Positions 1 to 64,000 of a stretch of DNA of 64,000 nt are shown here, in pieces. The notes beneath the pieces are model-generated. The model searched no databases, was not told where the DNA came from, and saw only the letters and a program-made list of their open reading frames with translations. Origin of the DNA: Jimgerdemannia flammicorona (Eukaryota); contig RBNJ01000001.1 of NCBI GenBank assembly GCA_003990765.1, forward strand, positions 1 to 64,000. The letters run 5' to 3'. Within the stretch, counting starts at the first letter, position 1, and every line of letters begins with the position of its first letter. The position numbers were made by a program, and so were the translations under genes.

Positions 1-677
1 TCGCAGAGCTTTTGGCGAACTTCGTCAGCTTGCAGTGGGGGGTATGGATGGAGTGGCCATGGGGTGCATTCTCAGCTAGCGGTGGGTTGCCATTCCAGAA
101 GGACGTATAGAGTTACCGTGGAGTGCACTTACTGTCATGTGACAGTTATAATATCCGTATGCCACTTATTTTTTTTTTTAATTATAATTATAATACCAGA
201 ATAATGTTCTAGAAACCTACTAAGGGTTACCAAATAACATTAAACTGGCATTTATCTCCCTCTTTGTTTTTTAACATCATACAATACAGTAGTATTGTAA
301 TTATAAAAAACGAGATAATTCACAAATTAGTGCGTGTCATAACCTCTATTTATTAGGTAAGACTTTTTATGGGATGGTAAATTTTTGCTTGTAAATCCAC
401 GTGATCATTATGGAAAAGTGTAGACTAAACGATGGTGCCGGCATTGAACTAGATGCGAGAATGATGGCGCCACTCTCTCGTCGAGACGGGACAAGTCCCC
501 CCCCCGCCTGATTCTAGCTTCACTTTTTATGACTCGATATAATTATGTTTATGTGGCTTATTATACGTCATCAGTTACGTCATTAGTAAGCAAATACCGT
601 CCTTTTTTTTTTTTAATAGTCACTTGGACTCCGTCTTTATTACCAGTCTATGAATAAGTATATAGTATCACTACCCA

Positions 678-3600
678 CTACTCAATTCCCATAGGGGAGT
701 CCTTCCCCACTTTCTCCTGAATAAAGATTATTCTCTCATTTACTACTCTAACTCTTCTCCCACTCTGTCTATAGATTTTCTCTATCAAGCAGCGCCTTTG
801 ACTACCCTGCAACCCCCAACCAAGCCATCAGTCTGTCAAGGTGTCTTCCATAAGACTATGTTACTGCAATAATTGGTCCCCCAAGCTCTATCTCCTCCTA
901 TCCTCAAATATAAATAGCTAGTGACTGATCAGCTCTATCTAAATGGCCAAAGTCTAGCCTAAGGTAAGCCACTCCTTTTCTACCCCCCTACCAATCGATT
1001 CCTCAAGTTCTCCCACCTCTCCCACACTTCATCTCCCCTATATCTTACCTCTAAACAATTTTCAATAGTCTGCCAAAAGTTCCCTAACATCTTGCACTCT
1101 CCTAGTCAATATTCAGATGTCTATATATAGTCCCCTTCCTGCTCTATATTATAGCACTTCTCATAGTCAAAGCAACCCCCTATAATAAGATGATCTGAGT
1201 AGAAGTTGAGCATTATATTCCTTCTTAGTATGTACCACCAGACCACCCAGTACTTCAGTGGTATCCACTTACTCACTGTGGTACTCTAAGTCTAAACACC
1301 ATGTTAGTTCCACTCCTCTCCAATTCCAACTCCTTACCAACTGCTAGGTTATAGATCCTGGCCCAGTCCCCTTTGGTATTCTATTCCATCATCAATATTG
1401 AACTCAATTAAAGGAATGCTACCTAGTAGTATATAATTCTATCTTTATATTACCAGGTCCCAAGCCACCTCCTCTTTATTTCCCAGCCAATGAATTTCAA
1501 TATAGTGCACCCCCTCTGCTATCCCCCACCAGAATCCTTTATATCACAATTGTTCAGTGCTCTGAAGTCTAACTAATGAAAGGAGATTACCAGTTGAGCC
1601 TCTTAGTGATGACCACCTCTCCCAGACCTTCTGTAGCAGGGAGACCCAACCACCTCCTCTCAACTCTACCACTCTCTTTAGCCACCATGCTCTCAAGTAG
1701 TGAAGCTATTTTAGAAAGTCAATCAGCCTAAGTCCATCTCTTGCCACCAGTAAGGACAAGGTCTCCTAACCAATCTGACTTCTCTTGCTAGCCCAGATCC
1801 ATTTCTTTGCCAGCTTCATCAATCTCCTTACCACCCAGGCTGGAAAGTCCAGATGATAAGCCAGATACTATAACTTCAGCAGTCAATAGACATTCAAAAT
1901 TGAGACATACTCCACTAGAGATAGGTGTCATCCCCCCCAACTCTGCAGGGCCTCCTCCCAGATTCCAATCCTCTGCTCTCACCAAAGCCTGTACAGAACT
2001 GACCCATAGACTGACAAGTAGATGCCCAAGTACCACACTAGGGATGATTGTTTCTATAACCTCTCCTCCCATCAGGCTATTGCCTAGCACTATTATTTCA
2101 CACATATGCTAATTAAGCTTAGCCCCAGAGTTCTCCTCATACTACTCCACTGTCTTCTTGAGCTCCTCGACATCAGCAATCGATCTTAAGCAAATCACCA
2201 TGTCATCTGCAAAGGCCCCAACTTTCCACCCAATTTCAAAAACAGAGAGTCCCACTATCTTCCACCTAATCCTGTCCATTAGGGGTTCCAGAGAAAGAGT
2301 ATACAAAATGGGGGACAGTGGGTCCCTCTGGGGCACCCTCCTAACTAGGGGGAATACTACTCCTCTATGTCCATTATACATGAGTACAGCCCTACTCCCT
2401 TCTAGTAGGCTGACTATTGCTGACCAGAATTGACACAGGACCCCAGTTCTATCTAATACTTTTGCCAGCCAGACTCACTACACTTGGTCATAAGCCTTCT
2501 CCTGGTCCAAGAAGACTAGTCACCCATCCAGTCTACAGGTCCTTATCTCTTCAATAACTCCATATACCCAGGCTGTACCATTCCTAATGAGCTGATCACC
2601 TACAAATCCCCTCTACTCAATACCCACGACTTGCTGGGCCACCTTCTGTAGCCTTGCAATCACTATCTTAGTCACCAACTTTCTGTCTATATCCAGCAGC
2701 ATTATTAGCCTCCAGTTCTTCCAATCCTCTTACCTTCTTTTGTTCTTATAAAGCAACATCACCAGCCCAAGATCCTGCTCCCCCACCCACCTCCCTGTCT
2801 ATAGTATAAAGTTATACAATGCTGTTATCTCTCCCATTACTCCTGGGACCCCCACCATTTGCTTCCAGAAGTTCCAGGGCAGACCATCCTCTCCAGGTGC
2901 CATGCCTGGCATCATTATGGCAAGAACTTGGTGGATCTCATCCTTCTGTACAAGTAACACCAAGTCACCTAGCCCCTCTACTTGTGGCAGGTGCCAATCC
3001 TCTAATGTCCAGTCAATGATAGCAGCATCTGCCCCACCCTCCTTCTCACTCCACAATCCCCTCCATTGCTCCTTCAATGATCTAAAAATATCCTGTACAC
3101 TATGTACTAATACCCCATCTAAGTCAAGTACCTCTTCCTACTATTGCTGTACCCTTCTTGCCCAAAGGGCCCTCATAAGAAACTTAAAAGGCCTCTCCCC
3201 TTCCTCCAGATCCTACCAACGAAGCCATGCTGCTAGGCTTTGTACCCTTGCTTCTTTCTCTTCCTGCAGCACCTGTTGTAATTCTCCAATCTCCATCTTC
3301 ACCCTCATTAATCTCCAATCTTCTTCCCCCTCCAACATCACTAGCCTCACCTACTCCTCCAGAAGCCTAGCCAATCTAGTAGAAGCCCAACATACCCTTC
3401 ATCTTCTCTGCTTCCCTGCCTCCTTGCCAGCCTCACTTCAGTAGATCTTGGCCATCTCTTTCATTCTTATCTACCAAATACCAACTGAGACATCTTCCTG
3501 CTACCAGTTCTCCACCCTTTGCTGAATGTCCTTAGCCCACTCATCTCACTGGGTCTTATCATCTAACAAAGAGGAATTTAGGTATCAATGTCCAGGCCCA

Positions 3601-4322
3601 TCCCCACTCCCCCCAAAGTGCTCCTGTCCTAAAAGCCCCCAGTGATCTGACCATGGACACCATTCCACCTCCAGTAACTTCCAAACATCTAAGCCCCAGC
3701 AACTGGTCATCAGAATTCAGTTGATCCTTATCTCCATGCCCCGTGCCCAATGTGTATAAACTCTCCTATCTCCTCAGTACTCTCTACTAGCATCTACTAG
3801 TATACTTAGACTTTCTACTTTCTTCCATGCTGCCAGCCCTCCACTCCTGCTCTCAGCTCCCTATTCTCCATTAGTTCTATCTATCTATATATTCCAAACC
3901 ATATTAAAATCTCCTCCAAGCATATCCATCCCAGCCTCTGTAAGGATCCCACTCTCCTGGAGACCCTTCACCCAATCTACATGCTCACCCCAAATAGTAG
4001 GGTAGTAACAGGAGCCAACTGTAACTGGCTCCCAGTCTGCATGAATCCACTCACCCCAGACCAGTCTCTCTCTCCAGCTCCTCATATCCCTTATCTCCCC
4101 TCTGCCTTTCCAAATTAGAATCCCAATCTTGTCCATCCAAATCACCACACCTCCCCATTCCTTCATCCATTCCATCCTATTGGAATCATCCTTACATCTG
4201 ACATTCTGTAAGAGGAAGAGATTGGCCTCTAATCCCTTCAGCTAAGTAAAAATGTTCCTTCATCTAACAGTGCCCCATAATCCATTCATGTTCAAAGAAA
4301 AAATATTGGTTGTACTGTTCAT
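678..4322 (-). pseudogene. LINE ORF2 (AP endonuclease + reverse transcriptase), many stops
   Basis: Starts MNSTTNIFSLNMNGL; contains MLGGDFN, APGEDGLP, PQRDPLSP and WKVGAFADD; colinear with 33151-36807. Confidence 0.9.
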
Positions 4323-4352
4323 GATAAAATATGTTATATTATCAATCAGTCT

Positions 4353-6374
4353 CTACTGCTCTATGTTCATCTCCTCCTATGCCATATTCAGATTATATTC
4401 TGCTGCCACCTCCCCCTCTTCAGCCCTCTGAGCCTCTAATCCAGCCAATAGTTCATTCATCTCCTCATCTGCCTCTCCTCAAACTCCTTCCAGTACTCTA
4501 TACAGGCCTCCTACCAGAGCTACAATCTATGATGCTTGTTCCAGCAGTATTCAGCCCTCTCCCCAGCAATAACTGCCAGCTCCGCCTCCTGCTCCTTATC
4601 CACCTCATACCTTTCCTTCTCTAGATATACTATAAGAATTTCTGCCTTCAATGCCATCATCACTCCATCTCTCTGCAGTATCTATGCTCAATGCTCATCA
4701 CCCATCTCTCTCAAGTCCACCTCCCCCAACTCTTCCACCACCAGGTTGTTCATCATCCAGCACACCCAAAGTAGGTTCCCCACCTCCTTCTCTCTAGGAG
4801 TCACTGACCTCCCTCTATCCAGTATTGTGGTATCAGCCTCAGTGCTCGCAGACTCATCCCATACCTCCAGGATGTCCACCAGTTCCTCTTCTCTGGCCAC
4901 CACCACCTGTCCCCTATTTGCTATCTCCAGAACTCCAAATTTCACTCGCTAGGCCCCCTACATTGGCACATCCTCCACCACCCTGTTTTGGGAAGCTGGG
5001 CCTCATCTGATAAAAGGAGTAGGGGTAGAGAAGTCCTCCCAGACCTCCTCTCAAACCTTAAATGTACTATTAGCATACAGGTCATTACCAGTTATCTCCT
5101 TATCCTCCCCTGTCTCCTTCCCAGCATTTCCACCCCCCTCGCTGGCCCAGACACTCACTTTGGCCCCCCCCATATCCTTCATCTGGCTCATATCCCTCAG
5201 TAGTCTGCCTTCCAGCTTAGCCAGCAGATCCTTCTGTCTCTTATGCCCCTGAGCCCTTTCTCAATACTCCTTGTCCACTCGAATCTGCTTTCCATCCACC
5301 ACCTCCAAGTACATTAACTCCACAAAAGCCTTTCAAGTCTTTGCTCACCACTCTACAGCACTACTCAACTCTTCTAGTGCTTCTAATAAATTTTCTTCCT
5401 CCTCCTCACTTCCCTTTACCCTTATTACCTTGTACAAGATTGCTCCCCAGACCATCACCAAAGGCCAGTCTCTCACCTTCTCAGTAGCTTCTTTTCCAGC
5501 TAACTGAATCCTCACATCCATATCACCAGTCCTGAGCAAGGTCCCTTCCCAGACCCTGAATCTAATATCTACCACCTCTCCATATTCTGCCATGACTTCA
5601 TCAACTCTTCTTTTTGTCTCCATCACTATCACCATAGGCACTCCTTTCACCAGCAGTTGGACCACCCTGGGATCCCATTTCAGGCAACATGCCATCAGAA
5701 CACACACCTCCCCAACTACCAATCCAATCTTTAGCACCTCCTCCAGCAGCTCAGCCTTCTCAAAACCCACCTCCACTCCCTTTAGTCCCTTCAAAAACTT
5801 CACTAATGCAGCTCCTGCCATCTGCTTAGTGATAAGCCCTAGCACCATTTTCACTATTACTGCTAAGCCCCAGAAGCATAGTATAACTGCAAATACTGAG
5901 ATTTATTTTTTGAGTAATGGGGCCCCACCAGGCCCATTATGCCATCTGCCAGGTCACCTTATCTTCCAAGCCTCAACTGCTCAGCCACTCCATCAGCTGT
6001 TACATCTGGATTTTTTCCAGATTAGCAGTCTCATTGCCATCAGTAGTCACACTCCCCCCAGCCACTACTCTCTCAGCTCTACTGCCCCCACTTCCAAGAG
6101 CTACTCCTCTATACACTACTATCTTCTCGGTCCCCTTACTCTTCTTCAGCCAGCCCTCCAGTTCTGATGCCTGCTGTCTCCCCTTCATCATCTCTGCAAA
6201 GCTTACCCTCCCAGACCCTTGGCCTCTACCACTACCTCCACCCCTTCCATGTCCATCTGCCAGCAGCCCCCTCATACCCTCCCCCAGGCCTGGGCCTCTC
6301 CCCACCTGCTGCCAGTCAAAAGTGCTTGGGCCACCCTGTCCAGTACATATCTCAGATTGCCTGTTGGTCACTAT
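4353..6374 (-). pseudogene. LINE ORF1 (Gly/RGG-rich N-terminus, RRM-like core, acidic coiled-coil C-terminus)
   Basis: ORF fragments 6000-6473, 5345-5854 and 4688-4945 align with ORF1 of copy 2; start codon mutated ATG>ATA. Confidence 0.85.
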
Positions 6375-7509
6375 GTTGTTAGTCTCTTTTCTCCAAAAAT
6401 GATGTTGTAAGTACTTTTCCAAAGGTTGTGTAATCTGAATGATACTGGAGAAAGGAGTTAGTGTGGTGAGCAAATACTGCCCTTATCAAAAACCATATAA
6501 TTACAACAGTTTAGTCTCAATTCTCTTTTAAAAATAACCAACTTATCTAAACTATGCCTGCATCTACTTATTCACCTTGACCATGAGTATGATAACTAAG
6601 TCTCTCTAGTTGCTCTTTCAATATGCAAATTAATCAAAACTGTGCAGCCTATGATTTCCTGTCATTTGCACTAGTTTACTGCCCAATGGATACTAAAGGA
6701 AAGTATTAATAATATAATATGTACACAGAAGTAATGTAACATTAAATAAACGTAGACTGTTATTGCTTAATAGTTAATTGAACATTCTTGTTAGGCCTGA
6801 AAGAACATATCTAGCAAATCAGTTTCAGATCATCAAGGGCTATTCTATTTTGTATAGTATTAGTTATTGATTGGTGATGTAGATGAAGTGACCTAATTCA
6901 CTTGTCAATACATAACAACATAATGTGCAAAGTGACATATTGACTTAATTATTTTTATTCTCGCTTCTCAACTCTCAAACTAATCAGAATACACTATTCC
7001 GCTCATCCATCAACCTTTCTCCTAACTGCCCAATGAATGTTCCCCTATATAAGGAATTCAGAGTTCTTTACCAGAGACTTCTTTTCTAAATCTCCCAAAC
7101 TCTGCTTAATTTAACCCATTGCCTACAACAAGTACAGCTCTAGAGTATGAAATCTAAGTTCTCTGTTGTACTGGAACATCTCACCCAGTTGCCTATTTCA
7201 GGTCTACAGTCACAATCTCATCGTTGGTGCACATTCGTGGTACTATAGGGAAAATGTGAGGTTCAGTATCACATGAACTATGGATGGGGTGAGAGGAGGA
7301 AGGGGGTGTGAGGTGTGTGGGTAACAATGAGAGAAGGTATAAATTTCATGAACTTACATACAGTCATCACTTTGATGAGGTTTGGGCCACTATAGTTGGA
7401 GAAAATCGAAGTCAGATTAAGTGGGCTCTGTGGTTGCTGCAATAAGTTTACCCCCCCCCTCCTCCTTTATATATGCATAATTTAAACAATTTGAATAAGT
7501 ATCTAGCTT

Positions 7510-7770
7510 GGTAATTTCCAACTACTACCCAGAAGTCTCTAAGAATCTCATACTCACTTAGCTAATATTTAGACATTTGTACAAAGTCTCTCTCCTATTC
7601 TATATTATAATACTCCTCACAATCAAAGTAGCCACCATCTACCAAGTAACCTAACTGAAAGTTCAATATAATATTCCTCTGCAATAAATACTACCACACT
7701 ATTTAGAACTTTAGAGAAAGCCATTACTATACCTTAGTACTCCAGGACTAGACAGTTGCTCAGTCTCACT
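7510..7770 (-). mobile_element. Highly degenerate fragment of a related LINE (ORF2 C-terminal region)
   Basis: Aligns by eye with 1065-1300 (e.g. ...ctatattataatactcctcacaatcaaagtagcc... vs ...ctatattatagcacttctcatagtcaaagcaacc...). Confidence 0.7.
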
Positions 7771-8311
7771 CTTTACCAATCTCAATCTTATTTGTCTTAT
7801 TTATAATATATTACTTAATTATAGTATTATTACTTATTATATTATATAATCATTCATCACAATATGTAATTCTTATTACATATAGCCATTCTCATAATTA
7901 TTAAATATCAATAGACCTTTACCAAATTGCTCTCTGTTAATATATAAATTTCTGAAAGCTCTGATCCAAATAAAGTTCAAAAATATTTTAAAAGAATTTA
8001 ATACTTTCAAGTCTTTTACTACTAATATAAACTGAGAAATATTATAAAATAGAATAAATTATTTATCAATAGACTACTCTTAATAAAGCCAAATAGTTAT
8101 CTTACTTTTTTATCAATAACCATATCTATATTATTACAAAGAGACTATATATTCTTTTCTATATATAACTCTAAGTTCTCAACTATGTATCTCTATAGAA
8201 TATCTCTTGAAAATATTATCAATCTGACTGACAAATATTAGAGTAATATCACCTTCTAATTAGTTCAATATATAGTCCTTTAGTTTGATAAATATTTTAA
8301 ATTTAGTATAG

Positions 8312-8839
8312 TATAATAAACATATATATTATAGAGAACAATTATGCTTATTAAAGTACAAAAGTACTTTAATATAGTTAAGTCAGATAAAATCTGAGAC
8401 TTTAGACTATATATTAGCAAATGTTCAAATACAAATATATAACTAGATTTTAAGAAATAGAACTTGAGAAGTTTAATAACTTTTAAGAGATTTAAGTAAA
8501 TGTGTGATAACTAACTAGACTGAGCTTTACTGAGATATTTTGAGAGAGTATTTATACAAGAGAAATAGAAAGAAAAAAAAACAGATAGAATATTACTAAG
8601 CTAGATACTGAGTAATAAGTCATACTTGGCAGAACTTGGTAGAATATTATAGAGAGTTACTAATCATTGATTAGTAATTTATAGAATCTTGGTAGAACTA
8701 TTTAGAAAACAGGTTCTTGACAAATAACTAAGTAATTCTATACTATTCTAAGCTATTCTAGAATATTCTACTGAATAATATAATAATGAAAAAGATGATA
8801 ATTAGGTAAAAATAAAATAGAATAAAGAGGATTATTATA
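8312..8839 (-). repeat. 3' LTR of Gypsy A
   Basis: About 530-bp direct repeat of 63326-63795; termini decayed from TG..CA to TA..TA; TATA context CTTGTATAAATACT on minus. Confidence 0.85.
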
Positions 8840-8889
8840 TTCTCTCTTACTTGAAAGAGAATATTACCCTCAATATTCATATTTATAGA

Positions 8890-9493
8890 GATCACATTAG
8901 ATATTCTTGAGATTCCCAATAGATTTTCAAGTACTGTCATATTCAGAATAGCCTACCTATTTGATAAGGTATTTAGTGTGATTATAATATATATATTTGT
9001 CAAGAATTTTTTCAACTTTATACTTAATATAACTATAAATCAAAAGAGGTGCTAATGGCTGAGAAGTTCAGTTTGGATACTTATATAGACTATTATAGTA
9101 TAGCTTAAGCAGAGAGATATAGAAAACAGAATATATACATATATATAGATGGTCTATAGTAGTATTAACTTATATGCTACTAGATACTTGTTCAAATATC
9201 TCATAGAAATCAATGTATCTTTTTTGAAGTTTCTTAGAAAGGTAGTTGACTTGAGATATCAAATTAAGATTTATAGTAGACAGGAGTACTTGATTATTAA
9301 TCTTGAATTTGATCTTCTATCTCCTAGTATTGATATATTTGGCTTATTATGTCTGGGCCTTAAGTAAGTTATCTTTGGTAACTTAAATTATTATAGCTAT
9401 ATTATTAATGAGATCTTGAGTGGTAGGAATTTTAGAGAGTTTTTTTTTCAACTTAAGCAAGTAGGCTGAATAGAGTTTATATATCTTAACTAT
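8890..9493 (-). pseudogene. pol: Gypsy A integrase C-terminus and chromodomain
   Basis: Manual translation KYKVEKILDKYIYYNHTKYLIK*VGYSEYDST*KSIGNLKN; both stops sit at conserved chromodomain Trp positions. Confidence 0.85.
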
Positions 9494-10811
9494 TGTAATG
9501 TACCTGGCTTAATGGAGGCAAATTATAAGGTTGGGGATTGATGTAGTTTGGCTTGAGCCCCCAGTTACTTTGTTAAAAGCAATAAAATGTTCTTGGTATT
9601 TAGCAGTATAATAGTCAAGATCTGGATACTGTACAAGTGGTTTCCTTTTTAGGACAGGTTCTTGGGTATAGTGGCAGTTTGTGTGAGTGGTTTCCTTCTT
9701 GGATGATGGTTAATTTGTGTGTAGCATGTGCAGATTCCTTATTTGGGTCAACTGAGAATGCTATAATTTAGTGTAGTGAGGCAATCTTCTAAAGTACGTG
9801 ATTTCTGACATAATGATCTCTTATGTAGTATGATGATCTCTGTATAGTATGAGTGAATTTCCTTATACAGGTCAACTGAGAATGCAGCAATCTAGTAGAT
9901 AACTCAATTTGGTGGATGATTTAAATAAATTGGGTAAGGTGGATAATTCAGATAACTCAGATGAGGTAGATAACTTGATAACTCAGATAACTTGAATGTG
10001 GATAATTCGAATAATGTAAATTTGGCAGATTCCTGGCTTTGTCTAGTAAGTATACCAAAATATAGTGGATTCACTGAGAATACTGATAAATATAGCAAGC
10101 TCTCTGGGAATAATAACTCAGGCAACAGGCTTTACTGGAAATAGTAGATAACTCGAAAATAGCAGATAATGTAGATTTGGTGGGCTTCTGGCTTTGTCTG
10201 GCAAGTGAACCAAAACATAGTAGCTTATTCCTTAAGTGGCAGATTACTCAAAAGGTGGCAAAGTTCTTCACTCAAACTTAGGCAGTAAATCTTCAGGCTT
10301 ATCTGGCAAGCAAACCAAAAATGGACTCTTCTTTATATCAGAAAGTAGACCAGAGTGGAAGAGAAGAGAACTAAGCTTACAACTTCTTAACAAGGACTCA
10401 TTGGCAGGCATATCTCCTAAGTATTGCAATCCAATTCCTTTAGGATCAAGTGGCTTTTGGCAGATATTTCTTCTAAGTATACTAGACAATTGACTTTTGC
10501 TTTGGTTTGTATTTAACATTTGGACTGAGGTTTATTCACTCTTATCTCTGGGGTATTTTATATATTATGATTGCTATCTGGTTACTATCCAGCTAACTAT
10601 AGATTTACTATTTATGGTGTATTTGGGTAGATGACCACTGTCCAGTAGACAGCTACTGTCTAAGAGATAGCCACTGTTTGCATTATTTCCTTCTTTGGCT
10701 ATCTGGTTATTTATACATTTTCTATAGTAATGGTTACTGGTTACTATGCTATGCTAATGTTTATGTCACCTGGTTAGGTTTCGAGATTGCTATGTTTTGT
10801 AGTTTGTCACA
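9494..10811 (-). repeat. 3' LTR of Gypsy B
   Basis: Direct repeat of 18353-19668; TATAAATACCC near 10555 and AATAAA near 10532 on minus. Confidence 0.95.
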
Positions 10812-10850
10812 TCAGCCCCCACTAAAGAGTAGTCTGTCCCAGACTATCCT

Positions 10851-11357
10851 TTAGTCATCATTATAATAAGCATAGGCATCTTCTGCATCTATGCCTATTC
10901 CATCATCATCTTCTTCTGTACCTGGGTCACTCCATTCTAGCTCTGGATCTTCTTCTTATTCTTCAGGAAACAGAATGTCTACTTGTTGAAGAATACTCTG
11001 AAAGATGGTCTCATTCATCTGATGAATATTGTTGAGATAGAAGTGAGACTGCACCAGGGCTCCAACATTTTGTTTGTACAAGATGTAGATTTGTTTAGCA
11101 GTTCTTGCTTCTCGGCAGATTATGCCAGCTGCTCCTCCAATATATGGCTGTTCTTGAAGTAGTTGTCTGATATTATAGAAGGCCTATAGATGGTGGATCT
11201 GTAACAATCTTTAGGTGATGGCAAGGTTCTCTTGATACTTCTAGATCAATTGTATTAGGGTTTCTTCAAGTTGGTAGAACTGGGGTAAGAGAATTGGTAG
11301 GGCTTGAAAGGAACTAAGGATGAGGGTTCAAAGGCACTGATCTATCCTTTGGATCAT
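10851..11357 (-). pseudogene. Gypsy B accessory ORF3 (~168 aa, helical, acidic tail; unknown function)
   Basis: ATG overlaps the pol stop (ATGA). One frame with 5 internal stops, each explainable by C>T. Reads ...AFYNIRQLL...RTAKQIYILY...NNIHQMNETIFQSILQQV...EEDDDG...YYNDD*. Confidence 0.7.
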
Positions 11358-13690
11358 AGTTTGTATAGGTATATCTTGAGTCAGTTGATGTGAACTGGAG
11401 TCCTTAAGATACATCTATCCATGCTTCTTAAATAGATGCTGATTTCTCTGATGTTGTGTATAAGATAAGGTCCTTCCCATTTGGGTTCCAGTTTGGTGGC
11501 AAAATTCATTTCAATCATGCTTCTCCAAACTAGTACTTGATCTCCAATCTTGATCTCCTGATCCTTCTGTTTTTGGTTATAATACTTCTTTTGTCTTTCT
11601 TGGGCTTTGATAATCTGACCTCGGGCTTAATTATATAACTATTCTGCCTTCTTGAGAAGGTCTCCAAGATTCTCATGGTCAGTGATTCTGGTTTTCTTAG
11701 CAAACATCATTTTGAATAGCTTTTGTTTAGTGGAGGCAGCAGGGGTGTTCTGAATTTCCATAGGATCTTGGGTAAGCAGAGGTCCCAATTGGTAGGATTG
11801 ACTCAGGCAAGTCCTTTCTTAATGATCTGATTCATTCTCTCTATCATGCCATTGGTCTGAGGGTGGTATGATGTGGTCTACTTGAGGTGGATCTTGTGAA
11901 TTCAGATATAACTTATGATTATGTTATTGATGAATTCTGTACCTCAGTTGGAGATGAGTTCTTCTGGGGGTATATATCTGAGTGTGAGTTCATGGAGAAG
12001 GCCTACAATAGTTAAGGCATCTGCAATTTCTATTGAGAAAGCCTCAGACTACTTGGTCAGATGTTCTACAAGTACAAGAATATATCTGTTTCTTCTTGGT
12101 ATAACTGGTAGAGGTCCAATTACATCTATTCCCCATCTCTGAAAGATATTGTCTGGTGGTACAATTAGTTGCAGTGGTGCTTGATAGTTCTTCCTTCCTT
12201 AGTACTTCTGGCAGATATCATATTTCTTAACTATGTTCTGGACTTATACTCTAAGGTTGAGCCAGTGTTGGTATATTATTCATAGCTTCTCTTCTATATT
12301 CACCTATCCTTGATAGGCTTTCTGATGTTCTTTTCAGATGAGATCTTCTTGTATCTTGATGGTCTGAGGAGTTTTCTTTAGGGTGTAGTTTCTTGAGACA
12401 TCTTTCTTCTGGTTTATGGGGGCTGGCAGGAAAGTACATCAACATTATTGTAAGCTTTCCCTACTTTGTGGATGATGGTGATTTTATAATCCTGAAGGAT
12501 AAGGATCCAGCAGGCTAGAATTCTAGTGGGTTCCTTATAGTTGAATAACTATTTAAGAGCTGCATGGTCTGTAATTAGAGTGAATCTTTTTCCAATAAGG
12601 TAATGCTTGAACAGAGTGACCACCCATATGACTGCAAGAAATTCCAGTTTGGTGCTACTATAGTTCATCTGCTGCTGATTGGTAGCTCTACTTGCATAAG
12701 CTATCACATGGTACTGTTGATCAGGTCCTTTTTAGACTAGAACTACTCCAAGACCATCTTTAGAGGCATCTATATATAAGATGAATGGCTTCTATAGATT
12801 GGGGCATACAAGGATTGATGCTGTAGTCATGTAGTTCTTGAGTTCTTTGAAGGCTTTTTCTTGTAATTCTGTCCATTTAAATGGTACTCCTTTTTTGAGA
12901 AGGATTCAGATTAGGGCAGCAATTTGGGCAAAGTTCTTGATAAACCTTCTATAGTAGGATACTAGCATCAGGAATGATAGTATTTCCTTTGGGGTTTTGG
13001 GTATTGGCCAATTGTTGATCTTCTCAGTTTTCTTTGGGTCTGTATGAGTTCCTTCTTTCAAAACTATAAATTCAAGGAATTCAAGTTTCTGTTTCCTGAA
13101 GTAGCATTTCTTTGCATTCAATCTTAAGTAGTTCTTGTGGATGAGCTTGAAGAATTCCTCTAGGTAGTGCAGGTGTTCTTCAAAATTTGCTAAATAGATG
13201 TTGGAATCATCTATATACACAATTAGACAGTAGTGGATCAAGGGAGCATAGACTGAGTTCATCATCCTCTGAAAGGTAGGGGGTGTATTGCAGAGTCCAA
13301 AGGGCATTTGGAGGTATTCAAACATTTTTCCTAAGGCAAGGAAGGCTGTCTTTTGAATATCTTTGGGGTCCATGGGAATCTCATAAAATCCTGCAAAGAG
13401 ATCTATACTGCTGAAGTATCTGATATCTTATAACTAATCCAAAAGGTCATCAATTCTAGGCAAAGGATAGGTATCCTTTTCAGTGACTGAATTGAGTTTC
13501 CTGTAATCTACACAAAGTCTCCATCCTCCTTTCTTTGGTACAATAAGTATAGGGCTAGCCCAGGGGCTGGTAGAGGGTCGGATAACTCCATTGTCTAAGA
13601 GTTCTTGAATGTACTCCTTTTCAAATGGTTTCAAATGATGGGGTATTCTATAGGGTTTCTGCTGGATGGGTGTTGCATTTCCTATATTTA
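11354..13690 (-). pseudogene. pol: Gypsy B RT - RNase H - integrase
   Basis: [45 protein letters not shown]; integrase GIDVIGPLP and C-terminal KLEPKWEGPY. Confidence 0.92.
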
Positions 13691-14289
13691 TGCTGTGGTG
13701 ATATGATGGATTGTATGGCAGGTTGCTATAATTGATAGTAAAGATATCTTGATATTTGTTGAGAAGTTCTACTAGCTGTTGCTGTTATTGGGGTGTCAAT
13801 TCTTCTCCAATGTTGGTAGAAGGCTTCACTGTCTCCTGGGTTGCAGAGGGGCCTTTCCTTTCTTCTGGGACCTTTTGCCATTTCCCAATAGGTTTAGTTC
13901 ATAAACTTCACTATGAGTTCAGTTGAGAAAAGGCACCAGATGTCCTATGATGATTCCTTTTGACAAGATGATGGTTTCCTAACTTTGGTTAGTTGCTTGG
14001 AAATGTACTGGGTTCATCTTGTCAAGGAATGTGTATCCCTCTATGTCCAGATGAGGAATATCTTCCTTGGGTTCAAAGAAAAGATTTCTGAGATCAGGTG
14101 GTATAAAGATTTCAAAGGTGGTTTGTTCTCCAGACTCCAGGATGAGATTCTTGTGCAGTCTGACTGGTTGCCAGTACACTTACTGGGGAACATTCCTCTT
14201 GAGGTGGTTGACTTGAAGGAGGTATACTTCCTTCCTGTCTGAACTTCCAAATCTCTTGGCTTGTCTTGTTCCTTCAGTTAGTTCAGAGA

Positions 14290-14625
14290 CTTCTTTATGA
14301 AGACTGCTTGGACAATCTTCTGTCCTCTAATGATTCAGTGCCATTCTATACTGCTGTTGTATAAGATAACCTTGATTTTTCCTGTATATCTTGGGTCAAT
14401 AGTTTCTCCTTCCACAGTTATTCCTTGTCTAGCAAGTCTGGACCTTGAGGTCAGTTGGATGTAAGATCCTTGGGGTGGCTGTATGGCTAATCTGATTCTG
14501 ATCATGAAGGTTTTTCTGGGCTTGATAGATTCATCCTCCAGACTATGAAGATCATATCCTATATCCTCTGGGTGAGCTTTAGTTGGAGGTTTGGCCTTGG
14601 GGTGCAGCAGGACATACTGGGCAAT
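14290..14625 (-). pseudogene. dut: Gypsy B dUTPase domain (between protease and RT)
   Basis: PTKAHPEDIGYDL, SRSRLARQGITVEGETIDPRYTGKIKVILYN match trimeric dUTPase motifs 1-3. Confidence 0.92.
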
Positions 14626-15929
14626 ATTCTTGCTGAGTTTAGACTTTCCTAAGGCTGAAGCTCCACTAGTGGAGAGCCTCCAAGCTCTAAGGTTGAGGTG
14701 TGGCCATCTGGCTCCAGTAGAGGGGTCTTGGAGATAGTTGATTCTCTTTCTTCCTGTAGCATCTAGGGCTTTCATGAAATTAGTAGCATCTTCTGCCCAT
14801 CTTTGGTAGGTTGTATGTCTGATGAGAGCTAGGATGTCTTCTTCTAAATCATAGATCTTGAGGATCTTTCTTTCTGGCTTTTTGGTCTGGCTTTTTTGAA
14901 TCTGACTTCAGTTATCTCTTCTCTTTAAAGTGTGAACTGCAACATCATAACTGAGATGGATCTTCTGATGCCTGCAGTCTTAGTAGTCTAGGTGTCTTCC
15001 ATAGTTGCAATATTCCATTGCTTGGAAATGATGTTCCCAGTTGTTGATCTCTTGTTGTTTTGAGAATTGGTACCCATTTTAGTCATAAGTGAGTGGAAGA
15101 GTAGACAAGAGATATATGTCTGTCCGGGTGAAGAAGTCTTATCCCCTGAATCAGCTTTACAACTTAGTGGTAACTTCTTGGAAGGTAGTTGACTGTGCAA
15201 CTGTGTTCAGGGGTTCTGGTCTCTAGGGTCTCTATCTCTCCTATTGGTCTAGTAAATGGCACTGATAGCAGTAGTCTTGGGGAGAGTGGAAGACCATTTG
15301 GTGTGGACATCTTCCTAGTTAAAAAGTCTTTTCTTGGTGAGTTTCTTTCTTGGGAATAATAGTGATTATACTGGGTCCTTCTTCTGTATTCCAAGGGTCA
15401 TTGTCTTCAGGTGGTGTCTAGCAAAGATCATCTTAGGGAATAAGTTTGGAGATCTCTTCTTCTTTAGGTGCTTCCTGTTCAGGAACTTCTTGGTCAGAAG
15501 TTTCTTCTTTCTCAGATAATTCTTGACCCTAGATTGCTTGTACTTCTGCAGCTTCAGTTGTAGGTATCTCTGAAATATATCTGCATTTCTTCTTCTCCTT
15601 TCTGCACTCTGGACAGGCTGTGCCAGGTGATTTCCTTGTTCCCATGATCTTGGAGGAATGCTCAGGACACTTGTATCTCTTGAGGCAAGTAGGGCATCTT
15701 TTGATTTCTCCTACAATAGCTCCAATGGTAATAGAGATGGTGTTCTTAGACCACACATTGTCTTCTGGTCTGTCATCCACCAGGTTAATTTGGAGATTGA
15801 GTCTGAGATCATTTCCATCTTTGGATTCTTCTTCCTCTTTTGTAGTAGACTCCTTGCTGCTGGCATATTCTTCCTGAATAGTCACCTTCTTCTTCTTCTT
15901 TAATTGCTCATAGCTAGTTACCTTAACTC

Positions 15930-17794
15930 TGTACTTCTTGCCTTGGTAGTCAAACTTGAGTACTTGTTGACCAATATTGATAACTGCATTCATTTCCTTC
16001 ATCCAGTTAGTGCCAAGAATTATGTCATAGGTGACAGCTTCTGTGATAACAGCTTTGGAGATGGAGAACTGAATGTGTCTGAGGGAGATAGTGATATTTT
16101 GTACTTCTCCAAGGGGTTGATTTCGGGCTCTATCTGCTACTATAATGCTGAGATTGGATGGTCCATCAATGGGCCATTGAAGGGTATCCAGGAACCATTT
16201 GGCAATGACACAGACAGCTGCTCCTGTATCTATGAGGATCTTTGCCTTTTATCCTCCAATATCTCTATATAGGTAGATACTGATATGTATGTCTTTCAGC
16301 TGCTTGGACAGGAATGGGAGCTGGTTCTTGCTATGGGATTGAGACCCAGCCAGTGCTAGACCTAGTTGTTCTCAACAATTTGTTTCAAACTCCAGCTGGT
16401 GTCAGTTACAGGAACTGCAGGAGAGAGACTTCCATCTTGGCCTCTTGAATCTTCTGCCAGACTTCATTGTAGATATCTCTAGGCATAGTCTTTGGGGTGT
16501 ACTTCTTTTTGGGCTTTGAAGCAGCAGGTTCCCATTATTCTTGTTCCATCTCTTCATTCTTTGGTGGTAGCTTATTTATTTCAGAGACAAAAGGTAAAGA
16601 AGTCTGGGGAGGTGTTTCTACTTATTCCTCCTCATGTTCTTCATCTTCTTCTTAGATGATTCTTCTGCTGATGTTTCTGAATGACCTTCCTACAGGTCTC
16701 TTCCTTTTCTCTGCTGGGTAGACTGTTTTTCGGGTGGTAACCTTGGTAGGATATAAGTCTAGGTCACTGTAATCTTCACTATTACTTACTTTCTCGAAAT
16801 CTTCAATAGGATGGGCTTTAGTTTTCTTATACTGAGTGTCATTCCTTCAGTTTGGTGGTTCTGAGTCCCTTCAGTCACTTCTTTTATTGTCACATTCAGT
16901 GGTATAGTGTCTGAATTATCCACAGTAGAAGTATTGGACTTGGGCTCTGTCTTGGACAGGGTACCTTCTTTCTTCTTGCTGGTAATTCCTGTTATCTCTG
17001 GGTGGATAACCTTGGCTCCTCTATGGTGGGTATCCTCTGTTATCTTAGTAGCTCCAATTTTTGTGTGTGGTGAGTTTTTCAATCTGTCCAACCAATTGGT
17101 CCAACTTGGAGCTAAGGTCTTGAATTTCACTTCTGTCCTTCTTTCCTTCCTTGACTAGCCTTCTTTCTGTGGATCTCTCTTGTCCTTGAAGGAGTCCTTG
17201 TAGGGCTTTAACCAGGATGTCTTCTTTATCTTCCTTCTTATCATGATCACTCCAGGTAGTTCCTTGTCTGATATCAAAGAATCCTTGGACTGCATCTACT
17301 TGCTCCTCAGACCTTCTGATGCCTAGGGTGTAGATATGCTGGACAATGTTTGGGGGAATTCCATTCATGAAAGTCATTGGACCTATGATGTCCTGGTTGG
17401 TGGCATTGAACCCTGCAGCATACATTCTCTTCTGGATTCTTGTAAAGAAAGCTCAGAGTGATTCTCCAAGATTCATCTTCATTCTCATGATGGATTCTTG
17501 AGCCTTGTGGCAGGTTTTGTTTTCTGCATACTTTTCAATGAGCTAGTAGACCATGGCCACATATTCTAGCTCATAAGATACTGCTGTCTATATCTGTCTT
17601 GGCAATTCTGAATCAGGATTGTTTGCTGTTCAATGGAAAATTTCTCTAGCTGGTTCTCTGAGCTGAGTCTTGTAGATGGCAATTTTTCTTTCATCTGAGA
17701 GATTCCTCAGAGCTGCAATTCCTTCAATTCCATCAAGGAATTCTCTGGGGTCTTCCTCTGGGTATCCTGCAAAGGTTGGCAATGAGGTGGCCAT
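15930..17794 (-). pseudogene. gag: Gypsy B gag (with decayed CCHC knuckle) and aspartic protease
   Basis: MATSLPTFAGYPEEDPREFLDGIE; knuckle YFYCG*FRHYTTEC near 16890-16940; protease KILIDTGAAVCVI near 16200-16245. Confidence 0.85.
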
Positions 17795-18352
17795 TTCATC
17801 ATCACTTTCTTCTGATTCTAGTTCTGGTTCAGATTCAGATTCTGATTTACTTTCTGAGCTGTCACTGGAGGTGGGAGTGCTTGGGTATCCTGAGGATGGT
17901 GTTCTGGACCTTGGACAAAGTGGAATGAGCCTTGGTATTCTTGTAGGAGCTACTTCCAACTCTGCAAGAGATTATGGTAAAGGTTCTATTAGTGAGATTG
18001 ATGGGACTGGTATGGAGTATCTGGCTGTAAGGTCTTGGGTTCATATGATAAGATCTTTTAGTTCTTGTGCAAGTTCTTCAAAATCTCTAGCAGGGCTGTC
18101 TGTATTGTCTGGTTGACCTGATTGAGGATTTTGGGCTGTACTGCCTTCTGGTTCTGGTTGGGATCCTTCTGATACTGAGTAGTTGGTAAGTCTTGATGTG
18201 ATTACTTCTCTTCCTGTCTAAATGCTGGAGATAACTGGTTCTCCTATAGTAGCAGAGATTGGTGTTGTGTCAAATATATCCAGTTTGACTGTAGATTCTT
18301 GTGAGCTAAAAAGTTATGTTGATTTTGAAATCTTCTCAGTTGAGCCTCCAAA

Positions 18353-19668
18353 TGTAACATACCTGGCTCAATAGAGATAAATTACAAGGTTGGGGGTTGA
18401 TGTAGTTTGGCTTGAGCTCCCAATTACTTTATTAAAAGCAATAAAATATTCTTAGTGTTTAGTAGTATAATAGTCAAGATCTGGATACTGTGTGAGCAGT
18501 TTCCTTTTTGAGACAGATTCTTGGGTATAGCAGCAGTTTGTGTGAGCAGTTTCCTTCTTGAGTAGTGGTCAATTTGTGTGTAGCATGAGTGGGTTCCTTA
18601 TTTGAGTTAATTAGAAATGCCACAATTTTGTATAGTGAGGCAATCTCCTAAAGTACACGATTTCTGGCATAATGATCTCTTGTGTAGCATGACAATCTCT
18701 GTGTAGCGTGAGTGGATTTCCTTATGTGGGTCAACTGAGAATACAGCAATCTGATAGATAACTCAATTTGGCAGGTGATTTGGATAAATCAGACAAGGTA
18801 GATAATTTGGATAACTCAGATGAGGTAGATAACTTAATAACTTAGATAACTTGAATACAGATAATTCAAATAATTCAAATTCAGGAGGTTCCTGGCTTTG
18901 TCTGGTAAGTATACCAAAATATAGCAGATTCACTAGGAATACTGACAAATATAGCAGGCTCTCTGAGAACAATAACTTGGGTGATGAGCTTTACTGAGAA
19001 TGGTGAATAACTTGAAAATGTCAGATAATGTAGATTTGGTAGGCTTCTGGCTTTATCTGGCAAGTGAACTAAAATATAGTGGCTTATTCCTTAAGCAGCA
19101 GATTACTCAAAAGGTGGTGAAGTTCTTCACATGAACTTAGATAGCAAATCTTCAGGCTTATCTGACAAGTGAACCAAAAACAAACTCTTCTTTATATTGG
19201 AAAGTGGACCAGAGTGGAAGAGAAGAGAACCAAGCTCATAACTTCTTGGCAGTGGCTTGTTGGCAGGCATATCTCCTAAGTATTGCAATTCAATTTCTTT
19301 AGGATCAAGTGGCTTTTGGCAGACATTTCTCCTAAGTGTACTAGACAATTGACTTTTGCTTTGGTTTGTATTCAACTTTTGGACTGAGGTTTATTCACTC
19401 TTGTCTCTGGGATATTTTATATATTATAGTTGCTATCTGGTTGCTATCTGGCTAACTATAGATTTACTATTTATGTATATTTGAGTGGATGACCACCATC
19501 TGGTAATAGCTACTATCTAGGAGACAGCTACTGTTTACATTATTCCCTTCTTTGGCTATCTGGTTATTTATACATTTTTCACAGTAATGGTTGCTAGTTA
19601 CTATGCTATACTAATGTTCATATTATCTGGTTAGGTTTTGAGATTGCTATGTTTTGTGGTTTGTCACA
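18353..19668 (-). repeat. 5' LTR of Gypsy B
   Basis: Direct repeat of 9494-10811, followed on minus by the PBS. Confidence 0.95.
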
Positions 19669-19672
19669 CTAT

Positions 19673-22600
19673 ATAGCAACTTGAAAGATATAAAGCCTGT
19701 TGAGGCTTGTACTGAGTTGTGTAGATAAACTCTACAAAGATAAGATATTGTTTCCAATTATATTATTTATAAAAAATATAGTTTCTTAGCATCTGCTTGA
19801 GAGTTTGGTTTACTCACTTGATTTGTCTATTGGTTTATGGATAGTATATTATACTTAGAGCTTATTGGGCTCTAAGTATCTTGAATAATATCTGCCAGAA
19901 ATAGCTTGTGAATTTTGAATCTCAATCACTAATCATAATCTTTGGAAGACCATAATTTTGAAAGATTGTCTTGAAGAATATTTAGACAGTCTCAGGGATA
20001 GTGACATTGGTCTTAGTTGGCTCCAACTTGATGATATTAGCAAGGCAAACAATAAAGATAATGATGGTATCATTTCCTTAAGATGTTTTGGCAGTTGGAC
20101 AATAAAGTTCATTGTGACTTACTCTTATTTAGTAGCTAGAACTGAGAGAAGCTAGAGTAGACCATATGGCTATAATCTTGATGTCTTGTTCTTTTGGTAG
20201 TAATTATAGATAGATATATATTCCTTGATATTTTGATTCATTACTAGCTAGAAGAAATAATGATAGATGTTGTAGATGGTTTTCTAGTATTCTATATAAT
20301 TAGTAAGAGGAGAGTCATGGTTTTCTTTAAGGATCTTAAAGTGAGATTGTTGGAGTTTGAAATGTATACTTTAGTATTCTTATATATAATTCTATCAGTA
20401 ATCTTATACTCTTCTAGTAAGCTGTAAAGATTTCTTTTGTGATAGGATTCTAGTAATATCCTTCTTTTAGTTTATCTAAAAGAGATTTGTCTGAGATCAC
20501 CTTGATGGTGCTAAGATCAGATCTTTTCAATAAGGTATTAACTACTATATTTGTCTTATCCAGCTTGTAAATAATCTTAGTATTAAAGGCTTGGATATAC
20601 TCAATTCATTTTGTCTGATTTAGAAACAGACAGAGATCTGAGTTGAGATATATGAGTGACTTATAATTAGTAATAATATCAAAGTCTTGGTCTTTGAGAT
20701 AGTATTGCTAATTTTATAGAGTCTTATAAATAGTCAGGAGTTCTTTTTCATAGATAGCATATTTTTATTCAGTCTCATTCAGTTTTCACAAAGAATATAC
20801 AACTAGTTGAGGTCCTTTGCTTACATTTTAAGACAGTACTACATCAATTACATATCCAGATACATCTGTAGTGACTGTGAACTATAGAGCTGGGTCTAGG
20901 TTATATAGAGTTAGTACAGTTATCAGTTTTGTCTTTAGAGTTTGAAATATCTCTTAGCAGGCAGGGGTTCATTGAAATAGATTGCTGATCTTCAACAATT
21001 TGATCATAGACTTTACAATATTGGAGTAACCTTCAATGAATTAGTAGTAATACTCAGATAGTCTCAGAAAAGATCTGATATTATAAATGTTTACTAGAAT
21101 AGGCCAATCTGAGACTGCTTGAACTTTCTTGAGGTTAGACTAAATATTATTGGCTGAGATAATATAGCTAAGGTATTCTATCTCTTTTTTGAAGAATTCA
21201 TATTTACTAAGCTTACAGTAAAGCTTATTTTTCTATAACTTCTCAAATACTTATTAGAGGTACTTAAAGTATTCTCTTTCTGATATACTAAATATTAGAA
21301 TATTATCTAGATAGATTATTATAAAGATATTAAGATATAGTTATAGAATGTCTTATATTAATCTCTAAAATATTAGTGATATATTGGTAAGACTAAAGAG
21401 TATAACTAAAAATTCCCATAGACCATAGCATATCTTGAAGACAGTCTTGAGAATATCTTCTTTCTTGATATAGACTTAATGATAATCAGTACAAAGGTCT
21501 GATTTTGAAAAGATCTTAGTATGTAGAAGTCTGTCTAATATTTTATCTATTCTTAGTAGTAGATACTAGTTGATCTTATTGAGAGCATAGTAGTCAATAT
21601 ACATTTACATAGTACTATTCTTTTTTTTAATAAAAAGAATAAGTATACCATATGGTGATTTGCTTAGTTGAATTTGTCCTTTAGTAGCTAAGTCTTCTAA
21701 TTTTTTTCAAAGAAGTTCTAGTTAGACTATAACATAGGATATAATAACTTATATAGAGGTTTGAAGTCTGGGGAGATTTCAATTTCATAGTCTATACTCC
21801 TTTTGAGTGACAGTCCTATAGGTAGATTATTTGGAACAATGTTTTTGAATTCTTGAACCAGAAGTTGAACTGTCTTTGAGAGATCCTTTCTTATTTCTAA
21901 TTTTGAAAGTTATATAATAGCTAAGAATGCTTGCTTATGCTTTTTAAAAAGCTTCTTGAATTGGATTACAGATATGGTTTCTACTAATGCTTTTGTAGAC
22001 TTCTTTACTTCTAGTATGATCTTCTTTCCTTCTTGATTTAGTATGAGCTTGTTTTCTCTCCAATCAATATCAGATTATATAGTATTAACCAGGGTTTTTT
22101 CAGAATAATATAGTATTCTTACAGGAGTATAATGTAAAGATTTAATTTTTTAAAGTATTCTTATATTGTATAGAGTAACTTGACTGCCATTCTGCTAACT
22201 TGATATTTCTTTCTATCAGCTGTTGAAATCTTAAACTCCACTTATTATAGTAGCTTAATAGTGATAATCTTTAGCTTCTTTACTATCTTTTTACTGATGA
22301 CATTATTAGATATACTACTATCAATAAGGACATCTATTTCTTATCCTTTGACTTTTCTTTTAAATAGTAGTAGACTGATATTAATAACACTGATATTCTT
22401 CTTATGGCTTATACTTCTAGTACTTCTAAATCCTTCAGTACTCTGAGTAGTTTCTTCTAAGTTTGTAACTTTCTTGATCATTAGTACTTTGGCTTATTCT
22501 AGAATTAGTGTACAACCTGGTCTTACTTCTTGATTTTAAAGAGTTGTGTACTATTGTTGATCAGAAGTACTTTGATTTTTTTACAATAGTCTGAGTCTAT

Positions 22601-22681
22601 TACTCCTACACTCAGATTAATGTAATATTTAGTACTAAGACCTAGTTATAGTATAATTCTTCTATAATACTCTTCAGATAA
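19673..22681 (-). pseudogene. pol: Gypsy A protease - RT - RNase H - integrase (heavily mutated)
   Basis: Protease VLIDSSISNNV near 22300-22340; RT IIYLDNILIF near 21290-21320; RNase H VTTDVSGYVI near 20845-20880; integrase continues across the B insertion (QASTGFISFKLLY). Confidence 0.85.
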
Positions 22682-22685
22682 CTAT

Positions 22686-23141
22686 TGTAATGGTATAGCT
22701 GAATTAGGAAGAAGGAAATAGGGAATAGACACTTGATCACACCCATTCCCAAAGTAGTATAGTTTTATAGTTAGCAGTCACCAATTTCGACATTGTCTAA
22801 ATTTCTAGATATTGTCCAGATCAAACACCCTGATTTAGTATAGCATTTTGACATTGTCTAAATTTCTAGACATTGTCTAAATAACTCATAACTTAGCCAC
22901 ATAACTCAGTAGCCATCTCATAGCTAACAAACTTGTATAAATAACCCAGTATCTTAAAGTGAATAAACCTCAGATCGAAAGTGTTAGAAAAAGAACAAGT
23001 ATACTGATAAAAGGACCTTCAGGATTACCTCTTTAAACACATTTGGCCTCAAGAAACTACTGACTCTGGGAGTCAAGAAGACAAGAATTCAAGATAAAGA
23101 AATCTGACATACTTGCCCATCTTAGCGTCTGCTATATTACA
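22686..23141 (+). repeat. 5' LTR of Gypsy C
   Basis: Direct repeat of 28895-29350; TATAAATA then AATAAA. Confidence 0.95.
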
Positions 23142-23240
23142 ACTTGGTGCCCATTGGCTAGTGATTCAAGACGAATCCCTCACTTTCAAGCTGAACAACG
23201 AACAACTGCAACAAGAACCCACACAACACAATCAGATAAA

Positions 23241-26200
23241 ATGAATATGAGACCACCCGTATTCCATGGATATACGTCCAACGAATCAATCATCACCTTT
23301 ATTGATGATTTCGAGCAGTATGCCGCTGTAAGGACCTTAAGTGCAGCATAACAAGTAGCCCTACTCCCTGTAAGCCTCCGAGGCCCAGCAAGAACCACAT
23401 TTACTGCAGCCAATGTACAAGCAGCTGATGATCCAGCAAGAATCATAGCTTTCAAGACCTGGCTCCGAGCAACCTACTACATAGACGAAATCAAACAGGT
23501 ACTTAAAGATCAACTGAATACTATCTGCCAAGGAATGTCTGAAGACCCAAACATATTCTATACAAGAATCCAACATCAAATAGTTCTTGCTGACTACCCC
23601 GATACAGTTCAAGACCAAGTGGCCGAGAATACCTTTATGAAAGGCATTCACCAAGAAATCGTTTTAGCCATTTGATCTACTCCAACACCACTGGACCTGG
23701 GACAGAAGGTTACCTACACTCAAAGATACTGGACTGCCAGACACCCTCAAGGCCATACAATGGAAAGGATAACCAGAGTAAAAATCGAACAAGCACCAAG
23801 AGTCACCAATACAATCTCGGCTACCATAGTCAACCAAAATACACAACTGTAACCACAAGAACAGAGAAGGGTTGACTCAATGGAGGAACTGGCCAAACAG
23901 TTTGCAGAAATGACTGCACACCTCAGTGACATAGTCAAAGAGTTCAAGAAGAAGCCAGTACAGAAGTTTGCTGCTACAAATGCAAGATGATCCATAACAT
24001 GCTACAACTGCAGAGAAGAAGGCCACTATGCCTTCGAATGTATGACAGAAACCAAGCGAAAGGCCAATCCAAGCAATGCAACCAGGAACCGCGAGCAGGC
24101 AAACACTATCACCTTTGAGGAGATTAGAGAATCTGAAGAAGAGAGGGAGGAATGGGAAGCTTACCCTGCTACCTCAAGCAAGAAGGATGTCCGATCCAGT
24201 CCCTACAAAAGATCTCCAGACAGACCTCCTAAGAAGACCCAGACACAAACAAAGCAATCAGAAGTTGTCATCAGAAATGAGACCTAGCAGAGCAAAGCTG
24301 ATCAATAAATGGAGCTAGAACAAGATGCTGAGCTAGAGTGAGCAGTAGAAGATATTATTCGAAATACTACCTCATCAAGTAAAGAGAAGAAGGAGCAGAA
24401 ACTGCGCAAGAGCAAGACCTTCAAGTATGATATCTTCAAGGACCTCAAGGACCAAAAGGTCAATGCAACCTTTGGCTAGCTGGCTGAAATCCCAACATTC
24501 AGACAACAAATGAGGATGGAAATCTCAGATATCAGCAAAGACTAAGGCTGGAAAATAATCGAAGCCAATAATGTACAAGAAGATTCAGATGAAGAGAGTA
24601 AAGACAATCAGAAAACATCAGCCTATGCTACCTGCCAGATCAAGGATCGAGTCTTTGAAGCCATTATTGATATGAGAGCAGGAGGATGTCTCATCACCAA
24701 GAAAGCAGTAGACTGCCTAGGCTGGGAGATAGAAGAAGCCACCAAACTGGTATTCATCACAGCTGATGGAACACGAGCAACACCCTTGGAAAAGATCTGA
24801 GATGTACCAATTAAGTTTGGAGAGGCCACTATCCCTATGGATGTCATCATCACCAATGCAACCAACTATAATATTCTCATCAGCAATCAATGGCTTCATA
24901 AAGCCAAGGCAATGATTGACCTCAGTGCACAGAAGATGCAGATCGTCTACCGGGGAAAGAAGATCAGAATTCCCATCAATGTCCACAAAGGAGTCTGCCC
25001 TAAGATGGAGGAAGACCAAGAAGAAGAAGCCTATATAGTTACTACGAAGAAAGGAAAAGGCAAGCAATTGATAGAGGAAGAATGGTATATAAGAATCACA
25101 GATGGATATGCCCCACTAGAAAGGTACCCCCATGGTGAAAGAATGTACTGTGCCCAGTACTTGAATTACTGCTACTCTTGTATTATTGAGGTGAAGAAGA
25201 TCACCAACAAGCCAAAGAAGAACCAGGAGGAACCAGAAGATGGACCACCAGAACTATTGGATGACAGTGATGATGAAGAAGACATCATAGTCAAGATACG
25301 AAGAATCCACCCTGATGTAGTCATGCTACAATACAAATCAGAAATGCAGCAGGAATGGACCTATCCACCACAACACACACAATACTCGAACTGCAGACCA
25401 CCACCATTCTAGAAACAGGAATTGAAGTAACCATCCCACCAAACCATGTCAGAATCCTCAAGACAAGGAGCAGCTTGGCAAAGAGTGAAATATCTATAGA
25501 AGGAGGAGTCATTGATTCAGATTATACTGGAGAAATCCTTCTCCTTGCCAGGAACCACAACCCAACAATCCCATTCGAAATAAGGAAGAAGAATCGGCTG
25601 GTGCAAATGCTCATCCTACCTGTCCTTAATCCAAGAATCAAGGAGGTCACAAATATCAGACAAACTCAACGAGAAAGAGCTGGATTTGGCTCTACAGGAA
25701 GAGGAGTCCTCACAGCAATTAAGATTACCAAATTGGAGCACAAGAAGGAGGAAAGCCAAGACAAACACACCTATACAATCAGAAGAAACTTTTCCCTCAG
25801 GGAAGAATTGCAGAGCCTCTTACATACATTCGAGGATGTACTGGCCATAGATTTCAAGGACATCAAGACCAAGAAACCCTTGTATTATCATGATGTCAAT
25901 ACTGGAGATGCAAAGCCAATCTATCAGAAGGCCCGTCCCATTCCACCAGCATACAGAGAATGGCTCAAGACAGAGATCAAGGAAATAGAGGAATCCGGTA
26001 TCATTGAAGAAGCCAGCAGCCCTTGGTCCTCCCCCATCGTTCTTGTACCAAAGAAAGGAAGCCGACCAGGAGAATTTGTACCAAGACTCTGTATAGATTA
26101 TAGAAGACTCAACGAGGTCACAGAGAAGGACAGACAACCATTGCCCAACATCGGCAACATTCTTATTATACTGGAGAATGAAGCATGATTCTACACCACT

Positions 26201-28405
26201 CTTGATTTGTTCTCTGGATTCTACCAAATTGGCCTTACATCTGAAGCCAGCAAAAAGTCAGCCTTCATCACCCCAGATGGAACTTATATCTATCTCCACA
26301 TGCCCTTCGGAATGTGCAATGCACCAGCAAGCTTCCAGTGAATGATGAACAGTATCTTCAGAGATGTTATGGAGAAATAGATGATGGTATACATAGATGA
26401 TGTGATCATCTTCAGCCAAACAGCCAAAGAACACTTGGACCATATTGAGGAAATCCTCAGAAGACTTCACAAACATGGCCTCTATATCAAGCCCAAGAAA
26501 TGCAAGTTTGGAGAAGAAGAAATTACATACCTTAGACACATCATCAACCATGAAGGAACACATACAGACCCTACAAAGATCAAGGCAGTAGCAGCATACC
26601 CAGTACCTACTAGTACTACTGAAGCCCAAGCCTTCATGGGACTTGCATCCTACTATAGAAGATTTATCAGAAGGTTCTCCCACATCACTAGTCCTATCTA
26701 TGATCTGTTCAGAAAAGAGGTCAAGTTTCAGTGGACTCAGCAGCAGCAACTAGCCTTTGACAAGCTCAAGACCAGATTGACCCAGGCCCCAATCCTGAGA
26801 AGACCTGACTGGACTCAAGAGTTTATTCTGTAGACAGATGCCAGTGCAATGGAACTTGGAGCTATCCTCGCACAAAAGAAGAATGGTGCCGAATATGTGG
26901 TAGCTTATCTCAGCCAAGGTACCCGAGGAGCTGAGCAGTCCTATGAATTATACAAGTTGGAATGTCTTGCAGTCATCTGGGCTGTGGAGAAGTTCCACTA
27001 CTATCTGGCTGGCAGACACTTCACCATCCAGACAGATCATTCAGCACTCACCTGGTTGCTCACTATCAATGAACCCAAAGGAATCTATGCCTGATGGATC
27101 ATGAAGCTGCAAGCATATGATGCCATGATCACCCACTGCCCTGGAAGAACCAATGCCAATGCCGACACCCTCTCATGGACACTCCGAAGGACTCCATCCC
27201 TACAAAATCACCATGAATAAAGAGCTGTATTATGGAATCATCAGCTACCTGGGGTAGCAAAAGATGCCCCTGCATCTGGAAGAATGGACAAAAATAATTA
27301 TTAATCAGACATGGAAACAATTCGAAACTGATGGAGAAATACTCAAGAAAGGACAACAATTAGTCATCCCTGAGTACCGGAAGAATCAAGTGATGAAAGA
27401 AATACATGAACAAGGTCACGTAGGAGGAACAAATATATATGACAAAGCAAGAAGAACCATGTGGTGGCCCAGAATGGAAGAAGATATCAGACAATTTGTC
27501 AGAACCTGTGACAAATGCCAGAAATAGGAACAAGACTGACAGGATCAAGCCCCTGGATCAGCAGATATCGAACCAATACCATTTGCCCACATCGCAATGG
27601 ATGTAATTAGCCCTCTACCCTTGACACTGACTGGCAACTGATATGTCATTGTAATAGTAGATCTATTTACAAAATGGGTAGAGGCTGAACCCCTCAAGGA
27701 AGCCAATGTACAGTCAATTGCCAATTTCTTTCATAGAGAAATCATCTGCCGATTCAAGACCCCAAAGCAAGTTACTACAGACAGAGGAACAGAATTCATC
27801 AACCAGTTCCATGAGGTTCTTTATAAGAAGTACAAGATTCAACATATCAAGACCATAGCCTATTACCTACAAGAAAATGGACAAGCAGAAAGAACCAACA
27901 AGACTCTCAAGAACATCATCGCCAAGATCTGTGATGAATATGGAAACTGAGACCACTATCTACCAATAGCATTATCCACTCTGCGGGATATACGATCACA
28001 AAGCACCCATTTTATACCACGAGAAATGCTATTTGGTGAAGAAGGTTCTGGTGGAAGTTTGTTAGCAAGTAATGATGCAATCTGGAAGCATGTGAATATG
28101 GAGATACAGAGGTTGCATCAAATTAGGAAAAAGGCAGAAGATTATATAATCAAGATGCAGGCACTATAACAGAGCAATGCAGAAAAAACCCACAAGCCCC
28201 TGGAGATTATCAAGATAGGAGATGAAGTCCTAGTATATCAGAATATGGTAGAAGCCTCTTGGTCACAAAAACTGGAGCCTAAATGGGAAGGACCTTACCT
28301 GGTGCAAGATATAAAAGGGACCACTTTCCAACTACAAAAGCCCTCAGGCACAATAATCCCCACCACTATTCACCGAAACTGACTCAAGAAGTACCATGGC
28401 CAATA
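23241..28405 (+). pseudogene. pol: Gypsy C gag-pol (essentially one frame, with stops and a frameshift near 25345)
   Basis: RPPVFHG; knuckle CYNCREEGHYAFEC (24000-24041); decayed protease AIIDMRAG; RT SPWSSPIVLVPKK, CIDYRRLN, VYIDD; RNase H TDAS; integrase HHCC (H..GH..CDKC) and KLEPKWEGPY. Confidence 0.93.
25290..25700 (+). pseudogene. dut: Gypsy C dUTPase domain
   Basis: AGMDL, RSSLAK, GGVIDSDYTGEI, RLVQML and RERAGFGSTG cover motifs 1-5. Confidence 0.95.
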
Positions 28406-28857
28406 ACTGGAGCACTGCAGCAGCACTCAAGATCACTAGTGCTGCACAAAGGGCTATTGAAAGACAATGGCACACCACTGAGTCTCCAACCATAGAGGCA
28501 TACTATGAGAATATTCAGAGTATTGTACAGACTCATCTCTCTTGGATCTCACATTTTAGTGCCTACCAACATCGGGTAGAGTTCCAAGAGTACTTCAAGC
28601 TTGGATGGGTGCTCAACCAGGATCCAGCAAAGACCAAAGAAGACTGAATTGCAGAGTGCCAACTCTCCTACTCACAGATCACTATTGCCAAAAGGATCCA
28701 CAAGCTATTTTGAGAAGATGAATCAGCATTAGCCCACCTGCAAGGAGTAACCCCTACTGACTTTAATAAAATAAGGAGACATCATTGGGAGACAGTCATG
28801 CAACAAATTGAACAGTACAAAACCATACAGACAGTCAAAGCATGGGAGTTTGAATAG
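28396..28857 (+). pseudogene. Gypsy C accessory ORF3 (~153 aa, unknown function)
   Basis: ATG overlaps the last pol codons; two internal TGA (likely CGA or TGG); EYFKLGWVL...TIAKRIHKLF...LAHLQGVTPTDFNKI...VMQQI. Confidence 0.75.
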
Positions 28858-28894
28858 ATGCCTCAGAGATGAGATCATCTATTCAGGAGGAAGT

Positions 28895-29350
28895 TGTGAT
28901 GGTATAGCTGAATTAGGAAGAAGGAAATAGAGAATAGACACTTGATCACACCCATTTCCAAAGTAGTATAGTTTTATAGTTAGCAGTCACCGATTTTGAT
29001 ATTGTCTAAATTTCTAGACATTATCCAGATCAAACACCCCAATTTAGTATAGCATTTTGACATTGTCTAAATTTCTAGACATTGTCTAAATGACTCATAA
29101 CTTAGCCGCATAACTCAGTAGCCATCTCATAGCTAACAAACTTATATAAATAACTCAGTATCTTAGAGTGAATAAACCTCAGATCGAAAGTATTAGAAAA
29201 AGAACAAGTATACTGATAAAAGGACCTTTGGGATTACCTCTTTAAATATATTTGGCCTCAAGGAACTACTGACTCTGAGAGTCAAGAAGACAAGAATTCA
29301 AGATAAAGAAATCTGATGTACTTGCTCATCTTAGCGTCTGCTACATTACA
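28895..29350 (+). repeat. 3' LTR of Gypsy C
   Basis: Direct repeat of 22686-23141. Confidence 0.95.
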
Positions 29351-29354
29351 CTAT

Positions 29355-30061
29355 ATACATAACTAGCTTAGTAGCTATGAGTTGTCACTATTCTGTAGAG
29401 ATTGTTATATCTTGAATAGCTACTAGGTTCAACCCAATTATTTCTGAGATTTTTGCTTCTAGTTAAATAGTATCAAGATGTAGTTTTTGGACTATTATAT
29501 ATACTTCTTCAGTTTGAGTGATGAGCATTACTATTTTCTTCTTAGTAATCACTAAAGTCTTTTTTATTTCTGTTTTATCCTTGGTCTTCTTTAGACATTT
29601 GGTGCTTCTTAGCAGTAGAAGTAGGCTTTGCTTTTACATAATTTTTTCTTTTTCTCTAGTATAAATTTTGATTTAGTAATAGTATCTAGATCTATTGAGA
29701 CAGAGTTTATAATCTTTTTGAGGTATCTGTATCCTTATTGGGGCTTCTTAGGTTGTTTGGATAAATGGTTTCTTCTAAAAGAGATTATATCAAAGTAGTC
29801 AGCAATCAACATTGCTTCTTCAATAATATTTGGATCTTATAGTTCTACTTCTCATCTAGGTGGTTCTTGAGTCTTTACATATATCTATCAAGCTTTTCAG
29901 CTTTATTGATATCATTGATCTCCAAGGCTATACTTATAAAGATAGTAATATAGATCTTGACTGATCTTATTTATTGCAGAGATGCCAACTTATCTCTAGC
30001 TATCTTTTTGAATTAATGGGCTATAGTTAATCTTGAAACTTATCTCAGTCTAAAAGGTCTT
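29355..30061 (-). pseudogene. gag: Gypsy A gag, middle part
   Basis: Continues 62910-63174 across the D insertion (IARDEEKD|LLD*DKFQD*L*PINSK, then RDKLA). Confidence 0.7.
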
Positions 30062-30820
30062 TGTAATAGAACGAGGCATGACGAGCGATCACGTGACCCG
30101 GCGATGACGTCATCATACGATCGAGCGCGACATACGAACGACGAATGTAACGAAGGATGCGAAATGATGCGAAAAACGATATCTAGCTTATCCCTGACAA
30201 TCGGCGCCGCAGCAACTGTTACCACAGCAGCTGATCATTGCCTAGTAATTGAGGTCCTGATCACATGTTTTTGCCAAAAACTACCTGACAAAGGTCATGA
30301 TCACAAACCTCATTATAGTTACCAAATTAGTCACTCATACTTAGTCAGAAATCGCAGACCAACTTGTATAAATACCCCCCAGTTTTTATCTGAAATAAAG
30401 CAGTTTTAGTTCAGTCCTTGATATAAGAATCAAGTCCCCCCCCCACACACACATTTCCCTGAGTCTTAGTAATGACACCTAAGTGACTTTAGTGTTTCTG
30501 ACTAAACTCCAGAAGTCTAGCTAACTTCTGTCAGAACTGAGACCAGTATATAAATCCCCAAAAGACTTAAGTAAACCCATTGAACCTGAATTTCAAGATG
30601 AATTCAGTCTGTGCACAGCAAAGAATAAGACCCTTGCAAGATAGGGCAAAGAGAAAGACCTTTGAAAGATAAGATACTGCTGCTACAACTACTTTTAAAG
30701 TGAGCACTTCCTCAAACTGAAGGCTTCTTGGTACACATTATATACTGAGTTCCTAAGTAATACTCTTACTTCTCTAATTATCCAAAGGATAAGAGAGGGG
30801 TAGAAGTGAGAGTTATTACA
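30062..30820 (+). repeat. 5' LTR of Gypsy D (CpG-rich U3 start)
   Basis: TG..CA; direct repeat of 62139-62904; GTATAAATACCCC at about 30366, AATAAA at about 30394. Confidence 0.95.
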
Positions 30821-31092
30821 ACTTGGTAGCAACAGATTACTGAGTCAAAAAGATACTAAGAATACACTCCTAAAGTTAGAACAAGACCAATCTTAGACAG
30901 GAGTAACCCCCAGAACCAATTGTGGATCTCCAAACCAGAGCCAGAGAAGCCCTTACCATTAAGACCAAGTGGTATCAGGAAACCACAGATCCAGAGATCC
31001 ACTAGCTTGCAGCCTCTTTCCAGTACCATTCAGGTTACACAACCTTTGAAAGGCACTTTCGACATCGTTTTCAGCAAAAAGAGACTAACAAC

Positions 31093-33117
31093 ATGGCAAC
31101 TGACAGGCAACCTGAGGTGCGTACTGGGCAGGGTGGCCCAAGCACTTTCAACTGGCAGCAGGTAGAGAGGGGTCCAGGCCTGGGGGGAGGTATGAGGGGC
31201 CTGCTAGTGGGTGGACGTGGAAGGGGTGGAGGAGGTGGTGGAGGATCAGGATCTGGGAGGACCAGCTTCGCGGAGATGGTGAAGGGGAGACAGCAGGCGT
31301 CAGGGCTGGAGGGCTGGCTGAGGAAGGGCAAGGAGACCAAAAAGGCGATGGTGCCAGGGGGTGCGGCCCTTGGAAGGGGGGGCAGTGGAGCTGTAGGAGT
31401 AGTGGCTGGGGGGGGTGTGACTGCTGATGGTGTTGGGACTGTTGATCTGGAAAAAAATCCAGATGTGACGGCTGATGGTGAGGCTGAGCGGCTGAGGCTT
31501 AGATGACAAGGGGACTTGGCAGATGGTGTAACGAGTCTGGCAGTGGCCCCATTACTCAAGAAATCGATTTCGGCGTTTGCGGTCACACTGTACTTCCGGG
31601 GCCTGGCAGTGACAGCAAAAATGGTGCTGGGGCTCATCGCTAAGCAGGTGGCGGGTGCAGCATCTGTGAAGTTTTTGAAGGAACTGGAAGGAGTGGAGGT
31701 GGGTTTCGAGGAGGCAGCACCACTGGAGGAGGCACTGAAGGTTGGATTGGTGGTTGGGGAGGTGTGTGTTCCAATGGTACGGTGCCTGAAGTGGGACCCC
31801 AGGGTGGTCCAACTGCTGGTGAAAGGAGTGCCAATGGTGACAGTGATGGAGACAAGGAAGAGAGTTGAGGATTTCATGGCGGAATATGGCGAGGTGGTGG
31901 ATATCGGGTTCAGAGTCTGGGAAGGGACCCTGCTCAGGACTGGTGATGTAGATGTGAGGATTCGGCTGGCTGAGAGAGAAGCCACTGGGAAGGCAAGGGA
32001 TTGGCCTTCGGCGATGGTCTGGGGAGCGATCCTGTATAGGGTGACAAGGGTGAAGGGGAGTGAGGAGGAGGAGGAGGATTTACTGGAAGTGCTAGAAGAG
32101 CTGGAGGGTGCTGTGGAGAGGCGAGCGAAGGCTTGGGAGGCTTTTGAAGAGGCAATGCACTTGGAGGTGGTGGATGGAAAGCGGATTCGAGTGACCAAGG
32201 AGCAGTGGGAAAGGGCACAGAGGCGTAAGAGGCAGAAGGAGTTGCTGGCCAAGCTGGATAGCAGACCACTGGGGGAGACGAGCAAGGTGAAGGGAACTGG
32301 GGGAGCTGAAGCGAGTGTCTGGGCTGGCGAGGGGGAGGGGAAGGACAGGGAGGAGGCGGGGGAAGACAAGAGGAAGGCTGTGAAAGACCTATATGCAGAT
32401 GGTACACTGGAGGTGTGGGAGGAGGACTGGGTGGGCTCCCCTACCCCTACTCCTCTCATCAGGCGAGGCCCGGCTTCCCAGAATAAGGTGGTGGAAGATG
32501 TACTAATGCGAGGGGCCCAGAGGGTGCAATTCAGAGTTCCAGAGGTGGCATATGGGGGACAGGTGGTGGCGGCTGGCGAGGAGGAACTGGTAGATATCCC
32601 GGAAGTATAGGATGAGTCTGCAAGTGCTGGAGCTGACACCACAATGTTGGATGGAGGGAGGCTGGCGACTCTGGGGGGGAAAGAGGTGGGAAACTTGCTT
32701 TGGATGTACTGGATGATGAATAACCTGGCGGCAGAAGAGTTGGGGGAAGTGGACTTGCAAGTGATGAGTAATGAGCATTGGACAGGAATACTGCAGGGGG
32801 ATGGCATAATGAAGGCATTGAAGGCGGAAATTCTTGCAGTGTACCTAGAGGAGGAAGGGTATGAGGTAGATAAGGAGAGGGAGGAGGAGATGGTGGTTGT
32901 TGCTGGCGAAAGGGCTGAATACTGCTGGAACAAGCGACATGAACTATAGCTCTGGCAGGAAGCATGTATCAAATACCAAGAGGAGTTTGAGGAGAAGGCC
33001 AATGGAGAGATGAATGAGCTGCTGGCTGGATTGGAGGCTCAGAGGGCCAAAGAGGAGGAGGTGGCTGCAGAACATAATTTGGACAAGATGCAGGAGGAGA
33101 TGAGCATGGAGCAGTAG
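31093..33117 (+). pseudogene. LINE ORF1 (RGG/Gly-rich, RRM-like, coiled coil)
   Basis: ORFs 31093, 31516 and 32644 share one frame with 3 internal stops; VQLLVKGVP...EYGEVVDI...RTGDVDVRIRL resembles the ORF1 RRM of L1/Tx1 elements. Confidence 0.85.
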
Positions 33118-33150
33118 AGGCTGATTGACAACATCATATATATCCTCAAT

Positions 33151-36100
33151 ATGAACAGTACAACCAACATTTTCTCTTTGAACGTGAATGGGTTAAGGGG
33201 TGCTTCTCATCATAGGAACATTTTTACTTAGATGAAGGGATTGGAGGCCGATCTCTTCCTTTTGCAGGATGTCTGGTGCGAAGATGACTCTGATAGGTTA
33301 GAATGGACAAAGGAATGGAGAGGTGTGGCGATTTGGAAGAGCAAGGTTGGGATTTTGATTAGGAAAGGCAGAGGGGAGATACAGAATGTGCGATGCTAGG
33401 GGGAGAGACTAGTCTGGGGAGAGTGGATTCGGGCGGGCTGGGAGCCAGTTACGGTTGGCTCCTGCTACTGCCCTGCAGTACGGGGTGAGAGAGTAGATTG
33501 GGTGAAAGGCTTACAGGAGAGTAGATTACTTGTGGAGGCTGGGATGGATGTGCTCGGGGGAGATTTCAATATGGTTCAAGATATACTGCTGGATAGAACA
33601 GATGGAGAATGAGGTGCTGAGAGCAGGAGTGGGGGACTGGTGGCATGAGAGGAAGTGGAAAGGCTTAGTGTGCTATTGGATGCTGGAAGAGAGTGCTGGG
33701 GGAGTAGGAGGGTCTATACACATTGGGCAGGGGGTCTGGGGACTAGAATTGACTGGATTTTGATGGCCTGCTGCTGGGGACTAGACGTTTAGAAGTCATT
33801 GGAGGTGGAATGGTGTCCATGGTCGGATTACTGGGGGCTTTTGGGACAGGGGTGCTTTGGGGGAAGTGGGGATGGGCCTGGACATTGGCACCTCAATTCC
33901 TCTTTGTTAGATGACAAGACCTGGTGGGATGAGTAGGCTAAAGACATTCAACTGAGGGTGGAGAGCTGGAGGCAGGAAGGGGCCGCAGTTGGGACTTGGT
34001 GGATGAGGATGAAGAAAATGGCTAGGATTTACTGGAAGGAGGCTGGCAAGGCAGCAGAGAAGCAGCGAAAACAAAGAGTATGCTGGGCCTCTGCTAGATT
34101 GACGAGACTCCTGGAGGAGTGGGCAAGGCTGATGATGTTGGAGGGGGAAGAAGATTGGAGATTAATGAGGGCGAAAATGGAGGTTGGGGAACTTCAATAG
34201 GTGTTGTGGGAGGAGAAAGAGGCAAAGGTACAGGGCTTGGCAGCCCATCTTCGCTGGTAAGATTTGGAGGAAGGAGAAAGGCCTTCCAAGCTTCTTACAA
34301 GGGCCCTTAGGGTGAGGCGGGTCCAGCAATGGTGGGAAGGGATATTGGACTCTGATGGTGTACTGGTGCATAGTGTACAGGATATTCTTGGATCGCTGAA
34401 GGAGAGATGGGGTAGATTGTGGAGTGAGGAAGAGGGTGGGGCAGATGCCACTACAATTGAATGAACGTTGGAGGACTGGCACCCACCACAAGTTGAAGAG
34501 CTAGGGGACCTGGTGAGGCCTGTACAGGAGGATGAGATCCACCAGGTTCTTGCCGCGACATCATCTGGTATGGCACCTGGGGAGGATAGTCTGCCCTGGG
34601 ACTTTTGGAAGTGAATGGTTGAAGTCCCAGGGATGATGGGGGAGATGACAGCATTGTGTGACCTTATTCTACAGACGGGAAGGTGGGTGGGGGAGCAGGA
34701 CCTTGGGCTGGTGATGCTGCTCTATAAAAACAAAGGAAGACAGGAGGATTGGAAGAACTGGCGGCCGATAATGCTGCTAGATATGGACAGAAAGTTGGTA
34801 ACTAAGGTGGTGGTGGCGAGACTACAGAAGGTGGCCCAGCAAGTCATGGGTGTTGAGCAGAGGGGATTTGTGGGTGGTTGGCTCATCCGGGATGGCACTG
34901 CCTGGGTGCATGGCATTATCGAAGGGGCGAGGGCCTGTGGACTGGATGGGCGGCTAGTTTTCTTGGACCAGGAGAAGGCATATGACCGGGTGTGAAGAGT
35001 CTGGCTGGAGAAAGTCTTGGATAGAATGGGGGTACCGCATCAATTCCGATCAACAATGGTCAGCCTACTGGAAGAGAGTAGGGCTATACTCACATGTAAT
35101 GGACATAGAGGGGTGGCATTCCCCTTAGGAAGGGGGGTGCCCCAGGGGGATCCACTGTCCCCCATTTTGTATGCTCTTTCCCTGAAACCACTCATGGACC
35201 GAATTAGGCAGAGGATAGTGGGGCTCTCTGTCTTTGGCATAGGATGGAAGGTTGGGGCCTTTGCTGATGACATGGTGGTGGGTTTGGGTTCGATTGCTGA
35301 TGTTGAGGAGCTCAAGAGGACTGTGGAGTGGTATGAGGAGTATTCTGGAGCTAAGCTGAATTGGCATAAGTGTGAGACAATGGTGCTCAGTAATGGCCTG
35401 GTGGGAGGGGAAGTTATAGGAACAATTGTCCCCACTGGTGAAGCGGTGCAGTACTTAGGTATCTACTTGTCAGTCTATGGGTCAGTTCTGCCCAAGCTTT
35501 GGTGGGAGCAGAGGATTGGAATCTGGGAGAAGGCTCTGCGGAGTTGAGGGGGAAGACATTTTTCTCTGGCAGGGTGGGTCTCGATTTTGAATGTCTACTG
35601 GCTGCCAAAGTTGTGGTACCTGGCATATCATCTGGACTTCCCAGCCTGGGTAGTGAAGAGATTGATGAAGGTGGCAAAGGGATGGATTTGGGCTGGCAGG
35701 CAGAGTCAGATTAGTTGGGAGACCTTGTCCCTACCAGTGGCAAGAGGTGGGCTTGGGCTGGTTGACTTCCCAAAACGGTTACACTGCTTGAGAGCATGGT
35801 GGCTGAAGAGGGCGGTGGAGTTGAGAGGAGGTGGATGGGTTCCTCTGTTACAGAAGTTATAGGAGAGGCGGGCATCGCCAAGGGGCTCAACTGGTGATCT
35901 CCTCTCCTTGGTTGGACTTCAGCATACTGCCCAACTATGATATAAAGGATTTTGGTGGGGTATTGCAGAAGGAGTGTACTGCATTAGTATTCATTAGCAG
36001 GGGAATGAAGGTGAGGAGGATTGGGACCCGGCGATGTGGAGATGGGACCGTATACTGCTGGGTGGTGCTCCTTTAGTTGAGTTTGACATTAGTGATGGAA

Positions 36101-36807
36101 TGGAATGCCAAAGGAGACCAGGCCAGGATCTGTAGCCTAGCGGTTGGCAAGGAGTTGGAATTGGCGGAGAGTGGAACTAGCATGGTGTTTGGACCTGGAG
36201 TGCTGCAGTGAGAGCATGGCTGCCACCAAAGTACTGGGTGGTCTGGTGGCGTTTGCTGTGGAGGAATATTATGCTCAATTTTCGCTCAGGGCACCTTATT
36301 GCAGGGGGCTACTTCGACTATGAGGAGTGCCATAATGTAGGGCAGGAGGGGGGTTACGTACAGATGCCAGAACATTGGCTAGGAGAGTGTGAGGTATTGG
36401 GGGATTTTTGGCAGACAATTGAGGATCGATTAGGGGTATGGGGTAGGAGTGATGAAGTATGGGGGCGATGGAAGGACTTGAGGGATAGATTGGTAGGGGG
36501 GATAGGGAAGGAGTGGCTTACTTTAGGTTGGGCTTTGGCTATTTGGGTGGGGCTGGCCAGTCATTGGCTATTTGTTTTTGAGGATGGGAGGAGGCAGAGC
36601 TTGGGGGACCGGCTGCTGCGATGGCATAGGCTTATGGAAGACACCTTAACAGGCTGGTGGCTGGGTTGGGGGATGCGGGGTGGTCGGAGGTGCCACTTGG
36701 TGGAGAAAATCTGTGGGCAAAGTGGGGGGAGAGTGGGGGTAGTTGGTGGAAGAGTGATTTTCATTCGTGAGGAAGTAGGGAGGGGCCCCCCTGTGGGGAT
36801 TGGATAG
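33151..36807 (+). pseudogene. LINE ORF2 (APE endonuclease, RT, C-terminal Cys/His remnant)
   Basis: FSLNVNGLRG, GGDFN, WKNWRPIMLL, LDQEKAYDRV, GVPQGDPLSP, AFADD, YLGI, GGLGL, EHWLGEC. Confidence 0.93.
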
Positions 36808-36900
36808 TGGGTTGGAATGATGTATATTTATTCATAGACTGGTAATAAAGGTGGAGTCCAAGTGACTATAAAAAAAAAAAAAAAGAGATCCACTAGCTTG

Positions 36901-38580
36901 TAATTGATCAGACTTACAAGGATCTATACTAGGCCTTTAGGACTTACTACTCAGGACTTAGGAATATAGTCAGCTGCTGTAGGTTCTATGAACTTCTCTG
37001 TAGACATATTGGAACCACTAGGACCCCAGAATCTACTGCTTCAGCTACCCAGAATTTTTTAGATTATATCTCACCCTCTGCTGTAAGAGAAGTAGCTACT
37101 GTGTAGATTATCTCTGATAGATATCATCAAGACCTCTCTCTACTACAGGCTAGTTGTATAATATACCTCTGCCATAACTAGGTATGAGAATAAGCAAGCA
37201 GACCACCCATCTCCTATTGCTGAACAAGAAGCAGGCCCATCTATCTAGCCAGAAACTGATATTCTCTTTGAAGGATCTAGTCAATATGAGGATGTACTAT
37301 CTCATCAGGGAAGGGAGTCAGATGAAGACCCTATAGGTTATCAGTCTGATGATAGCCAACTAGGAACAGCAGGCCTAGGAATTTACCAAGGAATCACAGG
37401 TCAAGAAGATCAGACCCTAGAACCAACTCAGTCACCTATATAGAGATTTGGTTTATCCTCTCTCACAGGACTCTTTAATCTGATATTTAGAAATCAAGTA
37501 ACCCCAAGTCATACAGCACTACAACCCCATCAGGCAGAACAATCTTCAGGAGAATCTACCGCTACAGAACTACAACCAATAGTCAATACAATAGTAGATA
37601 CCAACATTGCAGCACTGATTACCCAGCTAGTCATACTAGCAGAGATAGTAGGACAGATTGCTGAACAGAACAAGTCAACTAAGACCTTACAAATCCCAAT
37701 ATTTAGTGGAAAAAACAGTAATATTGAAATCTTCATCAATGCAGTTAATACAGATTATTGAGCTAATCAATAGAATAACAACTGAATGCTTATAGGAATG
37801 CTTACTAATAACCAGAATAATACCCTTCAACAGCTGTTTGCCACATCAGCAGCACAAGTAGAAACAGTAGCCACATTCTTCACTGGAACTACAGCTGAAT
37901 TCTGAAATATCTTAGAATAATACTCAGTAATCTGAGATAACTGCCCTCAAGTCAATGGACAAGTATCTGCCAACAATAGATTAGATTGGGATGACTATAA
38001 AGCAGGCCCAGGACTCAAGGCTCTGCTACTGACCAAATTCTGAAATACAGCCTATATATAAGAAACTTGGAACAAACTATCCCAGATGAAGTTCTACAAG
38101 AATGGTGAGAAGGATCTAGAGACCTTTGCCACTAGAATGGATGCCTATCTCAAAACTGTTGGACTTACCTATCAGGAAACCAATTTGACCATCAATAGTA
38201 CCAGAGCCAACCATCTCTTTGCAGTCCTACCAGACTGGCTCACCTAGAAGATTAAGGAATAAGGTCTTCCCCAAGGATATCTCCATTATTTATAGTGCTT
38301 TGCCCAAGTACAAAGAAGAGTCCATAAAATTCTTGCTGTATAGGCTCTATGAAATCAAGAATACAAGAAAGATAACCAAGATAGGAGAAATCCCACCAGA
38401 AGGAATGACCAAAGAAATGACTAAAGAAATGATCAAAAGAACCAGCAAAACCCCAGAGGACCAAGACCTCCTACCAAGAATGAAAAGAAGCAGCTCCATA
38501 AAAAAGGATCATACTTTATCTGCAAGAAAGCAGAATACATCTCATTCAAATGCTCTGAGAAGAGAAACAGATCAGATGAA
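36901..38580 (+). pseudogene. gag: Gypsy D gag (after the LINE insertion)
   Basis: LQIPIFSGKNSNIEIFINAVNTDY..LTNNQNNTLQQLFAT is similar to E gag (LSLPTFNG...LTNNQDHTLKQLFAT); decayed knuckle YFICKKAEYISFKC near 38510-38555. Confidence 0.8.
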
Positions 38581-38639
38581 CTCAGTAATCAGAACATTAC
38601 TGTCATTGGAGAAGGTCCAGGAAAGAAGAACCCTGAGAA

Positions 38640-39055
38640 TATTATCAAAGTATAGAAAATATAGTACATGGCTACCATCCTCACTAAGACCCATCTCACT
38701 GATACTGGATATAACCTCTATAGTAACCAAGACCTCACTATTCCACCAAGTACTAATGCTACAGTATGAACAGAGATTGCAATACAAGCTCTCAAAGGTA
38801 CATATATCTATCTTGCTGAGTGAAGCAGTCTAGCCAAAGAGTTCAACATTGGGCTAGAAGGAGGAGTAGTTGATCAAAGATTTACTAGTGAAATCTGTAT
38901 CATCTTGTGAAATTTTGGAGATACATCATTTGAAGTTAAAACAGGCCAAAGAATTGCTCAAGTAATCATTGAAGAAATCTATCAAGATCTCACCATTGAA
39001 GAAGTCCCCAAGCTCTCCCAAACAGACTAGGTAAGAAAGAGTTTGAATCAACCAA
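38640..39055 (+). pseudogene. dut: Gypsy D dUTPase (upstream of protease)
   Basis: Manual translation DTGYNLYS, E*SSLAK, GGVVDQRFTSEI, GQRIAQVI. Confidence 0.9.
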
Positions 39056-39308
39056 TAAACCTTCCAGTCAAAGGATCACTACCATGAAGGAAGATGATGA
39101 AAACTGGTATAAGAGAATTGCAGATAGTTATGCACTATATAGATGATACCCTCATTCTATTTGAATGTACTGCATGGAACATATTGGTGAATGCTATGCA
39201 TACCTCTTCAAAGTTTTCAAAATTCAATCCAAGAAGTAGTGCTTTGCAAACTCAACCTGATTAACCTGAAATCCGACCTGTAAAATAGCTAACTCAAAAT
39301 TAGATGTC

Positions 39309-39605
39309 ACCTATCTTTAACCCAATCTGGAATTATATATCACTCATCTTTAACCTGATCTAAAATTATACATTACCTATCTTTAACCTGACCCAGAATT
39401 GTATATTACCTATCTTTAACCTGATCCAGAAAGATACATTATCTATCTTTAACCTAATCCAAAATTAAATATAACCTATCTTTAATCTGACCTAGAAATG
39501 TACATCATCTGACCTGTTATTTACTCTTAACCCAAACCTGAACCTGACCCCTGAACCCGACCCTGAACCCAACCCCTGAACCCAACTCTGGATCTGACCC
39601 TCTGA
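39309..39605 (+). repeat. hAT left subterminal array: about 6 x 33 bp plus ACCCGA-type short repeats
   Basis: Unit approximately ACCTATCTTTAACCTGATCCAGAATTATATATT. Confidence 0.9.
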
Positions 39606-39659
39606 ACTCTGCTCTGAAAAAATAATTCAGATAATATTTGGATAATATTCAGAGCAATT

Positions 39660-42002
39660 AAAAGTGAAAAATATCTGAAGACCACCAAGAATCTAAATAC
39701 ATATATATACAAATTGTATTTACACATAAGCTGTTTCAACATTCAGTCACCAGCTCACCAGTAATAGAAAAAATATATTTAGATGAAACAGATGTTGCTG
39801 AAATAGCAAGATAATTACAAGCCATTTGTGAAAGATTAGGATATACTGACTGATTTTGCCACTATCAATCCAGTATATCTATATGCAGATCAGCTGTATT
39901 CTCTAACAAATAACTAAAACAGAGAAATATGAGTGAAAATTAACCAAACCAACCAAAAAACATAAAAATAACACCTACTATTCAAGCTCATCATTTACAT
40001 TGATGTATTATTTCTTCTTATATATTGAGTTAATAAAATCATCAGCATCATGAGATATTGAGGATATAACAATAGCATTAACAGGCTTATACTTCTTTTC
40101 CCAGATACATTCCATCTGATTCTTCCATTCATCAATTAAGGATTTTTTCCATTGCTTATGATAGAAATAACATATATTGATATGTAGATCTAAGGCCAAA
40201 GCTATACTATATAATGGTGTCATCTTGCAGTAGTACTTTAGAAGTTTCATATATGCATTCTCAGCAGCAGTAAGCATTATCTATAAAAAATAAAAAAATA
40301 AATAGAAATATATACATATTACTTCCCAATTACTTACTAAATTAGTTTCTAAATTCACAAATAAAATTACTTTCAAAATCATATATATACCTGATTAAAA
40401 TGTTCACCAGTTTGATATATATTAATGATATCTTCGAGATGATTAAATAGTGGGATAACAGCCACTATTATAGGATACTTTGAAGCTAACATCATGGTTG
40501 TCACTTTGGCAAAAGGCTTGAGAAATTGGCAAATCAATTCAAATTGTTGCCATGTATCTTCAGATATATTGCTCATTTGCTTATCTATAGTACACAATAT
40601 ATTCAAGCCCTATTTGAATGTAATATTAATTTATTTAGTACCAAAATACTTCTGAATCATATTCCAAAATCTATACAAATAGATTCAAAATCTTATCTTA
40701 TGAATCTCTAGAGCATATGCTAACATTTTATGTATAAAGCTCCATCTTATTGTAATATCTAAGAGAGGCTTCAAAATGGGAATTCTGGAGAATTCACAGA
40801 CTTTTGCCAGTTATGCTTGTTATTACACTGAATTTTTGATCATCTTTATCAACTCTTATAGCTTTCCAATGGGCTTGCCAAGAGAACCAAGAACATCATG
40901 AACAACAATATTCAACACATGCCCAAAACAGTGTATATAAGTGAGCGAATGGTGGAGATTCTCAAACAGAGTATCATTATTACTGGTATTGTCATACACA
41001 ATAGCAATAATTTGATTGTCACTAGGTAATAAATCATCTATTACTAGCTTCAGACTTTTTACAAGATTGGTACCCATGTGTGTTATTTCACTGATATTCA
41101 CAAAGTCTAAGATAATGTTATGTATCTTCCAATCACTGTCAATCCAATGAGCTGTTATTCCAAGAAAGGTCTTGATATTAATGTCCAATGTCCAACAATT
41201 AAGTGTAAGTAATACCTTCAACTTGAGCCCTGCTAGTCTTACTTTCACTTGAGTCTGTAATAGTTTGAATTTCTTTTGAATAACTCATGAAATTGTATCA
41301 GCTGATGGAAGGGCCAGATCAGGGTGTAATATATGAAGAAGATACTTGAAGCCAGTGTTTTCGATAGTGGAGAATGGCTGATATCCAGTGATAATGAAGT
41401 TGGCAATTAACTGACTGAAATTTTCATCACTTAAAGTCTTGCTAGTGTATTCCTATTTGTAATAATAAAATTTTATGAATTATTTTTCTAATAACCTTCT
41501 AAGTACTTCCTGAATTTCATTTTATCCATACTTCTAATATCATCTTTCTTAGACTAGCAAGAATTCTCAGCATGCTGAAGAGGTAAGAGTATAGCATTGT
41601 GATGCTTCTAGAGATATTGTTTAAGATTGTTGATATTGCCATCCTTTGATATATAGCTTCAAGTCATATAATGGTTGCAACTAATGAGCTTACTTTGCAA
41701 ATTCTATTTGAATAGAGAGATATGAGACTATATTAGAACCTCAACTGCTTACAACTGATCACCCTTATGACCAACCACTCTTATAACTGACCACCCTTAT
41801 GACTGATGAGACCAACTACCCCTATAAATGCAACTATTAATACAATGTATAAAACTATCTTTGTAGTATGATTCCACACCCAGCTATTACCAGGTTTTAT
41901 TTTTATTTTTATTCTTATGCTCATTGGTGATAATGAACTAGTGGAGATATCTGATATATTCTTTGATATATCCTCCAATATATTCTCTGATATATCATCC
42001 AA
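39660..42002 (-). pseudogene. Intron-containing hAT transposase (BED-finger remnant, catalytic core, hATC dimerisation domain)
   Basis: LTLNCWT, FLGITAHWIDSDW, DNTSNND, HCFGHVLNI, FLKPF, YPNLSQMACNYLAISATSVSS; AT-rich putative introns near 39900-39975, 40281-40390, 40610-40710 and 41450-41505. Confidence 0.9.
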
Positions 42003-42416
42003 CAGTTCTAAGATTTCTTATAAATATACTTCTTGATCTTTAGATATTTTGAAAAGTATTTGATGGTGGTGGGGACTGGAAGCTTGAGTGGGAGGCCAAG
42101 AGCTGGAAAGTGGCTAGGAAGTGGTAAGCTAGGGAGTGGCAAACTGGAGAATGAGCTAGGGGGGAATGAGCTAGGGGAGCAGTAAACTAGGGGGTGGAGA
42201 GTTGGGGGGAGGTAATAAGTGGTGGAGAAAGCCAGGAACTGTGGGGCCTGGAACAAGAGTCAGCAAGCTGGGGAGTAGTGAGATGGAGAGCAGCGAGGTA
42301 GTGGCATAAGATACAATAGCCAATGATTGATTGTAGATAGAGAATGGATGAATAAATATATATGGGTAGTGAACTGGTACCTATCATGCAACTGCAAACA
42401 GCAAACATACTTTGGA

Positions 42417-42885
42417 GATTCAGTGTGTTCTGCATAAGCCTTGATTGAGCAAGGTTTATAATAATGTTTGAATGAGGTTTGTGGTACATTTGAGTAAGAT
42501 TTGCAGTGAGGTTCAAGCAAGATTTGCAAGCAAGATTAAAGCAAGATTTGCAAGTAAGATTAAAGTGAGATTTATAAGTAAGAGTAAGATTTGCATAAGC
42601 CAGGCTTTGTAAGTCTTACACTTGCAAGCCTGGACAAGCTCAGTTACAAGCTGATATGATGTGTATATAAGCTGATATCATATAATATCAGCTATCAGCT
42701 GAGCTTGCAAGCATAAGGCTTGCAAAGTCTGGCTTATGCAAATCTCACTTTAATCTTACTTGCAAAATCTCACTCAAACCTCACTGCAAATCTCACTGCA
42801 AATCTTGCTCAAATGTATTACAAACCTCACTCAAACATCATTGCAAACCTCACTCAATCAGAGCTTATGCAGAACCTGCTGAATC
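42417..42885. repeat. Long imperfect palindrome 1 (arms about 200 bp)
   Basis: GATTCAG..GTTCTGCATAAGC..TGATTGAG.. at 42417 is the reverse complement of the sequence ending at 42885. Confidence 0.9.
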
Positions 42886-42891
42886 ATACAG

Positions 42892-43096
42892 AGAGGAGTG
42901 GAATGCAGTAAGGAAAGCTCCAGATTGTAAGTATAAGTATAAGCATAAGTATATGCTTTGCTCTGCTCAGTCTGATAAGCTAATAATAAGCTAATATTAT
43001 GTGATATCAGCTATCAGCTGAGCGAAGCAAAGCTTGTGCTTATGCTTATGCTTATGCTTACAATCTAGAGCTTTTCTCACTATATTCCACTCCTCT
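42892..43096. repeat. Imperfect palindrome 2 (arms about 80 bp)
   Basis: AGAGGAGTGGAAT...GCTCAG pairs with CTGAGC...ATTCCACTCCTCT. Confidence 0.9.
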
Positions 43097-43425
43097 TGCA
43101 TTCCACTCCTCTTGCACAACTCTCACATATTCCTCCACCTCCCTCACTCTCATTCCTCAGATTGCAAACAATATGCAATTTAGAAATGAGTTTTGAAAGA
43201 GATTTTGAAGAGATTCCAAAAGAGATTTCAAAGAGATTCTGAAAGAGCTTCTGAAAAAGATTTCAGAGAGATTCCAAAAGAGCTTCTGAAAGATATTATA
43301 GCTTTTGAACATTTAAGATATCAAAAGCTTACTTTTGCCTCTCATTCTTTTCACCTTATCCTTTACTTCATTTCATCCTGTACTTCACCCCACTTAATTC
43401 ACTACTATGTTGAGAAAATGTGGAT

Positions 43426-44514
43426 ATGACTGCCCAGTCAATAAGTATTTACTTGGTCCCCCCCAAGCTTGATGTGCTTCAGCTCACCATCCCAAAGCTC
43501 AGTACTCTAAAGATACCCAGCTTGCTGACACTCAGCCTGCTGAGCTTGCCAACACTCAGCCTGCCAAGCTTGCTGACACCCTACCAAGCTTGCTGACACC
43601 CAGCCTGCCGAGCTTGCCAACACCCAGGTTGCTGAGCTCACTGACTCCTAGCTCACTAACCTTCAGCTCTCTGATCTCCAGCTTGACTGCCAGCTCACCA
43701 CTAGTCCACAAGCACAAGGTCCCCCACTAGATCTCAATAATATAGCTCAAAAAGTTAGTTTTTTTTTTTTTTTCTTTTTAAATCAATGTTTGAATTTTTT
43801 TTCTAATAATATTCGAAATTTACATATCCTCTAGCTTCTAAGTCTGGGCCAGAGTATAAATCTTGCTACAATTGCCATTTTTGCCATCAAGTTTGCCCAA
43901 GTACTATCTGGAAGTATTACCAAACCAATTTCCCAGATACTCCAAATCTTACAGAGAAAAGGCCTTATAAATTAGACATTAGGTGTACTTTCACTATGAC
44001 CAATAAATGTATTAAGAAAGTATATAATGACCAACTGAGGCAAGAAGTCATAAGAGCAATAGAAAACTATGTGAAAATTATGGAATATTCATCATACCAC
44101 ACCAGCTTCAAGGTGAATGCCAAAGCATAGAATAAGCAAGGTTGTTCAGATGGAATTATCATCATGGATGAACATGAAAAACTGCTGGTCATATTTGAAT
44201 AAGTATTAGTGAAGAATGACAAAATGCTTTATATATGACTGATAGATAGCAGACTTGTGCATTTTATTGAAGAGGGTGATGATGGAGGAGATGGAGAGGT
44301 GAGAGAGGTCAGTGCCAGTAGAGGGGTTGGTGCCAGTAGAGAGATCAGTAGAGAGGTTAGTATGGGGGAGGTCAGTATAGGGGAGGTTGGCACAGGAGAG
44401 GTTAGTGTGGAGGAGGTTGGTACAGAGAAGGATATGGAGGAGGAGGATATAGAGAAAAGTGGTTTGGAATATATAGAGGAAGATGGTTCAGAATATGAGA
44501 AGGAGGAGGATTAG
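43426..44514 (+). pseudogene. Second, divergently oriented hAT cargo gene of unknown function (repeat exon, intron, globular region, acidic tail)
   Basis: GTTAGT..poly(T)..CTAG putative intron 43754-43834; frame 43837-44514 has only 3 internal stops and ends in a Glu-rich tail; the 5' boundary is uncertain. Confidence 0.5.
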
Positions 44515-44719
44515 TTAGTTTATAGTAATGAAGAGTAAGATCTGTTTACACTAATAAGTTCTTTATTTTTCTGATTTATCTTCTATTTATTTTCAATTTC
44601 ATTTTGATTTCTGATTCCTAATTATGTTTCTGTTTATTTATTCTAAATATATATCTTAGATATACAATATTTTTTTTTTGGTGCCTTGTAGCTTAAAGGC
44701 AGATTAAAGATGGGTCTGT

Positions 44720-45000
44720 ATTGGGTTAAATATGGGTCAGGGTCAGGTCACATATATTTCTTGGGTTGGGTCATATATATTTCTCAGATTGGGTTAAAAA
44801 TGGATTACATATAATTCTGGGTTGGGTTAAAGACAGGTGACATATGTTTTCAGATCAGGTTAAAGATGGGTGATATTTAATTCCAGGTCGGGTTAAAGAT
44901 GAGTAACATATAATTCTGACTCAAGTTAAAGACAGGTGACATATATTTCCAGATTGGGTTAAAGATGGGTGATATATAATTCTGGATTGGGTTAAATATA
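44720..45000 (-). repeat. hAT right subterminal 33-bp array (inverted relative to the left array)
   Basis: About 8 units GGGTTAAAGATGGGTGATATATAATTCTGGATT. Confidence 0.9.
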
Positions 45001-46447
45001 TACACAGGTCAGCTCAGGTTGTGATATACTACTAAGAAGTGCCAAGCCCAACAGACTGAGGAACTCAAACAGGACTACCCTTCTTGTAAAATATAGGAAG
45101 AAACTGACTTTGAGAAGACTGACAGTAATTGGGACAACAATGAGGATGAAGAACTCAATATCATCAAAAAGGAGAACAGTTGTATCAAGTTCACAGATTA
45201 AGTTCACAGACAGAATGTCAATATTTTGCTTGATAGTGGTGTTACTGGAAACTATATCAGCACTAAGACTGCTAAGAGGATTGGAGCCCAGAGCAGACCA
45301 GCTACTGAGAAAAGAAGTGTTACCTTTAGTGATGGTAAGACTGCACCACTGACTAAGATCTGCAAAGATCTCTTGCTCAAGATTGACAAATATCAAGAGA
45401 AGATGGACTTAAGTATTGTAGATCTCCCAGGATAAGATATTATCCTAAGAAAAGCCTGGTTGACCCAGCACAACCCAGACATTAACTGGAGAACCAATGA
45501 GGTTAATCTGACCTATGAAGACAGAAAGATCACCCTGATACCCCAGAAAGATACCAACCATCAAGGAATCGAAATCATCTCTGCTATTCAAATGAAGAGA
45601 CTCTCTCAAAAAAGGAAAACATCTACTTTATCTGCACTATACAAGAAGTCACTGAAGCTACAAGTAGCCCAATCCCAACAGAAGCTCAAGAACTGTTCAA
45701 GGAATTCCAAGATATATTTCAAGACCCTCAAGGACTTTTACCAAAGCACCAAATCCAATATAAAATTGACCTTATTCTAGGATCTGAACCCCTATACAAG
45801 AGTATCTATCAACTGGCCCAATCTGAACTCAAGACCCTCAAGGATGAGTTGATCAAGCTACTGACCTAAGGATATATTAAAATCAGCCACTCTCCATTTG
45901 GAGCCTCCATTCTATTTGTCAAGAAGAAAGATAGCTCTCTGTGAATGTGTATTGACTACAGAGCCCTCAACAAGATTACTATCCAGAACTAGTATGCCTT
46001 GTTGAGGATTGATGAGTTGCTATACCAAATCTTCAAGGCCAAGACCTTTTCTCTGCTAGACTTGTGAAATAGCTACCATCAGATTCTCATTGATGAGAAG
46101 GATATTGAAAAGACAGCTTTCTGAACATGGTTTGGACACTACCAGTTCCAAGTCATGCCTTTTGGTTTAACCAATATACTAGCAACATTCCAGTATCTGA
46201 TGAATGACATCTTTGGACCACTCCTCAACATCTGTATCCTTGTGTATATTGATAATATACTAATTTATAGTGAAACAGTAGAGTTATACTATACCCATCT
46301 CAGACAGACACTAACTCTTCTGTGAGAACACTAGCTCTATGCTAAGATGAGCAAATACAAGTTCTATCAAGACCAGATTGAGTACCTAGGACATATTATC
46401 TCTGCTGAAGGTATCAATGTAGACTCCTGAAAGGTATCAGCCCTTAA

Positions 46448-47580
46448 TGGACAACACAGGCAATACAAGCAACATGGGCAATATGGGCAACATGGGCAAC
46501 ATGGGCAGGCAAGATGGGCAAGACAGGCAAGATGAGCAAGACAGGCAAGACAAGCAAGACAGGCAAGATGGGCAAGATAGTAAGATAGGCAACATGGGCA
46601 AGATGGGCAGACAGCAAGACAGGTAATATGGGCAAAATGAGCAAAATGGACAAAATGGGCAACACAGGCAACACAGGCAACATGGGCAACATGGGCAACA
46701 TGGGCAACATGGGTAATACAGGAAACATAGGTAACACAGGCAATATGGGTAAGTAAGACAGGCAAGATGGGCAAGACAGCAAGATGACAAGACAGGCGAT
46801 ATGGGCAAGATGGGTAAGACAGGTAAGACAGGCAAGATGGCAAGATAGCAAGATGGGTGAGATGGGCAAGATAGGCAGACAGCAAGACAGGTGACATGGG
46901 CAAAATGGGAAAAATGGGCAAAATGGGCAAAATGGGCAATATGGGCAATATGACAACATGGGTATACAATATGGGCAATACAGGCAACATGGGCAATATA
47001 GGCAATATGGGCAACATGGGCAGGCAACATGGGCAACACAGACAACATAGGCAACATGAGCAACATAGGCAACATGGGCAATATGGACAACATGGGAAAC
47101 ACAGGCAATACAGATAGGCAAGATGGGCAAGACAGGTAAGACAGGCAAAATGGTAAGATGGGCAACATAGGCAAGACAGGTAGACAGCAAGATAGGCGAT
47201 ATGGGTAAGACAGGCAAAATAGGCAAAACAGGCAATATGGGCAATACAGGTAATACAGGCAACATGGGCAACATGGGCAGGCAAGATAGGTAAGATGGGC
47301 AAGATAGACAAGATGGGCAAGATGAGCAAGATGGCAAGATAGCAATATGGGCAACATAGGTGGGCAAGACAGATAGACAGCAAGATAGATGACATGGGCA
47401 AGACAGGCAAAACAGGCAAAACAGGCAACATGGGCAATACAGGTAATACAGGCAACATGGGCAACATGGGCAGGCAAGATAGGTAAGATGGGCAAGATAG
47501 ACAAGATGGGCAAGATGAGCAAGATGGCAAGATAGCAATATGAGCAACATGGGTAGACAAGACAGGCTAAATGGGTAAGA
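46448..47580 (+). repeat. 9-bp minisatellite (GGGCAAGAT/GGGCAACAT/AGGCAAGAC) with a ~190-bp higher-order duplication
   Basis: Seen directly; occasional 8- and 13-nt units. Confidence 0.95.
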
Positions 47581-47841
47581 TAAGAGGCACTAATAGGGGT
47601 AGGTCAGATGTACTAGATGCCAAGTACTTGAGGTGGTTGGGACTCACAACTCATACCCACTAGATGGGGCAGACTGGGTAGGAGTATCTAGTTACTTGGG
47701 CAGTGAGGTTGCAACTCATACCCTAAAGGTATAAAGCTAGGTAAGTGTAAAGATGGATTGAGATTGGGGTGGAATGGGGCTACTGATGTGGTATAAGGAC
47801 ATGTAGCATGTTATAGATAGTTAATAAAAGGAAACTCAGAA

Positions 47842-47889
<48 letters not shown>
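46448..47889 (+). mobile_element. Retroposed poly(A)-tailed insertion made mostly of a 9-bp tandem repeat
   Basis: 17-bp TSD AAGGTATCAG(C/T)CCTTAA (46431-46447, 47890-47906); AATAAA at 47823; poly(A) of about 47 nt; interrupts the D pol frame. Confidence 0.9.
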
Positions 47890-47893
<4 letters not shown>

Positions 47894-48979
47894 TATCAGT
47901 CCTTAAGGATATTTCTATCCCTACCACTCTCAAGCTACTTCAGTGTTTTCTGGATATTGTCAGTTACTACCAAAGATTTATCCAAGGATACTATGCTATT
48001 GCAGTCCCACTGACTAGCCTGACCTACAAAGGGTTAAAACATCAAGACTGAATAGACCCCCAAATATATCCAGACTATAGACTATCTCAAGAGACTCCTT
48101 ACCAAGACCCCAGTGCTAATTGCACCTAATTCTACTATGCCATTCACTCTGACCACAGATGCTTCTGATATTGCCATTAGGGTAGTACTCAGCCAAGAAG
48201 ACTGCCCAGTGGCCTACCTTTCCCAAAAGCTCAAGCCAGCTAAGACCCAGTATACTACTCATGAGAAGGAACTTCTGGTCATTATCACTACACTCCAAGA
48301 ATATGTAAGAGGGTTGCTTTTTAGGGTAACCATTATGTAGTTCTGGAAGGGTTTTCTGGAAGTTCTGGATGTTCTGGAAGACCGCTTTCTTATGGTCAAG
48401 ATCAATTTCATATGGAGTATATTCTCTATGCTTATTGATTTCAAGTTTGGGTTGACGTCTCAACCAAAGTCCTTTTTGGACTAGTTCTGGATATTCAGGA
48501 TTTTCCATATTTCAGGAAGTTCAAGAAACTAAGACCAGCTTAGTTGAATTGGCATATCGCTGCAGACAATACCCAATTAGGAAATTTCATGACAGGGTTA
48601 GAAGTGGGATCTAACAGGGAGCAGATTTACTTAAGAGTATTTTGGGGGTTATTAAATAGGTTTATTCGCTATTTATGATATTGCTATACTAGGAGTAGTT
48701 GTGTGAAGGGATATTATGGGGAAGTGTTCAGGAATGTTCTTGTGTATTTTTTGTCTGAGATTCTGAGGTCTGGGGGAGGGGGTATTTATACTAGTGAGGG
48801 GCTATCTGGACTATGCTAGATATAGATGTAGCATTAAGTACCTTGCTGAGTCGGAATGCAGTCACATAGTACAAGTGTGATCTGACATGTCAAGAGATCA
48901 TCTGACTGCTGAGTCAGTTCATAGTCATGTCATACAAGGCTAATCTAACTATACTATGTCTGCTAGGCTATTTATAGAT

Positions 48980-49441
48980 TTAGGCACTATCTGGGTAGTC
49001 TTCAATAATATCACCATTGATTGCATTATCTCTGATAAAGTAGTCATCTAGGAAGAGTGGTTCGCGGATTACTTCTCCTTGTTTGCTGAGGTAATAATAC
49101 ATTGGAACTTCGTCACCATCCCATAGAATAGCATTGTCTGTCTCATATGCTGGATAAGGTGTTGGTGGACAAAGGAGGAGTACATCATCTTCACTTTCAT
49201 TGGATTCACTATCTGCATACCTTCTGTAGGTTACAGCACTATGAGTCACAGGGTTGTAGTAAGCTGGTAGCTGTGGTTCATGTTGCTCATACTCAGGTGG
49301 TAGAGTGGTTGGTTCAATCTTGAGGGTTGTCTGGAGATATAGGTTGTGTTCTCTGATCTCTTCATTGTAGTTGAAGTAATCAGGGGTAAATACAGGTTGG
49401 TATTCATACCAGTGGTCATTGTCCTAATAAGTCTTATATAT
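48980..49441 (-). pseudogene. E LTR ORF-B, 3' LTR copy (stop and start mutated)
   Basis: Copy of 57561-58022. Confidence 0.6.
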
Positions 49442-49453
49442 GGTTATAAATTG

Positions 49454-50079
49454 TTGTAAATTCATCAGCAAGGTTGGTAGTGTAATTAGTGTTGGCAGAG
49501 ATCCTTAGCTTAGGGTCATATTGGTGTCAGAGGGATCATTGTCTTCTGCTTCATCTTTATCGAACTGGATTATATCATAAACATCCTTCATAGCATATCT
49601 AACTTGGGACATTTGCAGGATATAGTCATTGGGGTGTGGGAAGGTTCTGTCTGTAGTTTTAATGTACTCGAGATACTTGTGGTTGATTTCTTGTATCATA
49701 TATCATCGATTTGGCCATAGGATAGGGTAGCAACCATTTTGCTGGTAGTAACTTGGAGTCGAGGAATAAAGGTACTGTACTCATAGAAGAGTTCTTGATA
49801 TTTGTGGGCAATGAGCTTCTGGTATTGAGACATCTGAGTAATGTCTGTATCATGGTGGTGTTTGATCATATCTTCCAGGAGGCAGCCAATCTGGTAGTAG
49901 CTTGAGATTTGTCCAATTCGGTGGACCTTGCTAAGCATGTTCAGAGTATTTCATCAGACTTCCATAAAGTAGAGGGGTGCTAGGCTATGGATATTCATGA
50001 GGGGCAGAGGGGGTGTGGCTCAGTTGACAATGGCATTCCAAATGTCAGCATGGATATGAGTATAGATCTCAGTGGTCAT
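49454..50079 (-). pseudogene. E LTR ORF-A (ORF3 family), 3' LTR copy
   Basis: ORFs 49696-49938 and 49505-49699 are joined across a 2-nt insertion; SSYYQIGCLL...LIAHKYQELF...IPRLQVTTSKMVATL. Confidence 0.7.
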
Positions 50080-50829
50080 ATTTGTGTGTTTAAAAGTTGT
50101 AGTTGTTGTTTGTTTTGGTTCTCTGATTCGACGCATCTCAGTACTCAGTATATATATATTTGGTCCTAATTGGTAAGATTCTATTTGTGTGAATCTTGTA
50201 TTCTGTGACTTTATATTGACTCAGCTTTGTATACTGTAACTTCAGTTTGACTCAGCTTTGTGATCGAGCAGGTGATTTCCAGATTTGTTCAGAGGTCGCA
50301 TGTGATTTCAGTGACTTGTTCAGAGGGTGACATGTAATTTCGGTGGCTTAGAGGTTGTGTGCTTACAACTCTCCCCTTCTTAGCTTTCGACATCCTTGTT
50401 GGGGTATTCTAATTTTGTTCTAGTGTTGTTATACTGTTTGGGAGGTTAAAAGTCCAGTAAAGTCCATTTTTTCAGAAAGTGGCATGCTTATAGTACAGTT
50501 GTCTAATGTGTTGGATTCATATGTTAAAGAGTCATGTGTTCAATACCATGTACTGGAAGTGATTCTGACATCATTCACTGCTGGAGAATTTCCTCTACAA
50601 AATCTTCTTAAATATCTATGCCTCGTTTCTCACCAGTGGTATGGGGAGAATAGGCTGGCTTTCAGTTTTGCTACTTTTTGCAGAGGGTCAGTATTCTTGT
50701 CTTATTTCACTGAGTTCTTGATTTTTGATAATTATAGTGTTCGTAAGGATAATATATAGTATATATGGATAGGTGTGGAGTATTTGGTTTTAGTTGTTCA
50801 AGGAATCATATTTCTGAACTAGGTTGGTA

Positions 50830-53800
50830 GCATTCTGGAGGTTGGTCTTGGGTTCCTAGGTTACATCATGAATTGGATAACTTTTCCATTTAATAAGGTA
50901 CTCAGGGTGGTTCTTGTGATTACATTTGTTGAGGATTTGTTCAACTTCATACTCTTCTTGGCCATTAATAATGACAGGTGCAGGTGGTTTTATAGTTCAG
51001 TTAGGGAATAGTTTATCATCATTCTCATTATATTGCTTGAGATGTTGGATATTAAAGACTGGGTGAATCTTAATGGTGTCTGGTAGTGCCAATTTGTAGG
51101 AGGTTGGGGAAACTTATGCAATAACTTCAAATGGTCCAATGAACTTGCTGTTCAGCTTTGTGGATGGTCTGTGCTTGAGGTTGTCAACTCGGTATCCTCT
51201 GATGTCCAGTAGAACTTTTTCTCCAATATCAAAGATTTCTTCTCAGTGGTGTTGGTTAACATACTGTGACTGTTGTTCTTGAGCTCGTGATAAATTCTCA
51301 ATGACAATCTGGCTTAGATTGTACATTCAGAGTAAGAATTCTTCAACAGCTTTGACTGTAGAGGGTTCTTCAGTGGTTCAGATAAGTGTCAAAGGGGTGT
51401 TTGGGTTTTGTCCAATATTGGCAAAGAATGGGGTCATTCCGAGAGAGGCTTGCTTGCTATTATTATAGGCAAACTCGACTGTGGTCAGGTGTTCATACCA
51501 ATCATCTTATCTGTAGGAAACATAGTTCCTTAGCATTTATTCTAGAGTTCGGTTCATTCTTTCGGTTTGACCATCAGTTTCTGGGTGAAAGACTGTGGAT
51601 AGTACAAGTTTTGTTCCAAGGTATACATAGAGGGCTTTCCAAAAATGGCTGATGAATTTCAGGTCTTGGTCACTAACAATGATCTTAGGAAGACCATGAT
51701 AGCAAAAGATATTGTCAAATAAGAGTGTGGCTATGTCTAGTACTGTTGCAGTAGTAGTAGTAGGCACAAAGTGGGCTTGTTTGCTGAGGTAATCCACAAA
51801 GACAACAATTGCATCTTTCCTATTCTTGGTTTGGGGTAGTTGTATAATGAAGTCCATAGAGATTTGTTCCCAATTCGCAGATAGTACTGGGATAGGGTGA
51901 AGTATGCCAGGTTTTGCTGTATTGAGGACTTGTTTCATTGGCAGGCATCACAGGAAGTGATATAGGTTTTGAGCTTATCTGCCATGTGGGGCCAATAGAA
52001 GTTTCGGAAGATAACTTTATAACATTTATTGAATCCTAAATGTCCAGCTATAGGGGCATTATGACATTTGAATAGGATAGTCCTTCGGAGGTCTTGGTTG
52101 TTTGGGACATACAGTCTGTCTTTGTAGTAGATAGTGTTATCCTTCAGTTGATATTGGTGATACTGTATATGCTTGTCAGTATCATCACTGTTCAGGATTT
52201 CTCGAAGTGCTTGAGCTTCCTTATCATCAGCACATGCTATGATAATTTGTTCCATGATGGAGTTTGTAACCAAGGTGAGAGTTTGGATAACTTCTTCGAT
52301 TGGTAGTCTGGAGATTGCATTGGCAATAATATTTTCCTTGCCAGAGTGGTACTGGATTTCATAGTCAAAATTGTTGAGGACTTTCATCCATCTGGCTTGC
52401 TTTTGAGAAAGGGTAGCCTGTGTCTTGATATTGACTAATGATTTGTGGTCAGTCAATATGGTAAAGTGTACTTCTTCTAGGTATGGTCGCTATTTGATCA
52501 GGGTGTCTACGATGGCTAACATTTCCTTTTCATGAGTTGCATAGTTGATTTCGGCATCATTGAACTTGCAGGAGTGATAGGCCACAGGGTGTCCTTCTTG
52601 CATAAGTACTGCTCCAAGGGCTAGATCAGAGGCATCAGTAGTGACTTCATATGATAGGGCAGGATTTGCTGCTTGAAGTACTGGAGTGGTTATCAAGGCA
52701 TCCTTTAGTGCTTGAAAGGCAGTATCTTGCTTGAGTCTCCAATTTACAAGATTGTTGAAGTCTTTCTCTTGTTTTGTGGTCCAGGGTTGTTCTTGTTTCT
52801 TGCTGTGCTTGGTCATTTGGGTGAGGACAGTAGTGATTTTAGCAAAGTTGGCAACAAATTACCTGTAATAGTTTGCTAATCCCAGAAATGACTGCAGGTC
52901 TTTCAGTTTCTTGGGTCTGGGCCAATCTTTGATTGCAGAGATTTTGCTGGAGTCTACTTTGATTCCATTTGGAGTGACAATATGTCCAAGAAATTAAATT
53001 TCTTTCAGGAGAAATTCGCACTTGCTGAGTTTTGCAAAGAGTCGGTTTTCTCGAAGTTTCAGTAGTACTAGTTCAAGGTATTTGAGATGTTCCTCTAGGG
53101 TTTTGCTGAAGACTAGGATGTTGTCAATGTAGACAACAATGAATTTGTCCAGGTATGGGTGCAGGATAGTATTCATCAGAGTCTGGAAGGTTGCAGGAGC
53201 ATTAGTTAAGCCAAAGGGCATAACTAGGAACTTGAAGTGTCTATCGAGTTTGGAAGACTGTCTTGTAGATGTCTTCTTCTTTTATGGCAATTTGCCAGTA
53301 ACTATTTCACAGGTCAAAGGAGCTTATGAATTGCAGGTTGGTAAGTCTATTGAATATTTTATCGATTCTAGGTAGTGGGCAATAGTTCTTGATGGTCTGT
53401 TCATTGAGATCATGGTAGTTAATACACATTTGCAGGTCTCCTCCTTTCTTGACAACAAATAGGACTGGTGCACCATAAGGTGATACACTGGGTCTGATGA
53501 ATCTTTGTTCTAGGAGTTCATCAATTTCTTTCTTGAGTGCATTGATTTCTCTTGGAGACATGTGGTAGATTGACTTGAAGGCTGGTTTGGTATCTGGGAT
53601 GGTCTTGATAGTATGGTCTACTGCTTGTTTAGGAGGTAGGCCTTTTGGGAGTTTCTTTGGGAATATGTCTTGAAATTTCTGGAGTAGTGGTCTAACATGG
53701 CTGTCAACTTTGGAAAAATCCTCTTCAGAGTTCTCAGGTTCTCCTTTGGATAGATGGATGGAGATGGTGAAGAGAGGGCATTTCTTGGCCAATTTCTTAA

Positions 53801-54240
53801 GTTGTAGCTTGTTGATGTGGGTGATCTTTGGTCCAGGGTCACTAGAATTAAGTGGGTCCTTTTCATCTTGTAGTTTGAAGTTGTGGCATCCTTTTTTGAT
53901 GGTCAGAGAATGGTTTACCCAATTGATCATGGGGTTCTCTTATTTTAACCATGGAGTCTCCAGGATGATTTCATTATCAGGAAGTGGTATGATTTGGAGG
54001 GTGACATATTCTCAGTAGTTGCCAATTCGGAAAGGTAGATTGCAGACTTCTTTGCTAATAATATGTGAGGTTTCATCAGCTATAGTAACTGCTTGAGTTT
54101 GCTGTACTGGAGAGATGAAGACCTTGAGTCTGTTGGCTGTCTCTTCATTGATAAAGTTGTCTGAGGCACCACTGTCTATCATAATCTTGACAGGTGCTTG
54201 ATTGATAAAAGCCTTAAGTATGAGCAGTTTGTCTGATCCA
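50830..54240 (-). pseudogene. pol: Gypsy E protease - RT - RNase H - integrase - chromodomain
   Basis: [70 protein letters not shown]; chromodomain EYEVEQIL..YLIKWKSYP..T*EP. Confidence 0.95.
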
Positions 54241-54449
54241 ATGGTGGTGATTTCTATTATAGGAGCTTTCCTTCTATTGGTTCTTCTTTGTGCCAGTTCA
54301 TTGACACAAGAGAAGCAATCATCAATCATTTAGGAAGAGTACATTCTAATACTATGAGGGCATCGGCCACTTGGTATATATCCATCTTCGATCTTCTTGT
54401 AGAATTGTTCTTTTTTGTTCATGGTAGGTTGGATTGGGGCCTTGTTTGA

Positions 54450-54860
54450 TGAGCCAAATCCTTTAGATCCTTGGATGTTAGATAGTAGTTCAGGGACTTC
54501 CTTGACTATCAGGGTTGACTCAATTTTTTCGAATAGAATCTGGGCAATGCAGAAATCTATAGAGATCTTGAAGGGTGTCCAACTGTGGTTTCAAATGAGG
54601 ACAATGATTTTGCCTGTATAATCTTCGTTGATAACTCCTCCTTCTACTGAGAGTCCTTTCAATGCTAGACTGCTGCAACAGCATATTCTTCTAACATGTC
54701 CTTCAGAGATTTGGATACTGATTCCTGTGTAAACTTGTTTGACTTCTTGGTTGGAAACTGTAGCTTCTTCAACTGCATACAGGTCATATCTAGCTGCTTT
54801 TTGACTTCCTTTGGTTGGGGCCTTAGCAGTTTGTCTTAACTTGATAAAGTCTAGTGTTCT
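54450..54860 (-). pseudogene. dut: Gypsy E dUTPase (upstream of protease)
   Basis: Manual translation APTKGSQKAARYDLY, SSLALKGLSVEGGVINEDYTGKI, IAQIL, GSKGFGSS. Confidence 0.92.
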
Positions 54861-54899
54861 GGTGATCAGGTTGTTGAGGTGGTGTAGAGTGGTAATAGT

Positions 54900-55918
54900 T
54901 GCTCATATTGCTGTTCAGGGTTTTTGGTTAGGGCAGGCACTGGCCATGTATCCTGTCTTTTGGCAATAGAAGTATGCTCCACTTCTTCAAAGTTCATTCC
55001 TTTCGCCTTCAGTGAGTTTTTTGAAGGTGCTTGGCTGGGTGGTTCATGATTTCTAGGTGTCCAAGAGGTGGATGTGGAGGGAGCTCGGGATGCTTCATGC
55101 TTAGGTTCTTCTTTCTTGGTCCAAGTCTTTTCTTTGTTGTTGAATTGTCTTCGGGGCAGAATTGGTCCAGCTGTTAGGATTCACTTGACCATAGTCTTGA
55201 TTCTTACCAGGCACCATTGTTGGTGATCACAACCAACTGGGCAGCCTTGTTCTTGGATTTTTCTAGTAAGCCATTCAGGCAGGGCATCAAATAAATAGTC
55301 TACTCTTGTACCATTTCATGCTTCATCATTGGCAATATATCTTAGACCAACAGTGTTCAGGAGTGACTCGAGTTTTGTACAGAAGGTTTCGAATTCTTCT
55401 TTGCTATGTATATCAAATTTGAGGTTGTGGAGTTTTACTCGAGATTCAGCAATCATGGTTTCACTGCGGTATTGAGCAATCATGAGTTGTTTGAGTCCAG
55501 GGGCTGCAGGATGGACTCCGTATCCTGGGGTATTGTTTGCTGCATTCTGAGCAACTACTGCAGGTCAGGTATCCCATGTAAGGGGTTTTTCAGGAAGAGT
55601 TTGTCACCATTCTTCAGCAGGTCCTTGGAAGAATGTAACAACTCAGTGGACATAGGCTATAGTGGTAGCAAAGAGTTGTTTCAGAGTGTGGTCTTGATTG
55701 TTTGTCAGAATGCAGTCAGCAACTTGCTCATTAGTCCATTGATTGGCTTCGAAGTTGGTGTCAACTATACTAATGAAGCTTTGGACTTCTTGTGCAGTAC
55801 CATTGAAGGTAGGTAGGCTCAGATTTTTGATAGGTCGGGTCTGTTCTGCTAAGGCAGTAATGGTTGCTGCCATTATGGCTACCTGGGCTATAAGGTCTAG
55901 AATCTGTTGGTTTGCCAT
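54900..55918 (-). pseudogene. gag: Gypsy E gag with decayed CCHC knuckle
   Basis: LSLPTFNGTAQEVQSFI; YFYCQKTGYMASAC near 54930-54975. Confidence 0.8.
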
Positions 55919-57560
55919 GTTGTTTACTGAAGGCAGTTGGACTGCTGATACATAGTAGTGTTACTGGTACTACTTGAGGTACTGGTGCAGAGTGTGATGG
56001 GGTTCTTTGGGTCTGTATAAGTTACTGGAGTAGTAGTTGTAGATCTGGAGTAAGGGCTTGATAGATAGCTGTTTGTTGCTGTGTAGGTGTATTCTGTCCT
56101 AATGGAGGTACTTCTCCTTCGGTGGTATATCTGGGATCGAATTCACTGAGATACTCCTCCTCCTCTTCAGTTTGGTCCCTGTGTAATTGGATTTGCTCGG
56201 CATCGAAGTAGATGAAATCAGTTGTATATCTGATTTCAGATGGACTTAATTCAAAGTTAAGTTCAGGTTCAGTATTGGTTTCAGATTCAGATAGTGCTAT
56301 AGCAGGGCCTACTTCAGGTTCGAGGTCAGGTAGTTGATGAAGAGTTTCTCTTACTTCTTCTTTAAGGATATGGTGGGCCTTGCTGTTTTGGAATTGGTAG
56401 TATAATGTGGTCTTGGTCCTGGTGCAGTGAAAGTCGGTAGAGTTGAGCCACTTGGCTATAGAGGCTTGGGCTTCATGAGGAACTAAGGCTAGAAAGACTG
56501 CTGCTGGTTGTCCTAGGTTACTCAGGTTTGTGGAGCTGATAAAACTCTTGTTGAGAAGAGTAAAGAAGGCTTCAATAAGACTTTCTTTGTCTTGACTTAC
56601 TGGGTGTAGTGCAAGGAGTTCAGTGAATAGGGTTTTATCTATTTGCTGGTTTAACTGGAATACTTCTTTCTTTGAATAAAGTTTGTCCCACTTGTTGCAG
56701 GTGTGGAGGTCAAATTGTCCTTGTATGTCAGATTCAATTCTCTCCAGATTGTCAGATGGTTCAAGATAAATTCCAGTTTAGAGGTTGGGCTCTATACCAA
56801 TTTATAGGAATTCTCAGAAGGGTTTGTAGCAGGGTGAGGAAGTATCTTGAAGCGGAATTGGATTGTAAACCACTACTACCAAGTGTAAGAGAGTTGCTTT
56901 TTAGAGTAACTGTTATGTAGTTCTGGAAGGGTTTTCTGAAAGTTCTGGATATTCTGGAAGACCGTTTTCTTATGGTCAAGATCAATTTCATATGGAGTAC
57001 ATCCTCTATGCTTATTGATTTCAAGTTCGGGTTAATGTCTCAACTAAAGTCCTTTTTCAGACTAGTTCTGGATGTTCAGGATTTTCCATATTTCAGGAAG
57101 TTCAAGAAACTAAGACCAGCTTAGTTGAATTGGTGTATCACTGCAGACAATATCCAATTAGGAAATTTCATGACGGGGTTAGGAGTGGGATCTAACAGGG
57201 AGCAGATTTACTTAAGAGTGTTTTGGGGGTTATTAAATAGGTTTATTCGCTATTTATGATATTGCTATACTAGGAGTAGTTGTGTGAAGGGATATTGTGG
57301 GAAAGTGTTCAGAAATGTTCTTGTATGTTTTTTGTCTGAGATTCTGAGATCTGGGGGAGGGGGTATTTATACTAGTGAGGGGCTATCTGGACTATGCTAG
57401 ATATGGATGTAGCACTAAGTGCCTTGCTGAGTCAGAATGCAATCACATAGTACAAGTGTGATCTGATATATCAAGAGATCATCTGACTGCTGAGTCAGTT
57501 TACAGTCATATCATACAAGGCTAATCTAACTATACTATGTCTGCTAGGCTATTTATAGGT

Positions 57561-58022
57561 TTAGGCACTGTCTGGGTAGTCTTCGATGACATCACTATCG
57601 ATTGCATTATCTCTGATGAAGTAGTCATCTAGGAAGAGTGGTTCATGGATTACTTCTCCTTGTTCGCTGAGGTAATAATACATTGGAACTTCATCACCAT
57701 CCCACAGAATAGCATTGTCTGTCTCATATGCTGGATAAGGTATTGGTGGGCGAAGGAGGGGTACATTATCTTCACTTTCATCAGATTCACTATCTGCATA
57801 CCTTCTGTAGATTACAGCACTATGAGTCATGGGGTTGTAGTAAGCTGGTGGCTGTGGTTCATGTCGCTCATACTTAGGTAGTGGAGTAGTTGGTTCAATC
57901 TCGAGAGTTGTCTGGAGATATAGATTGTGTTCTCCGGTCTCTTCATTGTAGTTGAAGTAATTGGGAGTGAATGTGGGTTGGTATTCATACCAGTGGTCAT
58001 TGTCCCAATAAGTCTCATACAT
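57561..58022 (-). CDS. E LTR ORF-B: intact 153-aa Tyr/Asp/Glu/Pro-rich protein of unknown function
   Basis: Open ATG-TAA frame in element sense, starting 12 nt after the ORF-A stop. Confidence 0.55.
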   Translation of the reverse strand: MYETYWDNDHWYEYQPTFTPNYFNYNEETGEHNLYLQTTLEIEPTTPLPKYERHEPQPPAYYNPMTHSAVIYRRYADSESDESEDNVPLLRPPIPYPAYETDNAILWDGDEVPMYYYLSEQGEVIHEPLFLDDYFIRDNAIDSDVIEDYPDSA

Positions 58023-58034
58023 GGTTATGAATTG

Positions 58035-58658
58035 TTATAAGTTCATCAGCAAGGTTGGTGGTATAATTAGTGTTGGCAGAGATCCTTGGCTTGGGGTCAT
58101 ATTGGTGTCAGAGGGATCATTGTCTTCTGCTTCATCTTCATCAAACTAGATTATATTGTAAACATCCTTTATAGTGTATCTGACTTGGAGTATTTGCAGG
58201 ATGTGGTCATCGAGGTACAGGAAGGTTCTGTCTGTAGTTTCAATGTACTCGAGATACTTGTAGTTGATTTCTTGTATCATATCATCGATTTGGCCATAGA
58301 ATAGGGTAGCAACCATTTTGCTGGTAGTAACTCAGAGTCGAGAAATAAAGGTGCTATACTTGTAGAAGAGTTCTCAGTGTTTGTGGGCAATGAGCTTCTG
58401 GTGTTGAGACATCTGGGTAATGTCTGTATCATGGTGGTATTCGATCATATCTTCCAGGAGGCAGCTGATCTGGTAGTAGCTTGAGATTTGTCCGATTTGG
58501 TGGGCCTTGCTAAGCATGTTCAGAGCATTCCATCAGACTTCCATGAAGTAGAGGGGTGCTAGGCTATGGATATTCATGAGGGGCAGAGGGGGTGTGGCTT
58601 AGTTGATAATGGCATTCCAAATGTCAGCACAGATACAGGTATAGATCTCGGTGGTCAT
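58035..58658 (-). pseudogene. E LTR ORF-A (ORF3 family, ~207 aa), 5' LTR copy
   Basis: Single frame; two TGA stops correspond to CAA in the other LTR copy, implying ancestral CGA (Arg). Confidence 0.75.
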
Positions 58659-58950
58659 GTTTGTATGTTTGGAAGTTGTAGTTGTTGTTTGTTTTGGTTC
58701 TCTGATTCAATGCATCTCGGTGCTCAGTATATATACATTTGGTCCTGATTGGTAAGATTCCATTTGTGTGAATCTTGTGTTCTGTGACTTTGTATTGACT
58801 CAGCTTTGTGCACTGTGACTTCAGTTTATCTCAGCTTCATGATTGAGCAGGTGATTTCCAGATTTGTTCAGAGCTCACATGTGATTTCAGTGGCTTGTTC
58901 AGAGGGTGACATGTAATTTCAGTGGCTTAGAGGTTGTGTGCTTACAAATA

Positions 58951-60620
58951 GCACCACTTCCTCCTAGGACAACTATTTGTGGCCTATACTGATCACCATG
59001 CTCTGTAGTATATTCACACATACAGCTCATGCTGATCCACAGACAAGTCTGCTGGATGGAAATCATTACTAACTTTGATATGGAAATCAAGTATATCTCA
59101 GGCAAAACCAACCATGTGGCTGATGGTTTCTCCAGATACATGGAAGATGAACTTGTCTTTATAATCAAGATAATTGAAGACCTTACTCAGATGATCAAGG
59201 ATAGCTATCAGCAAGACAGCCCCCTGATGAAATTTCTTCAATTCTGCTAAGACCCAGAGGCCAAGGTCCCAGAACTTATGAGACAAATATCCAAGAGATT
59301 CACTTACTATGATGGACTTATCTACAGGGACCATGACAGAGTAGTTATATCTAACAATAATACTCTGTGGCTCAAGATCATGTAGGAACTCTATGATACT
59401 CCTACAGCAGAACACTTTGGTTTTGAGAAGACATATAATCTCCTCTCAAGAGAGTTCTACTGGCCAAAGATAACCAAGGATATCAAAGCCTTTGTAGTCT
59501 TATGCAAGATATACCAAAGGTTTAAGAGTGATAACAAGATACTAGCAGGACTCCTGCAACCCTTGCCTATTCTGAGTCACAACTGGGATCAGATTGTAAT
59601 GAATTTTATTGTTCAGCTCTCTAAGACCAAGGTAGGATGGGATGCTATTGTGGTATTTGTAGACTACCTAAGCAAAAAAGCTCATTTTGCACTCACTAAG
59701 ACCACTGCTACAGCACCAGAGATTGTCAAGATTTTCCTCAACCAAGTATTCAGGCTATAAGGTATGCCTAGTACTATTGTATCTAACTAAGATGCTAAGT
59801 TTATAAGTAACTTCTGGAAGGCATTCTTCTCTCTCCATAGAACCAAGCTGAAGTTCTCTACTGCCTACTACCCCCAGACTGACAGTCAGACTAAGTAAAT
59901 CAACAGAACTCTCAAACAGATGCTTAGCATCTTCTGCTGTTACAAGCAGAATGATTGGAACAAGTACCTAGCTCATACTGAGTGTGCCTACAACAACAGC
60001 CAGCAAACCTCTATGAAGAAGGCTCCATTCTTCCTGAACCATGGTCAACACCCAAGGACTCTGAGTACTACTGCAAAATCAGCAGTCCCAGAAGCCCAAG
60101 ATCTGGCTGAGACTATTTCTGATCTTACCCAAATGACAAGAGATGCTCTTATAGAAGTACAAGACTATTAGACCAAGTATGTGAACTTGAAGCAAAGAGA
60201 AGTAACATGGCCATACTTAGAACAGACCACTCCACCTAGATATCCTGATATAACAACCAGTCAAGAAACTCTGTGCTAAAAGAATTGGACCATATAAGAT
60301 TGTGGAAAAGGTCAGTGAAGTCAACTACAAGTTGCAACTTCTCTACAATATCTAAGTATATCTAGTATTCCATATCAGTCAATTGGTGGACTACCATGAG
60401 AACCTATTCCCTGAGCATACAGTTCTACCTCTACCCCCAATTAGGATCAATGATCATGAGGAATTTGAAATTAGAGAAGTACTTGACTATAAGATCCACA
60501 AATATCCCAAAACAGTCAAGTGGGTTTTCCTCATCAAGTGGAAGGGTTACCCCACCCATGATGCTATCTGAAAAAAGGAAGAAACTCTGGAGAATATATG
60601 TGAAGCCCTTCAGAACTATA
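58951..60620 (+). pseudogene. pol: Gypsy D RNase H end - integrase - chromodomain
   Basis: YTDH, GKTNHVADGFSR, WDQIVMNFI, VFVDYLSK, STAYYPQTD; EEFEIREVLD..FLIKWKGYPTHDAI*. Confidence 0.92.
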
Positions 60621-61299
60621 TGGAAACACTCACTTCCCAGCAAAGGAAGAAACTGCAGCTCTAAAGAATCAGAGCACCTAGCAAACAAGATACTACATAT
60701 TTTACCCAAGATATATAATACCAAACATTGCAGAAAAAGAAACACTATATAATCAATAAGAAGATACCTGAGCAAAGGACAATCTAGCATAGTACAGCAA
60801 AATATATTTAAACAACTCCATTTTATGTCATCTATATCATCTCCACTGGATGATGATGGATACTTCATATGGAACTTAGGAAAGCCAACATTGTTGAAAC
60901 TAATCTAAGTCTATCCACATGATAAATATTGTTACTAGGAATTGCCTCAGATTACAAGAAATACTATTTCTGAGAGGTTTGAACCCCCCAGCTGTAACAA
61001 TGAGAGCCCTCACCCTAGACAAGGATGGCCAGTCCTCACAAATATACCAACCAGATAAAAAAAAAAGAGGACCAAGATCTGTCAACTCTGTGTAACCACA
61101 ACTACAAGGAGCAATATCTTTGAAATCAGGTTTTTCTCATATGACCAGCACATGCCTGCTTACAGCAACACATCACATATTTTGCTAGAAAGCATGACCA
61201 AAAAGTCACACCAGATAGGTGAATAAGTATAAATACCCAAGACAAGAATGCTCTGCAACTCTTATTCCTCTCTCCTCACAAAGAAAAGATAAGACAAGA

Positions 61300-62127
61300 A
61301 TGCCTGCTACCTGCTACCAAACTGCCTGCCATAGCCAGCCCCTCCCAAGCCAGGTTGACTGCCTCTTTGGATACATCCAGATTGCTATCCAAGGAAGGAA
61401 CTGCTGCTCAGAGGCCCTTAACCTCTCCAGCCCGGACCTAGGATAGTATGTTCTTGACTGCTGTAAACTTATTGAAAGGGCCTATCTTGCTACCAGCCAC
61501 CTAGAGATCTAGTATGAATACAAAATTGGCCACCAGCTTCTTCAACATACAAATGGCCTACCCACTGACCAGGTCTCAGACTGGACCCACCTGGACAGGT
61601 ATAAGCAAAGACTTGTCAAGAAGGTCCATCAAATTATATGCTATGTATCCTTTACAATCTCCAACTTCAACTATATCCAACTGAAGGATTTCCAGAACCT
61701 CTCTTTCTCCAAGGTTGATGAGCTAGAGATTAAGGTAGCTTAAGAAGTCAACTTCTGGATCACCCTCAAGTTCACTGACTGTGAACTCCACTGGAGCTCT
61801 CTTCTGAATGATAATCCAGACCAATGACTCCAAGGCCTCTCTGATCTCTTTGAAAGACCACCTATTCAAATAGATATCCCCAGACATAAGGATCAAGAAC
61901 CCTACTTGAATGGTCCCAACTATATCAGATGGAAAACCCCTATACCAGCACTTATCTCAATATAAGAACCATTTGCAGACCTCAATGACTTTTCCATCCT
62001 GGACAGCAAGCCATTAGTAATCACCCCCCCTACCACTGAAGAGGATGGCAACAACACTGAGAAAGACTCTCTACCTTTCTCTCCCCTGGTTCTCAATTTC
62101 CGAATCAATGAGGATATTGATTTCTAA
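61300..62127 (+). pseudogene. Gypsy D accessory ORF3 (~275 aa, unknown function)
   Basis: Single frame ending at the PPT with 5 internal stops explainable by C>T; YEYKIGHQLL...RLVKKVHQII...ISNFNYIQLKDFQNLSFSKVDEL; GTATAAATACCC at 61227. Confidence 0.7.
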
Positions 62128-62138
62128 GAGAAGTAGGA

Positions 62139-62904
62139 TGTAATAGAATGAGGTATGATGAGCGATCATATGATCCAGCAATGATATAATCATATGATTG
62201 AGTGTAACATATGAATGATAAATGTAATGAAGAATGTGAATGATGCAAAAAATGATATCCAGCTTATCTCTGACAATCAGTGCTACAGCAACTATTATCA
62301 CAGTAGCTGATCATTGCTTAGTAATTGAGGTCCTGATCACAAAGTTGTTTTTGCCAAAAACTATCTGACAAAGATTGTGATCACAAACCTCATTATAGTT
62401 ACCAAATTAGTCACTCATACTTAGTCAGAAATCATGGACCAACTTGTATAAATACCCCCCAGTTTTCATCTGAAATAAAGCAGTTTTAGTTCAATCTTTG
62501 ATATATATAAGATTCAAGTCTCCCCCCCACACACATATTCTCCTGAGTCTTAGTAATGACATCTAAGTGACTCTAGTATTTCTGACTAAACTCCAGAAGC
62601 CTAGCTAACTTCTGCTAGAACTGAGACCAGTATATAAATCTCCAAAAGACTTAAGTAAACCCATTAAACCTAAATTCCAAGGCAAATTCAGTCTGGACAC
62701 AGCAAAGAATAAGACCCTTGCAAGATAGGGCAAAGAGAAAGACCTTTGAAAGATAAGACACTGCCACTACAATTACTTTTAAAGTGAGTACTTTCTCAAA
62801 CTGAAGGCTTCTTGATATATATTGTATACTGAGTCTCTAAGTAATACTCTTACTTCCCTAATTATTCAAAGGATAAGAGAGAGGTAGAAGTGAGAGTTAT
62901 TATA
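62139..62904 (+). repeat. 3' LTR of Gypsy D
   Basis: Direct repeat of 30062-30820; terminal CA decayed to TA. Confidence 0.95.
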
Positions 62905-62909
62905 GTCTT

Positions 62910-63174
62910 TCTCTTCATCTCTGGCTATTTGGACTTTTATTTTCTACTAAATAGCTATATCTCCTCATAGTAGTACTTTTGTATAAGTAACTGACTCCTC
63001 ATTTAATATATTCATTATTACTAAGTACTGATTCAGATTGAAGAGCCAGGTTTCAATATCACCACTTCTTCTATTATGGAGTTCAGGTGGTAGTAACGTG
63101 AGGTAAGTCTTCTTATTTTCAGTAGAGGAGTCTGCTATTGGTTCTTTGCCTTTAGAATCCAATACTGCCTCCAT
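62910..63174 (-). pseudogene. gag: Gypsy A gag N-terminal part
   Basis: PPELHNRRSGDIETWLFNLNQYL is gag-like and lies just downstream of the A 5' LTR and a decayed PBS. Confidence 0.75.
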
Positions 63175-63325
63175 TGCTTATATCTTTGCTTATATCTCTT
63201 GATAGATCTGCATTAGCTATACTATTTGTTTTTGAAGCTATTGTACAACTTCTGCAGAAGCCATAGTATTGAAAAGAGTTTGTACTAGTAAGGGGGTGAG
63301 ATTTAACTTTTCCACTACTACTAAT

Positions 63326-63795
63326 TATAATAAACATATATATTATAGAGAATAATTATACTTATTGAAGTATAAGAGTGCTTTAATATAGTTAAATTAG
63401 ATGAAATCTGAGACTTTAGACTATATATTAGCAAATGTCTAAATAGAAATATATAACTAGATTTTAAGAAATAGAACTTGAGAAGTTTAATTGTCTTCAA
63501 GAGATTCAAGAAAATGTGTGATAACTAACTAAACTGAGTTTTATTGAGATATTTTGAAGGAGTATTTATATAAGAGAAATAGAAAGAAAAAGAAATAGAT
63601 AAAGCATTACTAAGCTAAATACTAAGTAATAAGTTATACTTGGAACTATTTAAAAAACAAATTCTTAGTAAATAACTAAGTAATTCTATACTATTTTAAA
63701 CTATTCTAAAATGCTCTACCGAATAATATGATAAAAAAAAAAAAAAAAAAAAATTCAGCAAAAAGAAAATAGAATATATATAGAGAATTATTATA
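63326..63795 (-). repeat. 5' LTR of Gypsy A
   Basis: Direct repeat of 8312-8839 with an internal deletion and an A-run expansion. Confidence 0.85.
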
Positions 63796-64000
63796 TATAA
63801 AATCAAATAAGTAAGTTTAGATAAATATAATAGTTTATTATGTGATAATAAGTTACTAAAAATTATTAATAAAATAGCTAATAGAAATTATAATGAAATT
63901 TTTAAAGTAAATTTCAATATAGTAATTATATACTATATATTATATATATAACTATATATAGATATATTCAGTATACTATATTTAGCTATAACTTTTTTTT

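Follow-up and report, generated by a model that had tools for sequence, protein, structure and literature searches.

The question raised by the 64,000 nucleotides of Jimgerdemannia flammicorona DNA analysed here (contig RBNJ01000001.1, positions 1 to 64,000; the window) is whether its nested Gypsy retrotransposons carry an accessory gene in addition to gag and pol. A first-pass annotation, made from the letters alone, had read through stop codons 3' of pol and proposed that four dUTPase-bearing families share a homologous non-env gene, ORF3. We examined whether these frames are genes, whether they are related to each other, and what their product might do.

Nested elements and ORF3 frames

The elements and frames are as follows (no strand is given for domains of element A).

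8312..63741, minus strand: element A, the oldest chromovirus and host of the nest; LTRs 8312-8793 and 63326-63741
20549-21679: RT of element A
8794-9493: SH3 and chromodomain of element A
9494..19668, minus strand: element B, Gypsy with PR-dUTPase-RT; LTRs 9494-10811 and 18353-19668, 85.8% alike
22685..29350, plus strand: element C, Gypsy with gag(CCHC)-PR-dUTPase-RT-RH-IN; LTRs 22685-23141 and 28894-29350, 94.3% alike
30062..62902, plus strand: element D, chromovirus with dUTPase (38824-39024); LTRs 30062-30818 and 62139-62902, 88.4% alike
48304..58947, minus strand: element E, chromovirus with dUTPase, inserted in D; LTRs 48304-50368 and 56884-58947
10851..11357, minus strand: ORF3 of B, 168 codons and stop; 5 internal stops in the window copy
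28396..28857, plus strand: ORF3 of C, 153 codons and stop; 2 internal TGA
61300..62127, plus strand: candidate ORF3 of D, 275 codons and stop; 5 internal stops
58035..58658, minus strand: ORF3 of E, 5' LTR copy, 207 codons and stop; 5 internal stops
49454..50079, minus strand: ORF3 of E, 3' LTR copy, with more stops and a frameshift, the frame being lost near codon 127
8034..8183, plus strand: weak sixth ORF3-like stretch from the HMM scan, in very decayed DNA outside A

Element D is split by the nested insertions, and its chromodomain ends near 60626. The LTRs of E are 2065 bp long and 91.8% alike, with TG..CA ends, a TATT target duplication, PBS and PPT. The domain search returned no chromodomain match in B and C. 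C>T and G>A changes are abundant throughout the window copies, and their decay is dominated by transitions at CpG and CpA alike. Classical RIP was considered as the source of the stops and rejected, because the indices do not fit ((CA+TG)/(AC+GT) of 0.98-1.76).

The proposed read-through frames were found 3' of pol in B, C, D and E. In six-frame counts the frame has the fewest stops in B (5/168), C (2/153) and D (5/275); in the 5' copy of E (5/207) it is the lowest together with one reverse frame, and in the 3' copy of E it does not stand out from the other frames. Between the end of ORF3 and the 3' LTR lie 36 nt in B, 36 nt in C and 11 nt in D, occupied by the purine tract alone. The order of stop, purine tract and LTR is common to B, C, D and a metagenome element of the C family, L001. 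In C the start of ORF3 falls inside the final pol codons, with an overlap of 11 nt in the window copy and 44 nt in L001, and in B the start codon shares an ATGA with the stop of pol; the candidate of D begins approximately 575 nt after pol. The ATG stands in the context ACCATGG in C, and all four families have A at position −3. Relative to pol, ORF3 lies in the −1 frame in B and in the +1 frame in C. An ATG of its own with A at −3, together with these differing frame relations, points to a separate product rather than a fusion to Pol.

Less decayed relatives, selection and homology

The database relatives are gene calls and hence chosen for openness, which applies to all P-numbered sequences below. 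Eight of 24 candidates were relatives of the C protein (E-values 3e-74 to 9e-32), among them P0006, which is intact, has the same length as ORF3 of C (153 aa) and is 81% identical; the viral contigs searched yielded no C relative. L001 carries an intact ORF3 of 153 codons as well. Six matches were obtained for B, five of them true relatives (P0015-P0019), and P0015 is open across 144 aa at 51% identity. P0020 (1089 aa) was discarded as spurious; it consists of Ig repeats, and its match covers a short segment rich in L, P and Q. For E, one of seven candidates, P0014, was a relative; it is open across its 128 aa, has the same start and is 80% identical. At the positions of the window stops, the relatives have R, Q or W.

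The first-pass annotation had expected dN/dS below 1 for a functional gene. For C this was borne out in a comparison of pN and pS between the window copy and L001: in its own frame, ORF3 has a pN of 0.200 and a pS of 0.808, whereas the other two frames of ORF3 gave pN/pS values of 0.32/0.34 and 0.36/0.20. ORF3 of C is under purifying selection in its own frame only. The resulting ratio of 0.24 is near those of gag-PR (0.19) and IN (0.17). At replacement sites, ORF3 (pN 0.17-0.20) changes three to four times faster than pol (0.04-0.08). Since the less decayed relatives stay open and, for C, selection is frame-specific, ORF3 of B, C and E are genuine genes. ORF3 is a real, selectively maintained protein gene of about 145-210 codons that follows pol and precedes the 3' LTR in B, C and probably D.

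An alignment of B, C, D and E by eye on a core of approximately 75 aa had been taken as a sign of common origin. Compared with each other by BLASTP, the window copies gave no significant match (6/6 comparisons, E-values 0.09 to 21), but the intact relatives recovered the core for B, C and E in one register (B-C 5e-5, B-E 5e-4, C-E 1e-3); for D the likeness is no more than suggestive. All three pairwise alignments agree with one another (B Y60 = C Y66 = E Y61), and the shared core reads Y-x-[IL]-G ... A-x-[KR]-[IVL]-[HY]-x-L-[FY]. Cross-family HMMs, from which P0017 was excluded because it diverges from the B family after residue 69, were scored against shuffled sequences. The real score was reached by 0 (C against P0015 of B), 18 (C against P0018 of B), 0 and 0 (B against C), 2 (C against E), 1 (E against C), 5 (B against E) and 5 (E against B) of 5000 shuffles each. 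An HMM made solely of database sequences was also run across all six frames of the window, and its only strong matches were the four copies of B, C and E. Profile-profile comparison was less favourable: hhalign gave E-values of 0.017 for B-C, 0.0039 for B-E and 0.025 for D, yet the probabilities were 2.7%, 8.5% and 2%, the B-C and B-E profiles being shallow (Neff 1.5-2.6). When the C profile was aligned to individual copies from the window, the E-values were 0.19 (B), 0.15 (D) and 0.21 (E). Taken together, the ORF3 proteins of B, C and E are very probably homologues forming one family without known relatives. RT-RH of B or C is 37-38% alike to that of E. ORF3 has been kept for a long time, across such RT-RH divergence and in chromoviruses and other Gypsy families alike, so the elements evidently need it.

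The candidate of D has the same register and position in the element as the B, C and E family. Three of 2000 shuffles reached its score with the joint HMM, and 89, 402 and 109 of 5000 with the single-family HMMs; these statistics are inflated, because the frame had been picked by eye beforehand. Its score in the scan of all six frames was −4.4 bits, and the B profile matched it with an hhalign E-value of 0.6. No relative of D was found among the 195 word-sharing candidates of intermediate length, and none of 40 pattern matches in the metagenome scan was confirmed. At its first stop (61444), nearly all contigs from four runs have C instead of T (at least one D stop, among the 40 of 3268 differences listed); these contigs come from DNA, either of soil metagenomes or of one coded organism, and show the presence of related copies only. 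On balance, D probably belongs to the family as a fourth member that has diverged further; a chance open stretch is the less probable reading, although by no means a negligible one. The proposed occurrence of ORF3 in both chromodomain and non-chromodomain elements accordingly holds for E as compared with B and C, whereas the homology of D is not established.

The stretch at 8034..8183 reached 3.2 bits in the six-frame scan and 12.0 bits when scored alone, a value attained by 0/2000 shuffles. No pol domain was found near it, and by its sequence it is a lead only for a further ORF3 member.

The ORF3 protein, the copy in the LTR and known systems

None of eight ORF3 sequences has a predicted transmembrane helix, the highest 19-residue Kyte-Doolittle mean being 0.19-1.41 and thus under the usual 1.6, and no Pfam env family was matched. 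The description of ORF3 as a non-env protein without transmembrane helix was therefore correct. GRAVY values range from −0.36 to −0.68. The pI is 5.2-6.8 in four of the five measured proteins of at least 128 aa, with acidic net charge; the remaining one is a gene call extended upstream. Residue counts agree with the acidic tails noted for B, D and E: the last 40 residues of B contain 18 D+E and no K+R, and the tails of D and E have acidic patches. The short tail of C has 6 D+E and 4 K+R in its last 40 residues.

A characterised domain was looked for and not found in Pfam, PDB sequences or folds. Pfam-A returned no family at E ≤ 5 for six of seven proteins and a single row at chance level (E = 0.18) for the D protein, the best PDB sequence match had an E-value of 0.64, and the Atlas search gave no usable lead. 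The AF2 models were poor (mean pLDDT 49.4 and 56.9); in B and C they show helices at positions that correspond in the alignment, both runs having been made from one shared alignment. Foldseek with a low-confidence model gave no match at E ≤ 0.001 and generic helical rows only. The common fold that had been expected of the families was thus not obtained. Of the soluble helical protein proposed earlier, solubility agrees with the hydropathy values, while helicity comes from AF2 at low confidence. ORF3 may accordingly be described as a small soluble protein, predicted with low confidence to be all-helical.

In E, both ORF3 copies lie wholly within the LTRs. The 5' LTR runs from 58947 to 56884 and the ORF from 58658 to 58035, and the same arrangement is found in the 3' LTR. 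ORF3 starts 290 nt into the LTR, beyond the primer tract. The sequence TATATATA is located approximately 70 nt upstream of ORF3 in the 5' LTR copy, and a TATA-like box precedes ORF3 in the LTR. A shift of the plus-strand primer site to a position upstream of ORF3 would have caused the gene to be copied into both LTRs. The arrangement represents a natural experiment on the entry of a gene into an LTR.

Accessory genes within or overlapping LTRs or 3' ends are known from retroviruses, namely MMTV sag (in U3), HIV nef and foamy-virus tas, which has an internal promoter. E resembles MMTV in that its ORF3 lies wholly in the LTR and hence at both ends of the element. Hosts and element families differ from those of E, and the likeness is one of arrangement alone. 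The acidic tail of ORF3 is reminiscent of activation domains, as an analogy to these accessory genes. Accessory genes distinguish "complex" retroviruses from simple retroelements. To our knowledge, few non-env accessory genes have been described in Metaviridae, almost none with an assigned role.

Additional ORFs (aORFs) of LTR retrotransposons have been reviewed for plants (PMC7264820), and a figure legend on fungal Gypsy elements marks an "add. ORF ... with unknown function" (PMC2864245), the comparison with the latter resting on the wording of that legend. As described there, aORFs resemble ORF3 as sense ORFs of unknown function between pol and the 3' LTR that are conserved within families. 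ORF3 is likewise in sense orientation, outside gag-pol, within the element and conserved among copies. It differs from these descriptions in that selection is demonstrated, that it spans Gypsy families 37-38% alike in RT-RH, and that it is embedded in the LTR in E. In bdelloid rotifers, PMC5408684 describes retrovirus-like lineages with dUTPase and varied non-env ORF3s. These share with the window ORF3 the non-env character, the occurrence in dUTPase-bearing lineages and the use of modules common to diverse elements, but are GDSL esterases, DEDDy exonucleases or transmembrane proteins, whereas the window ORF3 matches no family. CERV of the C. elegans element Cer1 (PMC10309623) resembles ORF3, by description alone, as a novel Metaviridae accessory protein apart from Gag-Pol that is needed in trans; it differs in being translated from a spliced transcript and in its role in RNA export. 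Our literature search returned no description of the ORF3 family. The earlier designation as an undescribed accessory protein therefore stands for the family, which has no Pfam or PDB relative, but not for the kind, since additional ORFs of fungal Gypsy elements are already known, as the figure legend of PMC2864245 indicates. Judged by its sequence, ORF3 is a new accessory-gene family of that kind.

Possible functions of ORF3

As a whole, the data are best explained by a real ORF3 gene family with a separate product (probability roughly 0.6). The protein would be made from its own ATG via a subgenomic or internally initiated transcript; no RNA run was among the runs listed as containing the stretch. 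The conserved core would bind a partner, and an acidic, aromatic C-terminal tail follows it. Transactivators of complex retroviruses raise the expression of their own element. By analogy, our leading but tentative guess is that ORF3 would do the same in trans, as an activator or adaptor.

Rev of lentiviruses is an RNA-handling factor. ORF3 could similarly export, stabilise or package unspliced genomic RNA, a possibility that we regard as rather unlikely. It is consistent with a small, non-env, element-encoded protein that is made apart from Gag-Pol and predicted to be helical, and CERV shows that a factor of this type can be required in Metaviridae (PMC10309623). However, ORF3 has no basic arginine-rich patch, its pI is 5.2-6.8 in four of five proteins with acidic net charge, and no RNA-binding domain was found in Pfam.

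About equally unlikely is a role in counter-defence, in which ORF3 would act alongside dUTPase against silencing or against a cytosine-deamination/uracil pathway. dUTPase lies between PR and RT in B, C, D and E and occurs together with ORF3 in L001. As the first-pass annotation had stated, element A has neither: no dUTPase match was obtained, and ORF3 is missing because the chromodomain of A reaches to approximately 105 nt from its LTR. Both are absent although A is a chromovirus nearest to D and E, its RT being closer to these two (0.43 and 0.41) than those of B and C are (0.37-0.38). The window copies are full of C>T and G>A changes, and the rate of replacement change, three to four times that of pol, resembles that of arms-race genes. 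Against this, the co-occurrence amounts to a single contrast; the claim that ORF3 travels with dUTPase agrees with all six elements, but at most one of the contrasts is independent. Moreover, pN/pS is far under 1, Pfam and PDB sequence searches gave no likeness to any known suppressor, and the faster change may reflect weak constraint or module exchange. A more specific and still more doubtful version is a two-part kit, in which dUTPase would bar uracil from the cDNA and ORF3 would neutralise a deaminating or silencing host factor, in analogy to Vif, Vpr and VANC. If this were true, the LTR of E with its TATA box would be a standing ORF3 expression unit, solo LTRs included.

It is very improbable that ORF3 forms an alternative C-terminus of Pol or integrase, translated through a frameshift or read-through and serving target choice in the absence of a chromodomain. 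B and C, which have no chromodomain match, do start ORF3 within the last pol codons, but the frame relative to pol differs (−1 in B, +1 in C) and an own ATG with A at −3 is kept in all families. D and E carry chromodomain and ORF3 together, and ORF3 lies past the primer tract within the LTR in E and approximately 575 nt past pol in D. That the frames are chance open stretches and their likeness an artefact of alignment by eye is hardly credible: the window copies alone gave no significant match (6/6) and no test of D is firmly significant, but chance is excluded by selection confined to one frame in C, by diverged relatives that stay open in B and E, and by the shuffle tests as regards the B-C-E likeness.

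The ORF3 protein offers a concrete object for transcriptional, RNA-handling or anti-silencing assays. Annotation pipelines that mask elements miss ORF3, because stops created by transitions riddle most of its copies.

Composition of the nest and position of ORF3

Self-comparison and domain mapping revealed a nest of decayed Ty3/Gypsy LTR retrotransposons, in which A is the oldest element and the host to B, C, D, and E.

8312-8793 and 63326-63741, minus strand, LTRs of element A
20549-21679, minus strand, RT of A
8794-9493, minus strand, SH3 domain and chromodomain of A
9494-19668, minus strand, element B (LTRs 1318 bp, 85.8% alike)
22685-29350, plus strand, element C (LTRs 457 bp, 94.3% alike)
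30062-62902, plus strand, element D (LTRs approximately 760 bp, 88.4% alike)
48304-58947, minus strand, element E (LTRs 2065 bp, 91.8% alike)

E, which has TG..CA ends, a TATT target duplication, a PBS, and a PPT, was inserted within D; the latter is interrupted by further insertions. One of these is a copy of another, G+C-rich retroelement present as an inverted pair (603-6455 and 31013-36882, 79.9% alike over 5.9 kb) with a very strong GC skew, an RVT_1 match at 34996-35547, and no detectable likeness to the Gypsy pol of C. The two halves of the D RT match are separated by a 9-nt tandem array (46469-47553, unit GCAAGATGG, approximately 123 copies, 70% matches). Decay in the window consists mostly of transitions, and classical RIP was rejected as its source. 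Four public runs, three of soil metagenomes and one of an organism, contributed thousands of contigs that align to 48304-62902, covering E and D, at 80-99% identity. Among the differences listed, most have G in the contigs where the window has A, or C where it has T, indicating that decay is further advanced in the window copies.

The additional ORF termed ORF3 is located 3' of pol in B, C, and D and inside the LTRs in E. All five frames that the first-pass annotation had obtained by reading through stops were recovered in place. Among all six frames, the proposed one is interrupted by the fewest stops in three elements: 5/168 for B, 2/153 for C, and 5/275 for D. For the 5' E copy (5/207) it ties for lowest, and in the 3' E copy it is lost. 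The ORF3 ATG of B and C lies inside the last pol codons in a frame other than that of pol, and in B, C, and D only a short purine tract separates the ORF3 stop from the LTR. In E, ORF3 lies inside the LTR, as had been proposed, beginning 290 nt in, so that the gene is present at both element ends.

Relatedness and coding status of ORF3

ORF3 is a real, conserved, and apparently undescribed accessory-gene family, as the first-pass annotation had suggested, with three secure member families and a probable fourth (D); less decayed relatives exist for B, C, and E, and C is under selection. Additional ORFs of LTR retrotransposons, a kind to which ORF3 belongs, are known and have been reviewed for plants (PMC7264820). 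Bdelloid elements, like B, C, D, and E, combine dUTPase with non-env ORF3s, which are varied there (PMC5408684), and Cer1 requires the CERV protein (PMC10309623). For fungal Gypsy elements, dUTPase is described at several pol positions, and a figure legend marks an "add. ORF ... unknown function" (PMC2864245). This legend entry was the only fungal Gypsy precedent found by full-text literature searches, which returned no description of the ORF3 family.

The by-eye alignment of the window copies was not reproduced by pairwise BLASTP (E at least 0.09 in 6/6 comparisons), but for B, C, and E it was recovered through intact relatives (B-C E=5e-5, B-E 5e-4, C-E 1e-3). These alignments are mutually consistent (B Y60 = C Y66 = E Y61) and agree with the proposed register. 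When the HMM of one family was scored on another against 5000 shuffles, the real score was reached by 0 (P0015) and 18 (P0018) shuffles for C on two B relatives, by 0 and 0 for B on two C proteins, by 2 for C on E and 1 for E on C, and by 5 each for B on E and E on B. A six-frame scan of the window with a joint HMM built from database sequences only (nine of the 14 available) gave strong matches solely to the four B, C, and E copies. Profile–profile comparison, which the first-pass annotation had called for, was divided: hhalign of the shallow profiles returned E values of 0.017 and 0.0039, yet the accompanying probabilities are only 2.7% and 8.5%, which count against homology. We place the probability that the B, C, and E sequences are homologous at roughly 0.85.

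A very decayed sixth stretch resembling the ORF3 core (YYKI.. and ..TKRLYILF) was noted at 8034-8183 (plus strand), immediately outside the A LTR in DNA of 27% GC. It scored 12.0 bits alone (reached by 0/2000 shuffles), and no pol domain was found near it.

Eight of 24 candidates are relatives of C ORF3 (E 3e-74 to 9e-32), including one of exactly equal length (153 aa, 81% identity). An exhaustive search with B returned six matches, of which five are true relatives, among them an open 144-aa protein (51% identity) and a fragment retaining the acidic tail; the sixth, an Ig-repeat protein, was spurious. For E, one of seven candidates is related (80% identity, same start, open across all 128 residues).

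The metagenome contig L001 carries a C-family element with a gag-PR-dUTPase-RT-RH frame open for 1258 codons and an intact ORF3 of 153 codons. Between it and window C, synonymous sites differ at 81% and replacement sites at 20% in the ORF3 frame, whereas the other two frames show no such contrast (synonymous/replacement 0.34/0.32 and 0.20/0.36). The pN/pS of ORF3 (0.24) resembles that of gag-PR (0.19) and integrase (0.17). This is direct evidence that C ORF3 is a protein-coding gene under purifying selection, in line with the earlier expectation. Synonymous saturation is confined to ORF3, and nucleotide identity drops from 85-90% in gag-pol to approximately 70% exactly at the ORF3 start (window 28380-28947, L001 5780-6350), which suggests that ORF3 changes much faster or that the 3' module has been exchanged between lineages.

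B and C share an in-frame TGA (AAC TGA CTC AAG) at one codon of the integrase C-terminus, for which L001 has CGA; this CpG site has decayed independently in the two elements.

28379-28381, plus strand, integrase TGA of C
11378-11380, minus strand, integrase TGA of B

The D frame and the distribution of ORF3

D, claimed as a fourth homologue, probably belongs to the family, although with clearly less assurance than the other three. In its favor, its joint HMM score was reached by 3/2000 shuffles (core alone 2/2000), hhalign placed D 69-134 on C 62-126 of the combined alignment (E=0.025), the frame likewise precedes the primer tract, and, among the differences listed, nearly every related contig from the four runs has C where its first stop has T. 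Against it count the single-family HMMs (89, 402, and 109 of 5000 shuffles scored at least as high), a six-frame score within noise (−4.4 bits), a frame picked by eye, and the lack of relatives among 195 candidates and in the metagenome scan.

By RT-RH identity, B and C form one group (0.45) and A, D, and E another (A-D 0.43, A-E 0.41, D-E 0.49), with 0.29-0.38 between groups. ORF3 thus accompanies dUTPase, which lies between protease and RT in B, C, D, and E, in chromoviruses and non-chromoviruses alike. The chromovirus A has neither, as had been noted: its chromodomain reaches to approximately 105 nt from the LTR, leaving no room for ORF3, and domain mapping gave no dUTPase match. The pattern among these five elements fits joint loss or joint transfer, and with it the proposal that ORF3 travels with dUTPase, but it amounts to a single contrast.

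Predicted product, candidate activities, and expression

With a GRAVY of −0.36 to −0.68, the ORF3 protein is hydrophilic. It is also slightly acidic, with pI 5.2-6.8 in four of five proteins of at least 128 aa (the fifth being a gene call extended upstream), and has no TM segment. The proposed acidic tails were also recognized: the B tail, which is rich in aromatics as well, contains 18 D+E, no K+R, and five W/F/Y in its last 40 residues, and acidic patches occur in the D and E tails; the C tail is short. AF2 predicted only helices, which fall at corresponding alignment positions in B and C. Low mean pLDDT (49.4 and 56.9) and the single alignment used for both runs make this a weak indication of the claimed helical fold. 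No match was found in Pfam, PDB sequences, PDB folds, or the Atlas.

Among candidate activities, a putative activator or adaptor with an acidic tail ranks first, tentatively. Roles in RNA export or packaging, or in counter-defence paired with dUTPase, are each rather improbable, and integrase-linked targeting, ranked lowest, is very doubtful.

ORF3 constitutes a coding unit of its own. Every family has a dedicated ORF3 ATG with A at −3, in an ACCATGG context in C and L001, and the frame relative to pol is not the same in B as in C; together, these features favor an independent product over a Pol fusion. In E, the primer tract lies upstream of ORF3; with the plus-strand priming site shifted in this way, the gene would enter U3 and hence both LTRs. 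A TATA-like box, TATATATA, is retained in both E LTRs approximately 70 nt before the ORF3 start codon and is a candidate promoter by which the LTR may drive ORF3 directly.

58735-58742, minus strand, TATATATA in an E LTR
50148-50155, minus strand, TATATATA in the other E LTR

If this box does act as a promoter, transcripts initiated in the LTR would have ORF3 as their first ORF, and the gene could be expressed from solo LTRs.

Follow-up and report, generated by a model that had tools for sequence, protein, structure and literature searches.

A decayed 365-codon gene in the U3 region of each LTR of a dUTPase-bearing Ty3/Gypsy retrotransposon

Does the 2-kb LTR that lies on the minus strand of this 64-kb stretch of DNA (the window) encode protein, and if so, does it hold one gene or two? 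The original prediction was of a two-gene cassette in U3 with a TATA box of its own; the LTR pair and the U3 coding sequence have survived our analysis, but the pair of genes has not. The question has some reach: to our knowledge, U3 genes are textbook material for a few retroviruses and sit outside the standard picture of LTR retrotransposons, and we found no case of a gene inside the U3 of an LTR retrotransposon in the literature that was searched.

An old Ty3/Gypsy element with long LTRs

The LTR belongs to a full-length Ty3/Gypsy retrotransposon of 10,643 bp (48304-58946, minus strand), as established from the LTR pair, the order of the Pfam domains and an empty-site contig. Along the minus strand, Pfam matches place dUTPase (54902-54591), PR (54329-54012), RT (53281-52994), RNase H (52858-52490) and the zinc and core domains of integrase (52489-51537) in the pol order of Ty3/Gypsy elements (Metaviridae). 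The other features of this class are also in place: a direct LTR pair bounded by TG and CA, a 4-bp target-site duplication (TATT at 58947-58950, with its other copy at 48300-48303), a primer-binding-site-like TGGTAGTAGTGG that begins 2 nt past the 5' LTR (56870-56881), and a polypurine tract, GAAAGCTAAGAAGGGGAGAG, directly upstream of the 3' LTR (50369-50388), the last three all read for the minus-strand element. A contig of coded organism A captures the empty site: it joins 48299 to 58947, and the 10,647 bp that it skips equal the element plus one 4-bp duplication.

This copy is old, dead and decayed, with broken internal frames. Where gag would be sought, between the primer-binding site and dUTPase, four frames have no Pfam family, and codon usage there is coding-like; a 251-aa leader ORF lies at 56777-56022. 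As to a chromodomain, two 53-aa fragments in the decayed region downstream of integrase gave no Pfam match. Rfam and tRNA scans of the window returned no matches.

The predicted 2-kb LTR and its partner are confirmed: the 5' LTR (56884-58946, minus strand, 2,063 bp) and the 3' LTR (48304-50367, minus strand, 2,064 bp) are 91.8% identical over 2,066 columns, and the TG and CA ends expected on the minus strand read TGTAAG...CTTACA. All but two of the 167 differences between the LTRs (2,062 aligned columns) are transitions.

One frame in U3, decayed in both LTRs

The coding sequence runs from the predicted ATG at 58658 to 57561 on the minus strand, 365 codons and a stop. It lies wholly in U3, between the LTR start at 58946 and the main TATA box at 57371, the U3/R border being placed from motifs. 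An alternative start would be the ATG further upstream, at 58715, from which the frame is open in the 3' LTR copy only. The original prediction had divided this stretch into ORF-A (58658-58035) and ORF-B (58022-57561), with a 12-nt gap as spacer. ORF-B is indeed open in the 5' LTR (153 codons), but ORF-A is not an open frame: its 5' LTR copy contains five internal stops in addition to the terminal TAA. Nor is the gap a spacer; since it amounts to four in-frame codons, and since the TAA ahead of it is CAA in the other LTR, ORF-A, gap and ORF-B make up one frame. As had been foreseen, the coding sequence recurs in the 3' LTR (tblastn; 48980-50079, minus strand). The label 'ORF3 family' fared less well: when ORF-A, ORF-B and the 251-aa leader ORF were searched against the entire window by tblastn (E<=1), only the two LTR copies came back.

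Neither copy of the frame is intact. The 5' LTR copy has six internal stops, at codons 20, 42, 95, 109, 171 and 208; the 3' LTR copy has five, at codons 20, 42, 43, 191 and 218, and goes out of frame at codon 127 through a 2-bp insertion (AT) near 49698-49701. The stops in both copies were made by transitions, and the complementary TGA and CAA pairs that had been noticed between the LTRs fall at codons 95 and 109. The proposal that the stops are products of decay is supported for both LTRs, and the best explanation is that both copies are pseudogenes, derived by C-to-T and G-to-A decay from a CpG-rich and Arg-rich ancestor. Codons 20 and 42 are stops in both LTRs; either CGA codons decayed in parallel or the ORF was already broken in the element that inserted, and in the latter case the U3 gene would not be needed in cis.

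Evidence for a single frame was also derived from two relatives, both found as proteins, neither of which spans all 365 codons. P0002 (247 aa; alone in its cluster and derived from a 998-nt ENA contig) is the sole match to ORF-B among 1.84 billion representatives (E 4.5e-59), with 65% identity over ORF-B (phmmer) and 61% across the full alignment (151 of 245 columns). It is unbroken from the residue aligned to M115, across the gap, to an identical C-terminus position; it has Gln at both of the C-terminal stops and Thr at the supposed start Met of ORF-B, and it differs from the window copy by two in-frame 2-aa indels and no frameshifts. P0004 (128 aa, 80% identity, E 1.4e-60) emerged from a search for shorter proteins with the read-through query P0003. 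It shares the start MTTEIY with the U3 ORF and has Arg at all four N-terminal stop positions; furthermore, at nine of its ten Arg positions the window copy has C, Q, H or a stop, the pattern expected from decay of CGN codons. Both relatives come from gene-call databases that record open frames only, which biases the sample towards open copies. A search for homologues of near-equal length yielded none for ORF-B and none for P0003, the latter despite 618 word-sharing candidates, and a scan of viral contigs with P0002 gave no match. The single match of an ORF-B scan in a metagenome (locus L001) was rejected as spurious: the contig is high in GC and bacterial-looking, and shares only the ESDESEDN pattern. 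Patchiness of conservation along the alignments is not significant, as permutations reached the observed variance in 1165 of 5000 trials for P0002 and in 4172 of 5000 for P0004.

That the coding signal in U3 is genuine, as the original prediction held, is borne out by codon usage. With a codon table built from 962 codons of the element's own pol, the ORF frame reaches +84.8 bits, versus -71.3 and -12.4 for the other two frames; none of 2000 dinucleotide shuffles attains this value (maximum 36.1). The flanking parts of the LTR score, in their best frames, 3.4 (LTR 0-288) and -0.4 (LTR 1386-2063), and base composition at each codon position of the U3 ORF is like that of pol. The LTR of a neighbouring element (9494-10811 / 18353-19668) has no coding signal. 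In simulations of neutral drift to 62% amino-acid identity, 3 and 11 runs in 1000 kept clear of stops; with drift to 70% identity, the counts were 21 and 57 in 1000.

These data bear on several other readings of the frame. It is very improbable that the frame is non-coding, a by-product of an A-rich, G-poor strand: when the LTR is dinucleotide-shuffled 2000 times, 15 shuffles do reach a stop-to-stop frame of 157 codons, and antisense frame 0 is also stop-poor (8), but other parts of the LTR share the strand bias without the codon signal, two relatives are open, the codon score is never matched, and the longest frame in any of the 2000 shuffles is 195 codons, versus 365. A pair of separate genes, ORF-A and ORF-B, could draw on the open frame that follows the ATG of ORF-B in the 5' LTR; we find it scarcely credible, given the in-frame spacer, the CAA (3' LTR) and Gln (P0002) in place of the ORF-A stop, and an ORF-B start codon that is ATA in the 3' LTR and Thr in P0002. 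Both relatives, moreover, show one frame. The sequence might instead be a passenger, a fragment of a host gene captured in U3 and of no role for the element. Long LTRs can contain captured sequence; against this, no host-type homologue was found (P0002 being the only match among the representatives, and without a Pfam family), codon usage is that of pol, and the frame has been kept at 61-65% identity, all of which makes a passenger quite unlikely.

A different division into two genes deserves somewhat more attention, even though we rate it as improbable. The AT-bearing form in the 3' LTR breaks at codon 127 into ORFs of 127 and 239 codons, of which the stop and start overlap as ATGA (49699-49696), a layout that could allow termination-reinitiation; across 49690-49709, one frame gives GAT GAT ATA TGA and the second ATG ATA CAA. 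The last residue of P0004, 128, coincides with this frameshift site, and contigs of soil metagenome X1 mostly keep the 2 bp, which are omitted in 12 of 242 depth units; this last figure does not describe a family majority, because AT-less contigs would align to the 5' LTR. On the other hand, the two relatives P0002 and P0004 have DDM(V/I), which is the form free of the insertion, and slippage of AT in GATATATG is a trivial mutation. We conclude that the U3 coding sequence is one decayed 365-codon gene per LTR, and not two; the annotation of the window is to be corrected to one such pseudogene in each LTR.

Two promoter-like modules and the expression of the gene

The main promoter signals are where they had been predicted. 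The main GTATAAATACCCC has its TATA box at 57371-57364; this putative main promoter TATA, TATAAATA (57364-57371, minus strand), is identical in both LTRs, and the U3/R border would lie about 30 nt downstream of it. The predicted AATAAA, at 57247-57242 on the minus strand, is a putative poly(A) signal at the end of R. Two forward TGACTCAGC sites (57497-57489 and 57434-57426, minus strand) precede the main TATA (TGASTCA may be an AP-1/Gcn4-type site).

A second module is located near the 5' edge of U3. Here TATATATA (58735-58728, minus strand), present as predicted, lies 70-77 nt ahead of the ATG and may be a distal TATA box specific to the gene; family contigs keep its ATATATA core, with a different base at 58735. 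It is preceded by two tandem 31-nt repeats (58775-58836, minus strand), each with an inverted TGACTCAGC: in the 5' LTR that at 58796-58804 is intact and the second unit has decayed, and in the 3' LTR both are intact (50217-50225 and 50248-50256). Two further tandem repeats, at a spacing of about 32 nt, occupy 58877-58928 (minus strand). The six exact matches to TGACTCAGC in the window all fall within the two LTRs (0.72 expected; none of 100 shuffles has six). Two TGACTCAGC sites stand ahead of each TATA, the distal pair within tandem repeats. Of the claim that U3 contains its own TATA, then, the TATA-like box stands, as part of a module with repeats whose layout mirrors that of the main promoter; its function as a promoter is putative, being read from motifs.

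We consider it probable that the locus is a dead copy of a dUTPase-bearing Ty3/Gypsy element whose U3 held one 365-codon accessory gene, of which both copies are now pseudogenes. Reverse transcription duplicates anything in U3, so the prediction that each insertion would carry two copies follows: the copying of U3 to both ends would place the gene in both LTRs. Genomic RNA has a single copy of the U3 gene, its 3'-terminal ORF, which would lie between the polypurine tract and R. The module at the 5' edge of U3 may drive the gene; it would consist, in order, of the 31-nt tandem repeats with their two inverted TGACTCAGC, of TATATATA, and of a leader rich in A and C, about 40-70 nt long. A transcript that ends at the AATAAA of the LTR would be an mRNA about 1.45 kb long, inside a single LTR.

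There is also a reading, less probable than not but to be taken seriously, in which the gene is real and has no promoter of its own: only the 3' LTR copy would be expressed, from spliced subgenomic or full-length RNA that starts at the main promoter of the 5' LTR, and the distal repeats would be ordinary U3 enhancers. Retroviral 3' accessory genes are usually expressed in this way, the U3 gene of mouse mammary tumour virus (MMTV) among them, and repeated enhancers are common in U3 regions. However, the distal repeats are about 1.4 kb from the main TATA and 60-100 nt from the TATA-like box just before the ATG, and the distal module repeats the layout of the main one. Two presumed-RNA runs have their top contig depth over 57048-57424 and 48377-48753 (putative R/U5) and little over the ORF, contig depth being a quantity that cannot rank parts of the LTR. 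In run X14, a contig of 9.6 kb matches 57835-58089 (83%) and beyond that is unlike the window.

More tentatively still, we speculate that each LTR is a complete gene, composed of an activating repeat, a TATA, a leader, the 365-codon ORF and its own poly(A) signal, in which case there would be two expression units per insertion and one per solo LTR (the window contains no solo LTR). The product might then act in trans, for example by activating the look-alike main promoter or by counteracting host silencing, with the 2 bp as a toggle between the fused form and the ATGA-overlapped form of two ORFs. If so, a fungal-type Metaviridae element would have the 'complex retrovirus' strategy of a U3 gene plus a second promoter. 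Should the gene and its promoter work in young copies, the LTRs and solo LTRs of a very abundant family in a soil organism would be protein-coding units, which annotation of transposable elements masks by default; there would be a trans-acting factor with a searchable target (the element's promoter, host silencing or particle assembly), and a non-viral system in which to study how accessory genes of retroelements arise.

The orphan product and comparable genes

The U3 protein is an orphan that matches no family. Pfam has no family at E<=10 for P0004 or P0002; PDB searches by sequence and by profile gave no match better than E 0.23; nothing was found in PHROGs; and the Atlas gave no usable match for P0001 and, for P0004, heterogeneous matches at 0.93 with 155 shared features against a guide value of 170. 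AF2 models are poor (pLDDT 33.7 from a three-row alignment, 51.3 for P0004 alone), and Foldseek of the weak model against PDB reached E 0.9 at best. In the product, a helical N-terminal part is followed by a C-terminal part that is strongly acidic, rich in Tyr and Pro and probably disordered (the pI of P0002 is 4.05). A short C-terminal motif, PPAY (P-P-x-Y), was dismissed: it occurs in the window copy only and so is not conserved. We can but guess that the protein helps the element in trans, for instance as a regulator or an adaptor.

The closest analogue in arrangement is sag, the superantigen gene in the LTR U3 of the betaretrovirus MMTV: there, as here, the whole ORF is inside U3, hence in both LTRs of the DNA and 3'-terminal in the RNA. 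With a sag-like gene in its U3, this fungal-type Gypsy element has an organisation that is elsewhere known chiefly from a few retroviruses. We found no sequence relation between the two (no Pfam family at E<=10; best PDB sequence match E 0.23). MMTV infects a mammal, whereas the present host is a soil eukaryote, probably a fungus, and its element is of Metaviridae type without env; unlike sag, the ORF described here has a separate promoter-like module ahead of it. Foamy-virus tas/bet and HIV/SIV nef are, similarly, 3' accessory genes that extend into U3, but they start upstream of U3 and only overlap it, and there is no homology to the U3 ORF, which is wholly inside. In foamy viruses an internal second promoter drives tas/bet, and the activation part of Tas, at its C-terminus, is acidic; transactivator activity of the U3 protein would be a guess.

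Among retrotransposons, comparable orphan ORFs have been described as ORF0 of Retrosat2, RIRE3 and RIRE8 in grasses (PMC3485330), the 'add. ORF' of fungal chromoviruses (PMC2864245) and ORF3, an extra ORF of bdelloid LTR retrotransposons (PMC5408684). In the parts of these reports that we draw on, they resemble the U3 ORF as lineage-restricted, fast-evolving ORFs of Gypsy-type elements with long LTRs and without an assigned function. ORF0 of Retrosat2 is located in the internal region, upstream of gag-pol, as described in the portion of that report used here, whereas the present ORF is wholly inside the LTR; the 251-aa leader ORF is the better analogue of ORF0. Fungal Gypsy elements that bear a dUTPase, its position in pol varying, are recorded from Postia, Phanerochaete and Tuber, and unlike for the present element, an LTR gene is not mentioned for them in the sections consulted (PMC2864245). 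Three dUTPase-bearing Gypsy elements lie within the 64-kb window.

The element and its interrupted U3 frame

The element at 48304-58946 (minus strand) is a full-length Ty3/Gypsy retrotransposon. A direct-repeat search and self-BLAST returned one 2.06-kb repeat pair (3' LTR, 48304-50367; 5' LTR, 56884-58946; 91.8% identity) and no third LTR copy within the 64-kb window. Read on the minus strand, both repeats begin with TGTAAG and end with CTTACA, and TATT stands on both outer flanks (58950-58947 and 48303-48300). In a contig from coded organism A, 48299 runs directly into 58947. The 10,647 bases missing there correspond to the element (10,643 bp) and a further 4 bp, so that this contig represents an empty site. 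Downstream of the 5' LTR is a TGG-initiated primer-binding-like site (56881-56870, minus), upstream of the 3' LTR is a polypurine tract (50388-50369, minus), and the internal Pfam order on the minus strand is dUTPase, aspartic protease, RT, RNase H, integrase. This copy is old and decayed: every internal frame is broken, the alignment of the LTRs has 167 differences over 2,062 positions (165 of them transitions), and there is a depletion of CpG (19 observed vs 79 expected) and an excess of TpG (129 vs 75). Loss of CpG does not account for all of the decay, since many of the differences have a CpA/TpA or other non-CpG context; on the sense strand, C/T and G/A differences number 108 and 57. The sequence occurs in soil metagenomes and in two coded organisms, and one soil run contains the family at very high abundance.

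The original prediction placed two genes in the 5' LTR, ORF-A (58658-58035) and ORF-B (58022-57561), separated by a 12-nt gap. Its coordinates for the TATATATA box (58735-58728, minus, 70-77 nt from the ATG), the ATG at 58658, ORF-B, the putative main TATA box TATAAATA (57371-57364, minus) and AATAAA (57247-57242, minus) are all right, but its gene boundaries are not supported. ORF-A is not open, having five internal stops in the 5' LTR copy, and ORF-A, the gap and ORF-B all share a single LTR frame of 365 codons (58658-57561), which we call the U3 ORF and number from the ATG. It ends ~190 nt upstream of TATAAATA; judged by the positions of this motif and AATAAA, it lies wholly in U3.

The two LTR copies of the frame are interrupted as follows (5' LTR, then 3' LTR): codon 20, TAA and TGA; codon 42, TGA in both; codon 43, TGG and TGA; codons 95 and 109, TGA and CAA; codon 171, TAG and CAG; codon 191, CAA and TAA; codon 208, the supposed end of ORF-A, TAA and CAA; codon 218, TGG and TAG. 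The stops at 20 and 42, common to both LTRs, arose in one of two ways: CGA codons, which are hypermutable, decayed in parallel, or the frame was already defective when the element inserted. There is also an in-frame ATG at 58715, with a counterpart in the 3' LTR, 19 codons upstream of the MTTEIY start; from here the 3' LTR copy stays open (MRRIREPKQ...), and the 5' LTR copy reads ATG CAT TGA. Only 13 nt separate this ATG from the TATATATA box, so transcription driven by that TATA would start downstream of it.

Protein relatives and coding signal

A phmmer search with ORF-B as query, covering 1.84 billion representative proteins, had a sole match, the 247-aa protein P0002 (E 4.5e-59, 65% identity). 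Its start, MVSTLTYGQIDDM, aligns at codon 115, within ORF-A; it has Q at the window stops 171 and 208, reads through the gap (LQQFITTYETYW) and has T at the proposed start of ORF-B. P0002 shares its C-terminus with the window copy, is identical at 151 of 245 aligned residues, and differs by two 2-aa indels and zero frameshifts. The read-through translation (X at stops) matched no protein of near-equal length; among shorter proteins it had one match, P0004 (128 aa, E 1.4e-60, 80% identity), labelled in the database as a JGI 'hypothetical protein'. P0004 starts with MTTEIY as in the window and carries Arg in place of stops 20, 42, 95 and 109. At nine of the ten positions where P0004 has Arg, the window copy shows Cys, Gln, His or a stop, the pattern expected from decay of CGN codons. 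The two relatives overlap by 14 residues (MVATLSYGQIDDMI vs MVSTLTYGQIDDMV) and jointly cover codons 1-365, which neither does singly; both were drawn from gene-call databases, which record open frames only. Identity to them along the U3 ORF showed no significant patchiness.

Codon usage was scored, with stop codons excluded, against 962 codons of the element's own PR-RT-RH-IN-dUTPase fragments. The U3 ORF gave +84.8 bits in its own frame vs -71.3 and -12.4 in the other two, and the LTR reached at most 3.4 bits over 0-288 and at most -0.4 over 1386-2063. Base composition by codon position matches that of pol (G at position 1: 0.249 vs 0.248). Scores of 2000 dinucleotide shuffles averaged -2.6 (sd 9.3) and, at 36.1 or less, all stayed below that of the U3 ORF. 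Among 258 control windows taken from the rest of the 64 kb, ten scored as high; they start at 15330-16790, 24090-26280 and 37595-37960, and windows of the first two groups are within or adjoining PR and dUTPase matches of other elements. Windows of 300 nt in the U3 ORF scored 22.8-31.9, except 900-1200 (2.4); in the same element most of gag-pol scored 23-36 and non-coding parts about -2 to 13. Stop-free frames in 2000 shuffles ran to 195 codons at most and attained 157 codons 15 times. In simulations of neutral drift to the observed amino-acid divergence, the frame remained stop-free 3 and 11 times in 1000 runs when identity was 62%, and 21 and 57 times in 1000 when it was 70%. Because the frame is open in two independent relatives, has in-frame indels and pol-like codons, is far beyond chance length and would rarely stay stop-free under neutral drift, we consider it probably coding.

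The 3' LTR carries two extra bases (AT) at codon 127. This insertion splits the single frame in two, the upstream one closing with GAT GAT ATA TGA and the downstream one opening with ATG ATA CAA, with stop and start overlapping in ATGA (49696-49699). The end of P0004, which is either a stop or a contig end, coincides with this site. A two-ORF, ATGA-coupled gene is a minor rival: contigs from the soil metagenome X1 mostly keep the AT, which is absent in 12 of 242 depth units (not the family proportion, since contigs without AT would map to the 5' LTR), but P0002 and P0004 both show the uninterrupted form. A single gene is the likely layout, at slightly lower confidence than the coding claim.

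Promoter-like motifs and the predicted product

All six occurrences of the 9-mer TGACTCAGC within the 64-kb window fall in the two LTRs (0.72 expected; six in 0 of 100 shuffles). Two copies in forward orientation precede the main TATA by 56-126 nt. Another two, inverted, precede TATATATA by 60-100 nt and sit within paired 31-nt tandem repeats (58836-58775); both of these are intact in the 3' LTR, and one has decayed in the 5' LTR. A second repeat pair, roughly 32 nt each, is found further upstream. TGASTCA is a putative AP-1/Gcn4-type site. Family contigs have a different base at 58735 and keep the ATATATA core. The distal region mirrors the layout of the putative main promoter and, on these motifs, may itself be a promoter; a transcript begun there would reach the LTR's own putative poly(A) signal after ~1.45 kb.

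MMTV sag is a whole ORF within U3, and the U3 ORF is likewise complete there; if the distal module were active, it would also resemble the internal promoter of foamy viruses. Neither likeness extends to sequence. Among open-access papers, the full-text literature yielded no LTR retrotransposon with a gene inside its LTR. Long-LTR Gypsy elements are known to carry extra orphan ORFs: PMC3485330 locates Retrosat2 ORF0 in the internal region, and PMC2864245 names a fungal 'add. ORF'.

Searches of Pfam, PHROGs and the PDB found no relative of the U3 protein, and the Atlas gave no usable match. AF2 gave helices over approximately residues 1-170 and little order beyond, at low confidence (pLDDT 33.7; P0004 alone, 51.3), and Foldseek found no match for this weak model. 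With a pI of 4.05, P0002 is strongly acidic, and its 247 residues include 46 Asp+Glu, 23 Tyr and 24 Pro; P0004 is near neutral (pI 6.28, 10 Arg). We would guess at a trans-acting helper that serves as a regulator or an adaptor.

Neighbouring features

The window is a nest of retroelements, in which three Gypsy elements carry dUTPase at different places in pol (14335-14907, minus; 25316-26188, plus; 54591-54902, minus): between PR and RT in the 9494-19668 element, and upstream of PR in the studied one. Variable placement of dUTPase in pol is reported for fungi in a passage of PMC2864245, and on this ground the host is probably fungal. Between the PBS and gag region of the studied element is a 251-aa open frame (56022-56777, minus) with pol-like codon usage (+69.8 bits vs -26.5 and -14.5) and no Pfam family; it may be a leader ORF like Retrosat2 ORF0, or the Gag N-terminus. 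Beside the element lies a 1.1-kb array (46433-47557) of 9-nt periodicity, with 29 registered copies at 9-nt spacing; all three minus-strand frames are open stop to stop (388-399 aa), and the one frame searched had no Pfam match. GC skew is extreme in a 5.9-kb inverted pair of 80% identity (603-6455 and 31013-36882), falling to -0.49 and rising to +0.47; the pair contains a 655-aa frame (31071-33038, minus) without a Pfam family and an RT fragment (34996-35547). Finally, a 9.6-kb contig (depth 369) from run X14, guessed to be RNA, matches only the 255-nt ORF core at 57835-58089 (83%). Its other 9.3 kb does not resemble the window, and the contig may represent a diverged member of the family in which this core is retained.
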